IMG/VR virus record: IMGVR_UViG_2778261458_000007
DNA length: 39,379 nucleotides
Reading direction: 5' to 3' (one strand)
Origin: a virus
Lineage: Duplodnaviria; Heunggongvirae; Uroviricota; Caudoviricetes
Below, piece after piece: positions 1 to 39,379 of this stretch; positions within the stretch are counted from its first letter, which is position 1, and the number at the start of each line of letters is the position of its first letter. The translations under genes were made by a program, and so were the position numbers. Under the pieces are notes generated by a model. The model did no database searches and had not been told where the DNA came from. It saw only the letters and a list, made by a program, of their open reading frames with translations.

Positions 1-1251
1 GTGCTTACCGATACAAAATTAAAAAACCTCAAGCCGCAGGACAAACTGTACAAGGTCTCCGATCGTGACGGGCTGTATGTAGCTGTGCTTACGTCAGGCA
101 CGGTCTCGTTTCGCTATGACTACCGTATCAACGGTCGCCGCGAAACACTGGTAATCGGGCAGTATGGGCGTGACGGTATCAGCCTGGCAGAAGCGCGAGA
201 AGAACTGATTGCTGCAAAGAAGCTGCTTAAAGCAGGCCAGTCACCGGCTGCGGCTAAACGTGACGGTATCAAAAAGATTCGTGGTGCCGAGACGTTTGCT
301 GTACATACCGACAGTTATATGAAACACGTCATCCTGGCTGACAGTACCCGCGCAATGAAACAGGCGGTGATCGACCGTGACATACTTCCGGTTCTTGGCA
401 ATAAAATGATGGCTGAAATTACCACATCGATGGTTCGTGATTTGTGTGACCGGATTGTCGAACGCGGTGGCCGGGCAACAGCAGTGCAGGCCAGGGAGAT
501 CATCAGTAGCGTATACCGTCACGCCAATGACCGTGGTCATGGTTTGTTTAATCCTGCGGCTGACATTAAACCTTCGTCTATCGCCATATTTAAACCAAGA
601 GAGCGAACACTGACACCAGAAGAAATTGGCCTGTTCTTCCGCACGCTGGATGCCATTGGTGCTATGGGCACTATGAAAATGGCTTTAAAGCTGGTGCTTA
701 TCACTATGGTTCGTAAAGGCGAATTCACCAACGCAACGTGGGATGAAATAGATTTTAAAAAATGGACATGGACCATTCCTTCAGACCGCATGAAGGGAAG
801 CCGGGCTCACGTTATTTACCTGCCTAAACAGGCTCAGGATATATTGGTCGGATTGCAGATGTGCGCTGGTGGAAGTGAATATCTGGTTCCTGGTCGTTAC
901 AATTTCCGGAAGCCATTATCTAATGCCGCGCTGAACTCTCTGATCGACAGAACGGTGAAAATAATAAATGAAGATGGTGAGCATATTCAGGGCTTCACCG
1001 TACACGATATGCGCCGTACAGCCAGTACATTGTTGCATGAGGCTAGTTATCCTTCAGACTGGATTGAAAAGGCTCTGGCACATGAGCAGAAAGGTGTGCG
1101 CGCCGTATATAACAAAGCGGAATACGCCAGACAGCGCGCCTACATGTTGCAGCAGTGGGCCGATATGATTGATTCCTGGATTGACGGGGAGCATACGGAT
1201 CTGATTCCGTTCTCCCCGTCGAAGTTTGAGAAGTGGATGGCGGGGGAATAA
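1..1251 (+). CDS. int: Tyrosine-type site-specific integrase (P4-like family)
   Basis: 416-aa ORF with GTG start at window edge; catalytic motifs HDMRRT (H-x-x-R) and VRAVYNKAEY (Tyr); N-terminal arm-binding-like region. Confidence 0.85.
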   Translation: MLTDTKLKNLKPQDKLYKVSDRDGLYVAVLTSGTVSFRYDYRINGRRETLVIGQYGRDGISLAEAREELIAAKKLLKAGQSPAAAKRDGIKKIRGAETFAVHTDSYMKHVILADSTRAMKQAVIDRDILPVLGNKMMAEITTSMVRDLCDRIVERGGRATAVQAREIISSVYRHANDRGHGLFNPAADIKPSSIAIFKPRERTLTPEEIGLFFRTLDAIGAMGTMKMALKLVLITMVRKGEFTNATWDEIDFKKWTWTIPSDRMKGSRAHVIYLPKQAQDILVGLQMCAGGSEYLVPGRYNFRKPLSNAALNSLIDRTVKIINEDGEHIQGFTVHDMRRTASTLLHEASYPSDWIEKALAHEQKGVRAVYNKAEYARQRAYMLQQWADMIDSWIDGEHTDLIPFSPSKFEKWMAGE

Positions 1252-1254
1252 CGT

Positions 1255-1449
1255 TTAATTATTCTGCTGATTTTCTTCCATCTCGGCTTCTGCTGCCAGT
1301 GATTCAATTTTATCTGTGAATATTGCTGACAGTGTTGCAAATTCAGCATCAGTGACAGCGGGAATTGGAACAAACCTGATCCCGCTGTGTGCAAGCATGT
1401 TTGCAGTTTCAAGGCATTTCCTTAAATCTGCTGGTGATGCCCTGTTCAT
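1255..1449 (-). CDS. Small hypothetical protein (64 aa)
   Basis: ATG at 1449-1447 overlaps the TGA stop of the upstream methylase (ATGA coupling); last gene of leftward early operon; convergent with int, 3 bp apart. Confidence 0.4.
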   Translation of the reverse strand: MNRASPADLRKCLETANMLAHSGIRFVPIPAVTDAEFATLSAIFTDKIESLAAEAEMEENQQNN

Positions 1450-2096
1450 GCTGCACGCTCCCGCCCCTGGTTGTCTGTTGGTGACAGCGGAGCATTGCTG
1501 AATGCATTTGTTAATCCGGCAATATACAACGCGTATCCAGGGTGTAGTTGCACTGCTGGGTCTTCGCACTGATTACCCCAAACATCGAAGCCATGAGCCG
1601 TTTGGCGGGCGAACAGTTCAATGCGAGAAACATCGCCTAACAATTGCACAAGTTTTTCACGAACGACATCTGGTTTTCTTGAATGCTCAAGCCGCGGTGC
1701 GGTAAATGACTGAACGATCCCTGCATTAATGCGCGGAGGTAGTTTTCCCTTAACTGCAAACAGGCAATCTTCACTATTGGCGCGAGTCATGTGTCCCATA
1801 CCCATAACCAGTTTATCTGGTTGTCGACTACCACATTTTATCCACGTGAAGCCCTTCATGGTCATCAGACGGAACCCCCAGGCTTCAACAACTTTTAGTG
1901 CTTCGAGTGGTTGTGTTGGCACCCACCACATGGCCAACAGACAGTTTTCATCGGCCAAATCCCACACAGGAAGGCGGCAGATATCCATCACACTCATAAC
2001 CGGATATTTAAAACCGGCACCGCGATTACCATCTGCGGCTTTGTCCCGGTATACCCAGGGTGGATCTGCATAGATTAGTGTGTATTTCTTAGTCAT
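1446..2096 (-). CDS. MT-A70 family DNA N6-adenine methyltransferase
   Basis: 216-aa ORF with DPPW catalytic motif (YADPPWVY) near N-terminus, typical of MT-A70/phage adenine methylases. Confidence 0.75.
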   Translation of the reverse strand: MTKKYTLIYADPPWVYRDKAADGNRGAGFKYPVMSVMDICRLPVWDLADENCLLAMWWVPTQPLEALKVVEAWGFRLMTMKGFTWIKCGSRQPDKLVMGMGHMTRANSEDCLFAVKGKLPPRINAGIVQSFTAPRLEHSRKPDVVREKLVQLLGDVSRIELFARQTAHGFDVWGNQCEDPAVQLHPGYALYIAGLTNAFSNAPLSPTDNQGRERAA

Positions 2097-2388
2097 AAAC
2101 CACCCCGCAACATCCTATACCGCTATAGTCTCCACGGCGAAGGCCGTTACCTTTTGTGATACATTGGTACCTGCGAACCGCGATCCTTGCACGCTCAACA
2201 TCACCAGAAGCAACATCCATACACTGAAGCCAAAGGTGAGCGGCAATGCGGAACTGCCCTTTTTTCTCTCTTTCAATCGCGCGTTTTTCGATCTCTATCG
2301 CCGCAGGAGTAACGGCGACAATCTTTGACGGACTGCGCATTGAAACCTTGTTCATGTGATATTTTTCAAGTCGGCTTAACTTTTTCAC
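2089..2388 (-). CDS. Hypothetical protein (99 aa)
   Basis: ORF with GTG start preceded by GAGGG; stop 2 bp before methylase start; no recognisable motif. Confidence 0.45.
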   Translation of the reverse strand: MKKLSRLEKYHMNKVSMRSPSKIVAVTPAAIEIEKRAIEREKKGQFRIAAHLWLQCMDVASGDVERARIAVRRYQCITKGNGLRRGDYSGIGCCGVVYD

Positions 2389-2497
2389 TTAATCCAACCC
2401 TCTCTGAAAATTAATGCCAGCAGATAAAGCCATGCTGAAACAGAGGCCAGGAATAAGTACCATCCTGACCATTTGCTCCAGTGCCTTAGCAGCACAC

Positions 2498-2746
2498 TCA
2501 TGCAGCGTTGCTCACAGGACGATATACACGTTGCTGAACAGGAGGCTTTTTACCCTGGAACTCTGCCGGGCTTGCTGCCTGACGTTCATCAAGCCAACGC
2601 TCAACTTCATCACGGTTCCATGCGCAGCGTTTGTCAGTGATATACCAGCGTTTAGGAAATTCCCCTGCGCGCTCCATGCGGTCGATAGTGCTCCATGACA
2701 GTGGCACCACCGCCAGGAGTTCCTTCTTACCTAATGCACCTTTCAT
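2498..2746 (-). CDS. AlpA-family helix-turn-helix regulator / excisionase-like protein
   Basis: 82-aa ORF; segment LAVVPLSWSTIDRMERAGEFPKR resembles AlpA/Xis-type HTH; RBS GAGAGGT upstream. Confidence 0.6.
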   Translation of the reverse strand: MKGALGKKELLAVVPLSWSTIDRMERAGEFPKRWYITDKRCAWNRDEVERWLDERQAASPAEFQGKKPPVQQRVYRPVSNAA

Positions 2747-2795
2747 AAATACCTCTCTTGGTTGCAGTGCGGCGCGCGTGGCGCCGCGGTGGTGG

Positions 2796-3737
2796 TTACA
2801 TAGATGTTTCGTTTAATTCTTCCCGACGAACGCTGTAAACGTCGGTGGCTTTTGCCAGCAGTTCGTCATCATCTGAAAGTTTTTGTGCAATGTATTTGTA
2901 AGCCTTATCCAGTTCGGAGACAGTGCTGTAATTCATCGCTGCGCTGGTAAAGGCCATCAGCATTTCTTCTGGATCACGGCTATCCGATTTACGCGTTTGC
3001 TCATCAGGCTTTTTCGCTGGTTTAGCGTTGATCAGACTGTTCATTCCCGCAGCAGTGGTCGTTTGCGGAGTAATGTCTCGCTCAACGCGCGGTGCCGTTT
3101 CCTGTAATTCGTCTGGGGTGTAGACGCCCATGATTACGTCAGGACAGTGCAGGCGAGACCAGCGTTTTGTCGCAAGGTATGCGAGTTGTTGTTTCGGATC
3201 ACTGGCCCAAAGTGTGGAGTTTCTTACCTGTGCTTGAGACAGCATTAACTCAAGCACTCGAGGTTGATCCTCGCCCTTCATGGTTGCCCATACGCGAACA
3301 CCGCAGCCTTCTTCGTCTTTTAGAGTCCAGCCTGGTGCGATATATGGATTGCCGTTTTTGGATGTTTTCTCAACAAACTTACCGATCACGCGTTCCCACG
3401 GCCCGAACCACTCGTAGTTGATGCGATCTTTTGTTGGCGACATCGTTGAGATAACTGCGTTTACTAATTGGGCTTCATAACCTAGCGTGCCGTTCACAAC
3501 ATGGGTTTTCTGAGCCACGGCAAACGGGTTCATTCCCCACTGCGCAGCCTGCATTGCCACGGCCATGCAATCAGCTGGTTTCCCGGCGAGGTGCGCCGGT
3601 ACCGTTACGCGGCTTTGCGCCATTACCTCGGCGAATTTCATCAGTTGGTTCAAGCCGTCTGGGCTGAAAATAGTTGCAGCAGTTCCAGCGATTGCTGTGT
3701 CTACTGGTGCGTTGATGTTTGCGATGTCGTTGCTCAT
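2796..3737 (-). CDS. recT: RecT-family single-strand annealing protein
   Basis: Sequence resembles RecT family; ATG at 3737 overlaps stop of upstream exonuclease gene (ATGA); the longer ORF start at 3764 is less likely. Confidence 0.8.
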   Translation of the reverse strand: MSNDIANINAPVDTAIAGTAATIFSPDGLNQLMKFAEVMAQSRVTVPAHLAGKPADCMAVAMQAAQWGMNPFAVAQKTHVVNGTLGYEAQLVNAVISTMSPTKDRINYEWFGPWERVIGKFVEKTSKNGNPYIAPGWTLKDEEGCGVRVWATMKGEDQPRVLELMLSQAQVRNSTLWASDPKQQLAYLATKRWSRLHCPDVIMGVYTPDELQETAPRVERDITPQTTTAAGMNSLINAKPAKKPDEQTRKSDSRDPEEMLMAFTSAAMNYSTVSELDKAYKYIAQKLSDDDELLAKATDVYSVRREELNETSM

Positions 3738-4555
3738 ATGTACATATCCTGTTTGCGTGCCCACTCAGGGCGTTTAATGATTTCCACACCGCCCCATTCA
3801 TCATTGATGCGGCATTCGTGATAGGTATTCAGATCCCGGCGGAACAGAGCGTGCCCGGCATCGACATCCTGCGCATCCAGCTCGAACACGCGTACCGGAT
3901 ACCGACCACAATCAATGCTTTCGCTCACGGCAAGAAAGAAAAAACCATGCGGCTGACCAGTAACCCTCATTGCGCCTTCGCGGTACATTGCGTCCTGCAC
4001 GTGGTAGCGGAATTCCTCGATGTGGCGTGCAAAACGGTCCATATCTGCAACCTTTTTCACGTCGACGATCACGTTGTGCTCGTTCAGCCATTTGTCTGGA
4101 CGAATTCGGCACAACTCACCCGTCTCTTCATCGTTCCAGTACATTGATGCTTCGCAGTAACCAGGTGCTTCCAACATCCAGCGTGCCGCCGGGTGAGCCA
4201 TTGCGCTATCACGCATCAGCTCCAGTTTCCGCCACTGCTCGGCATCAAGTACCGTAATCCCCATATCCGCCACATCACGAAGAAATGCCTCTTCGTCAGC
4301 TTTACCTTGTTTTGTCCGACGATCGAATTTCGGTGAAACGATGAAGCGTTTGTCAAACTCTCCAGGTTCCAGAAGCAGACAGTGCAGAGCAGTACCCATG
4401 TCCAGTGCAGACTTCTTCTCTTCGTCTTCCGGAGCAGCCTTCACCCATTTCAGAAGGGCAGGGTTCTTAGCCACCATATCTAGCTGCGACTTACTCACGC
4501 CGTCACCGGCGTGGTAGTCCTCGTTGCTGATATCGAAATAAACTCCCGGATTCAT
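3734..4555 (-). CDS. RecE-like PD-(D/E)XK exonuclease
   Basis: 273-aa ORF immediately upstream of and coupled to recT; acidic/Lys pattern (DVKKV, E..D) consistent with PD-(D/E)XK nuclease partner of RecT. Confidence 0.65.
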   Translation of the reverse strand: MNPGVYFDISNEDYHAGDGVSKSQLDMVAKNPALLKWVKAAPEDEEKKSALDMGTALHCLLLEPGEFDKRFIVSPKFDRRTKQGKADEEAFLRDVADMGITVLDAEQWRKLELMRDSAMAHPAARWMLEAPGYCEASMYWNDEETGELCRIRPDKWLNEHNVIVDVKKVADMDRFARHIEEFRYHVQDAMYREGAMRVTGQPHGFFFLAVSESIDCGRYPVRVFELDAQDVDAGHALFRRDLNTYHECRINDEWGGVEIIKRPEWARKQDMYI

Positions 4556-4851
4556 GCCGCGTCCCTCTGCCCATCAAGCTGATCAGCCAGATCCCAGCGG
4601 GCGATAATTGCCATTGCCTCGCGCCGGTAGGCATCCATTAGTTCTTCGAACTCAGGGCTGTCTTTAGCGGCCTCCAGTACTTCCTGGCGAACGCCTTTAA
4701 CTGTTACAACGTCGAAAGTTGATGCCAGTTGATGAAGCCGGATACTCTCAATCAGTTCAACTTGTCGGTCATATAGCTGTTCTGACAGACGGTAGTCCTT
4801 GTCGAATGCCAGCATGATTTTTTGAAGATTTTTCTGCTGATTAACGTTCAT
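4552..4851 (-). CDS. Hypothetical early protein (100 aa)
   Basis: ORF starting at ATG 4851 (MNVNQQ), 2 bp after stop of preceding small gene; overlaps exonuclease start. Confidence 0.45.
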   Translation of the reverse strand: MNVNQQKNLQKIMLAFDKDYRLSEQLYDRQVELIESIRLHQLASTFDVVTVKGVRQEVLEAAKDSPEFEELMDAYRREAMAIIARWDLADQLDGQRDAA

Positions 4852-4853
4852 TA

Positions 4854-5006
4854 TCAGCCCTCCCATATCTCGTTATCGTTGGCCACATCGCGAGCTTCTT
4901 TGCTGACGAAAGCCCACTTAATGCCTTCCTGTAAGGTGCGGAACTTCCAGCTCATGAATCCGCATGCAGTAACGCAGTACCAACCGTTGATGATTTTCCA
5001 CTGCAT
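4854..5006 (-). CDS. Small hypothetical protein (50 aa), first gene of leftward early operon
   Basis: Not in ORF track (below 60 aa); ATG at 5006 with GAGGT 9 nt upstream; translation MQWKIINGWYCVTACGF...; directly downstream of leftward promoter. Confidence 0.35.
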   Translation of the reverse strand: MQWKIINGWYCVTACGFMSWKFRTLQEGIKWAFVSKEARDVANDNEIWEG

Positions 5007-5024
5007 AACTTGTTACCTCGGTCT

Positions 5025-5041
5025 GTTACCGTTGAGGTAAT
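5025..5041. promoter_or_regulatory. Operator site 1 (OL-proximal): GTTACCGTTGAGGTAAT
   Basis: 17-bp palindrome NTTACC-N5-GGTAAN overlapping -10 and +1 of leftward early promoter. Confidence 0.6.
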
Positions 5042-5068
5042 AATTATGCGTATATGGTTTGATGTCAA
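5040..5068 (-). promoter_or_regulatory. Leftward early promoter (PL-like)
   Basis: On minus strand -35 TTGACA (5068-5063), 17-bp spacer, -10 AATTAT (5045-5040); flanked by operator sites 1 and 2. Confidence 0.5.
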
Positions 5069-5086
5069 TAGATATGAGTTAAAAAA

Positions 5087-5103
5087 ATTACCCGTTAGGT
5101 AAT
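5087..5103. promoter_or_regulatory. Operator site 2 (OL-distal): ATTACCCGTTAGGTAAT
   Basis: Perfect half-sites ATTACC/GGTAAT, between repressor terminator and leftward promoter -35. Confidence 0.6.
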
Positions 5104-5114
5104 CGAATAGGCAA

Positions 5115-5137
5115 TAAAAAAGCCGCCATAAGGCGGC
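5115..5137 (-). terminator. Intrinsic terminator after repressor gene
   Basis: Hairpin GCCGCC-ATAA-GGCGGC followed on minus strand by a T-run (plus-strand A-run 5115-5121). Confidence 0.6.
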
Positions 5138-5159
5138 TTACTTACTGAAAAATATGGTT

Positions 5160-5744
5160 TTATTGTTTGTTTTTTTCGTTCTGGTTGATGACAAATTCAA
5201 TGTAACTTTCGATCTTTGCTTTCTCGGTTTCGGGTAACAATGCGTAGCGCGAGCGATCATAGTTGATGGTCGCAGGGTCGTGCGGGTGAATCAGTAATTC
5301 ATAGCCGTGACGCCCGAATGCGGATGCAACATTCTCCAGGGTGGAAATGGAAACGCTGACCTCATTGTTTAACAGGCGGCTGATTGTCACCTGGGCTACG
5401 CCGGATGCGCGGTGAAGTTTTCCCTGTGTTGAAAGGTCGCGGCTTTCGCTCATCCAGCGTTCCAGGTTGTGAGCCGCCAGCTGGCCAATGTCGCTTGGGC
5501 CGACAGGCTGAAAACCTTCCTGAGAAAGCGAGCGATCGATATCAAGCCAGTTACGGGGTTTATTGGCGGCAGCTTCAATTTTTCGTGCAACCTGGTCGCC
5601 GATAACCTTCTTGCCAAGAGCCCAGCGGTTTACCAGATTTGCCTGAGTTCCAAGTTTTTCAGCCATCCGCGTCTGAACACCATTGAATTCACGGTCGATC
5701 AAGTCGTTGAGATTTTGCCTGCGGACGTCCTGGATACTTTTCAT
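5160..5744 (-). CDS. CI-like prophage repressor (tandem HTH, no recognisable S24 peptidase domain)
   Basis: 194-aa ORF divergent from cro-like gene across an operator cluster; two HTH-like segments (QTRMAEKLGTQANLVNRW and GVAQVTISRLLNNE); no Ala-Gly/Ser-Lys cleavage motifs seen. Confidence 0.7.
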   Translation of the reverse strand: MKSIQDVRRQNLNDLIDREFNGVQTRMAEKLGTQANLVNRWALGKKVIGDQVARKIEAAANKPRNWLDIDRSLSQEGFQPVGPSDIGQLAAHNLERWMSESRDLSTQGKLHRASGVAQVTISRLLNNEVSVSISTLENVASAFGRHGYELLIHPHDPATINYDRSRYALLPETEKAKIESYIEFVINQNEKNKQ

Positions 5745-5798
5745 TTTCTGGAAAATCGCCTCATATCTGAATCAGAAGATGATTCAATTTAAAGCAAT

Positions 5799-5815
5799 AT
5801 TACCCAACAGGTAAA
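5799..5815. promoter_or_regulatory. Operator site 3 (OR cluster): ATTACCCAACAGGTAAA
   Basis: In divergent repressor/cro intergenic region. Confidence 0.6.
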
Positions 5816-5832
5816 TGCACCTCATGGGTAAC
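5816..5832. promoter_or_regulatory. Operator site 4 (OR cluster, degenerate): TGCACCTCATGGGTAAC
   Basis: Abuts site 3; right half conserved, left half degenerate; spacer TCATG identical to site 8. Confidence 0.4.
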
Positions 5833-5844
5833 TATCCTTGATTT

Positions 5845-5873
5845 TTGTTACCTTATAGGTGAATATTTATTAT
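5845..5873 (+). promoter_or_regulatory. Rightward early promoter (PR-like)
   Basis: -35 TTGTTA (5845-5850), 17-bp spacer containing operator site 5, -10 TATTAT (5868-5873); cro-like ATG at 5899. Confidence 0.5.
5847..5863. promoter_or_regulatory. Operator site 5 (OR cluster): GTTACCTTATAGGTGAA
   Basis: Lies in the spacer between -35 TTGTTA and -10 TATTAT of the rightward cro promoter. Confidence 0.55.
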
Positions 5874-5898
5874 CTGAAATAAATATCAGGCAATAGCT

Positions 5899-6129
5899 AT
5901 GAGCGATAACGGACATTTCGATTTCAAAAAGCACTGGCTTGCACTTACTCCGGATGAGCGTGAAGCCTTCGCACAGGAAGCCGGAACGACGAGTCACTAT
6001 ATCCAGACTCACTTAACAGGTAAGCGCAAAATGCCAGGTAAGGTATTGATGGATGGGCTTTTTAAAGCCTGTAAATCAAGACAATGGCTGCGCTCAAAAG
6101 CAGAACTGGCATACTTCTTCTACTCATGA
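5899..6129 (+). CDS. Cro-like DNA-binding protein
   Basis: 76-aa ORF divergent from repressor; first gene of rightward early operon; followed by intrinsic terminator. Confidence 0.55.
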   Translation: MSDNGHFDFKKHWLALTPDEREAFAQEAGTTSHYIQTHLTGKRKMPGKVLMDGLFKACKSRQWLRSKAELAYFFYS

Positions 6130-6151
6130 TATCCAGCCACAACCCTCTGTA

Positions 6152-6173
6152 GACCGCCATCCGGCGGTCTTTT
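6152..6173 (+). terminator. Intrinsic terminator after cro-like gene
   Basis: Hairpin GACCGCC-ATCC-GGCGGTC followed by TTTT. Confidence 0.65.
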
Positions 6174-6183
6174 CATATCTATT

Positions 6184-6200
6184 CGTACCTCAAAGGTAAT
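6184..6200. promoter_or_regulatory. Operator site 6: CGTACCTCAAAGGTAAT
   Basis: Immediately after cro terminator, upstream of gene at 6280. Confidence 0.5.
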
Positions 6201-6279
6201 AAAAAACCAAATATGGTTGATCTTTTTTTTGTGTCAGCACAAAATAACCGTAATCCCAATACTAATAACAGGGCTTACC

Positions 6280-6480
6280 ATGGAAATCATTACACGTATT
6301 GATGCCGCAAAGCGCGGACTTAAACGCTACTACACCGGAAAACCATGTAAGCACGGACATGACAGTGAACGCTGGGTTTACAACGGACACTGTGTTGAGT
6401 GCACCATGGAGTCAAACCGTCGCATCAGGGCAGAGATTAAGCAGATCATGATTAATTCCTCCCCACAACACTCAAGCTGA
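6280..6480 (+). CDS. Small Cys/His-rich protein (cII-equivalent position)
   Basis: Start at ATG 6280 (MEIITRIDAAKRG); C-x-H-G-H ... C-V-E-C pattern suggests zinc binding; the ORF-track start at 6217 is a TTG. Confidence 0.45.
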   Translation: MEIITRIDAAKRGLKRYYTGKPCKHGHDSERWVYNGHCVECTMESNRRIRAEIKQIMINSSPQHSS

Positions 6481-6495
6481 TAGCGGAGATTAATC

Positions 6496-7311
6496 ATGAG
6501 CAGACATGCAACAGATTGGGCCTGGGAGACAGATCCAGGTAGCTCATCATTAAAGCTCATACTGCTCTCGATGGCTGACAGAGCCGATGAATATAACCTC
6601 TGCTACCCAAGCATAGAACGCCTCGTTAAAGACACTTGCCTGAATAAAAAAACCGTGCAGGCCGGGCTTATATCGCTCATGAAAATGGGGCTTATTTCAG
6701 ATACCGGAGAGAGAAAGGGAGCGACGAAAAGAGTGCGGGTTTTCTCTCTTAATATAACAAAAAACGGGAACATTAAAGGTAACCGGGAAGGGTGTAATGA
6801 ACCCGAAAACGGTAATGTTACCGAAAACGGGAATATACCCAAAAACGGGATGTTGAATGATCCCAAAAACGGGATGTTGAATGATCCCAAAAACGGGATC
6901 CAGAACCAGTCATATAACCAGTCATTTAACCAAGAGAGGGAGAGCAGGACAAAAAACGGGGATTCTGTGCATCATGACCCCGGCGCAAACAACGCCGTGA
7001 TGAATAACTTTGTTCCTCCTGGTGGGCCAGGGCAATTAGGAAAATTTGTCATGCATGAACAATGGCAGCCATCAGATGACTTTCTTCGGAAAAGCTCATT
7101 GCAGGGGATCTACCTGGACAGTCTGCCAACGGCACAGGAACTTGCAGAGTTCAGAATTTACTGGATGGCTGAGGGTAAGGCATACCATCAGGCACAGTGG
7201 GAGCAGAAGCTGGCAAGGCGGCTGCAGATTAGCAGACAGAAGCAATCAACATTACCTGATAACAACGTTCCGCACTGGAACAGCCCTGAAGCATGGGAGG
7301 ATTTCTTGTGA
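6496..7311 (+). CDS. Replication initiation protein (lambda O-like, iterons embedded)
   Basis: 271-aa ORF with RBS GGAG; N-terminal HTH-like domain; internal AAAACGGGA iteron array coding KNG repeats; followed by coupled P-like gene. Confidence 0.7.
   Translation: MSRHATDWAWETDPGSSSLKLILLSMADRADEYNLCYPSIERLVKDTCLNKKTVQAGLISLMKMGLISDTGERKGATKRVRVFSLNITKNGNIKGNREGCNEPENGNVTENGNIPKNGMLNDPKNGMLNDPKNGIQNQSYNQSFNQERESRTKNGDSVHHDPGANNAVMNNFVPPGGPGQLGKFVMHEQWQPSDDFLRKSSLQGIYLDSLPTAQELAEFRIYWMAEGKAYHQAQWEQKLARRLQISRQKQSTLPDNNVPHWNSPEAWEDFL
6759..6961. repeat. Iteron array (AAAACGG[G/T]A, about 7 copies) within O-like gene, putative replication origin
   Basis: Cores at 6761, 6806, 6824, 6842, 6866, 6890, 6953; three copies are exact 24-bp tandem units CCCAAAAACGGGATGTTGAATGAT (6838-6861, 6862-6885, partial 6886-6903). 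Confidence 0.6.
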
Positions 7312-8093
7312 ACAACGTTTTTACCGCGATACAAAACCGTGACGGAGAAGCCCTTTCTCGCATGTCAGGTTATGAGCATCAGTACACCAACAATGACAAC
7401 GTGGTGAACATGTCAGCAGAGAGGCTTGTTGATGCCCTTTTCAAACAGCTGAAACAACTGTTTCCGGCGGCAGTGGTAACCAACCTGAAGACGCCAGAGC
7501 AGGAAGTTGCTGCAAAACAGCAGTGGATTGCTGCGTTTGCCGAAGGGGGGATCCGAACCCGTGAGCAGGTTTCTGCTGGTATGCGCCACGCCCGCGCCAG
7601 TGAATCTCCGTTCTGGCCGTCGCCTGGGCAATTCATCAAGTGGTGTAAAGACAGCAAGATGGTTCTTGGCGTCACCATTGACGATGTGATGGCGGAGTTT
7701 CACCGGTACAGCAAGGAAAAAAGTTTATATCCTGGTGGTCCCGAAAGATTCCCGTGGCGGCATCCGGTTATGTACTGGGTCGTATGCGATACCCGCCGTG
7801 CAATGTATCAGCGCCAGCTTAGCGAGATTGAGGTTGAGAAACACGCGCGCAGGCTGCTCGATGATTGGGCGAAAAAGGTGGCTTCCGGACAGCAGATACC
7901 CGATCCTGTGATCAGCATACAGGCAAAGCCAGAACCCATGAGTACGCCTCCGGACACAGGGAGAGACGTTTACCACCCGCCAGGGCGAAGTTTCGGGTGC
8001 ATGCCTAACGCCGCCACCCTTGGGGGAATAACACCGGCGCAGTGGCTGATGGAGGAATACAGGCGGGGAAAGGCGGCAGGATTTATCAAGTAA
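7308..8093 (+). CDS. Lambda P-like replication protein (helicase loader)
   Basis: Segment QQWIAAFAEGGIRTREQVSAGMRHARASESPFWPSPGQFIKWCK closely parallels lambda P; GTG start at 7308 with GGGAGGA upstream, overlapping O stop. Confidence 0.8.
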   Translation: MNNVFTAIQNRDGEALSRMSGYEHQYTNNDNVVNMSAERLVDALFKQLKQLFPAAVVTNLKTPEQEVAAKQQWIAAFAEGGIRTREQVSAGMRHARASESPFWPSPGQFIKWCKDSKMVLGVTIDDVMAEFHRYSKEKSLYPGGPERFPWRHPVMYWVVCDTRRAMYQRQLSEIEVEKHARRLLDDWAKKVASGQQIPDPVISIQAKPEPMSTPPDTGRDVYHPPGRSFGCMPNAATLGGITPAQWLMEEYRRGKAAGFIK

Positions 8094-8098
8094 TACCA

Positions 8099-8118
8099 GC
8101 GCGATAGCGCATTTTTTT
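8099..8118 (+). terminator. Weak intrinsic terminator after P-like gene
   Basis: Short GC hairpin GCGC-GATA-GCGC followed by seven T. Confidence 0.4.
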
Positions 8119-8129
8119 ACGTCTAAATG

Positions 8130-8146
8130 GTTACCTGTTAGGTAAT
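8130..8146. promoter_or_regulatory. Operator site 7: GTTACCTGTTAGGTAAT
   Basis: After P-gene terminator, upstream of -35 TTGATT. Confidence 0.55.
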
Positions 8147-8191
8147 AAAATATTCTAAAATCTATTGATTTCGTGTCTTATGTGGTTTTTA

Positions 8192-8208
8192 ATTACCTCA
8201 TGGGTAAA
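8192..8208. promoter_or_regulatory. Operator site 8: ATTACCTCATGGGTAAA
   Basis: Overlaps -10 TTTAAT and ends 2 bp before start codon at 8211. Confidence 0.55.
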
Positions 8209-8210
8209 TC

Positions 8211-8555
8211 ATGAGAAAACAGATACAGGCTCTTGGTCGACTCAAAACAGGCCAGATGAACAAAACAGAATCTGCGTATTGCCAGCACCTTGAGCAGCGT
8301 AAACGTGCAGGGGAAATCGCCTGGTATCGATTCGAGGGTATCAAGCTGCGGTTAGCTGACAACACGTTCTATACGCCAGATTTCGCTGTGATGCTCGCCA
8401 CCGGAGAGATGGAACTGCACGAAGTGAAAGGTTTCTGGACCGACGACGCCAGGGTGAAAACCAAAGTCGCCGCAGATCAGTATCCGTTCCGAATCATCGG
8501 GGTAACGGTTAAGCCAAAGAAAGCAGGTGGTGGCTGGAACATCGAAGAGTTCTGA
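8211..8555 (+). CDS. DUF1064-like protein (putative nuclease)
   Basis: 114-aa ORF; motif pattern resembles DUF1064 phage proteins; start sits immediately after operator site 8. Confidence 0.55.
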   Translation: MRKQIQALGRLKTGQMNKTESAYCQHLEQRKRAGEIAWYRFEGIKLRLADNTFYTPDFAVMLATGEMELHEVKGFWTDDARVKTKVAADQYPFRIIGVTVKPKKAGGGWNIEEF

Positions 8556-8616
8556 ATCGACGATCTTTTTAGTTATCAATGTAATCAATAAGTTATGTGG
8601 ATAAGCGAGGGTAAAG

Positions 8617-9066
8617 ATGGAAAGTAATATCAAAGGGTTAGTTTCCGCCGGGCATGAGATGGTTTCGGAACTGAAAGCAGAATGTGGTGCCGTTGATATG
8701 CGCAGTGTGGCAAAGCTGATCAGCGATTTGGCAACGCAACTGGAAGTGCAACTGGTGCGTGCTAATGCGCTGGCGGCGGAGAATGTGGGGCTAAAGGCGA
8801 TATGTGATGACCGTCGCAGGTTCATCATGAATGGGGTGCAGATGGGTTATATCAAGGTGCCAGCAGCGGAAACAGATCCAGACCTTGAGACAATTCGCAT
8901 TGCTATATCACCACAAAAGCCCATTCCAGCCACTGATGCTTTCCTGTCTGAAGTGCGGGCGCAGGGGGTAGAGATGATGCGCGAACATCCATCAATCAAA
9001 CTTTGCTCTTTGACGCACATATGTGACGAGTTAGCCGCTCAGCTTCGCAAAGGAGGCCACCAGTGA
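8617..9066 (+). CDS. Hypothetical protein (149 aa)
   Basis: ORF with RBS GAGGG 5 nt upstream. Confidence 0.45.
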   Translation: MESNIKGLVSAGHEMVSELKAECGAVDMRSVAKLISDLATQLEVQLVRANALAAENVGLKAICDDRRRFIMNGVQMGYIKVPAAETDPDLETIRIAISPQKPIPATDAFLSEVRAQGVEMMREHPSIKLCSLTHICDELAAQLRKGGHQ

Positions 9067-9362
9067 CTGTATGTCTTATTGATAAACGTCGACGTGAGCA
9101 ACAAATACCATCTGTTGAAATGCCGAATCACACATGGTTTTGCGTACTTGATATCGATGGTATGGATGCGTTGGTTGACACTCGTCATTACTGCGATACC
9201 GCAACAGCTACTCCGGCGAAAGCAAAGAAAATGGCTGCTCTGATAGAAAACTGGACTCCACCTGATGGTTGGTGCAATGGGAATGATCGAGATTGGCATG
9301 AAAAAATGAAGGGCTATATCTGCGATTTCTTACGTAAATGCAACGGCTTCAGGGTGATGTGA
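9063..9362 (+). CDS. Hypothetical protein (99 aa)
   Basis: GTG start with AGGAGG 6 nt upstream; overlaps previous stop. Confidence 0.45.
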   Translation: MTVCLIDKRRREQQIPSVEMPNHTWFCVLDIDGMDALVDTRHYCDTATATPAKAKKMAALIENWTPPDGWCNGNDRDWHEKMKGYICDFLRKCNGFRVM

Positions 9363-9363
9363 T

Positions 9364-9933
9364 ATGACCACTATGAACAGAGAAGAACAAAAGCAAGTTC
9401 TCATAGATACAGCTAATCACGTAATCAACCGTGATAATACTTCACCATATAGCGAAAATCTTAAAGAACTGGCACGAATTGCGCTGGCATCGCTGGAAGC
9501 AGAGCCTGTAACCCAAACTTACAACTTGCCAGAATTAATCGAAGGCATGGAAGTTTCTATTGATGTAAGCACTTGTGATGCTGATTTAGGTAATCGCTAT
9601 TTCGGCACCGTCACCGAGGCGTTAGAACTTGATACAGCCAAGAATGGTTACATCCTCCTGGTTCAGGACGCAGAGCCAAACTTCGATGTAAATGGCAACT
9701 CTCCGGTAACTCCGGATGGTTGGATAAGCTGTAGTGAGCGAATGCCGGAAGACACCAAAATGTTACTGGCATTTAGTCAAGGTCGAATAGTGGCAGCATA
9801 TTGGAACTGGGTAATGAATCCAATTGATTACAAAAAATACAGAGCTTTCACATATTTATCAGGAAATATCTTGGATGACGTAACCCACTGGATGCCTCTA
9901 CCTGAACCGCCTCAGGAGGTTAACCGTGGCTAA
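9364..9933 (+). CDS. DUF551-like protein
   Basis: 189-aa ORF; C-terminal WISCSERMPED...HWMPLPEPP resembles DUF551 proteins of lambdoid nin/ea regions. Confidence 0.5.
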   Translation: MTTMNREEQKQVLIDTANHVINRDNTSPYSENLKELARIALASLEAEPVTQTYNLPELIEGMEVSIDVSTCDADLGNRYFGTVTEALELDTAKNGYILLVQDAEPNFDVNGNSPVTPDGWISCSERMPEDTKMLLAFSQGRIVAAYWNWVMNPIDYKKYRAFTYLSGNILDDVTHWMPLPEPPQEVNRG

Positions 9934-10207
9934 CCTGCAACTTGCCGTCAAAGGTGAATACTTCGATGCCATGATTCGAGGAGAGAAAACGGAAGAGTAT
10001 CGACTGTGTAATGACTACTGGAATAAGCGAATTATGTTCCGGGAGTATGACCGCCTGATTATCACAAAGGGATATCCGAAGCGCGACGATTCCAGCCGAA
10101 GAATTGATGTTCCGTATGACGGATATGAAATCAAGACAATCACACATCCCCACTTCGGCGATAAACCGGTTAAGGTGTTCGCGATAAAGGTGAATATTGA
10201 TGTCTAA
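9926..10207 (+). CDS. ASCH/PUA-like small protein
   Basis: 93-aa ORF; GTG start with AGGAGG upstream; pattern resembles ASCH/DUF3850 proteins. Confidence 0.45.
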   Translation: MANLQLAVKGEYFDAMIRGEKTEEYRLCNDYWNKRIMFREYDRLIITKGYPKRDDSSRRIDVPYDGYEIKTITHPHFGDKPVKVFAIKVNIDV

Positions 10208-10538
10208 ATCAGCAGCAGAGCGCAAAGCCGCTCAGAGAGCCAGACAAGCTGAATCCGGTGTACGTAAGCTGGAGATTGTGCTTGATGCTCAGGAAATTGA
10301 AATGCTGGAGCGTAACTGTGCCACGCGTCGCCCCGGGCGTGCGCCTTACGAATTTGGTGAGTATATAGCGTTACTGATCCGCCAGGATGATGCACGCGTG
10401 CGCGGGCGTATAAAATCGATCAGCAGAAAACGTTGCGGTAAGTGCGGCGAGAGAGTTCCTGTGAATTCATGCCCGTGTAATGGTGACTCGCAATGCTGGG
10501 TGACCAAAGGCTGGCATGAAACGAAATTAATAGTGTGA
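10200..10538 (+). CDS. Hypothetical protein (Cys-rich C-terminus)
   Basis: ATG 10200 with AAGGTG upstream; C-terminal CGKCGERVPVNSCPCNGDSQC; stop lies inside palindrome GTGACATGTCAC. Confidence 0.45.
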   Translation: MSKSAAERKAAQRARQAESGVRKLEIVLDAQEIEMLERNCATRRPGRAPYEFGEYIALLIRQDDARVRGRIKSISRKRCGKCGERVPVNSCPCNGDSQCWVTKGWHETKLIV

Positions 10539-10546
10539 CATGTCAC
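10535..10546. repeat. Palindrome GTGACATGTCAC (copy 1)
   Basis: Perfect 12-bp palindrome overlapping stop of gene ending 10538. Confidence 0.6.
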
Positions 10547-10555
10547 GAAGGTGTT

Positions 10556-10768
10556 ATGCCAAAAATACGCTACGACCTTGAAGATATGAGAGATAACTCA
10601 GCAAATTTTCCGAAAGAGGTTAAATTTCTCATGCATAAGTATGGTTGCGCCAGGAGGGATATAGTTATCGACAGTCAGCACCCTTGCGGCGAGGATGTAA
10701 TTTTCATTCGCGGTAAATGGGAAGGGTATCTTGACGAGAGTTTTTACGATGAATTTGATGGACTTTGA
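10556..10768 (+). CDS. Hypothetical protein (70 aa)
   Basis: ATG 10556 with GAAGG upstream; followed by strong intrinsic terminator. Confidence 0.4.
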   Translation: MPKIRYDLEDMRDNSANFPKEVKFLMHKYGCARRDIVIDSQHPCGEDVIFIRGKWEGYLDESFYDEFDGL

Positions 10769-10773
10769 ATACT

Positions 10774-10799
10774 GCCGCCAACTATGGCGGCTTTATTTT
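10774..10799 (+). terminator. Intrinsic terminator separating early genes from terminase operon
   Basis: Hairpin GCCGCC-AACTAT-GGCGGC followed by TTTATTTT. Confidence 0.65.
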
Positions 10800-10809
10800 G
10801 CATGGTACT

Positions 10810-10826
10810 ATTACCACAACGGTAAC
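10810..10826. promoter_or_regulatory. Operator site 9 (terminase promoter): ATTACCACAACGGTAAC
   Basis: Between strong terminator and terS start; left half overlaps extended -10 TGGTACTAT. Confidence 0.55.
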
Positions 10827-10845
10827 TATTACCACGGTGGTTATG

Positions 10846-11439
10846 ATGCCTGCTGAACCTAAAACCTATAAACGCAAATCAACGCAATTTAAGCCGCTCA
10901 CAGCAATGCAGGAGGCTTATTGCCAGTCATACATCAAAACGCCTGAAAACCAGACTCAGGCAGCGATTAACGCAGGATTCTCCCCAAATACAGCGGCAGT
11001 TAAAGCCAGTGTCATGATGCGCGATGAACGCATTCAAAAACGGATTGCCGAGTTGATGGAGGAGCGCAACAAACGAATGCGCGTCAGTGCTGATTACGTT
11101 CTCATGCGCCTGGTGGAGATCGACCAGATGGACGTGATCGATATCCTCAACGACGATGGGAGCCTTAAACCAATCCGTGAGTGGCCGAAAATCTGGCGCA
11201 CTACGCTTAGTGGCTTTGATCTGTCATCGACCATCATGAACATGAACGAGGATTCGATAGAGACAATCCTCAAAAAAATTAAATGGCCTGACAAGGTGAA
11301 GAACCTTGAGCTGATTGGTAAGCATGTTGATGTCAACGCGTTCAAAGAACGTCTGGATGTTAATGTGAATGTGACAATTGCTGATCGCATAGCAGCAGCC
11401 AGGAAGCGACTCAAAGAACGTCAGGATGGTAATCAGTGA
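10846..11439 (+). CDS. Terminase small subunit
   Basis: Conserved region LTAMQEAYCQSYIKTPENQTQAAINAGFSPNTAAV typical of Terminase_2-type small subunits; immediately upstream of terL; start chosen at second ATG for RBS spacing. Confidence 0.7.
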   Translation: MPAEPKTYKRKSTQFKPLTAMQEAYCQSYIKTPENQTQAAINAGFSPNTAAVKASVMMRDERIQKRIAELMEERNKRMRVSADYVLMRLVEIDQMDVIDILNDDGSLKPIREWPKIWRTTLSGFDLSSTIMNMNEDSIETILKKIKWPDKVKNLELIGKHVDVNAFKERLDVNVNVTIADRIAAARKRLKERQDGNQ

Positions 11440-12911
11440 CAGATACAGCGTTATCTCCTGAAGAGCAGTTGATCGAGGATATTGCAGGGTTCACTCACGA
11501 TCCGCTTGGCTATGCCCTCTATGCGTTCCCGTGGGGGGAAGAGGGGACTGAACTGGCACATGCCACCGGCCCACGTCAGTGGCAGGCTGATGCGTTCCGA
11601 GAGATACGTGATCACCTGCAGAATCCAGAGACGCGCTATCAGCCGCTTATGCTGGCACGCGCTTCTGGTCACGGTATTGGTAAATCCGCATTCATCTCAA
11701 TGCTGATCAACTGGGGCATGTCCACTTGCGAGGATTGTAAGGTCGTGGTGACCGCCAACACCGACAACCAGCTACGAACGAAGACCTGGCCGGAAATTAT
11801 CAAGTGGTCGAACCTTGCTATCACGAAAGACTGGTTTACCTGTACCGCTACCGCGATGTACAGCAATGATCCTGGGCACGACAAGCGGTGGCGAGCTGAC
11901 GCAATCCCCTGGTCTGAGCACAACACTGAGGCATTCGCCGGACTACACAACGAGCGCAAACGCATCATCGTGGTATTCGATGAAGCGTCGAACATTGCCG
12001 ATCTGGTGTGGGAGGTAGCAGAGGGTGCGCTGACGGACGAAGACACCGAAATCATCTGGGTGGCGTTCGGGAACCCGACGCGTAACACCGGGCGTTTCCG
12101 TGAATGTTTCCGCAAGTACAAACACCGCTGGAAGTGTGCGCAGATTGACAGCCGGACGGTGGAAGGCACTAACAAACAGCAGTTGCAGAAATGGGTTGAT
12201 GACTACGGGGAAGACAGCGACTTCGTTAAAATCCGTGTGCGCGGCATATTCCCTGATGCATCTGAATTGCAGTTTATCCCTACCGGTCTTACTGATGAGG
12301 CAATGAAACGGGTGGTAACCGCTGCGCAGGTTGCACATGCTCCGGTGATAATCGGCGTTGACCCGGCATACTCAGGCGTTGATGACGCGGTGATATACCT
12401 GCGGCAGGGGCTGCACAGTAAGGTGCTATGGACTGGTAACAAGACCACCGACGATCTGATTATGGCGAAGCGTATCGCTGACTTTGAAGACCAGTACCAG
12501 GCTGACGCGGTGTTCATCGACTTCGGTTACGGAACCGGTCTGAAGTCAATCGGTGACGGATGGGGTCGTACATGGCAACTTGTTCCGTTCGGTGGCGCGT
12601 CTACTGACCCGCAGATGCTCAACAAGCGTGGGGAGATGTTCAATTCATGCAAGACATGGCTGAGGCTGGGCGGCATGCTGGATGACCAGGAAACAGCAGA
12701 CGACCTGTCGGCGGCTGAGTACAAAGTTCGTGTGGACGGTAAAATCGTTATCGAACCGAAGGAAGATATCAAAGAGCGTCTTGGGCGTTCGCCGGGTAAA
12801 GGCGATGCGCTACTGCTGACGTTTGCGTTCCCTGTGTCGAAGCGTCTGCGAATTCCTGGGCAGCAGAACCAGCAAGGCAAGGCCATCACAGATTATGACC
12901 CGTATGCTTAA
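11436..12911 (+). CDS. Terminase large subunit
   Basis: 491-aa ORF; Walker A-like GHGIGKS; acidic nuclease-type C-terminal region; coupled to terS. Confidence 0.85.
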   Translation: MTDTALSPEEQLIEDIAGFTHDPLGYALYAFPWGEEGTELAHATGPRQWQADAFREIRDHLQNPETRYQPLMLARASGHGIGKSAFISMLINWGMSTCEDCKVVVTANTDNQLRTKTWPEIIKWSNLAITKDWFTCTATAMYSNDPGHDKRWRADAIPWSEHNTEAFAGLHNERKRIIVVFDEASNIADLVWEVAEGALTDEDTEIIWVAFGNPTRNTGRFRECFRKYKHRWKCAQIDSRTVEGTNKQQLQKWVDDYGEDSDFVKIRVRGIFPDASELQFIPTGLTDEAMKRVVTAAQVAHAPVIIGVDPAYSGVDDAVIYLRQGLHSKVLWTGNKTTDDLIMAKRIADFEDQYQADAVFIDFGYGTGLKSIGDGWGRTWQLVPFGGASTDPQMLNKRGEMFNSCKTWLRLGGMLDDQETADDLSAAEYKVRVDGKIVIEPKEDIKERLGRSPGKGDALLLTFAFPVSKRLRIPGQQNQQGKAITDYDPYA

Positions 12912-12962
12912 TCCGCTGGTGGGGATAATGTCGTTGATATCCTCTGATGAGGATAAAACAAA

Positions 12963-12985
12963 GCCAGCTCATCGGCTGGCTGTTT
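12963..12985. terminator. Bidirectional hairpin/terminator between terL and gp49-like gene
   Basis: Hairpin GCCAGC-TCATCG-GCTGGC with T-rich tracts on both strands. Confidence 0.5.
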
Positions 12986-12997
12986 GTGACATGTCAC
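12986..12997. repeat. Palindrome GTGACATGTCAC (copy 2)
   Basis: Perfect 12-bp palindrome next to bidirectional hairpin, 5 bp from stop of gp49-like gene. Confidence 0.6.
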
Positions 12998-13001
12998 GGT
13001 G

Positions 13002-13379
13002 TTATTGCTCGCTTAGCTTCTGCTTCAGCAAGTAACCTTCGAGCATCCAGATTTTGTTTACAGCATTCTGCCGGGCAATCTTCCGACCAATTTCTGCATC
13101 AAAGTTTTCATGGCTTGCACAGGCGCTTTCTCCGGTTACAGTAAATCCGTTGCGCAGCACCAGAACGCAGAAGGTCAGAAGTGACTCAGCAGGGTGCGCT
13201 TCCTGGTAATAGTCAATTGGGCTTTCATGCGGTTTTAAAAGCTCATTAGCGCCATGAACCCCTTCTGCAGCCGTGAAATAGTGCTCACTAATAATCACGT
13301 CTTCGATGTGCTGCGGGGTGATTCGCGGTGCCGTTTTGCCTTTCTCAGTGATTTCTTTTTCGATTTGCTGGTCGTTCAT
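13002..13379 (-). CDS. Phage gp49/gp66-family protein (unknown function)
   Basis: 125-aa ORF on opposite strand between terminase and head genes; RBS AAGGTGAG; family assignment is from memory and tentative. Confidence 0.5.
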   Translation of the reverse strand: MNDQQIEKEITEKGKTAPRITPQHIEDVIISEHYFTAAEGVHGANELLKPHESPIDYYQEAHPAESLLTFCVLVLRNGFTVTGESACASHENFDAEIGRKIARQNAVNKIWMLEGYLLKQKLSEQ

Positions 13380-13390
13380 AATCTCACCTT

Positions 13391-13414
13391 AAAAAAATGC
13401 CCGGCGAACCGGGC
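13391..13414 (-). terminator. Intrinsic terminator upstream of gp49-like gene
   Basis: Hairpin GCCCGG-CGAA-CCGGGC followed on minus strand by seven T. Confidence 0.55.
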
Positions 13415-13492
13415 GAACTGGAAGCAATGAGTTATGCCTTCCGTGGCTGTACTGGTTTACAGCATGAAGTCATCGCAATGGCGTCCTGCTGT

Positions 13493-13534
13493 AAAAAGGG
13501 CGGTGATAGTCCTTCAAGGGAAACCATCACCGCC
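13493..13534 (-). terminator. Terminator of tRNA-Arg transcript
   Basis: 9-bp stem GGCGGTGAT/ATCACCGCC with structured 18-nt loop, followed on minus strand by CTTTTT; about 44 nt downstream of tRNA 3' end. Confidence 0.55.
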
Positions 13535-13577
13535 AAGCCCCTGGAACTTCTGGCATCACGGTCCTTAGGCGTGATTC

Positions 13578-13654
13578 TGGCGTGGCATGCAGGATTCGAA
13601 CCTGCGACCAACCGCTTAGAAGGCGGTTGCTCTGTCCAACTGAGCTAATGCCAC
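13578..13654 (-). tRNA. tRNA-Arg (anticodon UCU)
   Basis: 77-nt cloverleaf on minus strand: acceptor GTGGCAT/ATGCCAC, D-arm GCTC...GAGC, anticodon stem ACCGC/GCGGT with loop CTTCTAA, T-arm GCAGG-TTCGAAT-CCTGC, encoded CCA; own terminator downstream. Confidence 0.85.
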
Positions 13655-13976
13655 AACGCTGAGAGCACTTAGCCTGTTAAGTGCGCCACACTTTGTCGCA
13701 GCTCCATAAATGCTCTCATCGTTGTACCCTCGTCTCTTCCGAGGCGTCACACCGAATCGCCGGGATGGTGAATCCCCGTGCGCGGAATAAAACCGCTCGA
13801 CTTGCACATTCCAGCTACCTGGTTCGTTTGCCCGAGCAAGGGAGGGTGCCCCTTAAACGTATCCAGACCGCTATCGGCGCATGTGCCATACGCCGTACTG
13901 CTCAAAATAAAAGCTCACTCCACCTGTTCAATTTAACGACAAGCCAGTCAGGTTAATAACCGGAATGAACCCTTTA

Positions 13977-13993
13977 CTTACCTGAAAGGTAAT
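13977..13993. promoter_or_regulatory. Operator site 10 (head operon / tRNA divergent region): CTTACCTGAAAGGTAAT
   Basis: In noncoding region upstream of head genes and of minus-strand tRNA. Confidence 0.55.
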
Positions 13994-14082
13994 AATTCGT
14001 GCGTTAAATGTCAACTACCTACGATAAATAAATCATATGTGGTTAAATTGGTAATAATTTAATTGCGTACGGAGTCATTGAT

Positions 14083-14289
14083 ATGTGCATGGGTAGCTCA
14101 CCATCAGTGCCTGCAACACCAGAAGTTCAGGCAGCACCACAGGAGCAGGATGCCGCCGTTGTTGATGCCCGCGACGAAGAAACACGTCGCCGTCGCGCTG
14201 CTGCTGGTCGTAGTTCTACGCTGCTTACCGGTTCTCAGGGCGACACATCAACCGCTAATACCAGCGGTAAAACGCTGCTTGGTCAGTAA
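14083..14289 (+). CDS. Small hypothetical protein preceding portal (68 aa)
   Basis: ATG with GGAG RBS; shares 12-nt initiation region CGGAGTCATTGA with portal gene. Confidence 0.4.
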   Translation: MCMGSSPSVPATPEVQAAPQEQDAAVVDARDEETRRRRAAAGRSSTLLTGSQGDTSTANTSGKTLLGQ

Positions 14290-14303
14290 CCGGAGTCATT
14301 GAA

Positions 14304-15983
14304 ATGGCGGAAACAACTAAAGAGCGATTGAACAAACAGTTCGCACAACTTGAAAGCGAGCGTCAGTCGTTTGAGCCGCACTGGCGCGAGTTGAGTGATT
14401 ACATCAACCCGCGTGGTTCCCGCTTTCTGACTTCTGAGGTCAACCGTAACGATCGACGCAATACACGCATTATTGATTCGACCGGGACTATGGCGGCGCG
14501 CACTCTCGCCAGCGGCATGATGTCAGGCATCACAAGCCCCGCGCGTCCGTGGTTTCGCCTGGCTACGCCAGATCCTGAAATGATGGATTATGGCCCTGTT
14601 AAGTTGTGGCTTGAGGCGGTGCAGAACCGCATGAACGATATGTTCAATAAGTCGAATCTCTACCAGTCTCTTCCGCAGTTATACGGAAGCCTCGGCACAT
14701 ACAGCACTGGTGCAATGGCGGTGCTGGAGGATGACGAGGACATAATTCGCACAATGCCATTCCCGATAGGTAGTTACTACCTGGCTAACTCACCTCGTGG
14801 CAGTGTGGACACATGTTTTCGTAAGTTCTCTATGACTGTTCGTCAGCTTGTTCAGGAGTTCGGGCTAAATAACGTCAGCGAATCCGTAAAAAGCATGTGG
14901 GAAAGCGGTACCTACGAGAAGTGGATTGAAGTGATGCATTCGGTTTACCCGAACATTGACCGCGATACATCGAAGCTGGATAGCAAGAACAAGCCATTCA
15001 AATCGGTTTATTACGAGGTTGGTGGCGATAACGACAAGTTGTTGCGTGAGTCCGGATTCGATGAGTTTCCAATTATGGCTCCGCGCTGGGAAGTTAACGG
15101 CGAAGATGTTTATGGATCATCATGCCCGGGTATGCTGGCGCTTGGACCTGTTAAGGCATTGCAGCTTCTCCAGAAGCGCAAGTCGCAGTTGATTGATAAA
15201 GCCACCAATCCGCCGATGGTTGCTCCGACTTCCCTCAAGAATCAGCGCGCCTCCCTTCTTCCTGGCGACATCACGTATATCGATCAGATTACTGGTCAGG
15301 ATGGCTTCAGGCCTGCTTATCTGGTTAACCCCAGTACAGCAGATTTGGTGGCAGACATTCAGGACACTCGTCAAATCATTAACAGCGCCTACTTTGTCGA
15401 TCTGTTCATGATGTTGCAGAACATCAATACCCGCTCGATGCCTGTTGAAGCGGTGATCGAAATGAAAGAAGAAAAACTTCTGATGTTGGGGCCGGTTCTG
15501 GAGCGTCTGAACGACGAATGTCTTAATCCTCTCATTGACCGCGCTTTCTCGATGATGGTGCGTAAAAACATGCTGCCGCCACCGCCTGACGCGATGGAAG
15601 GTATGCCCCTGAAGGTCGAATACATTTCCGTCATGGCTCAGGCGCAGAAGTCTATCGGCCTGTCCAGTCTGGCGTCTACGGTCAACTTCATTGGTCAACT
15701 TGCGCAAGCGAAACCAGAAGCTCTCGACAAACTCAACGTTGATCAGGCGATCGATGCATTCGCTGATATGTCCGGAGTGTCTCCAACCGTCATTGTTCCG
15801 CAGGAACAGGTTGAGCAGGCTCGCCAGCAACGGGCACAGCAACAACAGCAGCAACAAATGATGGAGATGGGGATGGCGGCGGCACAGGGTGCCAAGACGC
15901 TAAGCGAAGCTAAAACTTCGGATCCGAGTGTTTTGTCAGCTATGGCGAATGCAGTTAGTGGTCAGGGTGGGCAATCACAATGA
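14304..15983 (+). CDS. Portal (head-to-tail connector, T7 gp8-like)
   Basis: 559-aa ORF directly after terminase module; Gln-rich C-terminus (QARQQRAQQQQQQQMMEMGMAAAQG) parallels T7-type connector C-terminus. Confidence 0.7.
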   Translation: MAETTKERLNKQFAQLESERQSFEPHWRELSDYINPRGSRFLTSEVNRNDRRNTRIIDSTGTMAARTLASGMMSGITSPARPWFRLATPDPEMMDYGPVKLWLEAVQNRMNDMFNKSNLYQSLPQLYGSLGTYSTGAMAVLEDDEDIIRTMPFPIGSYYLANSPRGSVDTCFRKFSMTVRQLVQEFGLNNVSESVKSMWESGTYEKWIEVMHSVYPNIDRDTSKLDSKNKPFKSVYYEVGGDNDKLLRESGFDEFPIMAPRWEVNGEDVYGSSCPGMLALGPVKALQLLQKRKSQLIDKATNPPMVAPTSLKNQRASLLPGDITYIDQITGQDGFRPAYLVNPSTADLVADIQDTRQIINSAYFVDLFMMLQNINTRSMPVEAVIEMKEEKLLMLGPVLERLNDECLNPLIDRAFSMMVRKNMLPPPPDAMEGMPLKVEYISVMAQAQKSIGLSSLASTVNFIGQLAQAKPEALDKLNVDQAIDAFADMSGVSPTVIVPQEQVEQARQQRAQQQQQQQMMEMGMAAAQGAKTLSEAKTSDPSVLSAMANAVSGQGGQSQ

Positions 15984-16276
15984 CAGATTACGAAGACGAT
16001 CAACTGAAAGAAGAAAACGCCCGTAAGCAACGTGACATGGCACAGCGTGAAATTGATGACATTCGCTTTGTCATGAGCAGTGAACAGGGGCGTCGCGTTG
16101 TCTGGTCTGTGCTGGAGAAAGGCCGGGTGTTTTCCGCTATCTCTCCGATGGATGCTATGGCAATGGCATTTAATGAGGGGCAACGCAATCTGGCGCTGGA
16201 ACTGTTTCAGCGCGTTATGGCGCATTGCCCTGAACAGTATTTGAAGATGGCCAAAGAGGCCAGTGAACAGGAGTGA
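15980..16276 (+). CDS. Hypothetical head-assembly protein (98 aa)
   Basis: Coupled between portal and scaffold genes. Confidence 0.45.
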   Translation: MTDYEDDQLKEENARKQRDMAQREIDDIRFVMSSEQGRRVVWSVLEKGRVFSAISPMDAMAMAFNEGQRNLALELFQRVMAHCPEQYLKMAKEASEQE

Positions 16277-16278
16277 TC

Positions 16279-16974
16279 ATGAATTTATTTGAGCGTTTGC
16301 TGTATCGCCGTCTTTGCAATGAGCAACCAGTCGATGGTGGAGCAGCTCCGGCTGCGTCAGAACCGTCAGCGCCTGCAGGTGATAACCCTGCTCCAGTTGG
16401 TGATCCATCACAACCGGAAGGTGATAAGCCACAACCTGTTGCTGATGGCGATAAACCTGCTGATGACAAAAAGCCTGAAAACGATAAGCAGGATGAAAAA
16501 AAGGACGGCGATAAACCAGAGGGTGCGCCTGAGAAGTACGAGTTTCAGGCTGCCGAAGGCGTAGAGCTGGATACAGAAGCGTTGAAGGAATTCGAGCCGG
16601 TGGCGCGAGAACTTAACCTGACCAACGAGCAAGCGCAAAAGCTGGTTGATGCTTATCCGAAGATTCTGGCAGGTGTTCAGCAGCGCCAGGCAGAAGCCTG
16701 GCAGAAAACAACCGAGCAGTGGGCTGCGGATGTAAAAGCTGACAAAGAAATCGGTGGCGACAAGTTGATTTCTAACCTTAGCGCCGCACAGCGTGCGCTT
16801 GACCAGTTCGGGACACCTGAACTCAAAGAATATCTGAACACCACCGGGCTGGGTAATCACCCTGATCTGGTCAAAACGTTCGTGAAAATCGGAAAGGCGA
16901 TGTCTGAAGATGGCATGGTCACCGGTGGTAATGAAGGCCAGCGTAGTGCGGCCGAAGTGCTCTATGGCAAATAA
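16279..16974 (+). CDS. Putative scaffolding protein
   Basis: Acidic, Pro/Asp/Lys-rich low-complexity N-terminal half then helical region; located between portal and capsid; AGGAG RBS. Confidence 0.5.
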   Translation: MNLFERLLYRRLCNEQPVDGGAAPAASEPSAPAGDNPAPVGDPSQPEGDKPQPVADGDKPADDKKPENDKQDEKKDGDKPEGAPEKYEFQAAEGVELDTEALKEFEPVARELNLTNEQAQKLVDAYPKILAGVQQRQAEAWQKTTEQWAADVKADKEIGGDKLISNLSAAQRALDQFGTPELKEYLNTTGLGNHPDLVKTFVKIGKAMSEDGMVTGGNEGQRSAAEVLYGK

Positions 16975-16988
16975 GAGAGGAAATGACA

Positions 16989-17975
16989 ATGGCTGTTAAA
17001 GGCTTAACTGCGCTAACGCTGGCTGACTGGGGTAAGCGCGTCGATTCAAACGGGAAAGTCGATAAGATTATCGAGCTTCTCGGTCAAACTAACCCGATCC
17101 TTCAGGATATGCCTTTTGTCGAAGGGAACCTTCCTACCGGACACCGAACCACCATTCGTTCTGGTTTACCTTCAGCTACCTGGCGTTTGCTGAACTATGG
17201 CGTACAGCCAAGCAAATCAACCACAGTGCAGGTAACCGATTCCGTTGGCATGCTGGAAACCTATGCGGAAGTCGATAAGTCACTGGCTGATCTGAACGGC
17301 AATACCGCCGAATTCCGCCTGTCTGAAGACCGCGCATTTATTGAAGCGATGAATCAGCAGATGGCGCAGACGCTGTTTTATGGTGATTCCAGCGTTAACC
17401 CTCAGCAGTTTATGGGACTGTCCTCCCGCTATTCCAGCCTGTCTGCGGGTAATGCTCAGAACATCATTGATGCTGGTGGCACGGGTACAGATAACACCTC
17501 AATCTGGTTAGTGGTGTGGGGCGAAAACACCGTGCATGGCATCTTCCCGAAAGGGCAGAAGGCTGGCATCCAGATGGAAGATAAAGGCCAGGTGACACTG
17601 GAAGATGCTAATGGCGGCAAGTACGAAGGCTATCGCACCCATTACAAATGGGATAACGGACTTGCTCTGCGTGACTGGCGTTATGTTGTTCGCATTGCAA
17701 ACATCGATGTCAGCAATCTTTCAGAACCTTCCTCTGCCGCAAATATTGCGAAGTTGATGGTTAAAGCACTGCATCGCATTCCAAACCGTGGCATGGGCCG
17801 CCCGGTGTTCTACATGAACCGCACTGTAGGCCAGGCTCTTGATCTGCAGTCTCTGGAGAAAACATCTCTGGCGATTAGCGTAAAAGAGACTGAAGGCGAG
17901 TGGTGGACGTCATTCCGTGGTGTACCAATCCGTGAAACTGATGCGCTTCTGGAAACAGAAGCCCGCGTGGTGTAA
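16989..17975 (+). CDS. Major capsid protein
   Basis: About 330-aa ORF after scaffold with strong RBS GAGAGG; followed by hairpin and terminator as usual after capsid genes. Confidence 0.7.
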   Translation: MAVKGLTALTLADWGKRVDSNGKVDKIIELLGQTNPILQDMPFVEGNLPTGHRTTIRSGLPSATWRLLNYGVQPSKSTTVQVTDSVGMLETYAEVDKSLADLNGNTAEFRLSEDRAFIEAMNQQMAQTLFYGDSSVNPQQFMGLSSRYSSLSAGNAQNIIDAGGTGTDNTSIWLVVWGENTVHGIFPKGQKAGIQMEDKGQVTLEDANGGKYEGYRTHYKWDNGLALRDWRYVVRIANIDVSNLSEPSSAANIAKLMVKALHRIPNRGMGRPVFYMNRTVGQALDLQSLEKTSLAISVKETEGEWWTSFRGVPIRETDALLETEARVV

Positions 17976-18026
17976 CGCCTGTTATTAACCTGTGGGTCGT
18001 AACAGACCCACTAATGGAGAAAGAAG

Positions 18027-18464
18027 ATGATCACCGACAAACTGTTGATGTTCTCCGAAGCACAGGCGGTAACTGATACCGCGGCTTCTACTGACGTAAT
18101 CGATCTCGGTCCAATTGATGGGATCCGTCGCGATATCGGCGTGGGTTATCCGCTTGAGTTTTGGGCGCTGGTTAACGAAGCCGCCACGGCAAGTGGTGAG
18201 GCAACTGTAAACATCCAGTTGCAGACGAGTGAGAATAACAGCTCATGGTCCACTATTTATGATAGTGGCGCACTGGCAAAGGCCACCCTGACAGCAGGTA
18301 AGCGAGTTGTTTCTGCAAAGGTGCCAGCCGGTGTTCAGCGATATCTGCGTGTTAACTACTCCGTCGCAACTGGCCCACTAACGGCTGGCAAATTCACTGC
18401 TGGTATCAATCTTGATGTTGATGCCAATACGCCGTATCCGATCCGCTCAAAAGTAACTGGTTAA
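18027..18464 (+). CDS. Putative capsid decoration or virion protein
   Basis: 145-aa ORF directly after capsid gene; RBS GGAGAAAG. Confidence 0.45.
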   Translation: MITDKLLMFSEAQAVTDTAASTDVIDLGPIDGIRRDIGVGYPLEFWALVNEAATASGEATVNIQLQTSENNSSWSTIYDSGALAKATLTAGKRVVSAKVPAGVQRYLRVNYSVATGPLTAGKFTAGINLDVDANTPYPIRSKVTG

Positions 18465-18474
18465 GGTGATATTG

Positions 18475-18810
18475 ATGTCAGGTGAGAAACCAAGATACCG
18501 CGTTCTGCGCCTCTCTCATATCCATAACACTCTGTGGCCGGAGGGGGCAGAAATCGAATACGAAGGTGAGCCTGGTAGCGCACTGGAACCTGTTAACGAT
18601 GCAGCCAGACAGGCAAAAGCAAAAGTTGCAGGAAAGGTGTCAATGGCAGCAACCAGCACCAAAATCATCAACGATGTGTCAGATGATGGTGAACTGGATA
18701 AGCTCCGTGAAGAGTACGAATTGCTCTTTAACGAGAGGCCACACCATAACGCCAAAGCAGAAACGCTCCGCGAGAAGATCGCAGATAAGCGTAAAGAACT
18801 GGGCGTGTAA
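18475..18810 (+). CDS. Hypothetical protein
   Basis: ATG 18475 with AAGGTGA upstream; followed by intrinsic terminator. Confidence 0.4.
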   Translation: MSGEKPRYRVLRLSHIHNTLWPEGAEIEYEGEPGSALEPVNDAARQAKAKVAGKVSMAATSTKIINDVSDDGELDKLREEYELLFNERPHHNAKAETLREKIADKRKELGV

Positions 18811-18826
18811 GCCTCGCGAATCAGAC

Positions 18827-18850
18827 AAGGGGCTTCGGCCCCTTTATTGC
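18827..18850 (+). terminator. Intrinsic terminator within structural region
   Basis: Hairpin AAGGGGC-TTCG-GCCCCTT followed by TATT. Confidence 0.6.
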
Positions 18851-18860
18851 AGGAGTGTAT

Positions 18861-19184
18861 ATGGAACTCGTAAACCTCAAAACCGGCACTGACAGCTACC
18901 AGGATGAGAGCGGAGAAACCAGAACTCGCGATGAATACCCGTGGGGGCTGTGCATCACGCTGAATAACGACACATTGAATAAGCTGAAGGCGCAACCTCA
19001 GGGCGTCGGAACAGAAGTGATGATAACTGCGAAGGCTGTTATTCGAGGCCTGTCTGCCAGAGAAACTGACGATGGTGTTAATCGCAGCGCCGATCTGCAG
19101 ATCACTGATATGGCAATCGCTCCTGTTTCCGGTGATGTAGAAAAATCAGCGGCTGAAACCCTCTACGGTAACGGGGGTGAGTGA
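18861..19184 (+). CDS. Hypothetical virion-associated protein
   Basis: ATG 18861 with AGGAG upstream. Confidence 0.4.
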   Translation: MELVNLKTGTDSYQDESGETRTRDEYPWGLCITLNNDTLNKLKAQPQGVGTEVMITAKAVIRGLSARETDDGVNRSADLQITDMAIAPVSGDVEKSAAETLYGNGGE

Positions 19185-19789
19185 TGGCCTCTGTAGTAGA
19201 GATCTGTAATCGTGCGCTGTCCAATATTGGCAACAGCCGCAGCATTAACAGCCTGACGGAAGCCAGCAAGGAAGCGGGGGAATGTTCGCTGCATTTTGAG
19301 GCCTGTCGTGATGCTGTGCTTTCTGATTTTGACTGGAACTTTGCTACAAAACGCGTGGCGCTTGCAGATACGAGCAATCCACCGCCTGACTGGGAATATG
19401 CGTACCAGTACCCTTCCGATTGTCTGCGCATTACTGAAATTATGCTTCCTGGTGTACGCAATCCAACAGCAGCAATGCGTGTTCAGTACGAAGTTGGTGC
19501 AGACACCAACGGAACAGGAAAATTGATCTACACAGACCAGCCGCAGGCATGGCTTAAGTATGTCTCTCGCGTTACAGATGTGAACATGTTTGATGCCATT
19601 TTTATGGAGGCGCTGGCCTGGCGTCTTGCGGCAGCTATTAACATGGCGCTGACTGGGAATGCAGACCTCGGTACGTTTGCCCTCAATATGTACAATCGCG
19701 TGATTCTTAGTGCTGGCTCGCATAGCCAGAATGAATCACAGGAACCACAGCCACCGGTTGATGAGTTTACCATTGCGAGGTTGTCCTGA
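19184..19789 (+). CDS. Tail tubular protein A-like (adaptor)
   Basis: N-terminal pattern and size resemble T7 gp11-type proteins; directly precedes large nozzle-like gene. Confidence 0.5.
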   Translation: MASVVEICNRALSNIGNSRSINSLTEASKEAGECSLHFEACRDAVLSDFDWNFATKRVALADTSNPPPDWEYAYQYPSDCLRITEIMLPGVRNPTAAMRVQYEVGADTNGTGKLIYTDQPQAWLKYVSRVTDVNMFDAIFMEALAWRLAAAINMALTGNADLGTFALNMYNRVILSAGSHSQNESQEPQPPVDEFTIARLS

Positions 19790-22260
19790 TGGCTATCAGT
19801 TGGATCCAGCCCAGCTTTGCCGGTGGTGAGATTGGACCGTCGTTGTACGGTCGTATCGACATGGCGAAGTACCAGGTGGCATTGCGCAAGTGCGATAACT
19901 TTATCGTGCGGCAGTATGGCGGCGTTGAGAATCGACCTGGTACGCGTTTTGTCGGTGCCGCCAAATACCCAAATCGGAAATGCCGCCTGATCCCGTTCCA
20001 GTTCTCGACGGTTCAGACCTATGCTCTGGAGTTCGGGCACCAGTACATGCGCGTTATCAAAGATGGTGCGTTGGTGCTGAACAGCAGCAATGTTATTTAT
20101 GAAATTGCCACGCCATATACTGAAGCCGATCTGTTCCGAATTAAATTTACGCAAAGCGCCGACGTGCTTACGCTGGTTCACCCGGCATACCCGCCGAAAG
20201 AGTTGCGCCGCTATGCGCATGACAACTGGCAACTGGTTGATGTGGTAACGAAGAACGGGCCATTTGAAGATATCAATATTGACGAGTCAGTGACGGTTTA
20301 TGCCAGCGCCAGCACCGGGACAATTACGTTAACGGCAAGCGCCTCTATTTTTGGCGCGGAGCAGGTAGGCAAATTGTTCTATCTGGAACAGCCTGCAGTG
20401 GATTCAGTGCCGGTATGGGAAACCAGTAAGAGTACGTCGATTGGCGATATTCGCCGTGCAGACAGTAACTACTATCGCGCCGTTACAGCAGGCAAAACAG
20501 GCACTTTGCGCCCTTCGCATACAGAAGGCACATCATGGGATGGCTGGGGCGGATCCGGTGATGATGATACTGGCATTGAGTGGGAGTATCTGCACAGTGG
20601 TTTTGGCATTGCCCGTATCACTGCTGTAAACGGCACTACTGCAACTGCCGAGGTGATTTCCTATATCCCTTCGCAGGTCGTTGGCGAGGATAATGCCAGC
20701 TATAAATGGGCTAAATATGCCTGGAACAGTGTTAATGGTTATCCTGGCACTGTTGTTTATTATCAACAACGTCTTTACTTCGCCGCATCGACTGCGTTCC
20801 CTCAGACTATCTGGGCCAGCCGTACCGGGGATTATAAGGATTTTGGCAAAAGCAATCCTACGCAGGATGACGACAGAATTATCTACACCTATGCCGGGCG
20901 TCAGGTTAATGAGATCCGCCACCTGATTGATGTCGGTTCGCTGGTGGCACTGACTTCCGGAGGTGAGTACGTCATCACCGGCGACCAGAACAAAGTGTTA
21001 ACCCCATCATCATTTGCATTCAGCTCTCAGGGATCAAATGGCTCAAGCAACGTCCCACCAATTGCTGTGGCGAATATTGCTCTGTTTGTCCAGGAGAAAG
21101 GCAGCGTTGTCCGTGATCTGGCCTACTCATTCGATGTTGACGGCTATCAGGGGAACGACCTGACCATCCTTGCCAATCATCTTTTTCAGAAGCACAGCAT
21201 TGTTGACTGGTGCTTCTCGATAGTCCCTTACTCCAGCGCCTTCTGCATCCGTGATGACGGTAAATTACTGGTGATGACCTATTTGCGTGATCAACAGGTT
21301 TTTGCATGGGCACCACAGTCCAGTACCGGAAAATATGAAAGCACATGCAGTATCAGCGAAGGCAATGAAGATGCGGTGTATTTCGTCGTTAACCGAACCG
21401 TTAACGGGCAAACAGTGAGATACATCGAGAGACTGTCTAGCCGTTTATTTACCAGCGATGAAGATGCTTTCTTTGTTGATTCTGGCCTTAGCTATGATGG
21501 AAGAAATACGTCTGACAGAACGATGACCATCACTGGTGGTTCTGGCGAATGGGATTATCGCGCGGAATATACAATCAGTGTTTCTGGTGGTGCGTACTTC
21601 ACCAGTAGTGATGTCGGCGCGCAACTACAGTTCCCTTATGTCGGAACTGATCCTGATACTGGCGATGAAGTGTCAAAAGAATTACGTTGCGACATTATTT
21701 CTGTAACCAGCAATACCGCTGTAGTGGTTCGTGCTAACAGGAACGTCCCGCCATCCCTCAGGAATGTGGCCACCACGAACTGGCAGATGGCGCGCCGGAC
21801 ATTTGGAGGCCTGTCTCATCTTGAAGGCCAGACCGTAAACATTCTCTCTGATGCGAACGTGGAGCCACAGAAAGTGGTTTCCGGAGGTGCCGTCACGCTG
21901 GAATCTCCGGGGGCTGTAGTGCACATCGGCCTGCCAATAACTGCTGAATTCGAAACACTGGATATCAACATTAACGGACAGGAAACGCTGCTGGACAAAA
22001 AACAGGTGATCCCGTCCGTTACTCTGGTTGTGAATGCCAGCCGCGGCATCTGGGCGACTACGCCCGGCGGTAAATGGTACGAATATCCACAGCGTGAATT
22101 CGAGTTCTACGATGATCCTGTTGATGACGCTACCGGAAAAGTAGAAGTGAAACTGGACAGTAACTGGGGCAAAAACGGACGTGTAAGAATCCGTCAGCTT
22201 GACCCGTTGCCGCTGTCTGTTCTTGCCGTTATTCCTCGCCTTACTGTTGGGGGATTCTGA
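19789..22260 (+). CDS. Tail tubular protein B-like (nozzle)
   Basis: 823-aa ORF following gp11-like gene in T7-like order. Confidence 0.5.
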   Translation: MAISWIQPSFAGGEIGPSLYGRIDMAKYQVALRKCDNFIVRQYGGVENRPGTRFVGAAKYPNRKCRLIPFQFSTVQTYALEFGHQYMRVIKDGALVLNSSNVIYEIATPYTEADLFRIKFTQSADVLTLVHPAYPPKELRRYAHDNWQLVDVVTKNGPFEDINIDESVTVYASASTGTITLTASASIFGAEQVGKLFYLEQPAVDSVPVWETSKSTSIGDIRRADSNYYRAVTAGKTGTLRPSHTEGTSWDGWGGSGDDDTGIEWEYLHSGFGIARITAVNGTTATAEVISYIPSQVVGEDNASYKWAKYAWNSVNGYPGTVVYYQQRLYFAASTAFPQTIWASRTGDYKDFGKSNPTQDDDRIIYTYAGRQVNEIRHLIDVGSLVALTSGGEYVITGDQNKVLTPSSFAFSSQGSNGSSNVPPIAVANIALFVQEKGSVVRDLAYSFDVDGYQGNDLTILANHLFQKHSIVDWCFSIVPYSSAFCIRDDGKLLVMTYLRDQQVFAWAPQSSTGKYESTCSISEGNEDAVYFVVNRTVNGQTVRYIERLSSRLFTSDEDAFFVDSGLSYDGRNTSDRTMTITGGSGEWDYRAEYTISVSGGAYFTSSDVGAQLQFPYVGTDPDTGDEVSKELRCDIISVTSNTAVVVRANRNVPPSLRNVATTNWQMARRTFGGLSHLEGQTVNILSDANVEPQKVVSGGAVTLESPGAVVHIGLPITAEFETLDININGQETLLDKKQVIPSVTLVVNASRGIWATTPGGKWYEYPQREFEFYDDPVDDATGKVEVKLDSNWGKNGRVRIRQLDPLPLSVLAVIPRLTVGGF

Positions 22261-22724
22261 TGATAGACGTTCAAATTATTCCCGCTACCGAAGAGCATCT
22301 TCAGATGATTTTGCCGGATGTTCGTCAAGCTGATATTGACGAACTGTATGCGGTATCACTGATGACTACCGAAGATGCGCTGCGTGTTGGTCTTCGCACT
22401 GCGACTATGGCCTGGTCAGGGTTCGCGAACGGAGAACTGGTAACCATGTTTGGTGTATCTCCGGCGTCAATGATCGGTGGCAATGGTACGCCCTGGCTGG
22501 TAGGAACCAGCCGTATTGAAAAATATCAGAAGACATTTCTTCGCCACTGCCGCCCTGTATTGCAGCAGATGCTGGCAGTTTATCCGCGCCTGGAAAACTA
22601 CGTCGACGAGCGAAACCATGTTGCCAAAGCATGGCTGCACTGGCTTGGATTCAGGCTTGAAGAAGCCGCGCCTTATGGTGCTCTTGGTCTTAATTTCCAC
22701 AGATTTCACATGGAGAGAAAATAA
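22260..22724 (+). CDS. Hypothetical internal virion protein
   Basis: 154-aa ORF coupled to nozzle gene stop. Confidence 0.4.
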   Translation: MIDVQIIPATEEHLQMILPDVRQADIDELYAVSLMTTEDALRVGLRTATMAWSGFANGELVTMFGVSPASMIGGNGTPWLVGTSRIEKYQKTFLRHCRPVLQQMLAVYPRLENYVDERNHVAKAWLHWLGFRLEEAAPYGALGLNFHRFHMERK

Positions 22725-23263
22725 TGTGTAACCCAGCCATCGCTTTGGTTGCCGTCACAGTGGCATCCACAGCCGCGTCAATGTACAGCCAGAGCAAGCA
22801 GGCAAAATACCAGTCAGCCATAGCTGATCGGAATGCTGAAATTGCTGAAGCTCAGGCACAGGATTCAATCAATCGTGGGAATATTGAAGCGGATCAGCGT
22901 CGTCGTGAAATGCGTCAACGCTCAGGTACTGCGGCGGCCACTATGGGTGCTACCGGTGCGGAATTAAGTAGCGGAACAGCTCTTGACGTTTTTGCGGATA
23001 ATGCTCAGTTCGGCACTCTTGATGCGTTAACGACAGTGAATAATGCTCAGCGTGAGGCATATGGGTATCAGGTTCAGGGAATGAATGCTCAGGCACAGGG
23101 GGCTGCTGCTCAGTCGGCTGCTAAATCATCGATGACCAGCACTTTGTTAACGGCACCACTAAAAGCATACGGTGCATACCAGATGGGCGGCGGAACGTGG
23201 AGCCCGTTCTCTCAGAAGGCTGCGCCGATTTCTGCTGCTGTTGGCACTCCAACCGGTCGATAA
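22724..23263 (+). CDS. Internal virion protein with N-terminal hydrophobic segment
   Basis: 179-aa ORF, Ala/Gln-rich, N-terminal hydrophobic stretch; position equivalent to T7 gp14. Confidence 0.4.
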   Translation: MCNPAIALVAVTVASTAASMYSQSKQAKYQSAIADRNAEIAEAQAQDSINRGNIEADQRRREMRQRSGTAAATMGATGAELSSGTALDVFADNAQFGTLDALTTVNNAQREAYGYQVQGMNAQAQGAAAQSAAKSSMTSTLLTAPLKAYGAYQMGGGTWSPFSQKAAPISAAVGTPTGR

Positions 23264-23275
23264 GGGGATAATAAG

Positions 23276-25789
23276 ATGCCAGTTGTACCAACAACATCGG
23301 GCCGTCAGGTTCAGAGCAGAGGGATTTCGACGCAGGGATTCTCATCGTTTCAGACTCCAAATGTCGGTGATGTACTTGGCGATGTTGCAGAGCAATATGC
23401 AGGTATTATTGCGCAGGCAAAACAGCGTGCGAATGTTGCTATGGCTCAGGATGCTTCTCTTAGCTTAAGCCAGATAAGCAGCGATCTGCTGAATAACCCT
23501 GAAACAGGTTTGCTTAACCTGAAAGGGAAAAATGCTATTGGAAAAGGTCAGGAGTATACGCAGCAGTTTGATGCTCAGGTCGAACAACTGGCTATGTCGC
23601 TGCCTGATGAACAGGCTCGTAATGCTTTCATGCAGCAGGCGCAGCAGCAGCGCATTCAGTTCACTACGCAGGCCGGGCGGCACGAGATAGGGCAAATTAA
23701 TGCCTACGAAGAAGGTCAGTTTCAGGCGACGCTGCTGAACAATGGTAAAAATGCCGCAGCATTGTATGGCGACAACACCGCATACGTATTGGCTAATAAG
23801 CAAACTTTCCAGCAAATTGAGGAGTACGGTGTTGCACATGGCTGGAGCGACGAGCAAATACAGGCCAAGAAAATCGAGTTTAAAGAGAAGGTTGCTGATG
23901 CCGCATTGTCCCAGTGGTCGGCAAACAATGCGACCGCATTCATCCAAAGTAATGGCGAGTTAAGTGATACTGCTGCTGGAGCTCGCCGTGCTGTAGCAGA
24001 TAGTGACTCTTCCGAGCATGCCCGTGGCATACGCAACAATAACCCAGGAAATCTCGAATACAGCAAAACTAATCCGTGGGTAGGCCAGACCGGTGATGAT
24101 GGTCGATTTGCTAAATTCGAAACACCTGAACACGGGATTCGTGCATTAGGGCGGAACCTGATGTCGTATCAGAGGCAGGGTATTGATACCGTCAGTGAGA
24201 TAATTAATCGCTGGGCACCGCCTACTGATAAAAATGACACTATGTCGTATATCAAAGCAGTGTGCGAACAACTTGGCGTTTCTGCTGATGAGCCTCTCGA
24301 TGCATCAAATCCTGATACCCTGAAGGCGCTTTGTGCAGCCATTATCCATCATGAGAACGGTAGCCAGCCATACAGTGATCAGCAGTTAACTGCTGGTGTC
24401 AGTGCAGCACTTGGTTTATCAACAATTCCAACCAACACCAAACGCTATACCGGTAATGCAGCATTCGATGCGGCATCTCCTGAGGCTCAGGCAAGTTTTA
24501 TGCGACAGGCGGATCAACTGCGTCGGCAGCAGCAGGCTGAATATAAAACGATGCTCGACAGCCGGGTTCGCGATGCGACGGCTGCGTATATGCGTGGCGT
24601 TGAATTTCCTAACCCACCAGGTGAGGATGATTTTATTGCAGCTTATGGCGTCAGAGAAGGAAACCTGCGATATACCGAGTTCAGAAATACGCAGATCGCC
24701 GGACAGTATATAGGCTCTTTCCGCAACATGCCGACAAGCAGCATTACAGCATATGTTGAGCAATTGCGCCCAGATACTGGTGAGACAGGGGAGGGTTATG
24801 CGGCACGAGTCGCTCTTTATGACAACGTTGTGTCGGCTGCAAATCAGGTGATAAAGCAGCGGCAGTCGGATCCTGTGCAGTTCTCTCTTGCCTCCGGACA
24901 GGCAAAGCCTATCGACATGAGCAATAAGGATAACTTTGGACAGAGCGTTGCCTTGCGTGCCGCTCAGGTCAGTGACCTTGCTAAGTCATATGGCACTCCA
25001 CTGACGTTCTTTTCCAAAGACGAGGCCAATCAGATCGGTGTTTTCTTTCGTGATGCGCCCGTTTCCCAACAGGCAGCATATCTCGATACCATCAGGCAGA
25101 GCACTGGTGGTGGGAAGGTGTATATGTCAGCACTACAGCAGATTAGTGCCAACGCGCCATCTGCTGCCGTTGCCGGGATACTGATGGATAAGCCTGGTGG
25201 TATTTTGGCAGAAAAAAACTGGTTTAATCCGGATGTTTCCGTGTCTCCTGAAACCGCTGCGCAGACAATTCTTGCTGGCGCGGCGGCTCGTAAAGGTACT
25301 GATGATGCGAAAGGTATTCCGATGCCTAAAGATGCTGATCTTCGCCTTGAGTTTTCTGACATGGTGAAGGATGCATTTGCTGGTGACGCTCAGGGGGCAT
25401 CAATGGCATACGAGATCGCAAAGGACTATTACGCTGGTGTGATGGCGAAAAAAGGCGTGGTATCAGGCGAAATTGACAATGATGTCTGGAAACAGGCTGT
25501 TAACGTAGCTACAGGTGGCGTGCATGACTATAACGGAATGGGGAATGTCCTTTTGCCGTGGGGAATGTCTGCAGAGCAATTCGATAAGCAGGTTAATCAG
25601 GCTTGGAATGAACAAGTTGTCGGCACCGGGATAAAAACACCGCCTGGTCAGTATGGTTTGCAAAGTTACGGCGATAGTCAGTACCTGGTGAAACTTGGTA
25701 CTGGTTATCTGCTGAAAGATGATGGTTCTCCTGTTGTTCTTGATCTGACACAGAAGCGTCAGAGATTCTCCGGAGATATTCCGCAATGA
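23276..25789 (+). CDS. Internal virion / DNA-ejection protein (837 aa)
   Basis: Large ORF in core-protein position with RBS AAGGGG; contains a conserved-looking segment IRNNNPGNLEY...RWAPP. Confidence 0.45.
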   Translation: MPVVPTTSGRQVQSRGISTQGFSSFQTPNVGDVLGDVAEQYAGIIAQAKQRANVAMAQDASLSLSQISSDLLNNPETGLLNLKGKNAIGKGQEYTQQFDAQVEQLAMSLPDEQARNAFMQQAQQQRIQFTTQAGRHEIGQINAYEEGQFQATLLNNGKNAAALYGDNTAYVLANKQTFQQIEEYGVAHGWSDEQIQAKKIEFKEKVADAALSQWSANNATAFIQSNGELSDTAAGARRAVADSDSSEHARGIRNNNPGNLEYSKTNPWVGQTGDDGRFAKFETPEHGIRALGRNLMSYQRQGIDTVSEIINRWAPPTDKNDTMSYIKAVCEQLGVSADEPLDASNPDTLKALCAAIIHHENGSQPYSDQQLTAGVSAALGLSTIPTNTKRYTGNAAFDAASPEAQASFMRQADQLRRQQQAEYKTMLDSRVRDATAAYMRGVEFPNPPGEDDFIAAYGVREGNLRYTEFRNTQIAGQYIGSFRNMPTSSITAYVEQLRPDTGETGEGYAARVALYDNVVSAANQVIKQRQSDPVQFSLASGQAKPIDMSNKDNFGQSVALRAAQVSDLAKSYGTPLTFFSKDEANQIGVFFRDAPVSQQAAYLDTIRQSTGGGKVYMSALQQISANAPSAAVAGILMDKPGGILAEKNWFNPDVSVSPETAAQTILAGAAARKGTDDAKGIPMPKDADLRLEFSDMVKDAFAGDAQGASMAYEIAKDYYAGVMAKKGVVSGEIDNDVWKQAVNVATGGVHDYNGMGNVLLPWGMSAEQFDKQVNQAWNEQVVGTGIKTPPGQYGLQSYGDSQYLVKLGTGYLLKDDGSPVVLDLTQKRQRFSGDIPQ

Positions 25790-27588
25790 GTTACTTTGGC
25801 CTTAATCCAGTAAACCAGAATCAGCAACTTGACGAAGCAGCATCAAATCCAGCGGGCTTTAACAGCGATGTTGGTTTTTTCGACAATGCTGTAGGAGCGG
25901 CATTGTCTGGTTTGTACTCCGGGCTGGTGGCAAAGCCAGATCAGTTGCTATGGGCAGGGATGGATAAAATCGTATCCCCGATTGCTCAGTTTATTAACGA
26001 AAACACCTCGCTCAATGATACTTCAGTTTCATACATTGCCGAGCAGAGAAAACTAGCAGAGCAGCAGGTTAAGCGGCTGACGCCTGATGCCGCGACAACC
26101 GGAACCGCCGGGCAGGTTCTTTATGGGTTGTTCGATATGGGCGGGCAGGCTGTTGTCGGTACAACGCTCGGTGGTCCTGTCGGAGGTGCAGCGGCGGTAA
26201 CTTCGCTACAGGGTTTTTCTGAGTTTGAACGGCTGACAGCACAGGGTGTTGATTTCAGGACGGCGCAGGAAGCGGGATTAGTGCAGGGCATTACTGCTGG
26301 TGCCGGAACACTGATCCCTATGAGCCTCGGGTTACGTGCTGGTGGTGCGCTGGCGGAAGGTGTGGCGGCTCAGCTTGCGCGGACGGGTGAGAGTTCAGTG
26401 CGACGCGCCGCAGCAACAGCAGTACGTGCAACGCCAGATATTGCCTATGCCGCAGGTACAAATATTGCGTTCGGTATGGCACAGCGTGGGCTTACTGCAA
26501 AAACGCTTCGTGATGGTGGCTATAGCGAAATGGCTAACCAGTATGATGTGTTGGATCGACAGGCAATTGCTATTGATGCTGTTCTTGGGGTGGCGTTTGG
26601 TGGTGTCGGCAGATTTATTAACTCTCGCGGCGAGTCTACAAACGCACCAAATTTTTCACCAGTTGATATCGATGCTGCACTGGCGGCGAATGCCGCTCAT
26701 CATGCTGAAATTGATATTGCGCCCGGCGTGCCGATCAACGTGCTTTCGCGCAATTCTCACATTCAGGCTCTGCGAAAAGCTATGTCTGATGTTAGCCAGG
26801 GGAGACCTGTAGACGTTACCAGCATTGTTGAGTCTGCATCTTTCAGTGAAATTCCTGGGCGCAAGAGTCTGCTGTCTCAGGCAGTTAATGAGGCTCTGTC
26901 ATCTGTAGATGATGGAGTAACGGCGCGCGCTATAGAAAATCGGTTGCTTGAAGAACAGGCCGCACAGCTTTTGCCGCGTGGAGATAGACAGGTTTACCAG
27001 TCTGAAATCGCTAATAGCCAACGAATTATTGAAAATCTCACTGAACAGCGTGCACAAATTCTTGCAGAAGAGCCAACCGGTAGCGGTAAAGCTTTGTCTC
27101 GTGCTCGATCAGATAAACAGGCCAGACTTCGCGATATTGATCAACGAATCCGGCAGGCACAAGAACGCCTGGAATTTTCCCGTAACGCGTTGGCACCGCA
27201 CGAGCCTGGCGGTCAGTTTTTTGAAGCTCGAGCAGAACTGGCTCGGAGACTGCAGGCAGAAAGTGAACTTAATGCTCAGGCTGTTTCATTCTATAAAACA
27301 GCAGAGGTCAGAACGCCAGACGAAGTAGCTCCTTTTGAGCCTGATAAAATATTGCAACAGGCAGAACAAAAAATGATGTCAGATCAGGCAGGAGATATTG
27401 ATCTGCGCATAGCTGCAGACTCGCTGCTTGAATCACCTGACATGATAATCACCGTGCTGGATGATGATGGTAATCCACAATCGCGCAGTGCGCGTGAAGT
27501 ACTGGATGAAGCGAACAGGGAAAGTGAGCAGGCAATACAGGATTCCAGCCTGTTTGATGTCGCTGTGGCGTGTTTCTTGAGAGGTTAA
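25786..27588 (+). CDS. Internal virion / DNA-ejection protein (600 aa)
   Basis: Gly/Ala-rich N-terminal half, coiled-coil-like C-terminal half; coupled to neighbours. Confidence 0.45.
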   Translation: MSYFGLNPVNQNQQLDEAASNPAGFNSDVGFFDNAVGAALSGLYSGLVAKPDQLLWAGMDKIVSPIAQFINENTSLNDTSVSYIAEQRKLAEQQVKRLTPDAATTGTAGQVLYGLFDMGGQAVVGTTLGGPVGGAAAVTSLQGFSEFERLTAQGVDFRTAQEAGLVQGITAGAGTLIPMSLGLRAGGALAEGVAAQLARTGESSVRRAAATAVRATPDIAYAAGTNIAFGMAQRGLTAKTLRDGGYSEMANQYDVLDRQAIAIDAVLGVAFGGVGRFINSRGESTNAPNFSPVDIDAALAANAAHHAEIDIAPGVPINVLSRNSHIQALRKAMSDVSQGRPVDVTSIVESASFSEIPGRKSLLSQAVNEALSSVDDGVTARAIENRLLEEQAAQLLPRGDRQVYQSEIANSQRIIENLTEQRAQILAEEPTGSGKALSRARSDKQARLRDIDQRIRQAQERLEFSRNALAPHEPGGQFFEARAELARRLQAESELNAQAVSFYKTAEVRTPDEVAPFEPDKILQQAEQKMMSDQAGDIDLRIAADSLLESPDMIITVLDDDGNPQSRSAREVLDEANRESEQAIQDSSLFDVAVACFLRG

Positions 27589-27593
27589 ATTAA

Positions 27594-30068
27594 ATGAGAC
27601 AGGAATGTATACAAGCGGTTCAGCAGGCGGCGCAGCGCATGTTAACGGCGCGAGAAATACAGAACATTGAAGACCGCATTTATCGAAATATGCGCTCCAT
27701 TGCTCGTGATGACCCGATGTCGTGGCGACAACTTTCCGAATCAGAGCGGCTATATCGAGCAGCACAATTGGCATCTGAAGAATTACAGCGAGAAGCGGCA
27801 TTAAAGAAACGTCGTGTGGCTCTCACTATAGCCGCGCGTCAGAGATTGGATAAATTTATCAATAGCTATCAAGGGGCTGATGGGAAACTTGGCGCTCTTA
27901 ACCGTACTATAGCTTTTAATGCAGACGGTAAATCTAATTTCCTCTCTGTTGAATCCAGAACAAAAGCCACTCGTGATTATGCATTGAGTCAATTGCAGGA
28001 GGCATTCGAAGCAGTTGATCCTCGCTTTTTTGGCCTGTTTGAAGATGAAGCGGGCGTGCGTGACCTGGTATATGAAATGCGAGGGCAAAATACTGGCAAT
28101 GCTAAAGCAAGAAAAGGTGCTAAGGCGTGGAGAGAAGTGACAGAGCTACTGCGCCGCCGGTTTAATGATGCTGGTGGGGACATTGGCTATCTCGAAAACT
28201 GGGGGATCCCTCAACATCATTCTATGGAAAAGGTTGGGGCGGTATCAAAAGATAAATGGGTTAGCGATGTTATAGGTAAGCTGGATCGCAAATATTATAC
28301 CCGAGCCGATGGACAACTGATGAACGATGTCGAGTTGTCTGCATTTCTTGGAGAGGCTTATAACACGATCGCTACTGGTGGGCTGAATAAGCTTACTGAT
28401 ACCGGAATGCGAATTTCCGGCGCACGTGCTAACCGTGGTAATGCATCACGACAGATACATTTCAAAGATGCAGATTCCTATCTGCAATATCAGCAACTTT
28501 ATGGCGATCGCTCTCTATGGGAAATCATGGTCGGTCACCTGGAAGGGATCAGTAAAGATATTGCTTTGGTGGAAACATATGGTCCAAACCCCGATCATGT
28601 TTTCCGTTCCCTTCTTGATCAGGTGAAGGCAGAAACGGCAACAGCTAACCCGAGTAAAACCGGTAGCGTCGAGCGGCTGGCGAACAAAACAGAGAACCTG
28701 TACAACTTTATTTCCGGAAAGACACAGCCTGTTGCGAATCCTCACATCGCGCGCTGGTCTGACAATATCAGAAACTGGCTGGTTGCCAGCAGGCTCGGAT
28801 CCGCGTTGCTGTCATCGTTCTCTGATCTTGGAACCATGTATCTGTCTGCGAAGGTTACCAACCTTCCAATGAACCAGTTATTCCGCAACCAGCTTGAAGC
28901 TATGGACCCAACGAACCGTACTGAGCTTGCGCGGGCGCGCCGCGCTGGTCTGGCGATGGAATCTCTACTTGGCAGCGTTAACCGCTGGGCGATGGATAAT
29001 ATGGGGCCGTCTGTGTCTCGTTGGGCTGCAACGGCGGTAATGCGTGCCAGTGGGCTTACAGCATGGTCAGATGCGCACAAGCGCGCTTATGGCGTAACCA
29101 TGATGGGAAGCCTGGGTGAAGTAGTGTCACGGACACCAGACCTTCGTAGCCTCGATGACTCTGATTTTCGTATCCTGAAAAGCAAAGGGATTACTGACAC
29201 AGACTGGAGCGTATGGAAGCTGGCGCAACAGGAGGACTGGGGGAACGGTAATAATACGATGCTGACACCGGAAAGCATTATGCGTATCCCTGATTCAGCA
29301 GTTAAACATCTTGGTGAGCCTGAACGTGTGAAATTTGAGGCAATGCGTAAACTGCTCGGTGCCGTAACTGAAGAAGTTGATATGGCTGTTATTACACCGG
29401 GCGCACGTGAACAGATGTTCGTAGGGTCTGGTCTTCAGCGTGGAACATGGAAAGGTGAATTAACGAGAAGTGTTTTCCTGTTTAAATCGTTCCCTATCTC
29501 GGTAGTTATGCGTCACTGGCATAGAGCTATGGGGATGCCGTCTGCTGGTGGGCGTGCGGCATATATAGCAACGTTTTTAGCAAGCACAACCATGCTTGGT
29601 GCTCTTTCCATGCAGATTACTGATCTTATTAATGGGAGAAATCCAAAAGAAATGACCGGTGACAACATGGTTAAATTCTGGATAAATGCATTTTTAAAAG
29701 GTGGTGGGGCAGGGTTGTATGGTGATTTTCTTTTCTCTGACCACACCAGGTACGGGAGCGGCGCACTAGCGTCGATGCTTGGCCCGGTAGCTGGTCTGGT
29801 TGATGACGTAGTGAAGATTGCTCAGGGCATACCATTAAATGCTGTGGAAGGGAAGAATGAGCAGACTGGTGGTGATCTGGTTAAGCTTGGGAAAGGTTTG
29901 ATGCCTGGTGCGAATCTCTGGTACTTGAAGGCGGCTCTCGATCACATGATCTTTAACCAGATGCAGGAGTATTTTTCACCAGGTTATTTGCGTAAAATGG
30001 AGCAACGTTCGAAGAAAGAGTTTAACCAGACATACTGGTGGCGACCTCAGGATGTCACTCCGCAATAA
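27594..30068 (+). CDS. Internal virion / DNA-ejection protein (824 aa)
   Basis: Large ORF with hydrophobic segments near C-terminus; T7 gp16-equivalent position. Confidence 0.45.
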   Translation: MRQECIQAVQQAAQRMLTAREIQNIEDRIYRNMRSIARDDPMSWRQLSESERLYRAAQLASEELQREAALKKRRVALTIAARQRLDKFINSYQGADGKLGALNRTIAFNADGKSNFLSVESRTKATRDYALSQLQEAFEAVDPRFFGLFEDEAGVRDLVYEMRGQNTGNAKARKGAKAWREVTELLRRRFNDAGGDIGYLENWGIPQHHSMEKVGAVSKDKWVSDVIGKLDRKYYTRADGQLMNDVELSAFLGEAYNTIATGGLNKLTDTGMRISGARANRGNASRQIHFKDADSYLQYQQLYGDRSLWEIMVGHLEGISKDIALVETYGPNPDHVFRSLLDQVKAETATANPSKTGSVERLANKTENLYNFISGKTQPVANPHIARWSDNIRNWLVASRLGSALLSSFSDLGTMYLSAKVTNLPMNQLFRNQLEAMDPTNRTELARARRAGLAMESLLGSVNRWAMDNMGPSVSRWAATAVMRASGLTAWSDAHKRAYGVTMMGSLGEVVSRTPDLRSLDDSDFRILKSKGITDTDWSVWKLAQQEDWGNGNNTMLTPESIMRIPDSAVKHLGEPERVKFEAMRKLLGAVTEEVDMAVITPGAREQMFVGSGLQRGTWKGELTRSVFLFKSFPISVVMRHWHRAMGMPSAGGRAAYIATFLASTTMLGALSMQITDLINGRNPKEMTGDNMVKFWINAFLKGGGAGLYGDFLFSDHTRYGSGALASMLGPVAGLVDDVVKIAQGIPLNAVEGKNEQTGGDLVKLGKGLMPGANLWYLKAALDHMIFNQMQEYFSPGYLRKMEQRSKKEFNQTYWWRPQDVTPQ

Positions 30069-30077
30069 GGAACAACA

Positions 30078-30491
30078 ATGAAGGAATTATTGCTGTTATC
30101 GGTATTTTTGATATCCGCTTGCTCGACATCCTATGATGTTTATGACGGTGTTGATAAGGCATATTGCGACAAAGTTAAAATGGATTTTTCTCTTGCCAAG
30201 ACGGCGAAGGATAGTTGTATTGATCACTACGTCAAGACTTATACCAAGCCAGCCTCATCGGCATCTGATATTGCTGAAGGTGCTGTGTTTGAGTGTAACA
30301 AGGTGATATCCATCGCAGCGAGTTCTTCATACGATGCTGCTGTATGTGCAATGGCTGAAAGAAACGGCATGTCAGTGCAAAAAATTAATAGCATGATAAG
30401 CAGTAATGACGAAGCCAAAATAAGAACTGATATCAGCTCGGTGAAAAAAGATGCCATGAACAGAGTTGTAAAATATCAGTCATCTTTATAA
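30078..30491 (+). CDS. Lipoprotein (137 aa), last gene of late operon
   Basis: Signal peptide with lipobox LISAC; RBS AAGGAA; GC visibly lower than structural genes; followed by palindrome and terminator. Confidence 0.55.
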   Translation: MKELLLLSVFLISACSTSYDVYDGVDKAYCDKVKMDFSLAKTAKDSCIDHYVKTYTKPASSASDIAEGAVFECNKVISIAASSSYDAAVCAMAERNGMSVQKINSMISSNDEAKIRTDISSVKKDAMNRVVKYQSSL

Positions 30492-30494
30492 GTC

Positions 30495-30506
30495 GTGACA
30501 TGTCAC
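30495..30506. repeat. Palindrome GTGACATGTCAC (copy 3)
   Basis: Perfect 12-bp palindrome between lipoprotein stop and late-operon terminator. Confidence 0.6.
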
Positions 30507-30507
30507 A

Positions 30508-30531
30508 GGCCGCTTTCGCGGCCTTGTTTTT
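30508..30531 (+). terminator. Intrinsic terminator ending the late structural operon
   Basis: Hairpin GGCCGC-TTTC-GCGGCC followed by TTGTTTTT. Confidence 0.65.
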
Positions 30532-30608
30532 AACGAATGCCACCGCCACCCGGGCGGGAATCCGCAGAACGCCCACCGCTGCGGGAGCCGTCAGCAGCAG
30601 TATCGCTG

Positions 30609-31112
30609 TTATACTATTGAGTTTAATGATATCTTGTCCTTAATATCATTAAGTTTGCCATATATCTTTTTTGCATAAAAATCAGCATCCTCAATAAACC
30701 TCGACTTCTCATTATCAGGCATATTTTTGAAGGTATGTGCACATGTATATTGAGAGTAGTATTTGTGAAATTCTTGATACGCATTATTGAGTTCTTGTAA
30801 GTCTTTTTTATACTCAGGAAGGTATATGTTTATTAGCATTTCCATCGTTTGCAACGGATTCGCTCTTGATACGTCAAATTTACTATCAGAGTGGTATCTG
30901 GCATTTTTTACGAAATTGAGAATGGTAATTGTGCTTGAATCTATGACTTTTTTAGTAAGTATACAATTTATAAATAATTGCTCGCATTTATCCCTTAATA
31001 TTTTTTGTCGCTCTAATCTTATGCTGTTTTTGTATCCTTGTCTTGCATTTATATAAGTGGAAACTATAGCAATAACTGCACCTATCAATGCGCCTAAGAT
31101 AGTATTATCCAT
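30609..31112 (-). CDS. Membrane-anchored protein of unknown function
   Basis: Start ATG 31112 with AGGTGG upstream; one N-terminal TM segment (ILGALIGAVIAIVSTYI); AT-rich coding sequence. Confidence 0.5.
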   Translation of the reverse strand: MDNTILGALIGAVIAIVSTYINARQGYKNSIRLERQKILRDKCEQLFINCILTKKVIDSSTITILNFVKNARYHSDSKFDVSRANPLQTMEMLINIYLPEYKKDLQELNNAYQEFHKYYSQYTCAHTFKNMPDNEKSRFIEDADFYAKKIYGKLNDIKDKISLNSIV

Positions 31113-31137
31113 ATAAGCCACCTAAACTGCGTAAAAT

Positions 31138-32001
31138 TTATTTCCTGCCACTTCTGTAGTATATGTTGCGACCATTTTTGGTCACATTAACAACATGACC
31201 CTTTGTTTCTACTTTGTTATTTGTTGCCTTATATACTTCAAAGTCAAACCATGATATATGACTTATTTCGTCTATAGATACCATAATTTCTAGACCTTGA
31301 ACTTTCTTTTTGCTTATCCCTTTTATCGCAGCACTGCGCTTAATTTGGATTTCACCTGGGTAAGCGTTTGTAAATGTAACAGATAAATTTTCTTTGTTTC
31401 TGTACCCTGACATTAAAGGAACAAAAGATATGTGTTGGTGTGGCCCTTGATTTTCCGTTGGCTCACCAGAACCATTTATTATTCCAACGTATACTTTATT
31501 TGATGATAAAGTAATTAACATTGGTTTCTTAGGATCTGATTCGATTGCATCAAGCAATAGCAAATCTAAAGAACCCTGGGAGTACGTTTTTCGCAATACC
31601 CTAGCTTTCATTGCCTCTGATATTTTGTCATAAATATCACGTTTATAAAAACAACCTAAAAGAAGATCTTTTAGCCAAACAAAAGATACATAACACAAAG
31701 AGAAGCAAATTGATGTGACTGACAGAAGAAGTAGCCACATGTAAATTCTATCTGTTTCTGGTTTTGACGTTACATTAAAAGTTTCCACCATATCGTGAAC
31801 TAGGTGAAAATCAGGATATTTATATTTTATAAATGAGGCAATTATTACCGAAGCAACAAGGCAATATGTACCTAATGCAGCTACTTTCATATAAAGAAGC
31901 TGGCCTTCATGTCGGTATAAACGGAAATAATGATACTGGTTAGCGGTTATCATAATATAACCACTAACCAGAATGGGGATAATTAGAAGAGCTAACAACA
32001 C
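31138..32001 (-). CDS. Membrane protein of unknown function (three N-terminal TM segments plus soluble domain)
   Basis: 287-aa ORF; GTG start overlapping stop of upstream 69-aa gene, RBS AAGGA; hydrophobic stretches at roughly residues 1-20, 40-60, 85-105; AT-rich. Confidence 0.5.
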   Translation of the reverse strand: MLLALLIIPILVSGYIMITANQYHYFRLYRHEGQLLYMKVAALGTYCLVASVIIASFIKYKYPDFHLVHDMVETFNVTSKPETDRIYMWLLLLSVTSICFSLCYVSFVWLKDLLLGCFYKRDIYDKISEAMKARVLRKTYSQGSLDLLLLDAIESDPKKPMLITLSSNKVYVGIINGSGEPTENQGPHQHISFVPLMSGYRNKENLSVTFTNAYPGEIQIKRSAAIKGISKKKVQGLEIMVSIDEISHISWFDFEVYKATNNKVETKGHVVNVTKNGRNIYYRSGRK

Positions 32002-32210
32002 TATTTCCTTACAGTGGCAAGATCCTGTTTAACGATTGCAGCAGCGAGACGACGCATCTCCTTAACCTCAGGAAGCTCAGAAATTTGCTGTGATGAGATA
32101 TACACTCCACCACGCTTGTTAACCTGCGCTGACGCCGGAACTTCTGCATTTTTTGCCTGAGGGCTGGGTGCATTATCCCTCGTTTTTGTACGAGCGAACC
32201 AAAATCCCAT
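32001..32210 (-). CDS. Small basic protein (69 aa), first gene of accessory operon
   Basis: Strong RBS AGGAGGAGAT; directly downstream of operator-overlapped promoter. Confidence 0.45.
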   Translation of the reverse strand: MGFWFARTKTRDNAPSPQAKNAEVPASAQVNKRGGVYISSQQISELPEVKEMRRLAAAIVKQDLATVRK

Positions 32211-32235
32211 ATCTCCTCCTCATGTAAACACATGG

Positions 32236-32252
32236 TTTACCTTTAAGGTAAT
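32236..32252. promoter_or_regulatory. Operator site 11 (accessory operon promoter): TTTACCTTTAAGGTAAT
   Basis: Overlaps -10 and +1 of leftward promoter TTGCAG-17-TACTAT. Confidence 0.55.
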
Positions 32253-32279
32253 AGTACGCTATTCACCCCCGGTCTGCAA
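32251..32279 (-). promoter_or_regulatory. Promoter of accessory membrane-protein operon
   Basis: On minus strand -35 TTGCAG (32279-32274), 17-bp spacer, -10 TACTAT (32256-32251) overlapping operator site 11. Confidence 0.45.
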
Positions 32280-32290
32280 TCTGTACAGAA

Positions 32291-32315
32291 TTATTTAAAG
32301 GCACATCCCTGTGCC
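32291..32315 (-). terminator. Hairpin terminator after Bro-N gene
   Basis: Hairpin GGCACA-GGGA-TGTGCC followed on minus strand by TTTAAATAA. Confidence 0.45.
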
Positions 32316-32323
32316 GCCGCCCG

Positions 32324-33034
32324 TCAGAAGAACCCTGCCTTGTCGTTGATGTACTCCGCGTGTGTCTGGATATCACGCAGGCATTTGCTCACACCGACGA
32401 TGTAGCAGAACATGGTGGTCAGCTCCGCCGCTGCGCCCGATACGTCGTGCCCGTCGTCCTGTAACTGGTTCAGCAGATTCATCAGCAGTGAGTTCTCTGT
32501 CAGGCCGAGAACACCAGACGGCGAATGAATCAGGCTGCGGTAGCCGGGCTTCAGTGGGGCGCTGTAGGTTTTGTTCTCTACCTTCATTGCCTGCATCACT
32601 GCTGACGCCGTGGCGTTGGCTACCTGGTCGGCAACCATCTTTATGCGTTCTTCCTGCGGGAGCGAGTTTTTAATGTAGCGTCCGGTGCGGCGGATCTGAG
32701 GAAGAACCTCACCTGTAACCCATTTACGAAAGCGGTAGGGTATAGTGCCTGGTGTCACTGCGTCGCGGCAGCGTAGGATCAGTGTGTAGAGGCCTGACTC
32801 GGAGATGATGTTGATCTCTTTTACTCGGCTGTCAAAAATTGCACGATGTTCATGCCCTATGTTGAACATAGACCTTTCATCATCATCCAGTTTTTCAAGT
32901 GCTTGGGTGACGTTTTGGATACGCAGCGCACTACAAACGTCTTGGGCTACAAACCATGGTTGGCCATCGATAATGATGGAACGGATAGGGTTAACAGATT
33001 CAAATTTGAAGATGGCAGTTTGAGCATTAGCCAT
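32324..33034 (-). CDS. Bro-N domain antirepressor-like protein
   Basis: N-terminal region FVAQDVCSALRIQN...ISESGLYTLILRCRD...FRKWVTGEVLPQIRRTG matches Bro-N-type antirepressors; start ATG 33034 with GGAG upstream. Confidence 0.65.
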   Translation of the reverse strand: MANAQTAIFKFESVNPIRSIIIDGQPWFVAQDVCSALRIQNVTQALEKLDDDERSMFNIGHEHRAIFDSRVKEINIISESGLYTLILRCRDAVTPGTIPYRFRKWVTGEVLPQIRRTGRYIKNSLPQEERIKMVADQVANATASAVMQAMKVENKTYSAPLKPGYRSLIHSPSGVLGLTENSLLMNLLNQLQDDGHDVSGAAAELTTMFCYIVGVSKCLRDIQTHAEYINDKAGFF

Positions 33035-33190
33035 GGTGGTTATCTCCACTTAGTGATTTTAATCACCACCGCAACGCCAATTACTGGTGGTGAACTGGAC
33101 AAGGTTGGCGTACCGGCCTAAGTGGTACCGGCGTCCTTTCGGACCCCTGCCCAGCCCACCATAATTCGGATATAGCTGTGCTTAACGCAT

Positions 33191-33213
33191 AAAAAAACCA
33201 CGTCTGGCGTGGT
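33191..33213 (-). terminator. Intrinsic terminator inside leader upstream of Bro-N gene
   Basis: Hairpin ACCACG-CCAGA-CGTGGT followed on minus strand by T-run. Confidence 0.55.
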
Positions 33214-33302
33214 ATGCGCCACTTAGTAACCCGGGACGCCAATCCCGGCACTGGATTTTGCCAGTGCCTGATTACTATGGCACAAGAGGAGTGCGATGTA
33301 AA

Positions 33303-33319
33303 TTTACCTCAAAGGTAAA
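33303..33319. promoter_or_regulatory. Operator site 12 (antirepressor leader promoter): TTTACCTCAAAGGTAAA
   Basis: Overlaps -10 of leftward promoter TTGCAA-17-TATATT. Confidence 0.55.
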
Positions 33320-33346
33320 TATAAGCACTCCACTTGGTAATTGCAA
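33318..33346 (-). promoter_or_regulatory. Promoter of structured leader/sRNA upstream of Bro-N gene
   Basis: On minus strand -35 TTGCAA (33346-33341), 17-bp spacer, -10 TATATT (33323-33318) overlapping operator site 12. Confidence 0.45.
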
Positions 33347-33349
33347 ACC

Positions 33350-33607
33350 TTATCTGGTTTGTTTTCGTAATTGTTCGGCACAATAGTCGAGATGTGTTTG
33401 CAGCTCCTGCATAGACATCTGTGAGCTGGTGACGTAGTTAATCAGTGCAGTCAGTTCGGCAAGTGGGCCATCGACATTAAATCCATCCTTATCGAGATCC
33501 CGGAGTAATTTCATCAAGTGCGATCCCTCCACCAGTGATCTGACGCCTCCCGGCGTGTGAATCCTTTCGGTAAATCCGTCTTCCAGTGGATAGTGATACT
33601 GCTGCAT
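33350..33607 (-). CDS. Small antirepressor-like protein (homolog of Bro-N protein C-terminal domain), LexA-box associated
   Basis: About 45 percent identity by eye to residues about 150-215 of the Bro-N protein (shared LAELT, QTH..Y); start at second ATG 33607 with GGAG RBS; LexA box 23 bp upstream. Confidence 0.5.
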   Translation of the reverse strand: MQQYHYPLEDGFTERIHTPGGVRSLVEGSHLMKLLRDLDKDGFNVDGPLAELTALINYVTSSQMSMQELQTHLDYCAEQLRKQTR

Positions 33608-33629
33608 CTTAATCTTCTCCATGCAATAA

Positions 33630-33645
33630 CTGTATATTTATACAG
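33630..33645. promoter_or_regulatory. LexA (SOS) box CTGTATATTTATACAG
   Basis: CTGT-N8-ACAG with AT-rich centre; extended match AACTGTATATTTATACAGTA to consensus TACTGTATATATATACAGTA; 23 bp upstream of small antirepressor-like gene. Confidence 0.75.
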
Positions 33646-33683
33646 TAGCAAATAATTTGTTTGCTATCCAGCACGTTTTGCAA

Positions 33684-33700
33684 ATTACCTGAAAGGTAAT
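33684..33700. promoter_or_regulatory. Operator site 13: ATTACCTGAAAGGTAAT (perfect palindrome)
   Basis: In divergent region between LexA-boxed small gene and tailspike gene; preceded by TTGCAA. Confidence 0.6.
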
Positions 33701-33803
33701 ATCTATTCATATTCACAGTCTTTCTATCCATATGTGGTTTTTCAGGTAATAGAATAACCAGATATGCGGCGCAACGGGTGCTGCGACTATCTGGAGATTT
33801 AAC

Positions 33804-36077
33804 ATGACGGTCTCAACCGAAGTTGACCACAACGAATACACCGGTAACGGCGCTACGACATCATTTCCGTATACCTTCCGTATTTTCAAAAAATCCGACC
33901 TGGTTGTTCAGGTGTCTGACCTGAACGGGAACGTAACAGAATTGGTTCTGGATACCGGTTATGCGGTAACTGGGGCGGGCACTTATAGTGGCGGTTCTGT
34001 TGTTCTGCCGTCTCCGCTTGCTGCTGGCTGGCGAATTACGATAGATCGTGTGCTTGATGTAGTGCAGGAGACAGATCTTCGCAATCAGGGAAAATTTTTC
34101 CCCGAAGTGCATGAAGATGCTTTTGACTACCTGACGATGCTGATCCAGCAATGTTTTGGGTGGTTCAGACGTGCATTGATGAAACCATCTTTGCTTGCAA
34201 AATATTACGATGCAAAGCAAAACAGAATTTCTAACCTTGCAGATCCATCACTTGAGCAGGACGCTGTAAATAATCGCTCAATGCGTAATTATGTCGATGC
34301 TGCAATCGCCGGGGTTGTTGGTGGTTTTGGTTGGTTTATTCAGTATGGTTCTGGGGCAGTATACAGAACGTTCCAGGATAAAATGCGTGACATATACAGT
34401 GTCAAGGATTTTGGTGCTATAGGTGACGGTGTGATCAATGATACTGCTGCGATCGCATATGCGTCTGTGAATCAGATGATAGATCTTGGGCGCGGGATTT
34501 ACAAAGTGGACTCCTTGTCACTTGCCCTTGGGGCAATATCGTCTGGAGCTACAATAACCCTTAGCGGACGTCACGAAAATATTATCTCTCCTCTTTTTGC
34601 TGGTGAGTTAATAGGTAATCTTACCATACAGGGGGACTCGCCTGTGACATTAAGTGTCATATCCGCCAGTATTTCATTCTCTAGCACCTTCCAGGTAGAA
34701 TATTATGCAGATGATTTTCGCTCAGCTAAGTACCAGCTTGTAGACGTTCTGTTAAGTGGGGCAGTACAGGTCGGCAATATGCTGCTAATAAGGGCTGACC
34801 AACCAGAGTTGTCAGGCTGTTTCGAAGTGGTTGGTGTTCCTGCTGAAAATACTGCTCGGGTATTGATGCTTGCGCAAGGTTCGCTAGATATAAGTAGTTT
34901 TACCGGAACTGCTAAGGTTCTTACAACAGTTCTTCAGTTTTCCAATATTACCCCGATTGATGTGTCTGGTGGTAATCTGAAACTGGTTAATATCGGCATT
35001 CTTGGTGCTTGTTATCCAGTCAAAAATGGTTCACGTTCAAATGTGTACGATCCTCGTGGAAGCAATGGTGTATCGGGTATTGTTGCGAGAAATGGCGGTA
35101 TTGTGCTCGGCGTAGATTCTGGAATATCAGGAGTTTCAGGGACTCAGCTTGTCGGCGTCGATAGTGGGGAAATTGACTGGACAGGGTGTTTCGTATCTTG
35201 CGGTGGTCGAAATGGAATATCCGCATCATTAGGTAAACTAACCTTCGCAAGTGGCGTAGCCACGCAAAACTTGCTGGACAATGTGATAACGCAGGATCAG
35301 AGTTTCGGTTTTGCAACATCATCAATTTCTGCACATGCAGGCAGGAACGGTTATATCTCTTCAACTAACTCCACCTGCAATTTGTCAGGCAGCAACTCTC
35401 AACAAAACGGATTTATGGATCCTACCAATGGTAATGGTGCCAGTGCTTCCAGTGGAAATCTAACAGTCATTGGATGTCAAATAAAAAACAATGCTAATGC
35501 TGGCATAATAGGGATTGGAAGTTCTGACATTCGTGGGACAGGAATAAATGTCCAATGGAATTCATATGGAGTATTAATGGACACTGCTTCTCATGCATTG
35601 GTTACAGGGATAGTTAATAACAATTCTGTCACCGATTTACTGGCACGTAACCGGGGTAAAATAGAAGCTATTAATGTAACGCACACGACGTCAAAACCAC
35701 AAGTTAACCTTACAGACGGAACTGGAGCATTGGTTCAGAATACATCCGGAATTGATGATTTTCGTACCTCTGGCGGGCTGGAAGTTGCCGGAGGTGGAGT
35801 TATAAAAAAGGTTATCCGAATGCGAGTTACAGGTGTCGATTTTCCAACTGTTCCTGCTGGTAGCCAGCAATCGGTATCGGTATCAGTGCCTGGCGTCATA
35901 TCGTCTTATGAAAACGTAGTAATAGTGCAGAGAGACTCTACTAATAACAGGTCTGGATTGATGTATGAAGCAATTGTATCTTCAGATAATACTGTGCTTA
36001 TAACTTGTAATAACTTCTCTACATCAGAGATAGACCCTCCTGCTGAAAACTTCAATCTGGTTGTTTTTTCTTTCTAA
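33804..36077 (+). CDS. Tailspike protein (N-terminal particle-binding domain plus beta-helix receptor-binding domain)
   Basis: 757-aa ORF; N-terminus MTVSTEVDHNEYTGNGATTSFPYTF typical of podovirus tailspikes; VKDFGAIGDGVINDTAAI motif typical of pectate-lyase-like beta-helix. Confidence 0.8.
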   Translation: MTVSTEVDHNEYTGNGATTSFPYTFRIFKKSDLVVQVSDLNGNVTELVLDTGYAVTGAGTYSGGSVVLPSPLAAGWRITIDRVLDVVQETDLRNQGKFFPEVHEDAFDYLTMLIQQCFGWFRRALMKPSLLAKYYDAKQNRISNLADPSLEQDAVNNRSMRNYVDAAIAGVVGGFGWFIQYGSGAVYRTFQDKMRDIYSVKDFGAIGDGVINDTAAIAYASVNQMIDLGRGIYKVDSLSLALGAISSGATITLSGRHENIISPLFAGELIGNLTIQGDSPVTLSVISASISFSSTFQVEYYADDFRSAKYQLVDVLLSGAVQVGNMLLIRADQPELSGCFEVVGVPAENTARVLMLAQGSLDISSFTGTAKVLTTVLQFSNITPIDVSGGNLKLVNIGILGACYPVKNGSRSNVYDPRGSNGVSGIVARNGGIVLGVDSGISGVSGTQLVGVDSGEIDWTGCFVSCGGRNGISASLGKLTFASGVATQNLLDNVITQDQSFGFATSSISAHAGRNGYISSTNSTCNLSGSNSQQNGFMDPTNGNGASASSGNLTVIGCQIKNNANAGIIGIGSSDIRGTGINVQWNSYGVLMDTASHALVTGIVNNNSVTDLLARNRGKIEAINVTHTTSKPQVNLTDGTGALVQNTSGIDDFRTSGGLEVAGGGVIKKVIRMRVTGVDFPTVPAGSQQSVSVSVPGVISSYENVVIVQRDSTNNRSGLMYEAIVSSDNTVLITCNNFSTSEIDPPAENFNLVVFSF

Positions 36078-36289
36078 TGGTATCGCTGAAATTCGTTTCC
36101 AGTCATGTAAAGTTGAATGCTAAGAAATGTTGGTTTCATGAACAATCATCCGCTGAGTATCTATTATGCGATTTATTAATCGCAATGATACGCAATCACA
36201 ATAAATGGTAACGATTATTCATAAATGGTTTGTTGTGTATAATGACTCTCATCTTTCAGCCGAGGCATCATGCACAACAAACGGTGTTT

Positions 36290-36697
36290 ATGATGAATAC
36301 AACGTTTACGACAGATTCTATAAATCAAGGTTTAAGCCTTAGTGCACTGGCGTCAGTATTGGTTGGTGTTCCGACAGAGGTGGCGCTCGGTGCTTTGTCA
36401 GGAGCGGTAATTTTTGTTACCTCTGCTGTTGAGTATCCCATTCATCGCCGGATTCTCCTATCTATGCTCAGCTTCCTCTGCGGCCTTCTCTTTTACAAAC
36501 CTACAGCATCCATCCTTATCGGTGTAGCCAGCCTGATCCCTACCATCACGCAGGACTCTTTCGAGAAAGGGATCGTCTTCTCTGCTGGCGCATTTGTGTC
36601 ATCAATTGTCGCCGTGCGAATTGGTATATGGCTTTATCACCGTTCCGATAATCCACGAGAGTTAATTCCGGGGAGAAAAGACGATGGCAACGCATGA
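36290..36697 (+). CDS. Holin-like membrane protein
   Basis: Adjacent Met codons (MMNTTF) then three to four hydrophobic segments; first gene of lysis cassette; the ORF-track start at 36230 is TTG and unlikely. Confidence 0.5.
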   Translation: MMNTTFTTDSINQGLSLSALASVLVGVPTEVALGALSGAVIFVTSAVEYPIHRRILLSMLSFLCGLLFYKPTASILIGVASLIPTITQDSFEKGIVFSAGAFVSSIVAVRIGIWLYHRSDNPRELIPGRKDDGNA

Positions 36698-36992
36698 GCT
36701 TTTTTTGCTTATCACCAATGCAGTTATTTGTACTGGCATAGCAATTCGTGTTGTCACATTCCGGCGTAACGGATCTCAACACCGAAGATGGGGAGGTTGG
36801 CTTGCTTATTTTCTGATTGTTGCTGCGGCCAGTATTCCAGTTCGTGCTGTCTATGCAATCTGGCTACGCACGCCAATGGCTGTGGATTTATCTGAGATCA
36901 TTATCAACGCTGTCATGCTTGCTGCGGTTCTTAAAACTCGCGGTAACGTCGTTCAGATTTTCAAAATAACGAGGTCTAAACATGGAGATTAA
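36684..36992 (+). CDS. Second holin-like membrane protein
   Basis: 102-aa ORF with three hydrophobic segments, overlapping neighbours in lysis cassette. Confidence 0.5.
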
Positions 36993-37611
36993 ACAATTCC
37001 AGCGAGCTGCTGGTATTAGCGAGGCGCTGGCCGCTCGCTGGTTCTCGCATATAACTTCTGCGATGAAAGAGTTTGGTATCAGCAAAGCAGAAGATCAGGC
37101 AATGTTTATTGCTCAAGTCGGGCATGAGTCTGTGGGCTTCACCAGGTTGCAGGAGAATTTCAACTACAGTGTCAGCGGACTGGCTAACTTCGTTCGGGCT
37201 GGGCGTCTCACTCAGTGGCAGGCTAATGCACTTGGTCGCCGTGCTGGTGAACCACCATTGCCACTCGAGCGCCAGCGCGCGATCGCAAATCTGGTGTACA
37301 GCAAACGCATGGGGAACAATGCCCCTGGTGATGGCTGGAATTACCGAGGGCGCGGACTTATCCAGATTACCGGTTTGAATAACTATCGTGATTGCGGAAA
37401 CGGTCTGAAGGTTGACCTGCTGGAGAGTCCTGAACTGCTGGCGCAGGACGAATATGCGGCCCGTAGCGCGGCGTGGTTCTTCGTTAGCAAAGGATGCATG
37501 AAGTATACCGGCGATATTGCACGTGTAACTCTGATTATCAATGGTGGCCGGAACGGCATCGACGACCGGCGCGCGCGGTACATCACTGCCAGTAAGGTGC
37601 TGGCGGTATGA
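36982..37611 (+). CDS. Endolysin, glycoside hydrolase family 19-like
   Basis: Motifs FIAQVGHES and GRGLIQITG typical of GH19 phage endolysins; RBS GAGGT. Confidence 0.75.
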
Positions 37612-38090
37612 TCTGGGCATTCGTAAAAGCATACTGGAAACAGTTGCTTATCGTGGCGGTGCCTGCTGTTCTGGTCATATCAGGAGTTGTTGCCTGGAAT
37701 GTACACGGTAGCCGTCAGTACGACGCCGGGTATGCGCAGGCGAAAGAAGACCGCAAAGCCGAAGAAGAAAAAGTTCGTCAGTACTACGAACAGGAGAAAG
37801 CGACCAATGAACGTGAAGCTCAGCAGAGGATCGACCAGGCGCGCAATGATGCTCTTGATGCTGCCGCTCGCGCTGGCCGGTTGCAGCAACAACTCTTTGC
37901 CATCCGTGAGCAGCTCAGGCAGTATAACGCCATTGTCGGCGCTGGGACGTCAGCCGCAGACACCGGAGTTTTGCTTGCCGACGTGCTCAGCAAATCTCTC
38001 GAGAGAAACAGACAACTGGCAGAGTATGCTGACCGGGCAGCCGAAGCCGGAAGAGTCTGCGAAAAACAGTACGACACACTGACCAGATAG
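37608..38090 (+). CDS. i-spanin (Rz-like)
   Basis: N-terminal TM segment then charged coiled-coil region; start overlaps endolysin stop (ATGA). Confidence 0.6.
37807..38082 (+). CDS. o-spanin (Rz1-like lipoprotein) embedded in +1 frame of i-spanin gene
   Basis: ATG 37807 with AGGAGAAAG RBS; signal peptide with lipobox LAGC; Pro/Ser-rich mature part; entirely within Rz-like gene. Confidence 0.55.
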   Translation: MNVKLSRGSTRRAMMLLMLPLALAGCSNNSLPSVSSSGSITPLSALGRQPQTPEFCLPTCSANLSRETDNWQSMLTGQPKPEESAKNSTTH

Positions 38091-38171
38091 CATGGCATTT
38101 TTCATGGTACTGATTTCCGGTGACGGTATATAAAACGGTACAGTGAAAATCACGTTTCGGAAAGTTGTTAT

Positions 38172-38208
38172 CACTCAATTATTTATGCATGCCGTAAATA
38201 ATTGAGTG
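38172..38208. other. 37-bp near-perfect palindrome (14-bp arms CACTCAATTATTTA / TAAATAATTGAGTG)
   Basis: Inverted repeat with 9-nt loop TGCATGCCG between spanin stop and bidirectional terminator, near expected prophage-host junction. Confidence 0.5.
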
Positions 38209-38240
38209 GAATGATTTTGATCCCTGCACTATGAATGAAC

Positions 38241-38270
38241 AAAACCCTCTGTTACTACAGAGGGTTTTTT
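38241..38270. terminator. Bidirectional intrinsic terminator at prophage right end
   Basis: Hairpin CCCTCTGT-TACT-ACAGAGGG flanked by AAAA upstream and TTTTTT downstream. Confidence 0.7.
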
Positions 38271-38308
38271 ATACTCACGAATCATAGGCTTGAAGTTACT
38301 GACATCGC

Positions 38309-38848
38309 TTAGTTAAACCAGCTGTCCGATTTGTTCTCTTCTGCTTTGCCCACGCTTTTCATCAGATCTCGACCGCCCTCAGTCATATTCCTGTTTGCGT
38401 CAGCTTCAGATTGCACCACATCGGTTTGCGCAGCTTTGTGCTTCAGTTCCTGATCGATAGATTCGTTTTCTCGCTTAACGCGGGCTTCTTCTTTCGCCAG
38501 CGCCAGTTTTTGTTTCTGAATCTCTAAGCTGCGTAGCTCATCTTCATAACTTTGATCGCGTTTTTTGTCCGCAGAGGCTTCGGCGTCCAGTTTATCCTGA
38601 CGAGCTTTCTTATTTGCCGCTGCCGTTGCCGCTCTTTTGTTAGCGGCGGCCTGGGCGTTTGCGCGACGTTGCTTCTCTTGCTGGATTTCCCTGTTGCGCT
38701 CCGCGACCCATTCGTCATGCTGCCTTTGCTCTTCATTTTTACCTTGCTGTTCCGCTTCTGCGACAGCAGAGAGTTGATCCTGCAATGATGAGGCGATAGC
38801 CGGATAGCTTAAGGAGGCTAAGATGGCGCAAAGAAAAACTTTCTTCAT
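38309..38848 (-). CDS. Secreted coiled-coil protein (host-like)
   Basis: Signal peptide MKKVFLCAILASLSYPAIA then Gln/Lys/Glu-rich sequence; lies beyond phage lysis cassette and bidirectional terminator. Confidence 0.45.
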   Translation of the reverse strand: MKKVFLCAILASLSYPAIASSLQDQLSAVAEAEQQGKNEEQRQHDEWVAERNREIQQEKQRRANAQAAANKRAATAAANKKARQDKLDAEASADKKRDQSYEDELRSLEIQKQKLALAKEEARVKRENESIDQELKHKAAQTDVVQSEADANRNMTEGGRDLMKSVGKAEENKSDSWFN

Positions 38849-38863
38849 GACTCCTCCTGATCA

Positions 38864-39379
38864 TTAGCTCTTTTCAGGACATTTGGTATTTGGCTGAATA
38901 CGCGTTTCGTTATACGTCGTGGTAATAACAACGGCTAAACCTGTCGTAAACTGGCACTCTTTACCCACCTGGGTGGAGGTATACACTTTGGTGCCTTCCT
39001 TATACGTTAGAGAAACACCTTCCACTAAGGTTTTATCATTCACCATAGAACCCGCTGCCGCGCCAACAGCTCCGCCGCCAACTGCACCTGCCGTCGTTCC
39101 GGAATTGCTGCCAGACCCGACGTTGTGGCCAATAACACCGCCAGCGACTGCACCAATAAGCGCGCCGAAGGCTTGTGCGTTTCGTTTATTTTGGGAGTTG
39201 TCTACGGCAACTTTTGCGGGAAGAATGGAAATAATATTAACGGTTTTAGTTTCTTGTTTGGTATTCAGTTGATCGGTTTGATAAACATCGGCGGCATGAT
39301 CATCAGCATTTGACTGGCATCCTGCCAGAGTGAATGACGCTAACATTGCCACAGGCAGAAGACATTTTTTAAATTTCAT
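38864..39379 (-). CDS. Glycine-zipper outer-membrane lipoprotein (YcfJ-like)
   Basis: Lipobox LAGC; Gly-zipper GALIGAVAGGVIGHNVGSGS...GAVGGGAVGAAAG; start at window edge. Confidence 0.55.
   Translation of the reverse strand: MKFKKCLLPVAMLASFTLAGCQSNADDHAADVYQTDQLNTKQETKTVNIISILPAKVAVDNSQNKRNAQAFGALIGAVAGGVIGHNVGSGSNSGTTAGAVGGGAVGAAAGSMVNDKTLVEGVSLTYKEGTKVYTSTQVGKECQFTTGLAVVITTTYNETRIQPNTKCPEKS

Follow-up and report, generated by a model that had tools for sequence, protein, structure and literature searches.

A guaA-inserted Uetakevirus prophage with a predicted Rep/Ant switch and late promoters that probably call for a further phage factor

Judged from its relatives, the window (the whole stretch of 39,379 nucleotides analyzed here) carries, from position 1 to about 38218, a nearly complete prophage of the genus Uetakevirus, the phiV10/epsilon15-type temperate short-tailed phages of E. 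coli and Salmonella. In our account, which we consider highly probable as a whole, this prophage sits at guaA, its units would be transcribed by host RNA polymerase and governed by a Rep/Ant switch, and the loss of Rep would most likely not suffice for late expression, which would call for a phage-encoded factor as well. The phiV10/epsilon15-type group is already well known and the prophage itself is ordinary; the operator family and the Rep/Ant switch were both known before and are not new.

Alignments with PAS61, phiv142-3, HEMP4, ZX5, and phiV10 cover about 75% of the window, with an identity of about 97%. When megablast was run separately on each half of the window, PAS61 covered 90% and 60% of the halves (96-97.5% identity), phiv142-3 covered 89% and 68%, HEMP4 81% and 70%, and phiV10 48% and 66%, and epsilon15, Tyrion, and PAT1 matched at 75-82% identity. 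The megablast matches are uetakeviruses, and together with synteny they confirm, at the level of genus, a likeness to epsilon15 and phiV10 that a sequence-only reading had suggested. Its description of the element as mosaic also holds, as the replication, nin-like, cargo, and tailspike segments vary among relatives. The right end that it had placed at 38270 lies some 50 bp too far: prophage-free E. coli genomes align from 38201 on (guaA 3' end, yfgI, and yfgH), the att core, attgagtgg(g)aatgatt, maps to about 38203-38218, in agreement with PMC9782041, and 38219-38270 is host DNA comprising the guaA tail and terminator. The integrase has the Pfam domains Arm-DNA-bind_3, Phage_int_M, and Phage_integrase, as expected of the P4 type proposed earlier, and would direct insertion at the 3' end of E. 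coli guaA. In relatives, attL is located about 190 bp 5' of int (relatives' sequences and PMC9782041), and since the window begins at the integrase start codon, this site falls outside it; the prophage is apparently intact, with completeness judged from comparison with relatives. The features are collected in Table 1.

Table 1. Features of the prophage and adjoining host DNA (window coordinates; energies in kcal/mol)
Feature	Position	Strand	Basis or remark
Integrase CDS	1..1251	+	416 aa, as phiV10p31; 99% identical to phiV10 int
Leftward early operon	1255..5006	-	Pfam, PHROGs; synteny with phiV10 and epsilon15
DUF1382 gene	1255-1449	-	
MT-A70 methylase	1446-2096	-	
PerC-family activator	2089-2388	-	PF06069 E=7e-7; phrog_868 E=1e-60
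AlpA/Xis-like gene	2498-2746	-	Pfam, PHROGs
RecT	2796-3764	-	Pfam, PHROGs
PD-(D/E)XK nuclease	3734-4555	-	PDDEXK DUF3799
PL-like promoter	5068-5040	-	TTGACA-17-AATTAT; region 5026..5102
Operators flanking PL	5026-5040, 5088-5102		
rep terminator	5139-5120	-	Hairpin -18.7
Rep repressor	5160-5744	-	HTH_3; two HTH regions, peptidase domain absent
OR/PR region	5800..5873	+	PR-like promoter TTGTTA-17-TATTAT
OR operators	5800-5814, 5817-5831, 5848-5862		
Cro-like gene	5899-6129	+	phrog_35
Intrinsic terminator after cro	6151-6170	+	-15, z -5.1
Leftward promoter-like site after cro	6185..6237	-	CTGACA-16-CATATT; operator 6185-6199; box 6205-6218
orf66	6280-6480	+	Cys/His-rich; cII position
Replication initiator	6496-7311	+	HTH_36 + DnaT domain (Pfam)
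Iterons inside initiator gene	6750-6902		Repeat family D1-D3
Lambda-P-family loader	7293/7308-8093	+	Pfam, NCBIfam
Weak terminator-like hairpin with T-run, then promoter region	8099..8207	+	Kept in five phages
Operators at post-replication promoter	8131-8145, 8193-8207		Box at 8177-8187
Variable nin-like accessory genes	8211..10207	+	DUF1064, orf149, DUF7739, DUF551, ASCH-like
Ribbon-helix-helix (RHH) + C-terminal zinc-ribbon protein	10200..10538	+	epsilon15 gp49 / phiV10p55 / phrog_536
Palindrome copy 1	10535..10546	.	GTGACATGTCAC; overlaps stop codon of RHH gene
orf70	10556..10768	+	phrog_1541; insertion separating palindrome from terminator
Intrinsic terminator before terS	10774-10791	+	-14.5, z -4.8
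Operator-like sites before terS	10811-10825, 10829-10843	+	Second covers terS ribosome-binding site and start codon
terS + terL	10843..12911	+	terS probable ATG 10843
Bidirectional hairpin	12962-12981	.	terL/leftward-gene junction
Palindrome copy 2	12986-12997	.	Convergent junction, terL/leftward gene
Sf6 gp66/N4 gp49-family gene	13002-13379	-	PF13876
tRNA-Arg(TCT)	13578-13654	-	ARAGORN, Rfam
Virion-operon promoter region	13978..14057	+	Operator 13978-13992, box 14031-14044, -10-like TAATAA 14052-14057, no -35
Virion operon	14083..30491	+	First gene listed gp3-like; Pfam, PHROGs, PDB
Portal	14304-15983	+	gp8 family, PF12236 E=1.6e-187
GP7 capsid	16983-17975	+	
Adaptor	19181-19789	+	Homologous to solved 'Connector Protein' chain
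Nozzle	19789-22260	+	Homologous to solved 'Tail Nozzle' chain
Internal proteins	22260-23263	+	T7_gp14 family among them
Palindrome copy 3	30495-30506		Abuts virion-operon terminator
Virion-operon terminator	30507-30524	+	
Cargo genes	30609..32251	-	170, 287, 69 aa; GC 0.34-0.39; upstream operator 32237-32251
immI-like antirepressor module	32324..33318	-	Operator 33304-33318
Bro-N antirepressor	ATG about 33034, end 32324	-	Bro-N domain, phrog_130
C4 antisense RNA	33083-33166	-	Rfam
isrK-like RNA	33191-33267	-	Rfam
Small antirepressor Ant	33350..33647	-	Probable start 33607; PDB 5D50_E anti-repressor, E=1.6e-46
LexA box beside ant	33628-33647		1 mismatch
Tailspike promoter	33685-33699, 33726-33739, 33747-33755	+	Operator, box, -10-like site
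Tailspike gene	33804-36077	+	Unit 33685..36077
Lysis promoter	36220-36230, 36238-36243	+	Box-like CATAAATGGTT, TATAAT
Lysis unit	36220..38090	+	Holin-like membrane protein, holin, GH19 endolysin, Rz/Rz1
attR core	about 38201-38218	.	Alignment to prophage-free E. coli genomes; PMC9782041
yfgI (host)	38309-38848	-	
yfgH (host)	38864-39379	-	

The gene content required several corrections to the modules named earlier. The leftward early operon also holds orf104 and orf50, both on the minus strand; the RecT half of the supposed Rac-like RecET module stands, and the exonuclease proves to be a PDDEXK DUF3799 protein. In the proposed lambda O/P module, the P-family loader and the embedded iterons were found, and the assignment of the initiator to lambda O was rejected on its domains. 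The T7-like virion set is T7-like in its portal, adaptor, nozzle, and gp14-family protein, and its capsid, cement, staple, and protease are of the epsilon15/BPP-1 type, with Bbp19-like and protease genes listed between portal and GP7 capsid and the Bbp16 cement and gp10 staple genes between capsid and adaptor; an 837-aa transglycosylase-type protein, 600-aa and 824-aa virion proteins, and orf137 make up the remainder of the operon. The tailspike is indeed encoded separately. The cargo proteins had no Pfam or PADLOC match, and their PHROGs matches are families of unknown function.

The operator TTACC-N5-GGTAA has 13 sites in the window where 0.59 would be expected (0 of 100 shuffles reached 13), and 14 sites in phiV10 and 15 in epsilon15, at positions matching those in the window; the epsilon15 record already annotates sites of this type as repressor binding sites. 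The dispersed operator family noticed earlier is therefore real, and it extends to the late units. Rep resembles the SPC32H Repressor (PDB 5D50_A, E=4e-42), has two HTH regions, and lacks a self-cleaving domain. By homology, this SPC32H-type protein would be expected to bind the operator at PL and PR, at the leftward site that follows cro, at the post-replication promoter, and just in front of terS, as well as 5' of the virion, tailspike, cargo, and antirepressor units. The leftward site, which aims through cro at the repressor gene, may have a PRE-like function. On the same grounds, the switch is of the SPC32H type, as already known: LexA-controlled Ant would inactivate Rep upon induction, and a second, Bro-N-fused antirepressor, whose C-terminus is 40% identical to Ant, would be held back by a C4 antisense RNA of the P1 type with an isrK-like leader. 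The isrK-like and C4 RNAs score 67.7 and 66 bits, both over the Rfam gathering thresholds, and the C4 target element c4-a1b1 scores 42.6 bits, slightly under its threshold. In the close relative ZX5, overexpression of the repressor blocked lytic growth and overexpression of the anti-repressor lowered lysogeny (PMC9782041).

No scanned ORF matched the phage RNA polymerase, N, or Q families, in line with the sequence-only reading. Since it encodes no RNA polymerase, the prophage would be transcribed entirely by host RNA polymerase, as a chain of units bounded by the predicted intrinsic terminators that divide the operons. The searchable literature holds no Uetakevirus transcript data, and the promoters, start sites, and terminator efficiencies given here are predictions. 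At the predicted virion, tailspike, and lysis promoters, a -10 element is accompanied not by a -35 but by a near-palindromic box, (A)ACCATAT(A/G)TGGTT. The box occurs as two exact 11-mers and three copies with one mismatch, all intergenic; in the lysis unit it is degenerate (2 mismatches), with no good operator. Box and -10 are kept across five phages although the neighboring intergenic sequence diverges. The terS-terL unit (in Pfam, the Terminase_2 match of the long terS ORF starts at residue 45) would have no promoter of its own and lie behind the terminator 3' of the RHH gene; this terminator and the two operator-like sites are kept in five phages, the box is absent there, and orf70 is missing from phiV10, PAS61, epsilon15, Tyrion, and PAT1.

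It had been proposed that host polymerase is gated by the operators, with no late activator. Taken strictly, this means ordinary promoters held only by Rep, with timing set by promoter strength and gene dosage, which we regard as possible but on the doubtful side. In its favor, each unit has an operator, with terS, virion, tailspike, and ant among them; the searches turned up no late-regulator family, be it N, Q, Lpa, or another known one; and in ZX5, overexpressing the repressor lowered endolysin and holin transcripts by over 99.9% (PMC9782041). However, two features kept across five phages, the terminators between operons and the -35-less box promoters, are left unexplained by operators alone, and the terminator ahead of terS is strong. 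Scanning for consensus promoters gave no sigma-70-type site at the terS, virion, or tailspike starts, and the late operators are 40-52 bp 5' of the box, a placement other than the classic occluding one, so that simple occlusion by Rep is not evident from operator position. While N and Q are absent, three conserved regulator-like genes had been overlooked: the PerC-family, AlpA-family, and phrog_536 genes. We thus favor a phage-encoded late factor; alternatively, a host factor could bind the box, or the box could serve as a core-promoter element of an unusual kind, with no phage activator required.

Two kinds of candidate for such a factor can be weighed: (i) a conserved early protein, namely the PerC-family, orf66, or Cro-like product, activates the box promoters, which in this specific form is rather unlikely. 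The PerC family carries a transcriptional-activator annotation, and all three genes, like the box, are present in 5/5 phages compared. Copies of the box are likewise present in the PL spacer and at the leftward site that follows cro, and a single box-binding protein could therefore shut off early promoters while activating late ones. The argument is one of co-occurrence, with the DNA specificity of the candidates putative, and orf66 is just 52-54% identical between groups, against an invariant box; (ii) the RHH/zinc-ribbon protein acts as a late switch by binding the palindrome GTGAC-NN-GTCAC at terminators and altering termination, either by letting early transcripts run on into terS-terL or by forming a roadblock or insulator where operons end, which we judge distinctly unlikely. 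In five uetakeviruses the RHH gene is the final early gene and always adjoins terS, though the genes upstream vary; phrog_536 is annotated as 'transcriptional regulator', and the zinc ribbon weakly resembles the polymerase-binding TraR/YbiI family. The window has exactly three occurrences of the palindrome versus 0.06 expected, each flanked by a stop codon on one side and a terminator on the other, and it sits at the stop codon in 58 of 71 RHH-gene homologue loci, with a variable central dinucleotide and differing flanking contexts. Against this, the TraR similarity is marginal (E about 0.035) and palindrome binding putative, read-through at copies 2 and 3 would give antisense transcription, and the family is not a general late activator, because ZF40, N15, and lambdoid prophages carry its homologues alongside a Q-type antiterminator and far from the late genes.

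Compared with known systems, the prophage shares its gene order, guaA att site, integrase, Rep, operators, terminase, virion, and lysis genes with phiV10, PAS61, phiv142-3, ZX5, HEMP4, and TL-2011b, most shared proteins being 96-100% identical to those of phiV10 or PAS61. It differs from these relatives in (i) the nin-like genes (DUF7739 and a DUF551 variant) and the extra orf70 before terS; (ii) the receptor-binding part of the tailspike, only the N-terminal ~21% of the protein being shared; (iii) the unique low-GC cargo at 30609-32210; and (iv) the absence of an O-antigen acetylase gene between tailspike and lysis. With epsilon15, the type member, it has in common synteny, operator consensus and positions, the palindrome at the same three places, and the gp49 homologue, terminator, and operators before terS, whereas nucleotide identity is 75-78% over parts only, Rep is 42% identical, and epsilon15 carries O-antigen conversion genes and different replication genes, without lambda-P or the Bro-N/C4 module. 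Both proteins of the SPC32H Rep/Ant pair (PDB 5D50) have homologues here, with a LexA box beside ant and with binding and SOS control putative; the Bro-N-fused second antirepressor under C4/isrK RNA control is an addition. The gp8-family portal, adaptor, nozzle, and gp14-family internal protein recall T7 (Autographiviridae), but the prophage is temperate, has no phage RNA polymerase, and builds its capsid from the epsilon15 GP7 family with protease, Bbp16 cement, and gp10 staple. The lambda early region is echoed in the divergent repressor/cro pair, the terminator after cro, the P-family helicase loader, and the iterons within the initiator gene; unlike lambda, the prophage has no N, Q, CII, or O family members, an HTH_36 + DnaT initiator, and a repressor that is not LexA-like and self-cleaving. 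The likeness to P1 is functional only: the prophage has no Lpa homologue, its Rep is unrelated to C1, its operator is a symmetric palindrome, and its box differs in sequence from the P1 -22 element, yet both have many repressor operators genome-wide, a C4 antisense RNA 5' of ant, late promoters made of a -10 and an inverted repeat with no -35, and a regulator gene directly before the small terminase gene.

Each half of the window was compared by megablast with 50,697 phage records, and members of the genus Uetakevirus were returned: vB_EcoP_PAS61 (PAS61) covered 90% of the first half and 60% of the second at 96-97.5% identity, phiv142-3 covered 89% and 68% (~97% and 96% identity), HEMP4 81% and 70% (~97% and 96%), ZX5 and TL-2011b 83-84% and 40-51% (~95-97%), and phiV10 48% and 66% (~95-98%), while epsilon15, Tyrion and PAT1 matched only in parts of both halves (75-82%). 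Membership of the genus calls for nucleotide similarity of ~70% or more genome-wide with existing members, and ~75-78% of the window aligned to PAS61, phiv142-3 and HEMP4 at 96-97.5% identity (a megablast estimate); about three-quarters of the window at ~97% is estimated to exceed the level commonly used for a genus without reaching that for a species. The signature set of Uetakevirus, namely its gene order, a GP7 capsid, a gp10 staple and a guaA-targeting integrase, is present in the window. Because the same gene order is seen in the annotated records of phiV10, PAS61, epsilon15, Tyrion and PAT1, as well as in a PGAP-annotated prophage of E. coli PCN033, the resemblance to epsilon15/phiV10-type phages that the sequence-only reading had given was right, as were its phage group and most of its modules. 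The mosaicism that it described is shown by the P gene, which is missing altogether from epsilon15 and PAT1. The element adds a new mosaic member to a known genus but by itself little else, several members having already been isolated and sequenced.

The right flank of the element was matched in 5,422 of 5,426 complete E. coli genomes, and prophage-free genomes align from window position 38201 onward, over the 3' end of guaA, yfgI and yfgH. The published att core, attgagtgggaatgatt (PMC9782041), is found at this point one G shorter; these alignments and the core place the end of the element ~50 bp before position 38270, where it had been drawn. The integrase gene begins exactly at the first nucleotide of the window, and since attP/attL lies ~190 bp upstream of int in relatives (PMC9782041; also the PCN033 prophage), attL falls outside the window. 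The lysis-gene side of the guaA junction was matched in 552 of the 5,426 genomes (~10%), so such guaA prophages are common.

The module identities can be corrected for the record. The integrase combines Arm-DNA-bind_3, Phage_int_M and Phage_integrase matches, i.e., an arm-binding N-terminal, a central and a tyrosine recombinase catalytic domain, which is the P4-like architecture that had been proposed, and its phiV10 orthologue is annotated cd00801 INT_P4. The leftward early genes encode a DUF1382 protein, an MT-A70 methylase, a PerC-family protein, an AlpA/Xis-like protein, RecT and a PD-(D/E)XK nuclease. For the supposed Rac-like RecET module, RecT was confirmed (PF03837, E=2.2e-44), and the candidate RecE partner matched the PDDEXK-like DUF3799 family, its counterparts in relatives being annotated as exonuclease VIII or RecE-like; phiV10 has a single fused RecE-RecT annotated and PAS61 two 'RecT' pieces, whereas the window has separate ORFs. 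The supposed lambda-type O/P module with embedded iterons held for the helicase loader, which belongs to the lambda-P family (PF06992, E=1.5e-56), and for the iterons, 5-6 repeats of 18/24 bp inside the initiator gene, but not for O: the initiator matched only HTH_36 and the DnaT DNA-binding domain, and its assignment to the lambda O family was rejected.

The virion had been called T7-like. Its portal is of the T7 gp8 family (PF12236, E=1.6e-187), a 202-aa and an 823-aa protein matched the 'Connector Protein' (E=3.9e-26) and 'Tail Nozzle' (E=1.5e-217) chains of the solved structure PDB 8CK1, and one internal protein falls into the T7_gp14 family; a PDB sequence search with the 824-aa virion protein gave no match. 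The capsid, on the other hand, is of the epsilon15 GP7 family and is accompanied by a gp10 staple, a Bbp16 cement, a Bbp19-like protein and a protease, so that the description holds for portal, tail (adaptor and nozzle) and core (gp14-type) and not for the head. The tailspike has only its N-terminal ~21% in common with relatives, its receptor-binding part being different. The cargo block of three genes (170, 287 and 69 aa; GC 0.34-0.39), with an operator upstream, gave no Pfam or PADLOC match, and nothing close to it was found in the phage collection; in relatives the place is taken by a YafO toxin or other genes. The tailspike and the cargo region set the window's copy apart from its relatives, and the same combination of cargo and tailspike occurred in no complete E. 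coli genome of the collection. Between tailspike and lysis genes, phiV10, PAS61, Tyrion, PAT1 and epsilon15 have an O-antigen acetylase or other serotype-conversion gene, whereas the window has none (36078-36292). A tRNA-Arg gene (anticodon TCT, reading the rare AGA codon), located between terL and the portal operon, is likewise annotated in the PCN033 prophage.

Coordinates of the features in the window
Feature	Position (strand)	Detail
Integrase gene	1-1251
RecT and nuclease genes	2796-4555 (-)	Two separate, overlapping ORFs
Operators at PL	5026, 5088
Operators at PR	5800, 5848	Weaker site, 5817
Intrinsic terminator after cro	6151-6170	-15 kcal/mol
Operator 3' of cro terminator	6185
Leftward promoter-like site	6185-6237 (-)	Operator and box
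Box variant overlapped by operator	6205-6218 (-)
Iterons	6750-6902
Terminator-like weak hairpin after P
Operators 5' of post-replication genes	8131, 8193
Box variant overlapped by operator	8174-8193
Gene of 112-aa protein	10200-10538 (+)
Palindrome GTGACATGTCAC	10535-10546, 12986-12997, 30495-30506	Exact copies
70-aa ORF (phrog_1541)	10556-10768 (+)
Intrinsic terminator before terS	10774-10791	-14.5 kcal/mol, z -4.8
Operators directly 5' of terS	10811, 10829
tRNA-Arg	13578-13654 (-)
Operator 5' of virion operon	13978
Box and -10-like hexamer, virion	14031-14057	No -35
11-mer CATATGTGGTT, exact	14034, 33729
11-mer CATATGTGGTT, one mismatch	6205 (-), 8177, 33756 (-)
Intrinsic terminator after virion operon	30507-30524
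Cargo block	30609-32251 (-)
Operator 5' of cargo genes	32237
Bro-N antirepressor gene	32324-~33034 (-)
P1-type C4 antisense RNA	33083-33166 (-)	66 bits; Rfam gathering threshold, 45
isrK-like RNA	33191-33267 (-)	67.7 bits
Operator 5' of antirepressor	33304
Small ant gene	33353-33607 (-)	85 aa
Predicted LexA box	33628-33647	AACTGTATATTTATACAGTA
Operator 5' of tailspike	33685
Box and -10-like hexamer, tailspike	33726-33755	No -35
Tailspike gene	33804-36077 (+)
Box and -10-like hexamer, lysis	36220-36243	No -35
att core	~38203-38218

With at most one mismatch, the operator TTACC-N5-GGTAA occurs 13 times in the window against 0.59 expected, a number reached by none of 100 shuffles, and every copy is intergenic; phiV10 and epsilon15 contain 14 and 15 sites, respectively, at corresponding places. 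The dispersed operator family noted earlier is therefore real but not new, since the GenBank annotation of epsilon15 already marks seven such sites as repressor binding sites. Homologues of both partners of an SPC32H-type Rep/Ant switch are present: in the solved SPC32H structure PDB 5D50, the repressor matched chain A (repressor, E=4e-42) and the small Ant matched chain E (anti-repressor, E=1.6e-46), with a predicted near-consensus LexA box just upstream of the ant gene. In the close relative ZX5, overexpression of the repressor left no free phage and reduced endolysin and holin transcripts by >99.9%, and overexpression of the anti-repressor lowered lysogeny (PMC9782041). The Bro-N antirepressor, the C-terminal part of which is 40% identical to the small Ant, has two RNA elements on its 5' side, an isrK-like Hfq-binding RNA scoring well above the Rfam threshold and a P1-type C4 antisense RNA, and the C4 target element a1b1 scored slightly below its Rfam threshold (42.6 versus 46.7 bits). 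The arrangement is that of P1/P7 immI, in which C4 RNA has its target sites upstream of the antirepressor gene, and the two RNAs would constitute a second, RNA-based lock on induction.

With regard to late transcription, no ORF matched the RNA polymerase, N or Q families in Pfam, PHROGs or NCBIfam, as the sequence-only reading had stated; boxA-like matches, as in nut or qut sites, were at chance level in the window, the Rfam scan of the window returned nothing beyond tRNA, isrK and C4, and P1 Lpa found no homologue either among all window ORFs (phmmer, best E 1.8) or in the ribbon-helix-helix (RHH) family discussed below (hhalign probability 0.1%). No late regulator of known type is present. 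The further claim that operators alone gate late transcription goes too far, because intrinsic terminators stand between the units, the predicted late promoters have a box in common, and regulator-like genes are conserved in five phages: those of the PerC-family, AlpA-like and cro-like proteins, orf66 (in the cII position; no match in a PDB sequence search) and a 112-aa protein. The searchable literature yielded no transcript mapping for the genus.

When the regions 5' of the virion operon, tailspike, lysis and post-replication genes of five phages (the window, phiV10, epsilon15, Tyrion and PAT1) were aligned, three conserved islands stood out amid diverged sequence: the operator, a box, (A)ACCATAT(A/G)TGGTT, and 7 nt 3' of it a -10-like hexamer (TATAAT, TAATAA or TAATAG). 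The box is near-palindromic, and in some lysis promoters all of its 14 bp form a perfect palindrome; no TTGACA match occupies the expected -35 place. The 11-mer CATATGTGGTT from the box occurs in the window in two exact and three one-mismatch copies, all intergenic; with two mismatches the count does not exceed chance, and weight is therefore given only to the best copies and to the conservation across phages. Judged by eye against their consensus sequences, the box fits none of the DnaA, IHF and CRP sites. The window's predicted lysis promoter is without a good operator, and the leftward promoter-like site just 3' of the cro terminator points through cro to the repressor gene, the position of an establishment promoter. 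The pre-terS terminator and the two operator-like sites beside it are conserved in the five phages, and no promoter-like element is visible before terS; with a terminator and no promoter in front of it, terS-terL probably relies on early-operon transcription running into it.

The 112-aa protein is the counterpart of epsilon15 gp49 and phiV10p55 and falls into phrog_536 ('transcriptional regulator'), and its gene is always the last before terS, the preceding genes varying among phiV10, PAS61, epsilon15, Tyrion and PAT1. Its structure was modelled with a pLDDT of 91.6 from 53 diverse homologues (20 close homologues gave an unusable model, pLDDT 57), and the protein has the beta-alpha-alpha fold of RHH proteins. 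The C-terminal half contains conserved cysteines and is weakly similar to the TraR/YbiI zinc finger (E ~0.035, profile versus PDB; hhalign versus TraR, 77%); Pfam gave no DksA/TraR zinc finger match, and scanning the 53 family members returned only scattered weak RHH or zinc-ribbon matches. The stop codon of the gene is overlapped by the 12-bp perfect palindrome GTGACATGTCAC, found in three exact copies in the window (0.06 expected) and at the same three places in relatives, each time with a stop codon 5' and an intrinsic terminator 3' along the direction of transcription. The motif GTGAC-NN-GTCAC lies on the stop codon or beside it in 58 of 71 homologue loci from viral contigs, in several flanking contexts, with differing central dinucleotides and usually with an intrinsic terminator next; ZF40 has the palindrome and N15 the variant GTGACTGGTCAC. 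The palindrome thus travels with the gene across contexts and is the likely binding site of the 112-aa protein. In the window, the 70-aa ORF separates the palindrome from the pre-terS terminator; this insertion is missing from phiV10, PAS61, epsilon15, Tyrion and PAT1.

A role of the 112-aa protein as a general late activator was considered and dropped, because in ZF40 and N15 as well as in lambdoid prophages its homologues accompany Q-type antiterminators; in the lambdoid loci the homologue sits upstream of ninB. We put forward very tentatively, and as an improbable rather than an even proposition, that late control in Uetakevirus is an undescribed system of two parts: (i) a phage factor would read the box in place of a -35 at late promoters, and (ii) the RHH/zinc-ribbon protein would bind GTGAC-NN-GTCAC directly before intrinsic terminators and modulate termination, including at the terminator dividing the early operon from terS.

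To sum up, the five-member comparison has delivered conserved promoter and terminator-linked late elements that no known regulator explains, and the question of late control in Uetakevirus can now be put in terms of definite sequence elements. The group is well used, epsilon15 serving as a structural model and phiV10 as the basis of O157 reporter phages, and these elements offer a concrete, testable starting point for engineering such phages. The T7-like phages of the Autographiviridae have the gp8-type portal, gp11/gp12-type adaptor and nozzle and gp14-type internal protein in common with the window; they encode, however, a single-subunit RNA polymerase, whereas the window has none, all of its large ORFs being assigned to virion proteins. 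A -10 element without a -35 and with an upstream repeat is typical of activator-dependent phage late promoters, and it is these promoters, as in P1, that the late promoters described here would seem to resemble.

What the first reader, a model, noticed from the sequence alone, without database searches (positions are those of the whole stretch)
1255..5006. Leftward early operon couples recombination (RecE-like/RecT) with an MT-A70 adenine methylase and several tiny unknown genes
Eight minus-strand genes run from the PL-like promoter to the integrase, with overlapping stop/start codons (ATGA at 3737 and 1449; a TAG/GTG overlap at 2091-2096 looks like coupling too). Besides RecE-like and RecT, the operon has a DPPW-motif methyltransferase, which could protect phage DNA from restriction or mark it epigenetically. 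It also has a 50-aa and a 100-aa gene in the promoter-proximal position that in lambda holds host-takeover and anti-nuclease functions. These small genes are candidates for anti-defence or host-shutoff proteins. The integrase is convergent, 3 bp from the operon end with no terminator between.
Basis: partly seen in the sequence, partly recalled or inferred. Interest (0 to 1): 0.5.

Follow-up and report, generated by a model that had tools for sequence, protein, structure and literature searches.

The report
Early-left operon of a phiV10-like prophage
This is the ordinary, already-annotated repressor-controlled early operon of a common E. coli phiV10/epsilon15-type prophage: recombination genes, an excisionase, a methylase and small conserved genes, two of them still of unknown function.

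Summary
A tightly packed minus-strand gene string runs from a repressor-controlled promoter (5068-5040) to 3 bp short of a convergent integrase. It has nine ORFs, not eight: a 38-aa membrane ORF was missed. The 2089-2096 junction is ATGACTAA, not TAG/GTG.

The window is about 98% identical to Escherichia phages YDC107_2, EC.W1-9 and phiV10 (Uetakevirus), where these genes are already annotated. The operon matches 568 of 5426 complete E. coli genomes.

Gene content, promoter-proximal first:
- orf50
- orf99
- short RecE-type nuclease
- RecT
- AlpA-type excisionase
- orf38
- PerC-family protein
- MT-A70 methylase
- lambda Orf63 homolog (DUF1382)

The methylase is 80% identical over residues 1-192 to the Stx-phage enzyme M.EcoPA8orf6770P. 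That enzyme's substrate is disputed: GATC DNA when overproduced, or 16S rRNA together with a partner, PNB-2. The window has no PNB-2 homolog.

orf50 and orf99 are real genes under purifying selection. They are conserved core genes in 82 of 83 relatives and persist when the recombination module is swapped, so they are not variable accessory cargo. I found no homology or fold evidence for their function.

Verdict: already known and of low interest. The open points are the methylase substrate and the function of orf50 and orf99.

The parts
5120..5139 (-). Intrinsic terminator that ends the repressor (5160-5744) transcript and insulates it from the left operon
   Evidence: 8-bp stem with 6 G-C pairs followed by a T-run. 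Annotated as a terminator at the equivalent place in phiV10.
5088..5102 (.). Distal operator-like palindrome TTACCCGTTAGGTAA, upstream of the -35 hexamer
   Evidence: Exact TTACC-N5-GGTAA match. There are 10 exact copies in the window (36 within 2 mismatches against 11.25 in shuffles). It is conserved in register in Tyrion, L170 and L172.
5040..5068 (-). PL-like sigma-70 promoter, TTGACA-17 nt-AATTAT
   Evidence: 10 of 12 consensus matches. The ATCTATTGAC -35 block is invariant in four diverged relatives and recurs in a second copy of the module at 8131-8207.
5026..5040 (.). Proximal operator-like palindrome TTACCGTTGAGGTAA, abutting the -10 hexamer (sharing base 5040) and covering the likely transcription start
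   Evidence: The same motif occurs three times (5800, 5817, 5848) between the repressor and cro-like genes.
4854..5006 (-). orf50: 50-aa protein of unknown function (phrog_898; PhiV10p39), the first gene of the operon
   Evidence: phrog_898 E 1.9e-38. GAGG Shine-Dalgarno sequence; intact in 76 of 76 relatives. The N-terminal ~25 aa are almost invariant (17 invariant columns in residues 1-25), while the matching codons, including third positions, vary between relatives. AF2 pLDDT 54, so no usable fold.
4552..4851 (-). orf99: 99-aa helical protein of unknown function (phrog_856; PhiV10p38), ATGA-coupled to the nuclease gene
   Evidence: phrog_856 E 6e-55. Only 31 clusters found among 1.84 billion representatives. 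pN/pS 0.21. AF2 gives a two-helix hairpin at pLDDT 67. No fold or profile match.
3734..4555 (-). Short RecE-type 5'-3' exonuclease (PD-(D/E)XK fold, DUF3799), 273 aa
   Evidence: PF12684 E 6.7e-23. phrog_412 'exonuclease VIII' E 3e-126. NCBIfam PRK09709 positions 606-873 of 877, 314 bits.
2796..3737 (-). RecT single-strand annealing protein, 313 aa, starting at ATG 3737
   Evidence: PF03837 E 2.2e-44. ATGA overlap with the RecE stop codon. Same gene call in EC.W1-9 and Tyrion.
2498..2746 (-). AlpA-family helix-turn-helix protein, 82 aa; probable excisionase / recombination directionality factor
   Evidence: PF05930 24.2 bits (cutoff 21). phrog_66 'excisionase and transcriptional regulator' E 2e-16. 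pN/pS 0.06.
   Evidence: phrog_17484 E 4.7e-27. Annotated as PhiV10p35. Intact in 79 of 82 relatives, pN/pS 0.19 against Tyrion.
2089..2388 (-). PerC-family small protein, 99 aa from GTG 2388 (alternative starts at ATG 2355 and ATG 2340)
   Evidence: PF06069 29.8 bits (cutoff 22.6). phrog_868 aligned 1-99 of 99, E 1e-60. Weak hit to the ANR family.
1446..2096 (-). MT-A70 (class beta) N6-adenine methyltransferase, 216 aa, DPPW at residues 11-14
   Evidence: PF05063 79.6 bits. 80% identical over residues 1-192 to phage PA8 gp5, M.EcoPA8orf6770P. Nearest solved structures are ciliate MTA1 and METTL3.
1255..1449 (-). DUF1382 protein, 64 aa; homolog of lambda Orf63 (exo-xis region, 'pro-lytic')
   Evidence: PF07131 105.7 bits. 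50% identity to lambda orf63. PDB 8dsb E 5.8e-13.
1..1251 (+). Convergent P4-type tyrosine integrase; its stop codon lies 3 bp from the operon's last stop codon
   Evidence: phiV10 annotation: cd00801 INT_P4.
1183..1220 (-). Two-tier G+C-rich hairpin inside the last 70 nt of int, 35 nt beyond the operon's last stop codon. Possible 3'-end or processing structure of the left transcript (inferred only).
   Evidence: dG about -24 kcal/mol; z-score -4.6 for the 181-nt context. Retained in Tyrion, SPN1S and Klebsiella phage phi13.3 with a re-formed inner stem, and more stable on the minus strand there. No U-tract follows it.

Best explanation
The region is the repressor-controlled early-left ('PL-type') operon of a temperate phiV10/epsilon15-like podophage (Uetakevirus) that lies downstream of guaA in at least one E. 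coli genome.

In the lysogen, the 194-aa double-HTH repressor (5160-5744) presumably binds two TTACC-N5-GGTAA operators that bracket the promoter at 5068-5040, keeping the operon silent. After derepression, one leftward transcript would express nine translationally coupled genes:
- orf50 and orf99: conserved core proteins of unknown role.
- A short RecE-type exonuclease plus RecT: Rac-type recombination.
- An AlpA-family excisionase. This makes excision by the convergently transcribed P4-type integrase conditional on induction.
- A 38-aa membrane peptide.
- A distant PerC-family protein.
- An MT-A70 m6A methyltransferase.
- A lambda Orf63 homolog.

The transcript has no intrinsic terminator and runs antisense into int.

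For the methylase, I commit to a post-induction nucleic-acid N6-adenine methyltransferase acting as a homodimer. Replicating phage DNA (Dam-like GATC or relaxed specificity) is the more likely substrate here, at about 0.5. rRNA is less likely, at about 0.3, because the PNB-2 specificity subunit of its Stx-phage ortholog is absent.

Shown: the gene content, couplings, promoter and operator sequences and their conservation. Inferred: repressor binding, single-transcript status, the Xis role, the methylase substrate and the antisense effect on int.
For: Identity of the element:
- 97.7-98.5% nucleotide identity over 6 kb to YDC107_2, EC.W1-9 and phiV10.
- The same genes are annotated in phiV10, EC.W1-9 and Tyrion.
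- The operon is matched in 568 of 5426 complete E. coli genomes. In one RefSeq genome it sits downstream of guaA.

Family assignments.

Promoter and operators:
- Found.
- Conserved in four diverged relatives despite different spacer sequences.
- The same promoter-operator design recurs at 8131-8207.

Single transcription unit: no promoter-like or terminator-like site on the minus strand between 5006 and 1255. Six of the eight gene junctions overlap (five by 4 nt, one by 8 nt).

Real genes: ORFs intact, pN/pS 0-0.22.

Methylase:
- 80% identity to M.EcoPA8orf6770P.
- No PNB-2, PNB-1 or Tyrion wHTH homolog anywhere in the window.
- Its upstream neighbour in other phages is heterogeneous and often a DNA-metabolism gene: NinB, YbcO, DndB, ParB-HTH, a DnaC-like protein, Orf60a. 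This is what a portable orphan DNA methylase would look like.
- Class beta methyltransferases act as dimers (PMC7544214).

Orf63 homology.
Against: - No transcript data were available, so the single-operon status, the promoter and the 3' end are all sequence-level inferences.
- The 49-nt RecT/AlpA gap (2747-2795) could hide a weak promoter.
- The repressor-operator assignment rests on motif distribution only. The same palindrome also occurs at seven sites outside the immunity region, so another DNA-binding protein could be the ligand.
- For the methylase, purified M.EcoPA8orf6770P alone showed near-background activity on DNA (PMC10810198, section 18). This argues against a stand-alone DNA methylase.
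- The GATC observed/expected ratio in the window is 0.78 and is uninformative.
- The AlpA-like protein could be a transcription activator rather than, or as well as, an excisionase.
Confidence: 0.8

Rival explanations
1. The MT-A70 enzyme is an RNA (16S rRNA) m6A methyltransferase that tunes translation and prophage induction, as reported for its Stx-phage ortholog. It would act alone or with a different small partner, for example the translationally coupled PerC-like protein.
For: - 80% identity to M.EcoPA8orf6770P over the catalytic core.
- That enzyme with PNB-2 prefers 16S rRNA and raises spontaneous induction (PMC10810198).
- The nearest solved relatives include METTL3.
- A small protein gene overlaps the methylase start by 8 nt.
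- A PerC-like gene directly upstream of an MT-A70 gene recurs in diverged lineages: L111, L150 and 3 of 21 upstream neighbours. It also recurs in two E. coli plasmid records.
Against: - No PNB-2 homolog in the window or in any of the 80 genome loci surveyed.
- The PerC-like protein has no similarity to PNB-2.
- The C-terminal tail that the authors link to PNB-2 binding is different here.
- Tyrion has the same tail, but DUF1317 and a wHTH gene lie between its PerC-like gene and its methylase. So tail and upstream gene do not co-vary.
- Overlapping starts are found with every kind of upstream gene.
- The rRNA claim itself rests on SAM-consumption assays, and the modified base has not been mapped (PMC10810198 discussion).
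Confidence: 0.25
2. One reading: orf50 and orf99 (and possibly orf38) are anti-defence or host-takeover proteins. They would be functional analogues of lambda Gam, Kil or Ral, for example a RecBCD inhibitor serving the adjacent recombination module.
For: - They occupy the promoter-proximal position upstream of the exonuclease/annealase pair, as gam and kil do in lambda.
- orf99 is ATGA-coupled to the nuclease gene, and stays so when the nuclease is a YqaJ type instead of a RecE type. This fits a role independent of the nuclease family.
- It is predicted to be helical.
- No other function is known.
Against: - No sequence, profile or fold link to Gam (hhalign probability 12.6%, and the aligned segment is not collinear) or to any named family.
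- Both genes are near-universal in this phage group, present in 82 of 83 loci. They are not variable accessory cargo.
- In Tyrion and L172 another small gene separates orf99 from the nuclease.
- The structure models are of low confidence.
Confidence: 0.2
3. The string is not one operon. The int-proximal segment (AlpA-like gene to DUF1382) is a separately regulated module with its own promoter, possibly active in the lysogen. This would parallel the report that gp6-gp5 of phage PA8 are induced near stationary phase.
For: - The only sizeable intergenic gap (49 nt, 2747-2795) precedes the AlpA-like gene.
- In phage PA8 the methylase is reported to be transcribed in lysogens and to affect spontaneous induction (PMC10810198).
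- The DUF1382 gene and the recombination module are exchanged independently among relatives.
Against: No sigma-70-like promoter or terminator is found on the minus strand inside 1255-5006. The gap holds a good Shine-Dalgarno sequence and little else. Gene order and tight packing are conserved across relatives.
Confidence: 0.15

Closest known systems
Escherichia phage phiV10 genes PhiV10p32-p39 (Uetakevirus; also epsilon15, SPN1S, Tyrion, EC.W1-9, YDC107_2)
   Same: Same genes in the same order and orientation, 97.7-98.5% nucleotide identity. Same convergent integrase 3 bp away, and the same repressor and terminator.
   Different: The phiV10 record has one extra A (AAAA against AAA at window ~3751), which fuses RecE and RecT into one annotated ORF. 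The window and 25 other relatives have two genes with an ATGA overlap. Tyrion carries extra DUF1317 and wHTH genes before its methylase.
Lambda PL operon (N ... gam-bet-exo, exo-xis region, xis-int)
   Same: Leftward early operon from a repressor-controlled promoter. It has an exonuclease/annealase pair, an Orf63 homolog between the recombination genes and int, and an excisionase expressed only from the early promoter.
   Different: - RecE/RecT-type rather than Exo/Bet-type recombination genes.
- No N, nut, Gam, Kil, cIII or Ral homologs were detected.
- int is convergent rather than co-transcribed, so lambda-style PL read-through into int and sib retroregulation cannot apply.
- The excisionase is AlpA-type and the integrase is P4-type.
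M.EcoPA8orf6770P-PNB-2 of Stx phage PA8 (Gong, Chakraborty & Koudelka 2023, PMC10810198) and M.EcoGV
   Same: 80% identical catalytic core with DPPW. A DUF1382/Orf63-like gene lies immediately downstream (49% identical). The position is int-proximal on the early-left side.
   Different: There is no PNB-2 or PNB-1. The upstream gene is a PerC-family protein unrelated to PNB-2. The C-terminal ~25 residues are unrelated.
Rac prophage RecE/RecT
   Same: RecT family protein plus the RecE C-terminal nuclease domain (model positions 606-873), with adjacent, coupled genes.
   Different: The nuclease is only 273 aa and lacks the ~600-residue N-terminal part of Rac RecE. In about 16% of close relatives the pair is replaced by a YqaJ-type nuclease with a different RecT.
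Lambda Orf63 (DUF1382; NMR structure, PMC10869804)
   Same: 50% identity over 62 residues, the same length, and the same position between the recombination genes and int.
   Different: It is directly coupled to a methylase gene here and in phage PA8, which is not the case in lambda. The biochemical function of the family is unknown.

Membership tests
MT-A70 / class beta N6-adenine methyltransferases (PF05063) | Profile match above the curated cutoff across the whole domain | tested here: met
   79.6 bits against a cutoff of 23.9; residues 5-176 align to profile positions 1-172 of 172.
MT-A70 / class beta N6-adenine methyltransferases (PF05063) | Catalytic motif IV, DPPW, near the N-terminus (permuted motif order) | tested here: met
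   YADPPWVY at residues 9-16. P12, P13 and W14 are invariant in 7 diverse homologs; D11 is E in one, BUCT709.
MT-A70 / class beta N6-adenine methyltransferases (PF05063) | SAM-dependent m6A formation on a nucleic acid | not testable with these tools
   Needs an enzymatic assay or methylome data.
M.EcoPA8orf6770P-PNB-2 16S rRNA methyltransferase holoenzyme | Catalytic subunit orthologous to gp5 of phage PA8 | tested here: met
   80% identity over residues 1-192, E 7e-124.
M.EcoPA8orf6770P-PNB-2 16S rRNA methyltransferase holoenzyme | Adjacent PNB-2 specificity subunit | tested here: not met
   No tblastn hit better than E 5.7 anywhere in the window. The upstream protein is unrelated to PNB-2.
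M.EcoPA8orf6770P-PNB-2 16S rRNA methyltransferase holoenzyme | The Stx-type C-terminal ~27 residues that the authors link to PNB-2 association | tested here: not met
   The alignment ends at residue 192; the tails are unrelated.
Rac-type RecE/RecT recombination module | RecT-family annealase | tested here: met
   PF03837, 151.8 bits.
Rac-type RecE/RecT recombination module | RecE C-terminal PD-(D/E)XK exonuclease domain | tested here: met
   PRK09709 positions 606-873, 314 bits; PF12684; phrog_412.
Rac-type RecE/RecT recombination module | Full-length (~866 aa) RecE | tested here: not met
   The protein is 273 aa and scores below the equivalog cutoff of 1269 bits.
Lambda-type PL early operon | Promoter overlapped by operators shared with the PR/PRM region | tested here: met
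   Sequence level only.
Lambda-type PL early operon | N/nut antitermination, and int co-transcribed with sib control | tested here: not met
   No N-like family hit for any ORF. int is on the opposite strand. nut-like RNA elements were not searched for specifically.
AlpA/Xis recombination directionality factors (PF05930) | Profile match above the cutoff, with a P4-type integrase in the same element | tested here: met
   24.2 bits against a cutoff of 21; phrog_66 'excisionase'. The integrase is annotated INT_P4 in phiV10.
AlpA/Xis recombination directionality factors (PF05930) | Stimulates excision | not testable with these tools
   Needs an excision assay.
PerC family (PF06069) | Profile match above the cutoff | tested here: met
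   29.8 bits against a cutoff of 22.6, but only residues 35-80 align.
PerC family (PF06069) | Close similarity to EPEC PerC or EHEC Pch, and activation of LEE1 | tested here: inconclusive
   tblastn against 72,556 plasmids found only phage-like PerC genes, none annotated as on an EAF-type plasmid. Activation of LEE1 is not testable here.
Lambda Orf63 / DUF1382 (PF07131) | Full-length profile match and pairwise homology to lambda Orf63 | tested here: met
   105.7 bits, 1-60 of 60. 50% identity, E 7e-21. PDB 8dsb E 5.8e-13.
Lambda Gam (RecBCD inhibitor), considered for orf99 | Detectable profile homology, collinear with Gam | tested here: not met
   hhalign probability 12.6%. 33 columns align the N-terminus of orf99 to the C-terminus of Gam.

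The most novel reading that the evidence does not exclude
The MT-A70 enzyme of Uetakevirus-type prophages could be a host-RNA (rRNA) m6A methyltransferase that works without PNB-2, possibly using the coupled PerC-family protein as its targeting subunit. Such prophages were matched in roughly one in ten complete E. coli genomes. If true, phage-driven ribosome methylation at induction would reach well beyond Stx phages, and the mechanistically obscure PerC family would gain a biochemical role. A second, independent possibility is that the invariant promoter-proximal pair orf50/orf99 is a new early regulator or nuclease inhibitor of this phage group.
Probability: 0.12. Interest if true: 0.6.

Novelty: already known. 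Interest (0 to 1): 0.15.

Why it matters
As it stands, this is a textbook-style early operon of a well-sequenced phage group, so it matters mainly as a correct annotation.

Three points have some wider value:
1. The methylase is a close ortholog of an enzyme whose substrate is in dispute (GATC DNA or 16S rRNA). Here it occurs naturally without the proposed specificity subunit, so this phage is a clean system to settle what the catalytic subunit does alone.
2. orf50 and orf99 are strictly conserved first genes of the operon in a prophage family matched in about 10% of complete E. coli genomes, and nothing is known about them.
3. An induction-dependent Xis placed opposite a tightly convergent int is a simple, testable design for coupling excision to derepression.

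Tried and rejected
1. **Methylase tail and upstream gene co-vary (PerC-like protein as the partner subunit).** Rejected as a general rule. Tyrion has the same tail but DUF1317 and wHTH genes in between. Short-tail forms follow DUF1317, a 331-aa protein or a 44-aa ORF. Across 100 loci the upstream neighbours include NinB, YbcO, DndB, ParB-HTH and a DnaC-like protein.

2. **orf99 as a Gam analogue.** hhalign probability was 12.6% and the aligned segment is not collinear. The PDB sequence search gave nothing. An exhaustive profile search found only 31 small clusters and no link to a named family. The AF2 model has pLDDT 67, and the BFVD fold search gave no hit with E below 3.

3. **orf50.** No PDB hit. 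AF2 pLDDT was 54, so I ran no fold search on it. I considered that the conserved 5' part might be an RNA element of the nut or put kind. I rejected this because the amino acids are invariant while the matching codons, including third positions, vary between relatives.

4. **GATC counts as a clue to methylase specificity.** The observed/expected ratio is 0.78, similar to other 4-mer palindromes, so it is uninformative.

5. **The phiV10 'RecE-RecT fusion' as a real feature.** It comes from a single extra A found only in the phiV10 record (1 of 26 sequences).

6. **Rfam scan.** No RNA family hit inside 1-6600.

7. **Fang et al. 2012 (PMC3879109).** The paper is not held, so the M.EcoGV GATC claim is cited second-hand.

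8. **Viral-contig scan with the methylase.** It returned only near-identical loci. These were useful for conservation statistics but not for diversity.

Full report
**What the window is.** Bases 1-6000 are 98.5% identical to Escherichia phage YDC107_2, 98.4% to EC.W1-9 and 97.7% to phiV10 (genus Uetakevirus, the epsilon15 group). They are about 80% identical to Enterobacter phage Tyrion. The finding's region plus the adjacent promoter (window 1255-5160) is matched in 568 of 5426 complete E. coli genomes, with at least 80% coverage in 455. In one RefSeq genome the prophage lies just downstream of guaA, with int co-directional with guaBA. The region is therefore the early-left arm of a common, already-sequenced temperate podophage. 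Its genes are annotated in phiV10 as PhiV10p32-p39.

**Checking the observation.** The ORF table and the sequence confirm a packed minus-strand string from 5006 to 1255. There are nine ORFs, not eight:

| ORF | Coordinates |
|---|---|
| orf50 | 4854-5006 |
| orf99 | 4552-4851 |
| RecE-like | 3734-4555 |
| RecT | 2796-3737 |
| AlpA-like | 2498-2746 |
| orf38 | 2385-2501 |
| PerC-like | 2089-2388 |
| MT-A70 | 1446-2096 |
| DUF1382 | 1255-1449 |

PGAP also omits it, but it is annotated in phiV10 and has its own PHROG family.
- ATGA overlaps at 3734-3737 and 1446-1449 are confirmed.
- More overlaps exist at 4552-4555 and 2498-2501 (ATGA) and at 2385-2388 (GTGA).
- The junction at 2089-2096 is ATGACTAA, an 8-nt overlap of an ATG start and a TAA stop. 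It is not TAG/GTG.
- The integrase (1-1251, + strand) ends 3 bp from the DUF1382 stop codon.
- All nine ORFs are intact in 28-82 related loci. pN/pS is 0-0.22 in the most divergent comparison, and most starts are preceded by a recognisable Shine-Dalgarno sequence. These are real genes, not chance ORFs.

**Promoter and control.**
- A 10-of-12 sigma-70 match (TTGACA-17-AATTAT) lies at 5068-5040 on the minus strand.
- It sits downstream of a clean intrinsic terminator (5139-5120) that ends the repressor gene.
- Two exact 15-bp palindromes, TTACC-N5-GGTAA, bracket the promoter at 5026-5040 and 5088-5102.
- The same motif occurs three times between the repressor and the cro-like gene (5800, 5817, 5848).
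- Promoter and operators are conserved in register in Tyrion and in two Klebsiella-type relatives, although the spacer sequences differ.
- A second copy of the whole design (T-run, operator, ATCTATTGA -35 block, operator 62 bp away) faces rightward at 8131-8207.
- On this basis the 'PL-like promoter' is supported at the sequence level. Repressor binding itself is inferred.
- No promoter-like or terminator-like site was found on the minus strand inside the gene string. This fits a single transcript that runs antisense into int.

**Gene content.** Assignments come from Pfam, PHROGs and NCBIfam.
- **RecT:** PF03837.
- **Nuclease:** 273 aa, corresponding to the C-terminal domain of Rac RecE (model positions 606-873).
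- **AlpA-family HTH protein:** filed by PHROGs under 'excisionase and transcriptional regulator'.
- **PerC-family protein:** a distant member. Only residues 35-80 match the profile. A tblastn search of 72,556 plasmids found only phage-type PerC genes.
- **MT-A70 methyltransferase:** has the DPPW motif.
- **DUF1382 protein:** 50% identical to lambda Orf63 and matches PDB 8dsb. Orf63 is a dimeric 'pro-lytic' exo-xis protein whose mechanism is unknown (PMC10869804).

So four of the 'tiny unknown genes' belong to named families. The phiV10 annotation of a RecE-RecT fusion comes from one extra A that is unique to that record. The window shows the usual two-gene state.

**The methylase.**
- Its closest studied relative is gp5 of Stx phage PA8, M.EcoPA8orf6770P. 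The two are 80% identical over residues 1-192, and the tails are unrelated.
- Gong et al. (PMC10810198) report that the purified enzyme alone has near-background activity on DNA or RNA.
- They also report that it forms a 1:1 complex with the upstream gene product PNB-2, that this holoenzyme prefers 16S rRNA, and that it raises spontaneous induction.
- The similar M.EcoGV is listed as a GATC methylase on the basis of plasmid over-expression (PMC10810198; PMC6602927).
- The window has no PNB-2, PNB-1 or Tyrion-type wHTH homolog. Its upstream gene is an unrelated PerC-family protein.
- I tested whether the variable C-terminal tail tracks the upstream gene. It does not: Tyrion has the same tail but a different upstream gene, and short-tail forms follow various genes.
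- Across 80 species-level genome loci the upstream neighbour is heterogeneous: PerC, Orf60a/DUF1317, NinB, YbcO, DndB, ParB-HTH, a DnaC-like protein. That pattern is typical of a portable orphan methylase cassette.
- PerC directly upstream does recur in several diverged lineages, so a PerC-methylase partnership is not excluded. The data do not require it.
- My reading is a post-induction m6A methyltransferase acting as a dimer, since class beta enzymes are obligate dimers (PMC7544214). DNA is the more likely substrate here and rRNA is the live alternative.

**orf50 and orf99.**
- Both families are narrow and enterobacterial. orf99 has 53 clusters in the 5.8-billion-sequence set and 31 among 1.84 billion representatives. 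orf50 has 29 clusters.
- Neither has a Pfam, NCBIfam or PDB match.
- AF2 gave a low-confidence two-helix hairpin for orf99 (pLDDT 67) and nothing usable for orf50 (pLDDT 54).
- A fold search of the orf99 model against viral structures found nothing, and a profile comparison with lambda Gam was negative.
- Conservation is more informative. Both genes are present in 82 of 83 related loci.
- In every relative examined, orf50 is the first gene after the promoter and orf99 follows it.
- They persist when the RecE/RecT pair is replaced by a YqaJ-type nuclease with another RecT, which happens in about 16% of loci.
- The first ~25 residues of orf50 are almost invariant, while the codons encoding them differ between relatives, including at third positions. 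The constraint is therefore on the protein.
- This is the signature of conserved core early genes, not of the variable accessory loci where anti-defence genes usually sit. An anti-nuclease or host-takeover role remains possible but has no positive evidence.

**How it most likely works.**
- The repressor holds PL off in the lysogen.
- On derepression the leftward transcript supplies recombination functions and the AlpA-type directionality factor. Excision by the separately transcribed, convergent P4-type integrase therefore becomes conditional on induction.
- The transcript also delivers the PerC-like protein, the methylase and the Orf63 homolog late in the same message.
- With only 3 bp and no terminator between the convergent genes, the left transcript must enter int in antisense.
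- A conserved two-tier G+C-rich hairpin lies 35 nt beyond the last stop codon (1183-1220, about -24 kcal/mol). In relatives it is more stable on the minus-strand RNA. It is a candidate 3'-end or processing structure.
- That hairpin reading is weak. No U-tract follows, and third-position conservation (10 of 13) is only modestly above the gene-wide 58%.

**Verdict.** It is the known early-left operon of a known phage group: already known, low interest. The residual interest lies in the contested substrate of the methylase in a natural PNB-2-free context, and in the two strictly conserved unknown first genes.

Noticed in passing
window 8131-8207 (+); also 10811-10843, 13978-13992, 32237-32251, 33304-33318, 33685-33699, 6185-6199: The exact operator palindrome TTACC-N5-GGTAA occurs 10 times in the window, mostly in intergenic regions far from the immunity region. 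At 8131-8207 the whole PL design recurs facing rightward, upstream of the ORF at 8211: T-run, operator, ATCTATTGA -35 block, second operator 62 bp away. This suggests several repressor-controlled promoters.
   Followed up: partly
window ~3751; L001 (phiV10 NC_007804.2) locus ~5252: The 'RecE-RecT fusion protein' annotated in phiV10 (PhiV10p37) comes from one extra A (AAAA against AAA) 15 nt before the RecE stop codon. The window and 25 other relatives have two genes with an ATGA overlap, so this is a probable sequencing error or private mutation. It also appears to have inflated the phrog_561 profile to 633 positions.
   Followed up: yes
window 1183-1220 (inside the int 3' end): A strong two-tier hairpin (about -24 kcal/mol) is conserved in Tyrion, SPN1S and Klebsiella phage phi13.3, with a re-formed inner stem. 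The common G-to-A variant keeps a G.U pair only on the minus-strand RNA. It may mark the 3' end or a processing site of the left-operon transcript.
   Followed up: partly
window 33083-33166 (-), 33191-33267 (-), 32324-33049 (-): Rfam finds a C4 antisense RNA (66 bits) and an isrK RNA (67.7 bits) directly upstream of a 241-aa minus-strand ORF, with an operator palindrome at 33304. This looks like a P1 immI-type antisense-RNA/antirepressor module. It would fit a repressor that lacks a self-cleavage domain.
   Followed up: no
window 13578-13654 (-): A tRNA-Arg (anticodon TCT) gene lies on the minus strand among plus-strand genes.
   Followed up: no
L088 (Tyrion NC_031077.1) locus ~5600-5850: Tyrion does encode an orf50 homolog on the operon strand. 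Its record instead annotates an opposite-strand ORF (gp39) there, which is a probable mis-call.
   Followed up: partly
L010, L029, L170 and about 14 other related loci, at the position of window 2796-4555: In about 16% of close relatives the DUF3799-RecE/RecT pair is replaced by a YqaJ-type nuclease plus a different RecT, while the flanking genes stay. The DUF1382 gene is likewise replaced in 32 of 83 loci, and the middle of RecT (3200-3500) is a separate variable segment. This is classic module mosaicism.
   Followed up: partly
window 30001-32000: A sharp drop in G+C (0.34-0.39 against about 0.50) covers minus-strand ORFs at 30609-32233. It is probably a horizontally acquired moron, for example O-antigen modification as in phiV10.
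   Followed up: no
L173 (NZ_CP148445.1) 1-3500: In a lysogen the prophage int gene lies 192 nt downstream of host guaA on the same strand. Read-through from guaBA could therefore contribute to int expression.
   Followed up: no
L170 and L172, between the promoter-proximal operator and orf50: Klebsiella-type relatives carry a ~60-70 nt insert in the PL leader. It holds a CCACCAC..GTGG hairpin and a third operator-like palindrome, both absent from the window.
   Followed up: no

What the first reader, a model, noticed from the sequence alone, without database searches (positions are those of the whole stretch)
5025..33700. Dispersed family of at least 13 palindromic 17-bp operators (TTACC-N5-GGTAA) at almost every operon junction
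Thirteen sites fit NTTACC-N5-GGTAAN, eleven with the exact core TACC-N5-GGTA: 5025, 5087, 5799, 5816, 5847, 6184, 8130, 8192, 10810, 13977, 32236, 33303, 33684. All are intergenic. The 8-nt core is expected less than once by chance in 39 kb. Three sit between the divergent repressor and cro-like genes and two flank the leftward early promoter, so the simplest reading is that they are repressor/Cro operators. The remaining eight lie at promoters for replication-region genes, terminase, head genes, the accessory operon, the antirepressor leader and the tailspike. Operators spread across late and accessory operons recall the stoperators of mycobacteriophage L5 and the conserved inverted repeats of Streptomyces phiC31, not the two-locus arrangement of lambda or P22. 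No Q-like antiterminator or late activator was recognised, so this repressor may gate late transcription directly.
Basis: partly seen in the sequence, partly recalled or inferred. Interest (0 to 1): 0.85.

Follow-up and report, generated by a model that had tools for sequence, protein, structure and literature searches.

The report
Scattered repressor operators in phiV10-like prophage
A 17-bp palindrome repeated at most operon junctions of this E. coli prophage is real and is almost certainly the binding site of the phage's lysogeny repressor, but the same sites are already annotated in the related phage epsilon15, so this is a solid, largely known feature.

Summary
TACC-N5-GGTA occurs 11 times against 0.2 expected. 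With three near-matches there are 14 sites, all in the 6.7% of the window that is non-coding.

The window is a phiV10-like Uetakevirus prophage. Its 194-aa repressor is a full-length homologue of Salmonella phage SPC32H Rep (PDB 5D50). Its 90-aa gene at 33350-33622 is the SPC32H antirepressor Ant, preceded by a perfect LexA box.

The motif sits at the same junctions in phiV10, epsilon15, SPC32H, Tyrion, PAT1, a Klebsiella phage and a Serratia prophage. The epsilon15 GenBank record already labels seven such sites, including those before terminase, portal and tailspike genes, as repressor-binding. An unrelated Pseudomonas lambdoid phage with the same type of DNA-binding domain uses TTACC-N4-GGTAA, only at OL and OR.

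The operator reading is therefore well supported and not new. The claim that the repressor alone gates late genes is only partly supported:
- Late-region operators lie 50-60 bp upstream of -10-like elements.
- A second conserved box (TRTGGTT) accompanies them.
- The lysis promoter here has that box but no operator.
- Candidate regulators exist.

Interest is low to moderate.

The parts
5025..5041 (.). Operator OL-proximal (GTTACCGTTGAGGTAAT). It starts directly after the -10 of the leftward early promoter and covers +1.
   Evidence: conserved in A9
5087..5103 (.). Operator OL-distal, 62 bp from 5025 and 18 bp upstream of the PL -35.
   Evidence: the 62-bp spacing is kept in all relatives except BUCT711, where it is 63 bp
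5040..5068 (-). PL-like promoter TTGACA-17-AATTAT.
   Evidence: 10 of 12 matches
5160..5744 (-). rep: 194-aa repressor with an N-terminal HTH DNA-binding domain, a middle HTH_3-like domain and a C-terminal tail.
   Evidence: PDB 5D50_A, E 4e-42 over residues 1-190; Pfam; 100% identical to the phiV10 and ZX5 repressors
5799..5815 (.). OR operator nearest rep. It overlaps the putative -35 and spacer of the rep promoter (inferred).
5816..5832 (.). Middle OR operator with a degenerate left arm (TGCACC...GGTAAC).
   Evidence: in epsilon15 and SPC32H the equivalent site is a full match
5847..5863 (.). OR operator over the rightward promoter (TTGATT 5838-5843 / GAATAT 5861-5866, or TTGTTA-17-TATTAT 5845-5873).
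5899..6129 (+). cro-like 76-aa HTH protein.
   Evidence: phrog_35 'transcriptional repressor'; 59-84% identical across the genus
6184..6200 (.). Operator 14 nt after the cro terminator (6151-6170) and 16 nt upstream of promoter TTGATC (6217-6222)-17-CAAAAT (6240-6245).
8130..8146 (.). Upstream operator of the post-replication promoter cassette. It follows a terminator (stem from about 8099, T-run to about 8119).
8192..8208 (.). Downstream operator, 62 bp from 8130. It overlaps the -10 (TTTAAT 8188-8193), +1 and the Shine-Dalgarno of the gene starting at 8211.
10810..10826 (.). First of two tandem operators between terminator 10774-10791 and the terS start.
10828..10844 (.). Second tandem operator (one mismatch). 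It covers the terS ribosome-binding site and ends at the ATG.
13977..13993 (.). Operator 90 nt upstream of the portal/head operon (gp3 start 14083). A conserved TTGACA on the minus strand lies at 14014..14009.
32236..32252 (.). Operator directly after the -10 of a leftward promoter (TTGCAG 32279..32274, 17-nt spacer, TACTAT 32256..32251) for a three-gene accessory operon (32210 to 30609).
   Evidence: genes of unknown function
33303..33319 (.). Operator over the -10 and +1 of leftward promoter TTGCAA-17-TATATT (33346..33318). That promoter leads through a short ORF and a terminator to the Bro-N gene 32324-33049.
33350..33622 (-). ant: 90-aa antirepressor of the SPC32H type.
   Evidence: PDB 5D50_E, E 1.8e-46
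33630..33645 (.). LexA box CTGTATATTTATACAG next to the ant start.
   Evidence: invariant CTGT/ACAG arms in six phages
33684..33700 (.). Operator abutting the -35 (TTGCAA 33683..33678) of the ant promoter, 104 nt upstream of the tailspike start (33804).
14031..14044 (+). Second conserved box (AATCATATGTGGTT, core TGTGGTT) upstream of the portal operon. The TGTGGTT core starts 61 bp after the operator start in all six phages.
33726..33739 (+). Second conserved box upstream of the tailspike gene. The core starts 49 bp after the operator start in all six phages, although the spacer is only 41-56% identical.
36217..36243 (+). Lysis-operon promoter-like element: box ATTCATAAATGGTT, 7 nt, then TATAAT (36238-36243). 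No operator lies upstream in this window.
6205..6218 (+). Second conserved box (AACCAAATATGGTT) overlapping the -35 of the replication-operon promoter.

Best explanation
The 14 palindromes (consensus ATTACC-N5-GGTAAT) are the operators of the prophage repressor Rep (5160-5744). Rep belongs to the SPC32H/epsilon15 family of non-cleavable repressors.

Binding (inferred from the SPC32H structure work as described in PMC9638917 and PMC9986798). Rep binds DNA as a tetramer. Pairs of N-terminal HTH domains each read one palindrome, so one tetramer can hold two operators.

Effect at each group of sites (inferred):
- At PL and at the promoter after the replication genes, two operators exactly 62 bp apart (about six helical turns) bracket the promoter. 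The downstream operator begins right after the -10.
- At OR, three adjacent operators cover the divergent rep and cro-like promoters.
- At the accessory-operon and Bro-N promoters, a single operator begins right after the -10, which is classical steric repression.
- At terS, two tandem operators sit between a terminator and the start codon.
- At the portal, tailspike and (in relatives) lysis junctions, one operator sits at a fixed distance upstream of a promoter-like element.

In a lysogen, Rep therefore shuts most transcription units individually. Each unit is insulated from the previous one by an intrinsic terminator.

Induction (inferred by homology). DNA damage removes LexA from the box at 33630-33645. 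Ant (33350-33622) is then made and breaks the Rep tetramer, so all operators are vacated together.

Shown here: the sites, their statistics, their conservation and spacing, and the protein homologies. Inferred: which protein occupies which site, and the effect on transcription.
For: Statistics. 11 exact cores against 0.20 expected. All 14 sites lie in the 6.7% non-coding DNA.

Protein identity. Rep is homologous to SPC32H Rep over its full length (5D50_A, E 4e-42). Ant matches 5D50_E (E 1.8e-46). A LexA box precedes ant.

Prior annotation. The epsilon15 record AY150271.2 carries seven 'protein_bind / repressor / lysogeny' features whose sequences are ATTACC-N5-GGTAAT. They lie before terS, before gp3/portal, between gp19 and the tailspike gene, at PL, and before the RuvC-like gene.

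Conservation. The same motif occupies the same junctions in phiV10, epsilon15, SPC32H, Tyrion, PAT1, Klebsiella BUCT711 and a Serratia prophage. The operator arms are invariant while the flanks diverge or cannot be aligned. The recognition-helix region NLVNRW and much of the N-terminal domain are invariant among five Reps that are only 43-78% identical overall.

Independent control. Pseudomonas phage PseuP_224 cI shares this N-terminal domain (39% identity, E 1e-12) fused to Peptidase_S24. Its OR and OL carry TTACC-N4-GGTAA and nothing elsewhere. The half-site therefore follows the domain.

Geometry. The 62-bp pairs are conserved at two loci in every phage tested, apart from 63 bp at the PL pair of BUCT711. 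A -10 hexamer is immediately followed by TACC at PL, 8192, 32236, 33303 and 10828. Operator-to-promoter-element distances are invariant across phages, even where the spacer sequence is 41-56% identical.

Functional data from others. Overexpressing the identical repressor in phage ZX5 abolished free phage and cut endolysin and holin transcripts by about 99.97-99.99% (PMC9782041; identity of the repressor).
Against: - The SPC32H and epsilon15 primary papers are not in the library.
- The cro-like protein could bind the same sites.
- At the portal, tailspike and lysis junctions the operator does not overlap the rightward -10-like element. It lies about 50-60 bp upstream, so direct repression there needs looping or a partner.
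- This window's lysis promoter has no operator at all.
- No canonical -35/-10 pair could be found at terS, so the role of that pair is unclear.
- A covariation test was impossible, because the motif is unchanged in every Rep relative found, down to 42% identity.
Confidence: 0.8

Rival explanations
1. The late rightward operons (portal/head, tailspike, lysis) are not gated by Rep directly. They are driven by promoters marked by the second conserved box (core TRTGGTT followed by a -10-like hexamer and lacking a -35). These promoters need a phage factor made only after Rep is removed. The operators at 13977 and 33684 mainly serve the leftward promoters beside them (the ant promoter, and a conserved TTGACA at 14014..14009).
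For: - The box is conserved and lies at a fixed place in six or seven phages.
- All six exact ATRTGGTT hits are intergenic and on the + strand. AACCATATATGGTT with up to 3 mismatches gives 11 hits against 1.8 expected.
- The lysis promoter in this window and in PAS61 keeps the box and the -10 but has no operator.
- Operator 33684 abuts the -35 of the ant promoter.
- Candidate regulators exist.
Against: - The operator-to-box distance is strictly conserved despite sequence turnover, which argues that the operator is coupled to the rightward element.
- The distance from the box to the likely -10 differs between junctions (0, 7 and 21 nt), so the box is not a simple promoter element.
- No binder has been identified.
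- The copy at PL is not conserved in the epsilon15 group.
Confidence: 0.4
2. The same palindromes are also, or at some junctions mainly, used by the 76-aa cro-like protein. It would repress promoters where the site covers +1, and could activate promoters where the site is centred near -70 (a class-I-like position), giving an early-to-late switch.
For: - The cro-like protein is far more conserved (59-84%) than Rep (43-78%) across phages that share the invariant motif.
- It belongs to phrog_35, 'transcriptional repressor'.
- It is the first gene of the rightward promoter under OR.
- With the likeliest -10 assignments, the operator start lies 66-67 bp before the -10 at the late junctions and 56-58 bp before it at the early ones, one helical turn apart (the -10 assignments are my inference).
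Against: - There is no evidence for its DNA specificity.
- The -10 assignments at the late junctions are uncertain.
- The PseuP_224 control links the half-site to the Rep-type domain, not to Cro.
Confidence: 0.3
3. Operators placed just downstream of intrinsic terminators (6184, 8130, 10810/10828) act as roadblocks to read-through transcription, like the stoperators of mycobacteriophage L5, rather than as promoter operators.
For: - Three junctions have a terminator ending 10-19 nt before the operator.
- At terS no -35/-10 pair is detectable, and the two operators fill the whole gap up to the ATG.
Against: - At 6184 and 8130 a conserved -35/-10 pair lies just downstream, so a promoter-linked role is simpler.
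- The sites are palindromic and show no orientation bias.
- None lies inside a transcription unit.
Confidence: 0.2
4. The motif is not a regulator site. It could be a chance product of AT-rich intergenic composition, a methylase or restriction target, or a host-factor site.
For: The phage encodes a DNA methylase. The non-coding DNA is more AT-rich than the window as a whole (43% against 49% GC).
Against: - Shuffled non-coding segments give 0.03 sites against 11 observed.
- The arms are invariant while the central 5 nt vary.
- Positions are syntenic across genera.
- A methylase target would not avoid 93% of the genome.
Confidence: 0.02

Closest known systems
Predicted repressor-binding sites of Salmonella phage epsilon15 (GenBank AY150271.2; Kropinski et al. 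2007, Virology 369:234. The paper could not be read here; the record was.)
   Same: The 17-bp palindrome ATTACC-N5-GGTAAT is the same. The junctions are the same: before terS, before the gp3/portal operon, between the small antirepressor gene and the tailspike gene, at PL, and after the replication genes. The genus and gene order are the same.
   Different: The repressors are only 42% identical. The epsilon15 record marks 7 sites and omits the three at OR and several others that a scan finds. This window has extra sites at an accessory operon (32236) and a Bro-N gene (33303). It lacks the site before the lysis operon and, being cut at the int start, the one before int.
Rep-Ant-LexA lysis-lysogeny switch of Salmonella phage SPC32H (Kim & Ryu 2013, J Virol 87:11775; Kim et al. 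2016, PNAS 113:E2480; PDB 5D50 and 5D4Z)
   Same: Full-length Rep and Ant homologues are present. A LexA box precedes ant. The operator motif and layout in the SPC32H genome are the same. According to PMC9638917 and PMC9986798, Rep binds palindromic sites as a tetramer and Ant breaks the tetramer.
   Different: Which operators were tested experimentally in SPC32H could not be checked here. PMC9986798 states that the structural mechanism of repression 'has not been extensively characterized'. This window additionally carries a Bro-N-type putative antirepressor gene with its own operator.
Lambda/P22-type two-locus operators, here represented by Pseudomonas phage PseuP_224 (OP795451.1)
   Same: The DNA-binding-domain family and the half-site TTACC/GGTAA are the same. 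OR is tripartite and lies between the repressor and the first rightward gene. An OL pair lies after the repressor's terminator.
   Different: PseuP_224 has a 4-nt centre instead of 5. Its repressor carries Peptidase_S24. It has operators at two loci only and an annotated Q antiterminator. The window's Rep has no S24 domain, and its operators lie at nine junctions.
Stoperators of mycobacteriophage L5 (gp71) and conserved inverted repeats of Streptomyces phiC31 (from my own knowledge, not checked here)
   Same: One repressor has many sites spread over the genome beyond the immunity region, including late regions.
   Different: As I recall, L5 stoperators are asymmetric 13-bp sites. They are oriented with transcription, often lie inside transcription units, and block elongation. 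The sites here are palindromic 17-mers at operon junctions, mostly overlapping or phased with promoters. The proteins are unrelated.

Membership tests
Uetakevirus (epsilon15/SPC32H-type) Rep operator regulon | Repressor homologous over its full length to SPC32H Rep (N-terminal DNA-binding domain, middle domain, C-terminal tetramerisation/Ant-binding part) with no S24 peptidase domain. | tested here: met
   5D50_A E 4e-42 over residues 1-190. Pfam finds only HTH families.
Uetakevirus (epsilon15/SPC32H-type) Rep operator regulon | Small Ant antirepressor gene divergent from the tailspike gene, with a LexA box at its promoter. | tested here: met
   5D50_E E 1.8e-46. CTGTATATTTATACAG at 33630-33645, conserved in six phages.
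Uetakevirus (epsilon15/SPC32H-type) Rep operator regulon | Operator sequence equal to the sites annotated as repressor-binding in epsilon15. | tested here: met
   The seven annotated epsilon15 features read ATTACC-N5-GGTAAT. The window consensus is the same.
Uetakevirus (epsilon15/SPC32H-type) Rep operator regulon | Sites at syntenic junctions, including the two conserved 62-bp pairs. | tested here: met
Uetakevirus (epsilon15/SPC32H-type) Rep operator regulon | Physical binding of Rep to each site, with repression of the adjacent promoter. | not testable with these tools
   Needs EMSA, footprinting, ChIP or reporters. The primary papers are not held.
L5-type stoperators | Asymmetric site with one orientation relative to transcription. 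| tested here: not met
   The sites are palindromic. The position counts are symmetric by construction, but the TTACC/GGTAA arms are exact in each of the 11 core sites.
L5-type stoperators | Sites inside transcription units, acting on elongation. | tested here: inconclusive
   All sites are intergenic. Most overlap or flank promoter-like elements. Only the terS pair, which follows a terminator and has no recognisable promoter, could fit a roadblock.
Lambda-type OL/OR immunity | Operators confined to two loci flanking the repressor gene. | tested here: not met
   Nine junctions carry sites. The PseuP_224 control shows the two-locus pattern.
Lambda-type OL/OR immunity | RecA-stimulated self-cleaving repressor (S24 peptidase domain). 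| tested here: not met
   No Peptidase_S24 hit in Rep. It is present in PseuP_224 cI.

The most novel reading that the evidence does not exclude
Uetakeviruses may run their whole programme without antitermination. In this reading every operon is closed by a terminator and reopened by its own promoter. A tetrameric repressor holds each promoter from a phased operator (62-bp pairs, or one operator at a fixed distance of one more helical turn). The late promoters additionally depend on a second, so far undescribed directional box (TRTGGTT) read by an unidentified phage factor. Candidates are the highly conserved cro-like protein or the 113-aa phrog_536 protein. The operator would then be a dual-use element: repressive under Rep and phase-coupled to an activator in lytic growth.
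Probability: 0.3. Interest if true: 0.55.

Novelty: new member of a known kind. Interest (0 to 1): 0.3.

Why it matters
About one in ten complete E. coli genomes carries this regulatory region (531 of 5426). Relatives occur in Salmonella, Klebsiella, Enterobacter and Serratia. Knowing that one repressor has operators at most operon junctions has three uses:
- It explains how these prophages stay silent without a lambda-style cascade.
- It gives a ready list of sites for ChIP and reporter work.
- It lets annotators transfer the epsilon15 'repressor-binding' features to phiV10-like records, which lack them.

It does not open a new class of regulation, because the motif and the repressor family are already public. 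The still-open part is how late genes are timed. The fixed operator-to-promoter spacing and the second box make that question testable.

Tried and rejected
1. Reading the primary papers (Kropinski 2007; Kim & Ryu 2013; Kim 2016). None is held. Five literature searches found only secondary descriptions.

2. A covariation test of operator against recognition helix. Relatives with Rep down to 42% identity, and with helix variants NLISRW and NLVSRW, were found. The Klebsiella phage and the Serratia prophage examined still use TTACC-N5-GGTAA, so there is no covariation to score. The word-based protein search returned only relatives of at least 52% identity. The PseuP_224 control was used instead.

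3. A strict sigma-70 scan. It finds PL, PR and the Bro-N promoter but nothing at 6184, 8192, terS, portal or tailspike. Weaker promoters there were read by eye from the alignments and are inference.

4. The idea that the second box is a 14-bp palindrome (AACC-N6-GGTT) present at PL. This was rejected in part. Only the TRTGGTT half is conserved, and the PL copy is absent in the epsilon15 group.

5. The idea that the box sits at a fixed distance from the -10. Rejected, since the distances are 0, 7 and 21 nt.

6. Defence-system and family searches of the accessory operon and other small ORFs. Nothing informative came back.

7. Technical point. Loci L004-L006 and L009 were never exported to the script sandbox. 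They were analysed with the alignment and search tools instead.

Full report
**Observation**

The core TACC-N5-GGTA occurs 11 times in the window, at exactly the coordinates given. Dinucleotide-preserving shuffles give 0.20, and none of 100 reaches 11. A 14th site, ATTACCACGGTGGTTAT at 10828, lies 18 bp after 10810.

Using a gene map transferred from the phiV10 and PAS61 annotations, 2639 bases (6.7%) are non-coding, and all 14 sites fall there. Shuffling the non-coding segments themselves yields 0.03 sites. Nine of 17 intergenic gaps of at least 40 nt carry one or more sites.

The only caveat is the terS start. The sites are intergenic if terS begins at the ATG at 10843 or 10846, as alignment with five relatives indicates. 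They are not if the upstream TTG, or the start annotated in phiV10, is used.

**What the window is**

The immunity region is 98% identical to Escherichia phages vB_EcoP_PAS61, phiv142-3 and phiV10. The structural region is about 97% identical to the same group. These are temperate podoviruses of the genus Uetakevirus, whose type phage is Salmonella phage epsilon15. The window runs from the integrase start to just past the lysis genes and an attP-like core.

**The proteins**

- The 194-aa repressor is 100% identical to those of phiV10 and ZX5. It aligns over its whole length with the repressor Rep of Salmonella phage SPC32H, PDB 5D50 chain A (E 4e-42).
- Rep has an N-terminal Cro/YdaS-like HTH and a second HTH_3-like domain, and no S24 peptidase.
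- The 90-aa gene at 33350-33622 (minus strand) matches the SPC32H antirepressor Ant, 5D50 chain E (E 1.8e-46).
- Next to the ant start lies a perfect LexA box, CTGTATATTTATACAG (33630-33645). Its arms are invariant in six phages.

Secondary accounts say that SPC32H Rep binds palindromic sites as a tetramer, with the paired DNA-binding domains coming from different dimers. They also say that tetrameric Ant splits the Rep tetramer (PMC9638917; PMC9986798). From memory, Kim & Ryu 2013 showed that LexA controls ant and that Rep is not cleaved. I could not read that paper here.

**The sites are already annotated elsewhere**

The epsilon15 GenBank record AY150271.2 carries seven 'protein_bind, repressor, lysogeny' features. 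Their sequences are ATTACC-N5-GGTAAT. They lie before terS, before the gp3/portal operon, between gp19 (the Ant homologue) and the tailspike gene, three at PL, and one before the RuvC-like gene. The phiV10 record has no such features.

A weight matrix built from the window's sites finds the motif at the same junctions in:
- phiV10, epsilon15 and SPC32H;
- Enterobacter phage Tyrion;
- Salmonella phage PAT1;
- Klebsiella phage BUCT711;
- a Serratia prophage whose Rep is 54% identical.

In alignments of each junction the two arms are invariant, the central five bases vary, and the upstream flanks are often unalignable.

**Who binds**

No covariation test was possible, because the motif never changes within the family. 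Two lines of evidence point to Rep.

1. Five Reps that are only 43-78% identical overall keep the recognition-helix region NLVNRW and about half of the first 70 residues invariant.
2. Pseudomonas phage PseuP_224 is an unrelated lambdoid siphovirus. Its cI has an N-terminal domain 39% identical to that of Rep (E 1e-12), fused to Peptidase_S24. Its operators are TTACC-N4-GGTAA. There are three between cI and the first rightward gene and two after the cI terminator, and none elsewhere. That phage has an annotated Q antiterminator.

The half-site thus follows the domain. The dispersed layout is a property of the Rep phages, not of the domain.

**Architecture in the window**

1. PL. TTGACA-17-AATTAT (5068..5040) is bracketed by operators 5025 and 5087, 62 bp apart. 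The downstream one starts directly after the -10.
2. The promoter after the replication genes has the same cassette. It reads terminator, operator 8130, 18 nt, TTGATT (8165-8170), 17 nt, TTTAAT (8188-8193), then operator 8192. That operator also holds the ribosome-binding site of the gene starting at 8211. The 62-bp spacing at these two loci is kept in all the phages tested, apart from 63 bp at the PL pair of BUCT711.
3. OR has three operators at steps of 17 and 31 bp. Site 5847 lies over the rightward promoter. Sites 5799 and 5816 lie over and just upstream of the likely rep promoter, an arrangement like lambda OR1-3 (inference).
4. Single operators start right after a -10 at two leftward promoters. 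One is for a three-gene accessory operon (TTGCAG-17-TACTAT, operator 32236). The other is for the Bro-N gene (TTGCAA-17-TATATT, operator 33303).
5. Operator 6184 follows the cro terminator. It lies 16 nt upstream of a conserved TTGATC-17-CAAAAT.
6. The tandem pair 10810/10828 fills the gap between terminator 10774-10791 and the terS ATG. I could find no -35/-10 pair there.
7. Operator 33684 abuts the -35 of the ant promoter and lies 104 nt before the tailspike start. Operator 13977 lies 90 nt before the portal operon.

**Late genes**

At the portal, tailspike and (in relatives) lysis junctions, the operator does not overlap a rightward promoter.

A second conserved element lies downstream of it. 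Its core is TRTGGTT, within AACCATATATGGTT-like sequence, and it is followed by -10-like hexamers. The enrichment figures are:
- six exact ATRTGGTT hits against 2.8 expected, all intergenic and all on the + strand;
- 11 hits with up to 3 mismatches against 1.8 expected.

The distance from the operator start to the start of the TRTGGTT core is invariant across phages at each junction:
- 61 bp at portal;
- 49 bp at tailspike;
- 52 bp at lysis;
- 51 bp after the replication genes;
- 28 bp after cro (29 bp in SPC32H).

This holds even though the tailspike spacer is only 41-56% identical between phages. Fixed length with free sequence argues that the operator is mechanically coupled to what lies downstream.

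Three things argue against Rep being the only gate. In this window, and in PAS61, the lysis junction keeps the box and a perfect TATAAT (36238-36243) but has no operator. Candidate regulators exist: an AlpA-family protein (2498-2746), a PerC-like protein (2089-2388), and a 113-aa phrog_536 'transcriptional regulator' at the end of the early rightward operon (10197-10538). The cro-like protein is more conserved (59-84%) than Rep.

Rep probably acts at these junctions. A further factor is likely needed to fire the late promoters, and I cannot say which one.

Published overexpression of the identical repressor in ZX5 lowered endolysin and holin transcripts by about 99.97-99.99% (PMC9782041). That fits either direct or indirect control.

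**Comparison and novelty**

This is a member of the epsilon15/SPC32H Rep-Ant-LexA system, and every membership feature I could test was met.
- It works unlike lambda. Operators lie at nine junctions, there is no self-cleaving repressor, and a terminator closes each unit.
- It is unlike L5 stoperators. The sites are palindromic, lie at junctions and are linked to promoters.

The dispersed operator set is already public for epsilon15, so the finding is a new member of a known kind.

What may be new is the regularity of the junction modules, the phase-locked spacing and the second box. These are observations without a demonstrated mechanism.

**Verdict**

- The operator interpretation is supported, with confidence about 0.8.
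- Sole direct gating of late genes is unproven, at about 0.4-0.5.
- Interest is 0.3.

Noticed in passing
window 6205-6218, 8174-8187, 14031-14044, 33346-33359, 33726-33739, 36217-36230: A second conserved intergenic motif (core T[AG]TGGTT within AACCATATATGGTT-like sequence) lies at a fixed distance downstream of the operators, and in place of a -35 at the portal, tailspike and lysis junctions. Its binder is unknown, and it is not annotated in any record seen.
   Followed up: partly
window 36078-36292: The lysis-operon junction has the second motif plus a perfect TATAAT (36238-36243) but no TTACC-N5-GGTAA operator. phiV10, epsilon15, SPC32H, Tyrion and PAT1 have AT(C/T)ACC-N5-GGTAAT 52 bp upstream of the core.
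   Followed up: partly
window 33630-33645 and 33350-33622 (minus strand): A perfect LexA box lies next to a 90-aa gene that matches the SPC32H antirepressor (PDB 5D50_E). Ant is much more conserved between this phage and SPC32H than Rep is (42% identity).
   Followed up: yes
window 10765-10850; L001 (phiV10) 41-715: The phiV10 record starts terS upstream of the two operators. Alignment with five relatives puts the start at the ATG right after the second operator, so the phiV10 start looks too early.
   Followed up: partly
L010 (Pseudomonas phage PseuP_224) 10906-10945 and 11768-11820: A lambdoid phage whose cI shares Rep's N-terminal domain uses the same half-sites with a 4-nt centre (TTACC-N4-GGTAA), only at OL and OR.
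   Followed up: yes
window 10197-10538: A 113-aa protein of phrog_536 ('transcriptional regulator') is one of the last genes of the early rightward operon, just before terS. That is the position Q holds in lambda. It has no Pfam, NCBIfam or PDB sequence match.
   Followed up: partly
window 33081-33251 and 33197-33213 (minus strand): Between the operator-controlled promoter at 33346..33318 and the Bro-N gene lie a 56-aa ORF and a terminator-like hairpin. This suggests an attenuated leader.
   Followed up: no
window 38171-38211 and 38309-39379: A long hairpin contains an attP-like core (ATTGAGTGGAATGATT; the core published for ZX5/phiV10 has one more G). It is followed by two minus-strand genes, the first of which (38309-38848) belongs to phage family phrog_1094. 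The right end may therefore be another phage-derived element rather than core chromosome.
   Followed up: no
window 33250-33810: This ant/tailspike regulatory region is present at 80% or more coverage in 523 of 5426 complete E. coli genomes, mostly at 95-99% identity.
   Followed up: partly
window 14009-14014 (minus strand): A TTGACA on the minus strand is invariant in six phages but lies only 11-13 nt from the AATTAT/ATATTA that precedes operator 13977. That is too close for a normal sigma-70 promoter. It looks like a PL-type cassette with a shortened spacer.
   Followed up: no

What the first reader, a model, noticed from the sequence alone, without database searches (positions are those of the whole stretch)
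5025..5898. Immunity switch: tripartite OR and bipartite OL with operators overlapping core promoter elements
Between the repressor (minus) and cro-like (plus) genes, three operators lie at 5799-5815, 5816-5832 (abutting, degenerate left half) and 5847-5863. The last sits in the spacer of the rightward promoter (-35 TTGTTA, -10 TATTAT). On the left, operators at 5025-5041 and 5087-5103 flank a leftward promoter (TTGACA-17-AATTAT). The graded degeneracy of site 4 suggests an OR3-like weak site and possible autoregulation. The repressor has two HTH-like segments and no recognisable S24 self-cleavage domain.
Basis: partly seen in the sequence, partly recalled or inferred. Interest (0 to 1): 0.6.

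Follow-up and report, generated by a model that had tools for sequence, protein, structure and literature searches.

The report
Known phage repressor's operator sites
The five palindromes are real binding sites for the repressor of a phiV10/epsilon15-type E. coli prophage, but they belong to an already described switch that uses about 14 such sites across the phage genome and is induced by a LexA-controlled antirepressor, so the finding is correct but ordinary.

Summary
All five sites exist at the stated coordinates, built on the palindrome TTACC-N5-GGTAA. The window holds 10 exact copies against 0.04 expected by chance. The leftward promoter and the repressor's domain content are also as described.

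The window is a Uetakevirus prophage, 98-99% identical to phiV10, PAS61 and ZX5. Its repressor aligns over its full length to SPC32H Rep (PDB 5D50/5D4Z) and has no S24 domain. A small gene at 33350-33607 is about 87% identical to SPC32H Ant and has a LexA box just upstream. The epsilon15 GenBank record already annotates repressor-binding sites with the same motif at the same syntenic positions.

The lambda-style reading is too narrow:
- OR and OL are 5 of about 14 sites. These also guard the replication, recombination, terminase, portal and antirepressor transcription units.
- The second "HTH" is Rep's dimerisation domain in the SPC32H structure.
- The weak middle OR site occurs only in the phiV10/Tyrion clade; it is perfect in the other relatives.
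- Operator pairs 62 bp apart bracket two paralogous promoters, which fits the tetrameric Rep.

Verdict: a real feature, already known in kind, of low interest.

The parts
5160..5744 (-). rep, the prophage repressor (194 aa). It has an N-terminal HTH DNA-binding domain, a middle HTH_3-fold dimerisation domain and a C-terminal tetramerisation/Ant-binding domain. There is no S24 domain.
   Evidence: ORF. Pfam. Full-length match to PDB 5D50_A SPC32H Repressor, E=4e-42, and to 5D4Z (Rep 92-198) over aa 89-190. 100% identical to the phiV10 and ZX5 repressors. Domain names are from PMC9986798.
5120..5139 (-). Intrinsic terminator ending the rep transcript before OL/PL.
   Evidence: Terminator scan: 8-bp stem, 6 GC pairs, T-run. 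Annotated as a putative terminator in phiV10.
5088..5102 (.). OL distal operator (exact palindrome), 19 nt upstream of the PL -35.
   Evidence: Conserved with 62-63 bp spacing to the proximal site in PAS61, Tyrion, SPC32H and BUCT711.
5040..5068 (-). PL, the leftward early promoter: TTGACA (5068-5063), 17-nt spacer, AATTAT (5045-5040).
   Evidence: Promoter scan, 10 of 12 matches. CTATTGAC and the -10 are conserved in relatives.
5026..5040 (.). OL proximal operator (exact palindrome). It shares its first base with the last base of the PL -10 and covers the start region.
5800..5814 (.). OR site a (exact), nearest to rep.
   Evidence: Half-sites are invariant in 4 relatives.
5817..5831 (.). OR site b (GCACC...GGTAA, 2 mismatches), 17 bp from site a.
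   Evidence: Aligns to perfect sites in epsilon15 and BUCT711. The 17-bp offset is conserved in all relatives.
5848..5862 (.). OR site c (TTACC...GGTGA, 1 mismatch), inside the PR core.
   Evidence: The homologous site has 1-2 mismatches in every relative examined.
5838..5873 (+). PR region with two overlapping candidate promoters. One is TTGATT (5838-5843)-17-GAATAT (5861-5866). The other is TTGTTA (5845-5850)-17-TATTAT (5868-5873).
   Evidence: The second candidate is found by the scan. TTGATTTTT is invariant across window, Tyrion, epsilon15 and BUCT711. The same TTGAT -35 is used in the paralogous module at 8165. The transcription start site is not determined.
5899..6129 (+). cro-like gene (76 aa), the first gene of the rightward transcript.
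   Evidence: ORF. phrog_35 'transcriptional repressor', E=8.7e-13. No Pfam hit.
6151..6170 (+). Intrinsic terminator after the cro-like gene.
   Evidence: Annotated in phiV10. Conserved in relatives.
6185..6199 (.). Single operator (GTACC...GGTAA, 1 mismatch), 18 nt upstream of the next promoter's -35.
   Evidence: The xxACC-N5-GGTAA form is conserved in 5 phages.
6218..6246 (+). Conserved promoter-like element TTGATC-17-CAAAAT ahead of the gp40-like and replication genes.
   Evidence: GGTTGATCTTTTTT and AAAAT are invariant in 5 phages. Read from the alignment; it falls below the scan threshold.
8131..8145 (.). Distal operator (exact) of the second promoter cassette.
8165..8193 (+). Promoter TTGATT-17-TTTAAT for the DUF1064 / Holliday-junction-resolvase operon. 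It is paralogous to PL.
   Evidence: Alignment of six cassettes with invariant CTATTGA and ATTACC. Not called by the scan, because the -10 lacks A at position 2.
8193..8207 (.). Proximal operator (exact), 62 bp from the distal one, overlapping the -10 and the start region. It ends 3 nt before the ATG at 8211.
10811..10825 (.). Operator (exact) after the terminator at 10774-10791 and just upstream of the small terminase gene.
   Evidence: The homologous epsilon15 site at 12-27 is annotated 'protein_bind repressor'.
10829..10843 (.). Adjacent operator (1 mismatch), 18 bp from the previous one, abutting the likely terS start (ATG at 10843/10846).
13978..13992 (.). Operator (exact) in the intergenic region upstream of the gp3-like and portal genes.
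   Evidence: The homologous epsilon15 site at 2931-2947 is annotated as a repressor site.
32237..32251 (.). Operator (exact) between the large antirepressor gene and three minus-strand genes of unknown function.
33304..33318 (.). Operator (exact) abutting the promoter-like sites that lead into the isrK-like RNA, C4 RNA and Bro-N antirepressor.
33685..33699 (.). Operator (exact) between the divergent small ant gene and the tailspike gene.
   Evidence: The homologous epsilon15 site at 19895-19911 is annotated as a repressor site.
33628..33647 (.). LexA box AACTGTATATTTATACAGTA, upstream of ant.
   Evidence: The only match in the window to the LexA consensus with up to 3 mismatches; 0 expected. 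epsilon15 has TACTGTATAAACATACAGTA at the same place.
33350..33607 (-). Small antirepressor Ant. The likely start is the ATG at 33607; the longest ORF starts at 33622.
   Evidence: Match to PDB 5D50_E 'Anti-repressor protein', E=1.8e-46, about 87% identity over 83 aa.

Best explanation
The sites at 5025-5103 and 5799-5863 are operators of Rep, the prophage repressor of a phiV10/epsilon15-type podovirus (genus Uetakevirus). They are one part of a genome-wide Rep regulon.

Shown here:
- Rep is a full-length homologue of SPC32H Rep, the protein of PDB 5D50/5D4Z.
- Its operator is the 15-bp palindrome TTACC-N5-GGTAA.
- About 14 copies lie in intergenic DNA at the boundaries of nearly every lytic transcription unit: PL, PR, the replication genes, the DUF1064 operon, terminase, portal and both antirepressor genes.
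- At PL and at the paralogous promoter at 8165-8193, two operators 62 bp apart bracket the promoter. One lies 19 nt upstream of the -35 and the other overlaps the -10 and the start region.
- At OR, two sites 17 bp apart are followed 31 bp later by a weaker site inside PR.

Inferred by homology with SPC32H:
- Rep works as a tetramer, a dimer of dimers. Its four N-terminal domains form two DNA-reading pairs, so one tetramer can hold two operators. These could be an adjacent pair, or a 62-bp pair with the promoter looped between them. RNA polymerase would then be excluded from PL, PR and the other promoters.
- Induction does not use repressor cleavage. DNA damage removes LexA from the box at 33628-33647, the small Ant is made, and Ant binds the Rep C-terminal domain and takes the tetramer off the DNA.

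Speculative:
- The Rep operator next to ant adds positive feedback.
- OR site occupancy autoregulates rep.
For: Identity of the element:
- 98-99% DNA identity to phiV10, PAS61 and other Uetakeviruses. Present in 562 of 5426 E. coli genomes.

The motif:
- 10 exact copies against 0.04 expected.
- All copies are intergenic once gene starts are corrected.

Homology:
- Rep against 5D50_A, E=4e-42 over aa 1-190.
- Ant against 5D50_E, E=1.8e-46.
- No S24 domain.
- One LexA box in the window, immediately upstream of ant.

Prior annotation:
- The epsilon15 record AY150271.2 marks 'protein_bind: repressor' at the terS, portal, ant/tailspike, OL (three sites) and resolvase-upstream positions.
- Those sites read ATTACC-N5-GGTAAT.

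Conservation:
- The same motif lies at syntenic positions in Tyrion, epsilon15, SPC32H and BUCT711, and in six enterobacterial prophages. Spacings are fixed at 17, 30-31 and 62-63 bp.

Link between the Rep N-terminal domain and the motif:
- The putative recognition helix NLVNRW is invariant in all Reps whose genomes carry the motif.
- Five distant N-terminal-domain homologues with a different helix (TQVSRL or SIVNQH) have no copy near the gene.

Function:
- Overexpressing the identical ZX5 repressor abolished free phage and cut endolysin and holin transcripts by more than 99.9%. The ZX5 lysogen is inducible by mitomycin C (PMC9782041).
- Tetrameric DNA binding, trans pairing of DNA-binding domains, and Ant breaking the tetramer are reported for SPC32H, as summarised in PMC9638917 and PMC9986798.
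Against: - No binding, footprint or transcription-start data exist for this Rep on these sites. The assignment is by homology, position and statistics.
- I could not read the primary SPC32H papers or the epsilon15 genome paper. I therefore cannot say which operators were tested experimentally.
- No sigma-70-like promoter was detected at the terS and portal sites, so their role there is open. They could be roadblocks, loop anchors, or operators of activator-dependent promoters.
- A 62-bp loop held by one tetramer is sterically demanding and untested.
- OR has three sites, which does not divide evenly into tetramer-sized pairs.
- The cro-like protein may share the same sites.
- Rep's Ant-binding C-terminal domain is only 43% identical to that of epsilon15, while Ant is 80-87% identical. 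Transfer of the Ant mechanism is therefore likely but not certain.
Confidence: 0.82

Rival explanations
1. A self-contained lambda-style switch. Dimeric repressor binds cooperatively to a graded tripartite OR, with a weak OR3-like site that gives negative autoregulation of PRM, plus a bipartite OL. The other copies of the palindrome are incidental.
For: - Divergent rep and cro-like genes with three intergenic sites, and two sites at PL.
- Antirepressor overexpression lowered rep mRNA by 75% in ZX5. This is compatible with positive autoregulation.
Against: - The other copies are not incidental: 10 exact copies against 0.04 expected, all intergenic and syntenic across the genus.
- The weak middle site is perfect in epsilon15, SPC32H and BUCT711, so graded affinity of that site is not a conserved design.
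- Rep has no S24 domain.
- The homologous SPC32H Rep binds DNA as a tetramer, and dimers bind weakly (PMC9638917).
- No convincing PRM could be placed.
Confidence: 0.1
2. The palindromes are bound mainly by a different phage protein, such as the cro-like product or a late-gene regulator. Rep would recognise something else.
For: - No direct binding data for this phage.
- The cro-like protein is a predicted DNA-binding repressor (phrog_35).
- Some sites (terS, portal) lack detectable sigma-70 promoters, as would suit an activator.
Against: - The epsilon15 authors annotated these sites as repressor-binding.
- The sites bracket PL, PR and rep itself.
- Presence of the motif tracks the Rep N-terminal NLVNRW helix, and the motif is absent next to N-terminal-domain homologues with another helix.
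- No other repeated palindrome was noticed around OL or OR in the sequence and alignments.
Confidence: 0.06
3. The sites are chance matches, or a structural repeat such as terminator hairpins, with no regulatory role.
For: Matches with up to 2 mismatches are frequent by chance, about 11 expected. Several sites lie just after terminators.
Against: - Exact copies are about 250-fold over expectation.
- The arms are only 5 nt long and are not GC-rich stems followed by T-runs.
- Half-sites are invariant while the spacers vary between relatives.
Confidence: 0.01

Closest known systems
Rep/Ant lysis-lysogeny switch of Salmonella phage SPC32H (Kim & Ryu 2013, J Virol 87:11775; Kim et al. 2016, PNAS 113:E2480; PDB 5D50, 5D4Z), and the repressor sites annotated in epsilon15 (GenBank AY150271.2)
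   Same: - Same genus and the same gene order.
- Rep is homologous over its full length (E=4e-42), and Ant is about 87% identical.
- There is a LexA box at ant and no S24 domain.
- The operator half-sites are identical (TTACC/GGTAA), at the same syntenic positions and with the same 17-, 30/31- and 62-bp spacings.
   Different: - Rep is only about 42% identical overall: N-terminal domain 53%, middle domain 36%, C-terminal domain 43% against epsilon15 Rep.
- The middle OR site is degenerate here.
- OL has two sites here, against three in epsilon15 and SPC32H.
- This prophage also carries a second, Bro-N-type antirepressor with an isrK-like/C4 RNA leader. SPC32H and PAS61 lack it.
- Nothing has been tested biochemically for the phiV10-type Rep.
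Phage lambda CI/Cro with OR1-3 and OL1-3
   Same: - Divergent repressor and cro-like genes.
- A three-site intergenic operator overlapping PR.
- Operators at PL.
- Long-range pairing of operators is plausible.
   Different: - No S24 autocleavage domain; induction is by an antirepressor.
- The working unit is a tetramer with trans-paired DNA-binding domains.
- Operators are also scattered at late and accessory promoters.
- The weakest site is not conserved in position.
- Operator spacing is 17 bp and 31 bp, against about 23-24 bp in lambda (the lambda figure is from my own knowledge).
Dispersed-operator prophage repressors: P1 C1, mycobacteriophage L5 gp71 'stoperators', N15/PY54 CB
   Same: A single repressor has many operators spread over the prophage genome, including positions ahead of late genes. 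An antirepressor module with C4 RNA is present, as in P1 and N15.
   Different: - The operators here are symmetric palindromes, so they carry no orientation. P1 and L5 sites are asymmetric (PMC1934351 abstract, for L1/L5-type phages).
- There is no sequence relationship to C1 or gp71. Pfam and PHROG hits are to HTH_3/XRE-type regulators only.
Gifsy/Fels-2-type and 186 Tum-type LexA-controlled antirepressor induction (Lemire et al. 2011, PMC3121763)
   Same: The repressor is not cleavable, and a small LexA-regulated antirepressor links the SOS response to induction.
   Different: The antirepressor and repressor families are unrelated. I recall the SPC32H Ant being described as structurally distinct from the Sipho- and Myoviridae antirepressors, but I could not read the paper to confirm this.

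Membership tests
SPC32H/epsilon15-type Rep-Ant switch (Uetakevirus) | Repressor homologous over its full length to SPC32H Rep (N-terminal DNA-binding domain, middle dimerisation domain, C-terminal tetramerisation/Ant-binding domain) | tested here: met
   phmmer against the PDB: 5D50_A, E=4e-42, aa 1-190 aligned to 2-197; 5D4Z_A over aa 89-190. Domain scheme from PMC9986798.
SPC32H/epsilon15-type Rep-Ant switch (Uetakevirus) | No RecA-dependent autocleavage (Peptidase_S24) domain | tested here: met
   No S24 hit at E<=0.1 in Pfam. Whether cleavage actually occurs is not testable here.
SPC32H/epsilon15-type Rep-Ant switch (Uetakevirus) | Cognate small antirepressor Ant encoded divergently from the tailspike gene | tested here: met
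   ORF 33350-33622(-) against 5D50_E, E=1.8e-46. Same position as the SPC32H ant and epsilon15 gp19.
SPC32H/epsilon15-type Rep-Ant switch (Uetakevirus) | LexA box at the ant promoter | tested here: met
   AACTGTATATTTATACAGTA at 33628-33647. It is the only such match in the window, with 0 expected.
SPC32H/epsilon15-type Rep-Ant switch (Uetakevirus) | Palindromic ATTACC-N5-GGTAAT operators at OL, OR, terS, portal, resolvase-type gene and ant/tailspike positions | tested here: met
   epsilon15 annotation and sequences.
SPC32H/epsilon15-type Rep-Ant switch (Uetakevirus) | Rep binds DNA as a tetramer and is dismantled by tetrameric Ant | not testable with these tools
   Known for SPC32H only (PMC9638917). 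Needs SEC-MALS or AUC, EMSA and pull-downs with the phiV10-type proteins.
Lambda-type CI/Cro switch | Divergent repressor and cro genes with a tripartite operator overlapping PR and PRM | tested here: inconclusive
   Three sites and a PR overlap are present. No PRM could be assigned.
Lambda-type CI/Cro switch | Repressor with a LexA-like S24 C-terminal domain, inactivated by RecA-stimulated self-cleavage | tested here: not met
   No S24 domain. The C-terminal half is homologous to the SPC32H Rep dimerisation and tetramerisation domains.
Lambda-type CI/Cro switch | A conserved weak OR3-type site that gives negative autoregulation | tested here: not met
   The degenerate site b is perfect in epsilon15, SPC32H and BUCT711. 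Affinities were not measured.
P1 C1 / L5 gp71 dispersed (st)operator regulons | Many operators dispersed over the genome | tested here: met
   13-14 sites at 8 loci. This shows that it works like these systems, not that it is a member.
P1 C1 / L5 gp71 dispersed (st)operator regulons | Asymmetric, orientation-dependent operator, and a repressor homologous to C1 or gp71 | tested here: not met
   The sites are perfect palindromes. Rep hits only XRE/HTH_3-type families.

The most novel reading that the evidence does not exclude
The conserved 62-bp operator pairs that bracket PL and the 8165 promoter may each be clamped by a single Rep tetramer through its two trans-formed DNA-binding pairs. That would wrap the whole promoter in a six-turn micro-loop. 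In addition, every Uetakevirus examined, from E. coli, Salmonella, Klebsiella and Enterobacter, keeps the same half-sites and the same recognition helix although the Reps are only 42-45% identical. The genus may therefore form a single cross-immune, cross-inducible group, with any specificity lying in Rep-Ant pairing rather than in DNA recognition.
Probability: 0.3. Interest if true: 0.4.

Novelty: already known. Interest (0 to 1): 0.15.

Why it matters
This prophage type sits in about one in ten complete E. coli genomes (562 of 5426), including O157 and other STEC hosts. A correct operator map is therefore useful for annotation, for predicting induction by DNA-damaging drugs, and for engineering phiV10-based reporter phages.

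Conceptually it adds little. Non-cleavable Rep, LexA-controlled Ant and the palindromic operators are already described for the sister phages SPC32H and epsilon15. The modest new points are a phiV10-clade site map, the paralogous two-operator promoter cassette with fixed 62-bp spacing, and the invariance of the half-site across the genus.

Tried and rejected
- **Primary papers.** I tried to read Kropinski 2007 (epsilon15 genome), Kim & Ryu 2013 and Kim et al. 2016. None is held. What they say is taken from secondary citations, from the GenBank features and from memory, which is marked as such.
- **Covariation test.** I scanned 185,579 genomes with the Rep alignment. The tool's search patterns included the recognition helix itself, so close hits were biased towards NLVNRW. 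The five distant hits with a different helix carry no motif. That is weak support only, because no alternative palindrome was found for them.
- **PRM.** I looked for a rep promoter on the minus strand of 5745-5870. Only poor candidates appeared, for example TTTACC-17-TTAAAT, which lacks the -11 A. None was called by the scan, so none is assigned.
- **Late-gene sites.** Sigma-70 scans at the terS and portal sites found nothing.
- **Possible second motif.** I considered the 12-mer TATGTGGTTTTT as a second regulator's motif. It has two exact copies, but 8 matches with up to 2 mismatches against 3.9 expected, and 4 of 100 shuffles do as well. It is not significant and is explained in part by the paralogy of the promoter cassettes.
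- **Genes at 30609-32210.** Pfam and PADLOC gave no significant hits.
- **Structure prediction.** I did not run a prediction or the large protein searches. A solved homologue aligned over the full length makes them unnecessary for the question asked.
- **Data handling.** Loci fetched in parallel (L003-L005) did not reach the Python sandbox, so BUCT711 and Tyrion were re-fetched one at a time (L007, L008) and SPC32H (L006) was used in place of epsilon15. L008 also failed to arrive. Tyrion site positions therefore come from the DNA search and from the alignments.
Full report
**What the window is.** The region 4800-6500 is 98-99% identical to Escherichia phages vB_EcoP_PAS61 and phiV10, the O157 typing phages 9 and 10, phiv142-3, ZX5 and TL-2011b. 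It occurs in 562 of 5426 complete E. coli genomes, almost always once per genome and on the chromosome. These phages belong to the genus Uetakevirus, the epsilon15-like temperate podoviruses. The window is thus a phiV10-type prophage.

**Checking the observation.** The five sites read as follows:
- aTTACCCAACAGGTAAa (5799-5815)
- tGCACCTCATGGGTAAc (5816-5832)
- gTTACCTTATAGGTGAa (5847-5863)
- gTTACCGTTGAGGTAAt (5025-5041)
- aTTACCCGTTAGGTAAt (5087-5103)

The core palindrome TTACC-N5-GGTAA occurs exactly 10 times in 39,379 bases. Dinucleotide-preserving shuffles give 0.04. Matches with up to two mismatches are common by chance, about 11 expected. The degenerate site at 5817-5831 is therefore credible only because of its position. 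It lies exactly 17 bp from an exact site, and the homologous site occupies the same offset in every relative examined. That site is a perfect palindrome in epsilon15, SPC32H and BUCT711.

The scan finds the leftward TTGACA-17-AATTAT (10 of 12 matches) and the rightward TTGTTA-17-TATTAT (9 of 12). The repressor (5160-5744, minus strand, 194 aa) has a Pfam HTH_3 match at aa 106-147 and a sub-threshold YdaS-type HTH at aa 21-61. It has no Peptidase_S24 match.

The same palindrome is found well outside the finding. Exact copies lie at 8131, 8193, 10811, 13978, 32237, 33304 and 33685. One-mismatch copies lie at 6185 and 10829. Every copy is intergenic once gene starts are read sensibly. For example, the two sites at 10811-10843 lie inside the longest terS ORF (TTG at 10765) but directly before the in-frame ATG ATG at 10843/10846. 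That matches the length of epsilon15 terS.

**Identity of the system.** The repressor aligns over its whole length to chain A of PDB 5D50, 'Repressor' of Salmonella phage SPC32H (E=4e-42). Its C-terminal half aligns to 5D4Z, which is Rep 92-198. A 90-aa minus-strand ORF at 33350-33622 matches chain E of 5D50, 'Anti-repressor protein' (E=1.8e-46). There are 11 differences in 83 aligned residues. The alignment and a GGAG motif suggest that the real start is the ATG at 33607.

Immediately upstream lies AACTGTATATTTATACAGTA (33628-33647). It is the only near-consensus LexA box in the window. epsilon15 has TACTGTATAAACATACAGTA at the same place.

Secondary sources describe the SPC32H system as follows:
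- Rep has an N-terminal DNA-binding domain, a middle dimerisation domain and a C-terminal domain. The C-terminal domain both tetramerises Rep and binds Ant (PMC9986798).
- Rep binds DNA as a tetramer, and dimers bind weakly.
- The two DNA-binding domains that read one palindrome come from different dimers.

From memory of the abstract of Kim & Ryu 2013, which I could not open, ant is repressed by LexA and Rep is not cleaved in the SOS response.

**Prior annotation of the operators.** The epsilon15 GenBank record AY150271.2 carries 'protein_bind, bound moiety repressor' features at these positions:
- before terS (12-27)
- before gp3/portal (2931-2947)
- between gp19 (the Ant homologue) and the tailspike gene (19895-19911)
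- three at OL (32479-32632)
- before the resolvase gene (35906-35922)

Those sequences read ATTACC-N5-GGTAAT. The record does not mark the rep/gp39 intergenic region. That region contains ATTACCATAAAGGTAAAGTTACCATAACGGTAAT followed by TTCACCAGAAAGGTAAT, the same three-site OR as here.

**Conservation.** Exact-site counts are 8 in PAS61, 9 in Tyrion, 10 in SPC32H, 10-11 in epsilon15 and 9 in BUCT711. Spacings are fixed across the relatives tabulated or aligned: OR a-b is 17 bp, OR b-c is 30-31 bp, the OL pair is 62-63 bp apart, and a second pair ahead of the DUF1064- or RuvC-type gene is 62 bp apart. Six enterobacterial prophages found in a genome scan carry the motif on both sides of rep.

Between the window and Tyrion, whose Rep is 78% identical, the half-sites are identical while the 5-bp spacers differ.

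Rep itself has diverged. Against epsilon15 Rep, identity is 53% in the N-terminal domain, 36% in the middle domain and 43% in the C-terminal domain. The segment NLVNRW, the likely recognition helix, is nevertheless invariant. Five distant N-terminal-domain homologues from Paraburkholderia, Hydrogenovibrio and Thiomicrospira have a different helix and no copy of the motif nearby. This is weak evidence, because the scan pattern included the helix. It is consistent with the N-terminal domain reading TTACC.

**Promoter anatomy.**
- *PL.* Reading the minus strand: operator 5102-5088, then 19 nt, then TTGACA, a 17-nt spacer and AATTAT. The last T of the -10 is the first T of operator 5040-5026.
- *The 8131-8207 region.* It has the same layout on the plus strand: operator, 19 nt, TTGATT (8165-8170), a 17-nt spacer, and TTTAAT (8188-8193) overlapping operator 8193-8207.
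- *Paralogy.* An alignment of both cassettes from the window, SPC32H and BUCT711 shows invariant CTATTGA and ATTACC. These are paralogous two-operator promoter cassettes.
- *After the cro-like gene.* There is a terminator (6151-6170), then a single xxACC-N5-GGTAA site (6185-6199), then 18 nt, then a conserved TTGATC-17-CAAAAT (6218-6246). All of these are conserved in five phages.
- *OR.* The block TTGATTTTT (5838-5846) is invariant in four divergent relatives. This suggests PR = TTGATT-17-GAATAT. In epsilon15 the equivalent is TTGATT-16-AATAAT. With either choice, site c lies within the PR core.
- *PRM.* I could not place it.
- *Late-gene sites.* No sigma-70-like promoter was found at the terS or portal sites.

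**Mechanism proposed.**
- *Shown.* The homology, the motif, its distribution, its geometry and the LexA box.
- *Inferred by homology.* Rep tetramers occupy operator pairs and exclude RNA polymerase from PL, PR and the other promoters. The pairs are either adjacent (17-18 bp) or 62 bp apart with the promoter between them. DNA damage relieves LexA repression of ant, and Ant then strips Rep from the DNA.
- *Functional support from ZX5, which has an identical Rep.* Overexpressing the repressor eliminated free phage and lowered endolysin and holin mRNA by more than 99.9%. Mitomycin C raised the titre from 10^7 to 10^9. Overexpressing the Bro-N antirepressor lowered lysogeny and reduced rep mRNA by 75% (PMC9782041). 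The last result is compatible with positive autoregulation, or with repression of rep by the cro-like protein.
- *Speculative.* Single-tetramer bridging of the 62-bp pairs, positive feedback through the operator next to ant, and any OR3-like logic.

**Comparison with known systems.** The system passes every testable defining feature of the SPC32H/epsilon15 Rep-Ant switch. It fails the defining lambda feature, S24 autocleavage. It resembles P1 C1 and L5 gp71 only in having dispersed operators. Its sites are palindromic, and Rep is unrelated to those repressors.

**Novelty and score.** The phage, the repressor, the antirepressor, the structure of the homologous complex and the operator motif, annotated in epsilon15 at the same positions, are all already on record. 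The ZX5 paper did not define operators or notice the small LexA-controlled Ant. An explicit phiV10-clade map may therefore be unpublished, but it follows from simple homology transfer. I rate the finding as already known, with interest 0.15. The residual open points are the 62-bp bracketing geometry and the genus-wide invariance of the half-site.

Noticed in passing
window 33083-33267 (-) and 32324-33049 (-): A second, larger antirepressor is present. It has a Bro-N domain plus a C-terminal domain homologous to the small Ant (phrog_450, E=6.5e-36). Its likely start is the ATG at 33034. It is preceded by an isrK-like RNA (Rfam RF01394, 67.7 bits) and a C4 antisense RNA (RF01695, 66 bits), which is a P1/N15 immI-like anti-immunity module. 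A Rep operator (33304-33318) abuts its promoter-like sites. PAS61 and SPC32H lack this module. ZX5 ORF4, a Bro-N-domain antirepressor tested by overexpression, appears to be of this type; I did not compare the sequences.
   Followed up: partly
window 33350-33607 versus rep 5160-5744: The small Ant is about 87% identical to SPC32H Ant and 80% identical to epsilon15 gp19. Yet Rep, including its Ant-binding C-terminal domain, is only about 42-43% identical. The antirepressor is far more conserved than its supposed target. This suggests cross-induction across the genus, or module exchange.
   Followed up: no
window 10765-10846: The longest terS ORF (TTG at 10765, as annotated in PAS61) runs through a terminator (10774-10791) and two Rep operators. 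The real start is probably the ATG at 10843 or 10846, which gives a protein the size of epsilon15 terS.
   Followed up: partly
window 13578-13654 (-): A tRNA-Arg (anticodon TCT) gene lies between the terminase and portal modules. SPC32H has one at the equivalent position.
   Followed up: yes
window 30609-32210 (-): Three minus-strand ORFs (69, 287 and 170 aa) lie downstream of the operator at 32237. They have no significant Pfam or PADLOC match. They form an accessory cassette of unknown function, absent from PAS61.
   Followed up: partly
L002 238-252; L006 26960-26974; L007 12620-12634: Relatives carry a conserved one-mismatch operator (ATTACCTTAAAGGTATA) just upstream of the integrase gene. 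The corresponding position falls just off the left end of this window, which begins at the int start codon.
   Followed up: no
window 8179-8190 and 33731-33742: The 12-mer TATGTGGTTTTT occurs exactly twice, each time 2-3 nt before a TTACC or GGTAA element. It is not significant as a degenerate motif (8 matches against 3.9 expected).
   Followed up: yes
window 38309-39379: The right end of the window appears to be host DNA beyond the prophage lysis genes. It includes a lipoprotein-like ORF at 38864-39379 on the minus strand, so the window spans the right prophage junction.
   Followed up: no

What the first reader, a model, noticed from the sequence alone, without database searches (positions are those of the whole stretch)
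6152..10826. Same-strand early operons are punctuated by an intrinsic terminator followed by an operator-bearing promoter
Three junctions between consecutive plus-strand gene groups share one architecture: a rho-independent terminator, then an operator, then the next gene. They are 6152-6173 then site 6 (6184-6200); 8099-8118 then sites 7 and 8 (8130-8208) around TTGATT-17-TTTAAT; and 10774-10799 then site 9 (10810-10826) at terS. This implies each block is a separately repressed transcription unit, not one long antiterminated early transcript. At terS and at the accessory operon the -10 hexamer and operator overlap in the identical 10-mer TACTATTACC.
Basis: partly seen in the sequence, partly recalled or inferred. 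Interest (0 to 1): 0.6.

Follow-up and report, generated by a model that had tools for sequence, protein, structure and literature searches.

The report
Terminator-then-repressor-gated promoter cassettes in a prophage
In this phiV10/epsilon15-type temperate E. coli phage, three gene blocks on the same strand are separated by a terminator hairpin followed by a promoter that carries binding sites for the phage repressor; this is real and conserved across the phage genus, but largely already annotated in public records, so it is ordinary.

Summary
The window is a Uetakevirus, about 98% identical to phages PAS61 and phiV10. The palindrome TTACC-N5-GGTAA occurs 13 times against about 0.6 expected. 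At three plus-strand junctions a GC hairpin with a U-tract lies 14-20 nt upstream of such a site.

Each junction also carries a promoter:
- J1: TTGATC-17-CAAAAT.
- J2: TTGATT-17-TTTAAT, flanked by two operators 62 bp apart.
- J3 (at terS): an extended -10, TGgTACTAT, that runs into the operator.

These cassettes are conserved in seven sequenced relatives and about 100 IMG/VR prophage loci.

The repressor is a full-length homologue of the structurally solved SPC32H Rep, and its antirepressor and LexA box are also present.

There are caveats. T2 has only a 4-bp stem. The J1 operator is imperfect in almost every lineage. The terS terminator is missing in two clades. No transcript data exist, so "separately repressed units, no antitermination" is plausible but unproven.

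The epsilon15 RefSeq record already marks repressor sites at the J2 and terS positions, and the phiV10 record marks all three terminators. Novelty is therefore low.

One side observation is unexplained: operator central spacers are 5-10 times more diverse than synonymous sites.

The parts
5160..5744 (-). rep: the prophage repressor, with two HTH domains
   Evidence: Pfam HTH_3. Full-length match to SPC32H Rep, PDB 5D50, E 4e-42. NLVNRW is invariant in 7 homologues.
6151..6174 (+). T1: intrinsic terminator after the cro-like gene (5899-6129)
   Evidence: Annotated as a terminator in phiV10. A hairpin is present in 60 of 60 unique relatives; the U-tract only in some clades.
6184..6200 (.). O6: imperfect operator (CGTACCTCAAAGGTAAT)
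   Evidence: The right half GGTAA is invariant in 74 of 74 sequences; the left half is imperfect in 73 of 74; it lies 17 nt before the -35 in 69 of 74.
6217..6245 (+). P(J1): TTGATC-17-CAAAAT, promoter of the replication block (6280-8093)
   Evidence: PWM score 10.5, in the top 0.01% of the window. Conserved in relatives.
6245..6261 (.). Degenerate proximal half-operator (ATAACC...) abutting the J1 -10
   Evidence: Read directly from the sequence. It is a near-complete operator, with one mismatch to the 15-mer core, at the same place in BUCT554, and a TTACC half-site in the epsilon15 clade.
8099..8118 (+). T2: minimal hairpin GCGC-GAUA-GCGC followed by U7, after the lambda-P-like gene
   Evidence: Annotated in phiV10. 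Hairpin plus at least 5 T in 50 of 51 unique relatives, with a varying loop.
8130..8146 (.). O7: distal operator of J2
   Evidence: Homologous to the epsilon15 'repressor' protein_bind feature at 35906-35922.
8165..8193 (+). P(J2): TTGATT-17-TTTAAT, promoter of the DUF1064/accessory block (8211-10768)
   Evidence: PWM score 10.2. TTGA is conserved in at least 90% of cluster representatives.
8192..8208 (.). O8: proximal operator covering the -10 end, the predicted start and the ribosome-binding site; 62 bp from O7
   Evidence: The 62-bp spacing holds in all 7 genomes and in 70 oriented loci.
10774..10799 (+). T3: intrinsic terminator before terS
   Evidence: Annotated in epsilon15 (39646-39671) and phiV10. 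Present in 16 of 25 unique J3 sequences.
10803..10811 (+). P(J3): extended -10 TGgTACTAT with no usable -35
   Evidence: TG is invariant in 25 of 25 unique relatives.
10810..10826 (.). O9: operator overlapping the -10 end and the predicted start of the terS promoter
   Evidence: Homologous to the epsilon15 repressor site at 12-27.
10828..10844 (.). O10: tandem operator (1 mismatch) covering the terS ribosome-binding site and start codon (terS 10843-11439)
5120..5139 (-). rep terminator: the same architecture on the minus strand (rep, terminator, O2, PL, O1)
   Evidence: dG -21.1. Annotated in phiV10.
5025..5103 (-). PL cassette: O2 (5087-5103), TTGACA-17-AATTAT (5068-5040), O1 (5025-5041). The operators are 62 bp apart.
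5786..5873 (.). Divergent rep and cro promoters with operators 5799-5815 and 5847-5863
13977..13993 (.). Operator in the gap before the portal/structural block
   Evidence: The epsilon15 homologue at 2931-2947 is annotated as a repressor site.
32236..32279 (-). TTGCAG-17-TACTAT with its operator, before the minus-strand accessory genes
33303..33346 (-). TTGCAA-17-TATATT with its operator, upstream of isrK, the C4 RNA and a Bro-N antirepressor gene
33684..33700 (.). Operator between the ant gene and the tailspike gene
   Evidence: The epsilon15 homologue at 19895-19911 is annotated.

Best explanation
The three junctions are conserved regulatory cassettes of epsilon15/phiV10-type phages. In each, a hairpin with a U-tract ends (T1, T3) or attenuates (T2) the upstream transcript. 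A sigma-70 promoter then restarts transcription for the next block: replication genes at J1, the DUF1064/accessory genes at J2, and terS-terL at J3.

The prophage repressor Rep is a homologue of SPC32H Rep, which assembles as a tetramer. I infer that it binds the 15-17 bp palindrome ATTACC-N5-GGTAAT at or beside each promoter. At J2 and PL, a proximal operator begins on the last two bases of the -10 and covers the predicted start site, and a second operator lies 62 bp (about six helical turns) upstream. One tetramer could therefore bridge both and loop out the promoter. At terS, two operators 18 bp apart cover the extended -10, the predicted start and the ribosome-binding site. J1 has only a weak distal site plus a half-site.

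Rep would thus silence every transcription unit directly: 13 sites at 9 intergenic regions. Induction would go through the LexA-controlled antirepressor Ant.

What is shown: the sequence elements, their non-random placement, their conservation, and the homology of Rep and Ant.

What is inferred: Rep binding at these sites, promoter activity, termination, and looping.
For: - The motif is enriched 20-fold and none of the 13 sites lies inside a credible gene.
- It brackets rep and overlaps the divergent promoters, as in a classical immunity region.
- The same motif occurs at the same syntenic positions in 7 genomes from 4 host genera, 13-19 sites each against 1-2 expected.
- The epsilon15 RefSeq record labels the homologous sites 'repressor'.
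- Rep matches PDB 5D50 over its full length. Its putative recognition segment NLVNRW is invariant although overall identity falls to 42%.
- An Ant 87% identical to SPC32H Ant sits next to a near-consensus LexA box.
- In phage ZX5, whose repressor the paper reports to be identical to phiV10's, repressor overexpression cut endolysin and holin transcripts by more than 99.9% (PMC9782041).
- Promoter elements are conserved at fixed spacing.
- The -10 hexamer shares one register with the operator at PL, J2, J3, 32237 and 33304.
- Terminator hairpins are conserved. At J3, one lineage has a non-homologous hairpin plus T-tract at the same place (L101).
- The phiV10 authors annotated terminators at all three junctions.
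Against: - I had no transcript, footprint or binding data.
- T2 has a 4-bp stem and is not significant in a wider folding context.
- The T1 U-tract is interrupted here and absent in the epsilon15 and BUCT711 clades.
- T3 is absent in 9 of 25 unique J3 sequences, so the terminators are not obligatory parts of the cassettes.
- The J2 -10 in this clade (TTTAAT) lacks the usual A at position 2.
- The J3 promoter has no -35 and may need help to fire.
- O6 and O7 lie upstream of their promoters, not over them.
- T1 shows only one covarying base pair, so structure-level selection is weakly supported.
Confidence: 0.7

Rival explanations
1. Read-through model. The early-right genes are mainly expressed as one transcript from the cro promoter. 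The hairpins are leaky attenuators or are overridden by an unrecognised antiterminator. The internal promoter-like sequences are minor or inactive.
For: T2 is minimal. The T1 U-tract is weak or absent in several clades. T3 is missing in two clades. The small zinc-finger 'transcriptional regulator' (10209-10538, phrog_536) near the end of the J2 block, two genes upstream of T3, has no known function and could act on late transcription.
Against: The -35 and -10 elements are conserved at fixed distances from the operators across divergent lineages. A proximal operator that covers the start site only makes sense if a promoter is there. No N or Q homologue is annotated or detected. Rfam found no antitermination RNA.
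Confidence: 0.2
2. Roadblock or loop-anchor model. The operators placed just after the terminators (O6, O7, O2) act mainly as elongation roadblocks or as anchors for long-range Rep loops, for example between the cro-promoter operators and O6, 337 bp away. They would not be promoter operators in their own right. This is compatible with the main model for the proximal sites.
For: O6, O7 and O2 lie 14-20 nt after a terminator and about 60 nt upstream of the predicted start. SPC32H Rep is described as tetrameric (PMC9638917). The 62-bp phasing is strictly conserved. O6 is kept as a half-strength site at a fixed position.
Against: The sites are palindromic, unlike the orientation-dependent stoperators of mycobacteriophage L5 (my own knowledge). 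With the upstream promoters repressed, there is little to block in a lysogen.
Confidence: 0.25
3. Module-linker model. The cassettes are conserved mainly because they serve as short homologous joints where gene modules are exchanged. Their regulatory role would be secondary.
For: The match to epsilon15 covers only the J2 cassette, while the flanking genes differ: DnaT-like and RuvC-type in epsilon15, lambda-P-like and DUF1064 here. Within the phiV10 clade, sequence diversity jumps just after O6, at about 6205. Downstream genes differ right after the J1 -10. The phage encodes RecE/RecT-type recombination proteins.
Against: Conservation is concentrated in operator half-sites, hexamers and the hairpin/T-tract, with exact spacing. 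That pattern points to regulatory constraint rather than generic homology.
Confidence: 0.15
4. The palindrome is bound by a factor other than Rep, for example the cro-like product of 5899-6129.
For: No binding data were available to me. Lytic repressors commonly share operators with the prophage repressor. The cro-like protein hits a 'transcriptional repressor' PHROG.
Against: The epsilon15 record assigns the sites to the repressor. The Rep recognition segment is invariant, in step with invariant half-sites. Shared use by both proteins would not change the architecture.
Confidence: 0.1

Closest known systems
Repressor-binding sites annotated in Salmonella phage epsilon15 (RefSeq NC_004775; genome paper Kropinski et al. 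2007, which I could not read)
   Same: The same palindrome ATTACC-N5-GGTAAT at the same syntenic positions: before terS (12-27, preceded by terminator 39646-39671), before the gene after the replication block (35906-35922), beside rep, before the portal block and before the tailspike.
   Different: The record marks 7 sites. It omits the proximal J2 site, the tandem terS site, the sites between rep and cro, and anything at J1. It annotates no promoters. The epsilon15 J1 hairpin lacks a U-tract.
Terminators annotated in phage phiV10 (DQ126339 / NC_007804)
   Same: Putative rho-independent terminators are annotated at all three homologous junctions and after rep. The sequence is 93-98% identical to the window.
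   Different: No operators or promoters are annotated there. terS is given an upstream start that runs across the operators.
Rep-Ant-LexA switch of Salmonella phage SPC32H (PDB 5D50, 5D4Z; Kim and Ryu 2013, Kim et al. 2016, neither readable here)
   Same: The window's Rep is a full-length homologue (E 4e-42) and its Ant is 87% identical, with a LexA box. The SPC32H genome carries the same operator pairs.
   Different: The window additionally has a second, Bro-N-type antirepressor behind isrK and C4 RNAs.
Phage P1 C1 repressor with operators dispersed over the genome, including the immI c4-ant operon (my own knowledge)
   Same: One repressor directly gates many separate transcription units, including an antirepressor operon that carries a C4 antisense RNA.
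   Different: P1 operators are asymmetric 17-mers. C1 is unrelated to Rep. There is no evidence of homology beyond the C4 RNA module.
Mycobacteriophage L5/L1 repressor with multiple asymmetric operators or 'stoperators' (PMC1934351 abstract; details from my own knowledge)
   Same: Many repressor sites are spread through the genome, beyond the immunity region.
   Different: Those sites are asymmetric, orientation-dependent, and lie inside transcription units to stop elongation. The sites here are palindromic and sit at promoters and junctions.
Lambda early-right operon: PR-cro-tR1 with N antitermination (my own knowledge)
   Same: The gene order is repressor, divergent promoters, a cro-like gene, a terminator, then replication genes that include a lambda-P homologue.
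   Different: Here a promoter follows the terminator, and no N, nut or Q was found.

Membership tests
epsilon15/SPC32H-type Rep regulon (genus Uetakevirus) | Repressor homologous to SPC32H Rep / epsilon15 gp38 | tested here: met
   phmmer against PDB 5D50, E 4e-42, residues 1-190 of 194. Aligned with 6 genus members.
epsilon15/SPC32H-type Rep regulon (genus Uetakevirus) | ATTACC-N5-GGTAAT palindromes at the syntenic intergenic positions | tested here: met
   13 sites. Positions match the epsilon15 annotation and 6 other genomes.
epsilon15/SPC32H-type Rep regulon (genus Uetakevirus) | LexA-controlled small antirepressor Ant | tested here: met
   87% identity to SPC32H Ant. LexA box at 33628-33647 with 1 mismatch.
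epsilon15/SPC32H-type Rep regulon (genus Uetakevirus) | Rep physically binds these sites and represses the adjacent promoters | not testable with these tools
   Only indirect support: repressor overexpression silences lysis genes in phage ZX5, whose repressor the paper reports to be identical to phiV10's (PMC9782041).
Intrinsic (rho-independent) terminator | Stable GC-rich hairpin of at least 5 bp | tested here: inconclusive
   T1 has 8 bp and T3 has 7 bp, so both meet it. T2 has only 4 bp and does not meet the scan's criterion.
Intrinsic (rho-independent) terminator | U-rich tract directly after the hairpin | tested here: met
   T1 UUUUCAUAUCU, T2 A+U7, T3 UUUAUUUUGC. The T1 tract is absent in the epsilon15 and BUCT711 clades.
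Intrinsic (rho-independent) terminator | Transcript 3' ends form at the site | not testable with these tools
   Needs Term-seq or in vitro transcription.
Sigma-70 promoter | -35 and -10 hexamers 16-18 bp apart, or an extended -10 (TGn) | tested here: met
   J1 scores 10.5 and J2 scores 10.2, both in the top 0.01% of PWM scores. J3 is TGgTACTAT with TG in 25 of 25 relatives. These are consensus matches only.
Sigma-70 promoter | Mapped transcription start | not testable with these tools
   No transcript data were available.
Lambda-type antitermination cascade (N/nut, Q/qut) | An N- or Q-family antiterminator gene, or a known antitermination RNA | tested here: not met
   None in the phiV10, epsilon15 or PAS61 annotations. 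None in Pfam, PHROG or NCBIfam hits of the ORFs scanned. Rfam gathering and E-value scans found none. An unrecognised factor cannot be excluded.
L5-type stoperators | Asymmetric, orientation-dependent sites inside transcription units | tested here: not met
   The sites are palindromic and none lies inside a credible gene.

The most novel reading that the evidence does not exclude
The phage may run its whole temporal programme without an antiterminator. Each unit would be insulated by a terminator and opened by its own Rep-gated promoter. The order of derepression, as Ant titrates Rep, would be set by operator number and quality: a single deliberately imperfect O6 at the replication unit, 62-bp looped pairs at PL and J2, and a tandem pair at terS. 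The fast-evolving central spacers and terminator-operator linkers would be the tuning knobs. At O7 their diversity is 0.46, against about 0.05 at synonymous sites among phages with near-identical Rep, and their divergence is uncorrelated with flank divergence.
Probability: 0.2. Interest if true: 0.55.

Novelty: already known. Interest (0 to 1): 0.25.

Why it matters
It mainly improves annotation. It gives a coherent regulatory map for phiV10/epsilon15-type prophages, which are used as O157 and Salmonella reporter and typing phages:
- nine operator-bearing regions;
- promoters for the replication, accessory and packaging blocks;
- a likely corrected terS start.

It also predicts where transcripts start and stop. 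If the units are confirmed to be independent, the cassettes would be compact Rep-switchable insulated promoters, useful for engineering these phages. The group would then be an enterobacterial example of a distributed-operator, antiterminator-free lysis programme.

The hypervariable operator spacers, if real, would be a rare case of rapid evolution at non-contacted operator bases.

Tried and rejected
- **Primary literature.** I tried to read Kropinski 2007 and Kim and Ryu 2013/2016. None is held. Full-text searches found no accessible paper describing these operators. The novelty judgement therefore rests on GenBank/RefSeq feature tables, not on the papers.
- **Antitermination RNAs.** Rfam found none at the junctions.
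- **Candidate late regulator.** I looked for an identity for the zinc-finger protein 10209-10538. Pfam, NCBIfam and PDB gave no hit; only a PHROG labelled 'transcriptional regulator' matched. I did not pursue it with structure prediction. The region upstream of the terS -10 shares no conserved sequence between clades with and without T3, which argues against a fixed activator site.
- **T1 covariation.** Only one pair shows double changes, so this is weak evidence either way.
- **The 'identical 10-mer' TACTATTACC.** Rejected as independent evidence, because six of its bases are operator consensus. The real signal is the shared register between the -10 and the operator.
- **ATRTGGTT motif.** It has 6 hits, all on the plus strand and all in operator-bearing gaps. 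It partly overlaps the sequence immediately upstream of the -35 at J1. No consistent register with promoters was found, so it is left unexplained.
- **Complementarity between the linker and the N5 spacer at O7.** Seen in a few alleles only, and not consistent.
- **Defence-gene identity of the accessory operon.** No PADLOC hit.

Full report
**Identity of the window**

Region 5000-11500 is 98.2% identical to Escherichia phage vB_EcoP_PAS61 and 97.6% identical to phiV10, both genus Uetakevirus, the epsilon15-like temperate podophages. The gene content fits this assignment.
- 5160-5744 (-) encodes a repressor with two HTH domains.
- 5899-6129 encodes a cro-like gene.
- 6496-7311 encodes a DnaT/HTH_36 initiator.
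- 7293-8093 encodes a lambda-P-like loader.
- 8211-8555 encodes a DUF1064 nuclease, followed by accessory genes.
- terS and terL start at 10843.

**Checking the observation**

The palindrome TTACC-N5-GGTAA, allowing one mismatch, occurs 13 times against 0.59 expected. As the 17-mer ATTACC-N5-GGTAAT with up to two mismatches, it occurs 13 times against 1.6 expected. None of the 13 sites lies inside a credible gene.

- T1 (6151-6170) and T3 (10774-10791) are solid, with 8 and 7 bp stems, dG -15 and -14 kcal/mol, and z about -4 to -5.
- T2 (8099-8110) is only GCGC-GAUA-GCGC followed by U7. It fails a 5-bp criterion and is significant only in a narrow folding window.

Each hairpin ends 14-20 nt before an operator. 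TTGATT-17-TTTAAT (8165-8193) and the two exact copies of TACTATTACC are confirmed. The 10-mer identity is not significant in itself.

- J1 has its own promoter, TTGATC-17-CAAAAT (6217-6245, PWM 10.5, top 0.01% of the window). It starts 17 nt after site 6. A degenerate half-operator abuts its -10.
- The terS promoter is an extended -10, TGgTACTAT (10803-10811), with no -35. A second operator (10828-10844) covers the terS ribosome-binding site and start codon.
- The same layout occurs on the minus strand: rep, terminator 5139-5120 (dG -21), O2, TTGACA-17-AATTAT, O1. A weaker version follows the Bro-N ant gene (hairpin 32315-32300, then TTGCAG-17-TACTAT with its operator).
- The operator pairs at PL and J2 are exactly 62 bp apart.
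- At PL, J2, J3, 32237 and 33304, the last two bases of the -10 hexamer are the first two bases of the 17-mer operator.

**Comparative evidence**

I compared seven complete genomes, counting the window itself: epsilon15, SPC32H, PAT1, Tyrion, BUCT554 and BUCT711, from Escherichia, Salmonella, Enterobacter and Klebsiella hosts. Each carries 13-19 copies of the same motif, against 1-2 expected, at the same syntenic places. Their Rep proteins are only 42-78% identical to the window's, but the segment NLVNRW in the N-terminal HTH is invariant. That fits the invariant half-sites.

Of the 128 loci then held, 98 encode a Rep homologue at 40-100% identity. A scan of one genome per species across GTDB found 19 stretches. 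Eleven are in Enterobacterales; the rest are probably chance matches.

Results by junction:
- **J2.** 50 of 51 unique upstream sequences keep a short GC hairpin plus at least 5 T, and the loop varies. The -35 TTGA is kept in at least 90% of 15 cluster representatives. The flanking genes differ between clades: the match to epsilon15 covers only the cassette.
- **J3.** The TG of the extended -10 is present in 25 of 25 unique sequences, and the base after it varies. The terminator is present in 16 of 25, including one non-homologous hairpin plus T-tract. It is absent where an extra gene abuts the promoter.
- **J1.** A hairpin is always present, but the U-tract is missing in the epsilon15 and BUCT711 clades. 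The operator's right half is invariant (74 of 74) and its left half is imperfect in 73 of 74. It lies 17 nt before TTGATC in 69 of 74. It looks like a site that is kept weak.

**Who binds the motif**

The window's Rep matches SPC32H Rep (PDB 5D50) over its full length, E 4e-42. An Ant 87% identical to SPC32H Ant lies next to a near-consensus LexA box at 33628-33647. SPC32H Rep is described as binding DNA as a tetramer that Ant disassembles (PMC9638917). In phage ZX5, whose repressor the paper reports to be identical to phiV10's, repressor overexpression abolished free phage and cut lysis-gene transcripts by more than 99.9% (PMC9782041). The epsilon15 RefSeq record labels the homologous sites 'repressor'. 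Binding at these particular sites remains an inference.

**Mechanism proposed**

Rep directly gates each transcription unit. At PL and J2, one proximal operator would occlude the -10 and start site, and a distal operator six helical turns upstream could be bridged by the same tetramer. At terS, a tandem pair would cover the promoter, start site and ribosome-binding site. J1 has only a weak distal site plus a half-site.

The hairpins insulate each promoter from upstream transcription, strongly at T1 and T3 in this phage and probably only partly at T2. I found no N- or Q-like function. Restart promoters are therefore the simplest way for the blocks to be expressed. Read-through and an unrecognised antiterminator are not excluded.

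**Comparison with what is known**

The phiV10 GenBank record already annotates terminators at all three junctions and after rep. The epsilon15 RefSeq record already annotates repressor-binding sites before terS (with the preceding terminator), at J2, beside rep, before the portal block and before the tailspike.

I could not find the following in the records or in the accessible literature:
- the promoters;
- the proximal J2 site;
- the tandem terS site;
- the J1 cassette;
- the 62-bp pairing;
- the common register between the -10 and the operator.

These are refinements of a known system, not a new kind. In function the system resembles the dispersed-operator regulon of P1 C1, down to a C4-RNA/antirepressor operon under repressor control. 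It also resembles multi-operator actinophage repressors. It is not a member of those families.

**Verdict**

Interest is low.

One unexplained side result may deserve follow-up. It comes from 22 unique phiV10-clade loci whose Rep is at least 97% identical to the window's.
- Diversity is 0.46 in the O7 spacer, 0.29 in the O8 spacer, 0.26 in the O2 spacer and 0.14-0.22 in the terminator-operator linkers.
- It is 0.044-0.054 at third codon positions of flanking genes and 0.00 in T2.
- Divergence in this core is uncorrelated with flank divergence, r = -0.14.
- The half-sites were fixed by the search pattern; the spacers and linkers were not.

Noticed in passing
window 8119-8164, 8198-8202, 5093-5119: Among 22 phiV10-clade loci whose Rep is at least 97% identical to the window's, the 5-nt operator spacers and the terminator-operator linkers are 3-10 times more diverse than third codon positions. 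Diversity is 0.46 in the O7 spacer against about 0.05 at third positions, and the adjacent T2 hairpin is invariant. Divergence in this core does not track flank divergence. The effect is not evident in the Klebsiella BUCT711-like clade..
   Followed up: partly
window 33083-33346 (-) and 32324-33049 (-): Rfam finds isrK (33191-33267) and a C4 antisense RNA (33083-33166). They lie directly downstream of a strong promoter whose -10 abuts operator 33304, and they are followed by a Bro-N antirepressor gene. This is a P1 immI-like c4-ant module under Rep control. It is a second antirepressor system alongside the SPC32H-type Ant..
   Followed up: partly
window 33350-33647: A small Ant gene (33350-33622, minus strand) is 87% identical to SPC32H Ant. 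A near-consensus LexA box (AACTGTATATTTATACAGTA, 33628-33647) lies just upstream..
   Followed up: yes
window 6759-6898: There are six iteron-like repeats (CNAAAACGGKA, including 2.6 perfect 24-bp units) inside the DnaT/HTH_36 initiator gene. This is probably the replication origin, as in the lambda O gene..
   Followed up: partly
window 10765-10845: The records for PAS61 and phiV10 start terS at an upstream codon, giving 224 aa. That start makes the gene run across the operators (in PAS61 also across T3). The ATG at 10843 gives 198 aa, like the 198-aa terS annotated in epsilon15, so it is the likelier start..
   Followed up: partly
window 5052, 5152, 6211, 8180, 14037, 33732: ATRTGGTT occurs six times, always on the plus strand and always in operator-bearing intergenic regions; 2.8 hits are expected window-wide. 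TGTGGTT followed by TAAATT recurs before the J2 operator and before the portal block, and is conserved in epsilon15. Its function is unknown..
   Followed up: partly
window 5059-5088 (+): A promoter-like TTGATG-18-AAAAAT ends on operator O2 in the usual register. It points rightward into the rep terminator, antisense to rep and convergent with PL. It may be a by-product of the symmetric cassette..
   Followed up: no
window ~6205 and 8099-8213: The J1 and J2 cassettes coincide with mosaic boundaries. Within-clade diversity jumps just after O6, and epsilon15 shares only the J2 cassette while its flanking genes differ. The phage encodes RecE/RecT-type proteins..
   Followed up: partly
window 13581-13654 (-): A tRNA gene lies in the gap between terL and the portal block, on the minus strand..
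   Followed up: no
window 36078-36229: The same-strand junction between the tailspike and the holin/lysis genes has no operator, even allowing up to 3 mismatches in the 17-mer. Not every junction follows the pattern..
   Followed up: no
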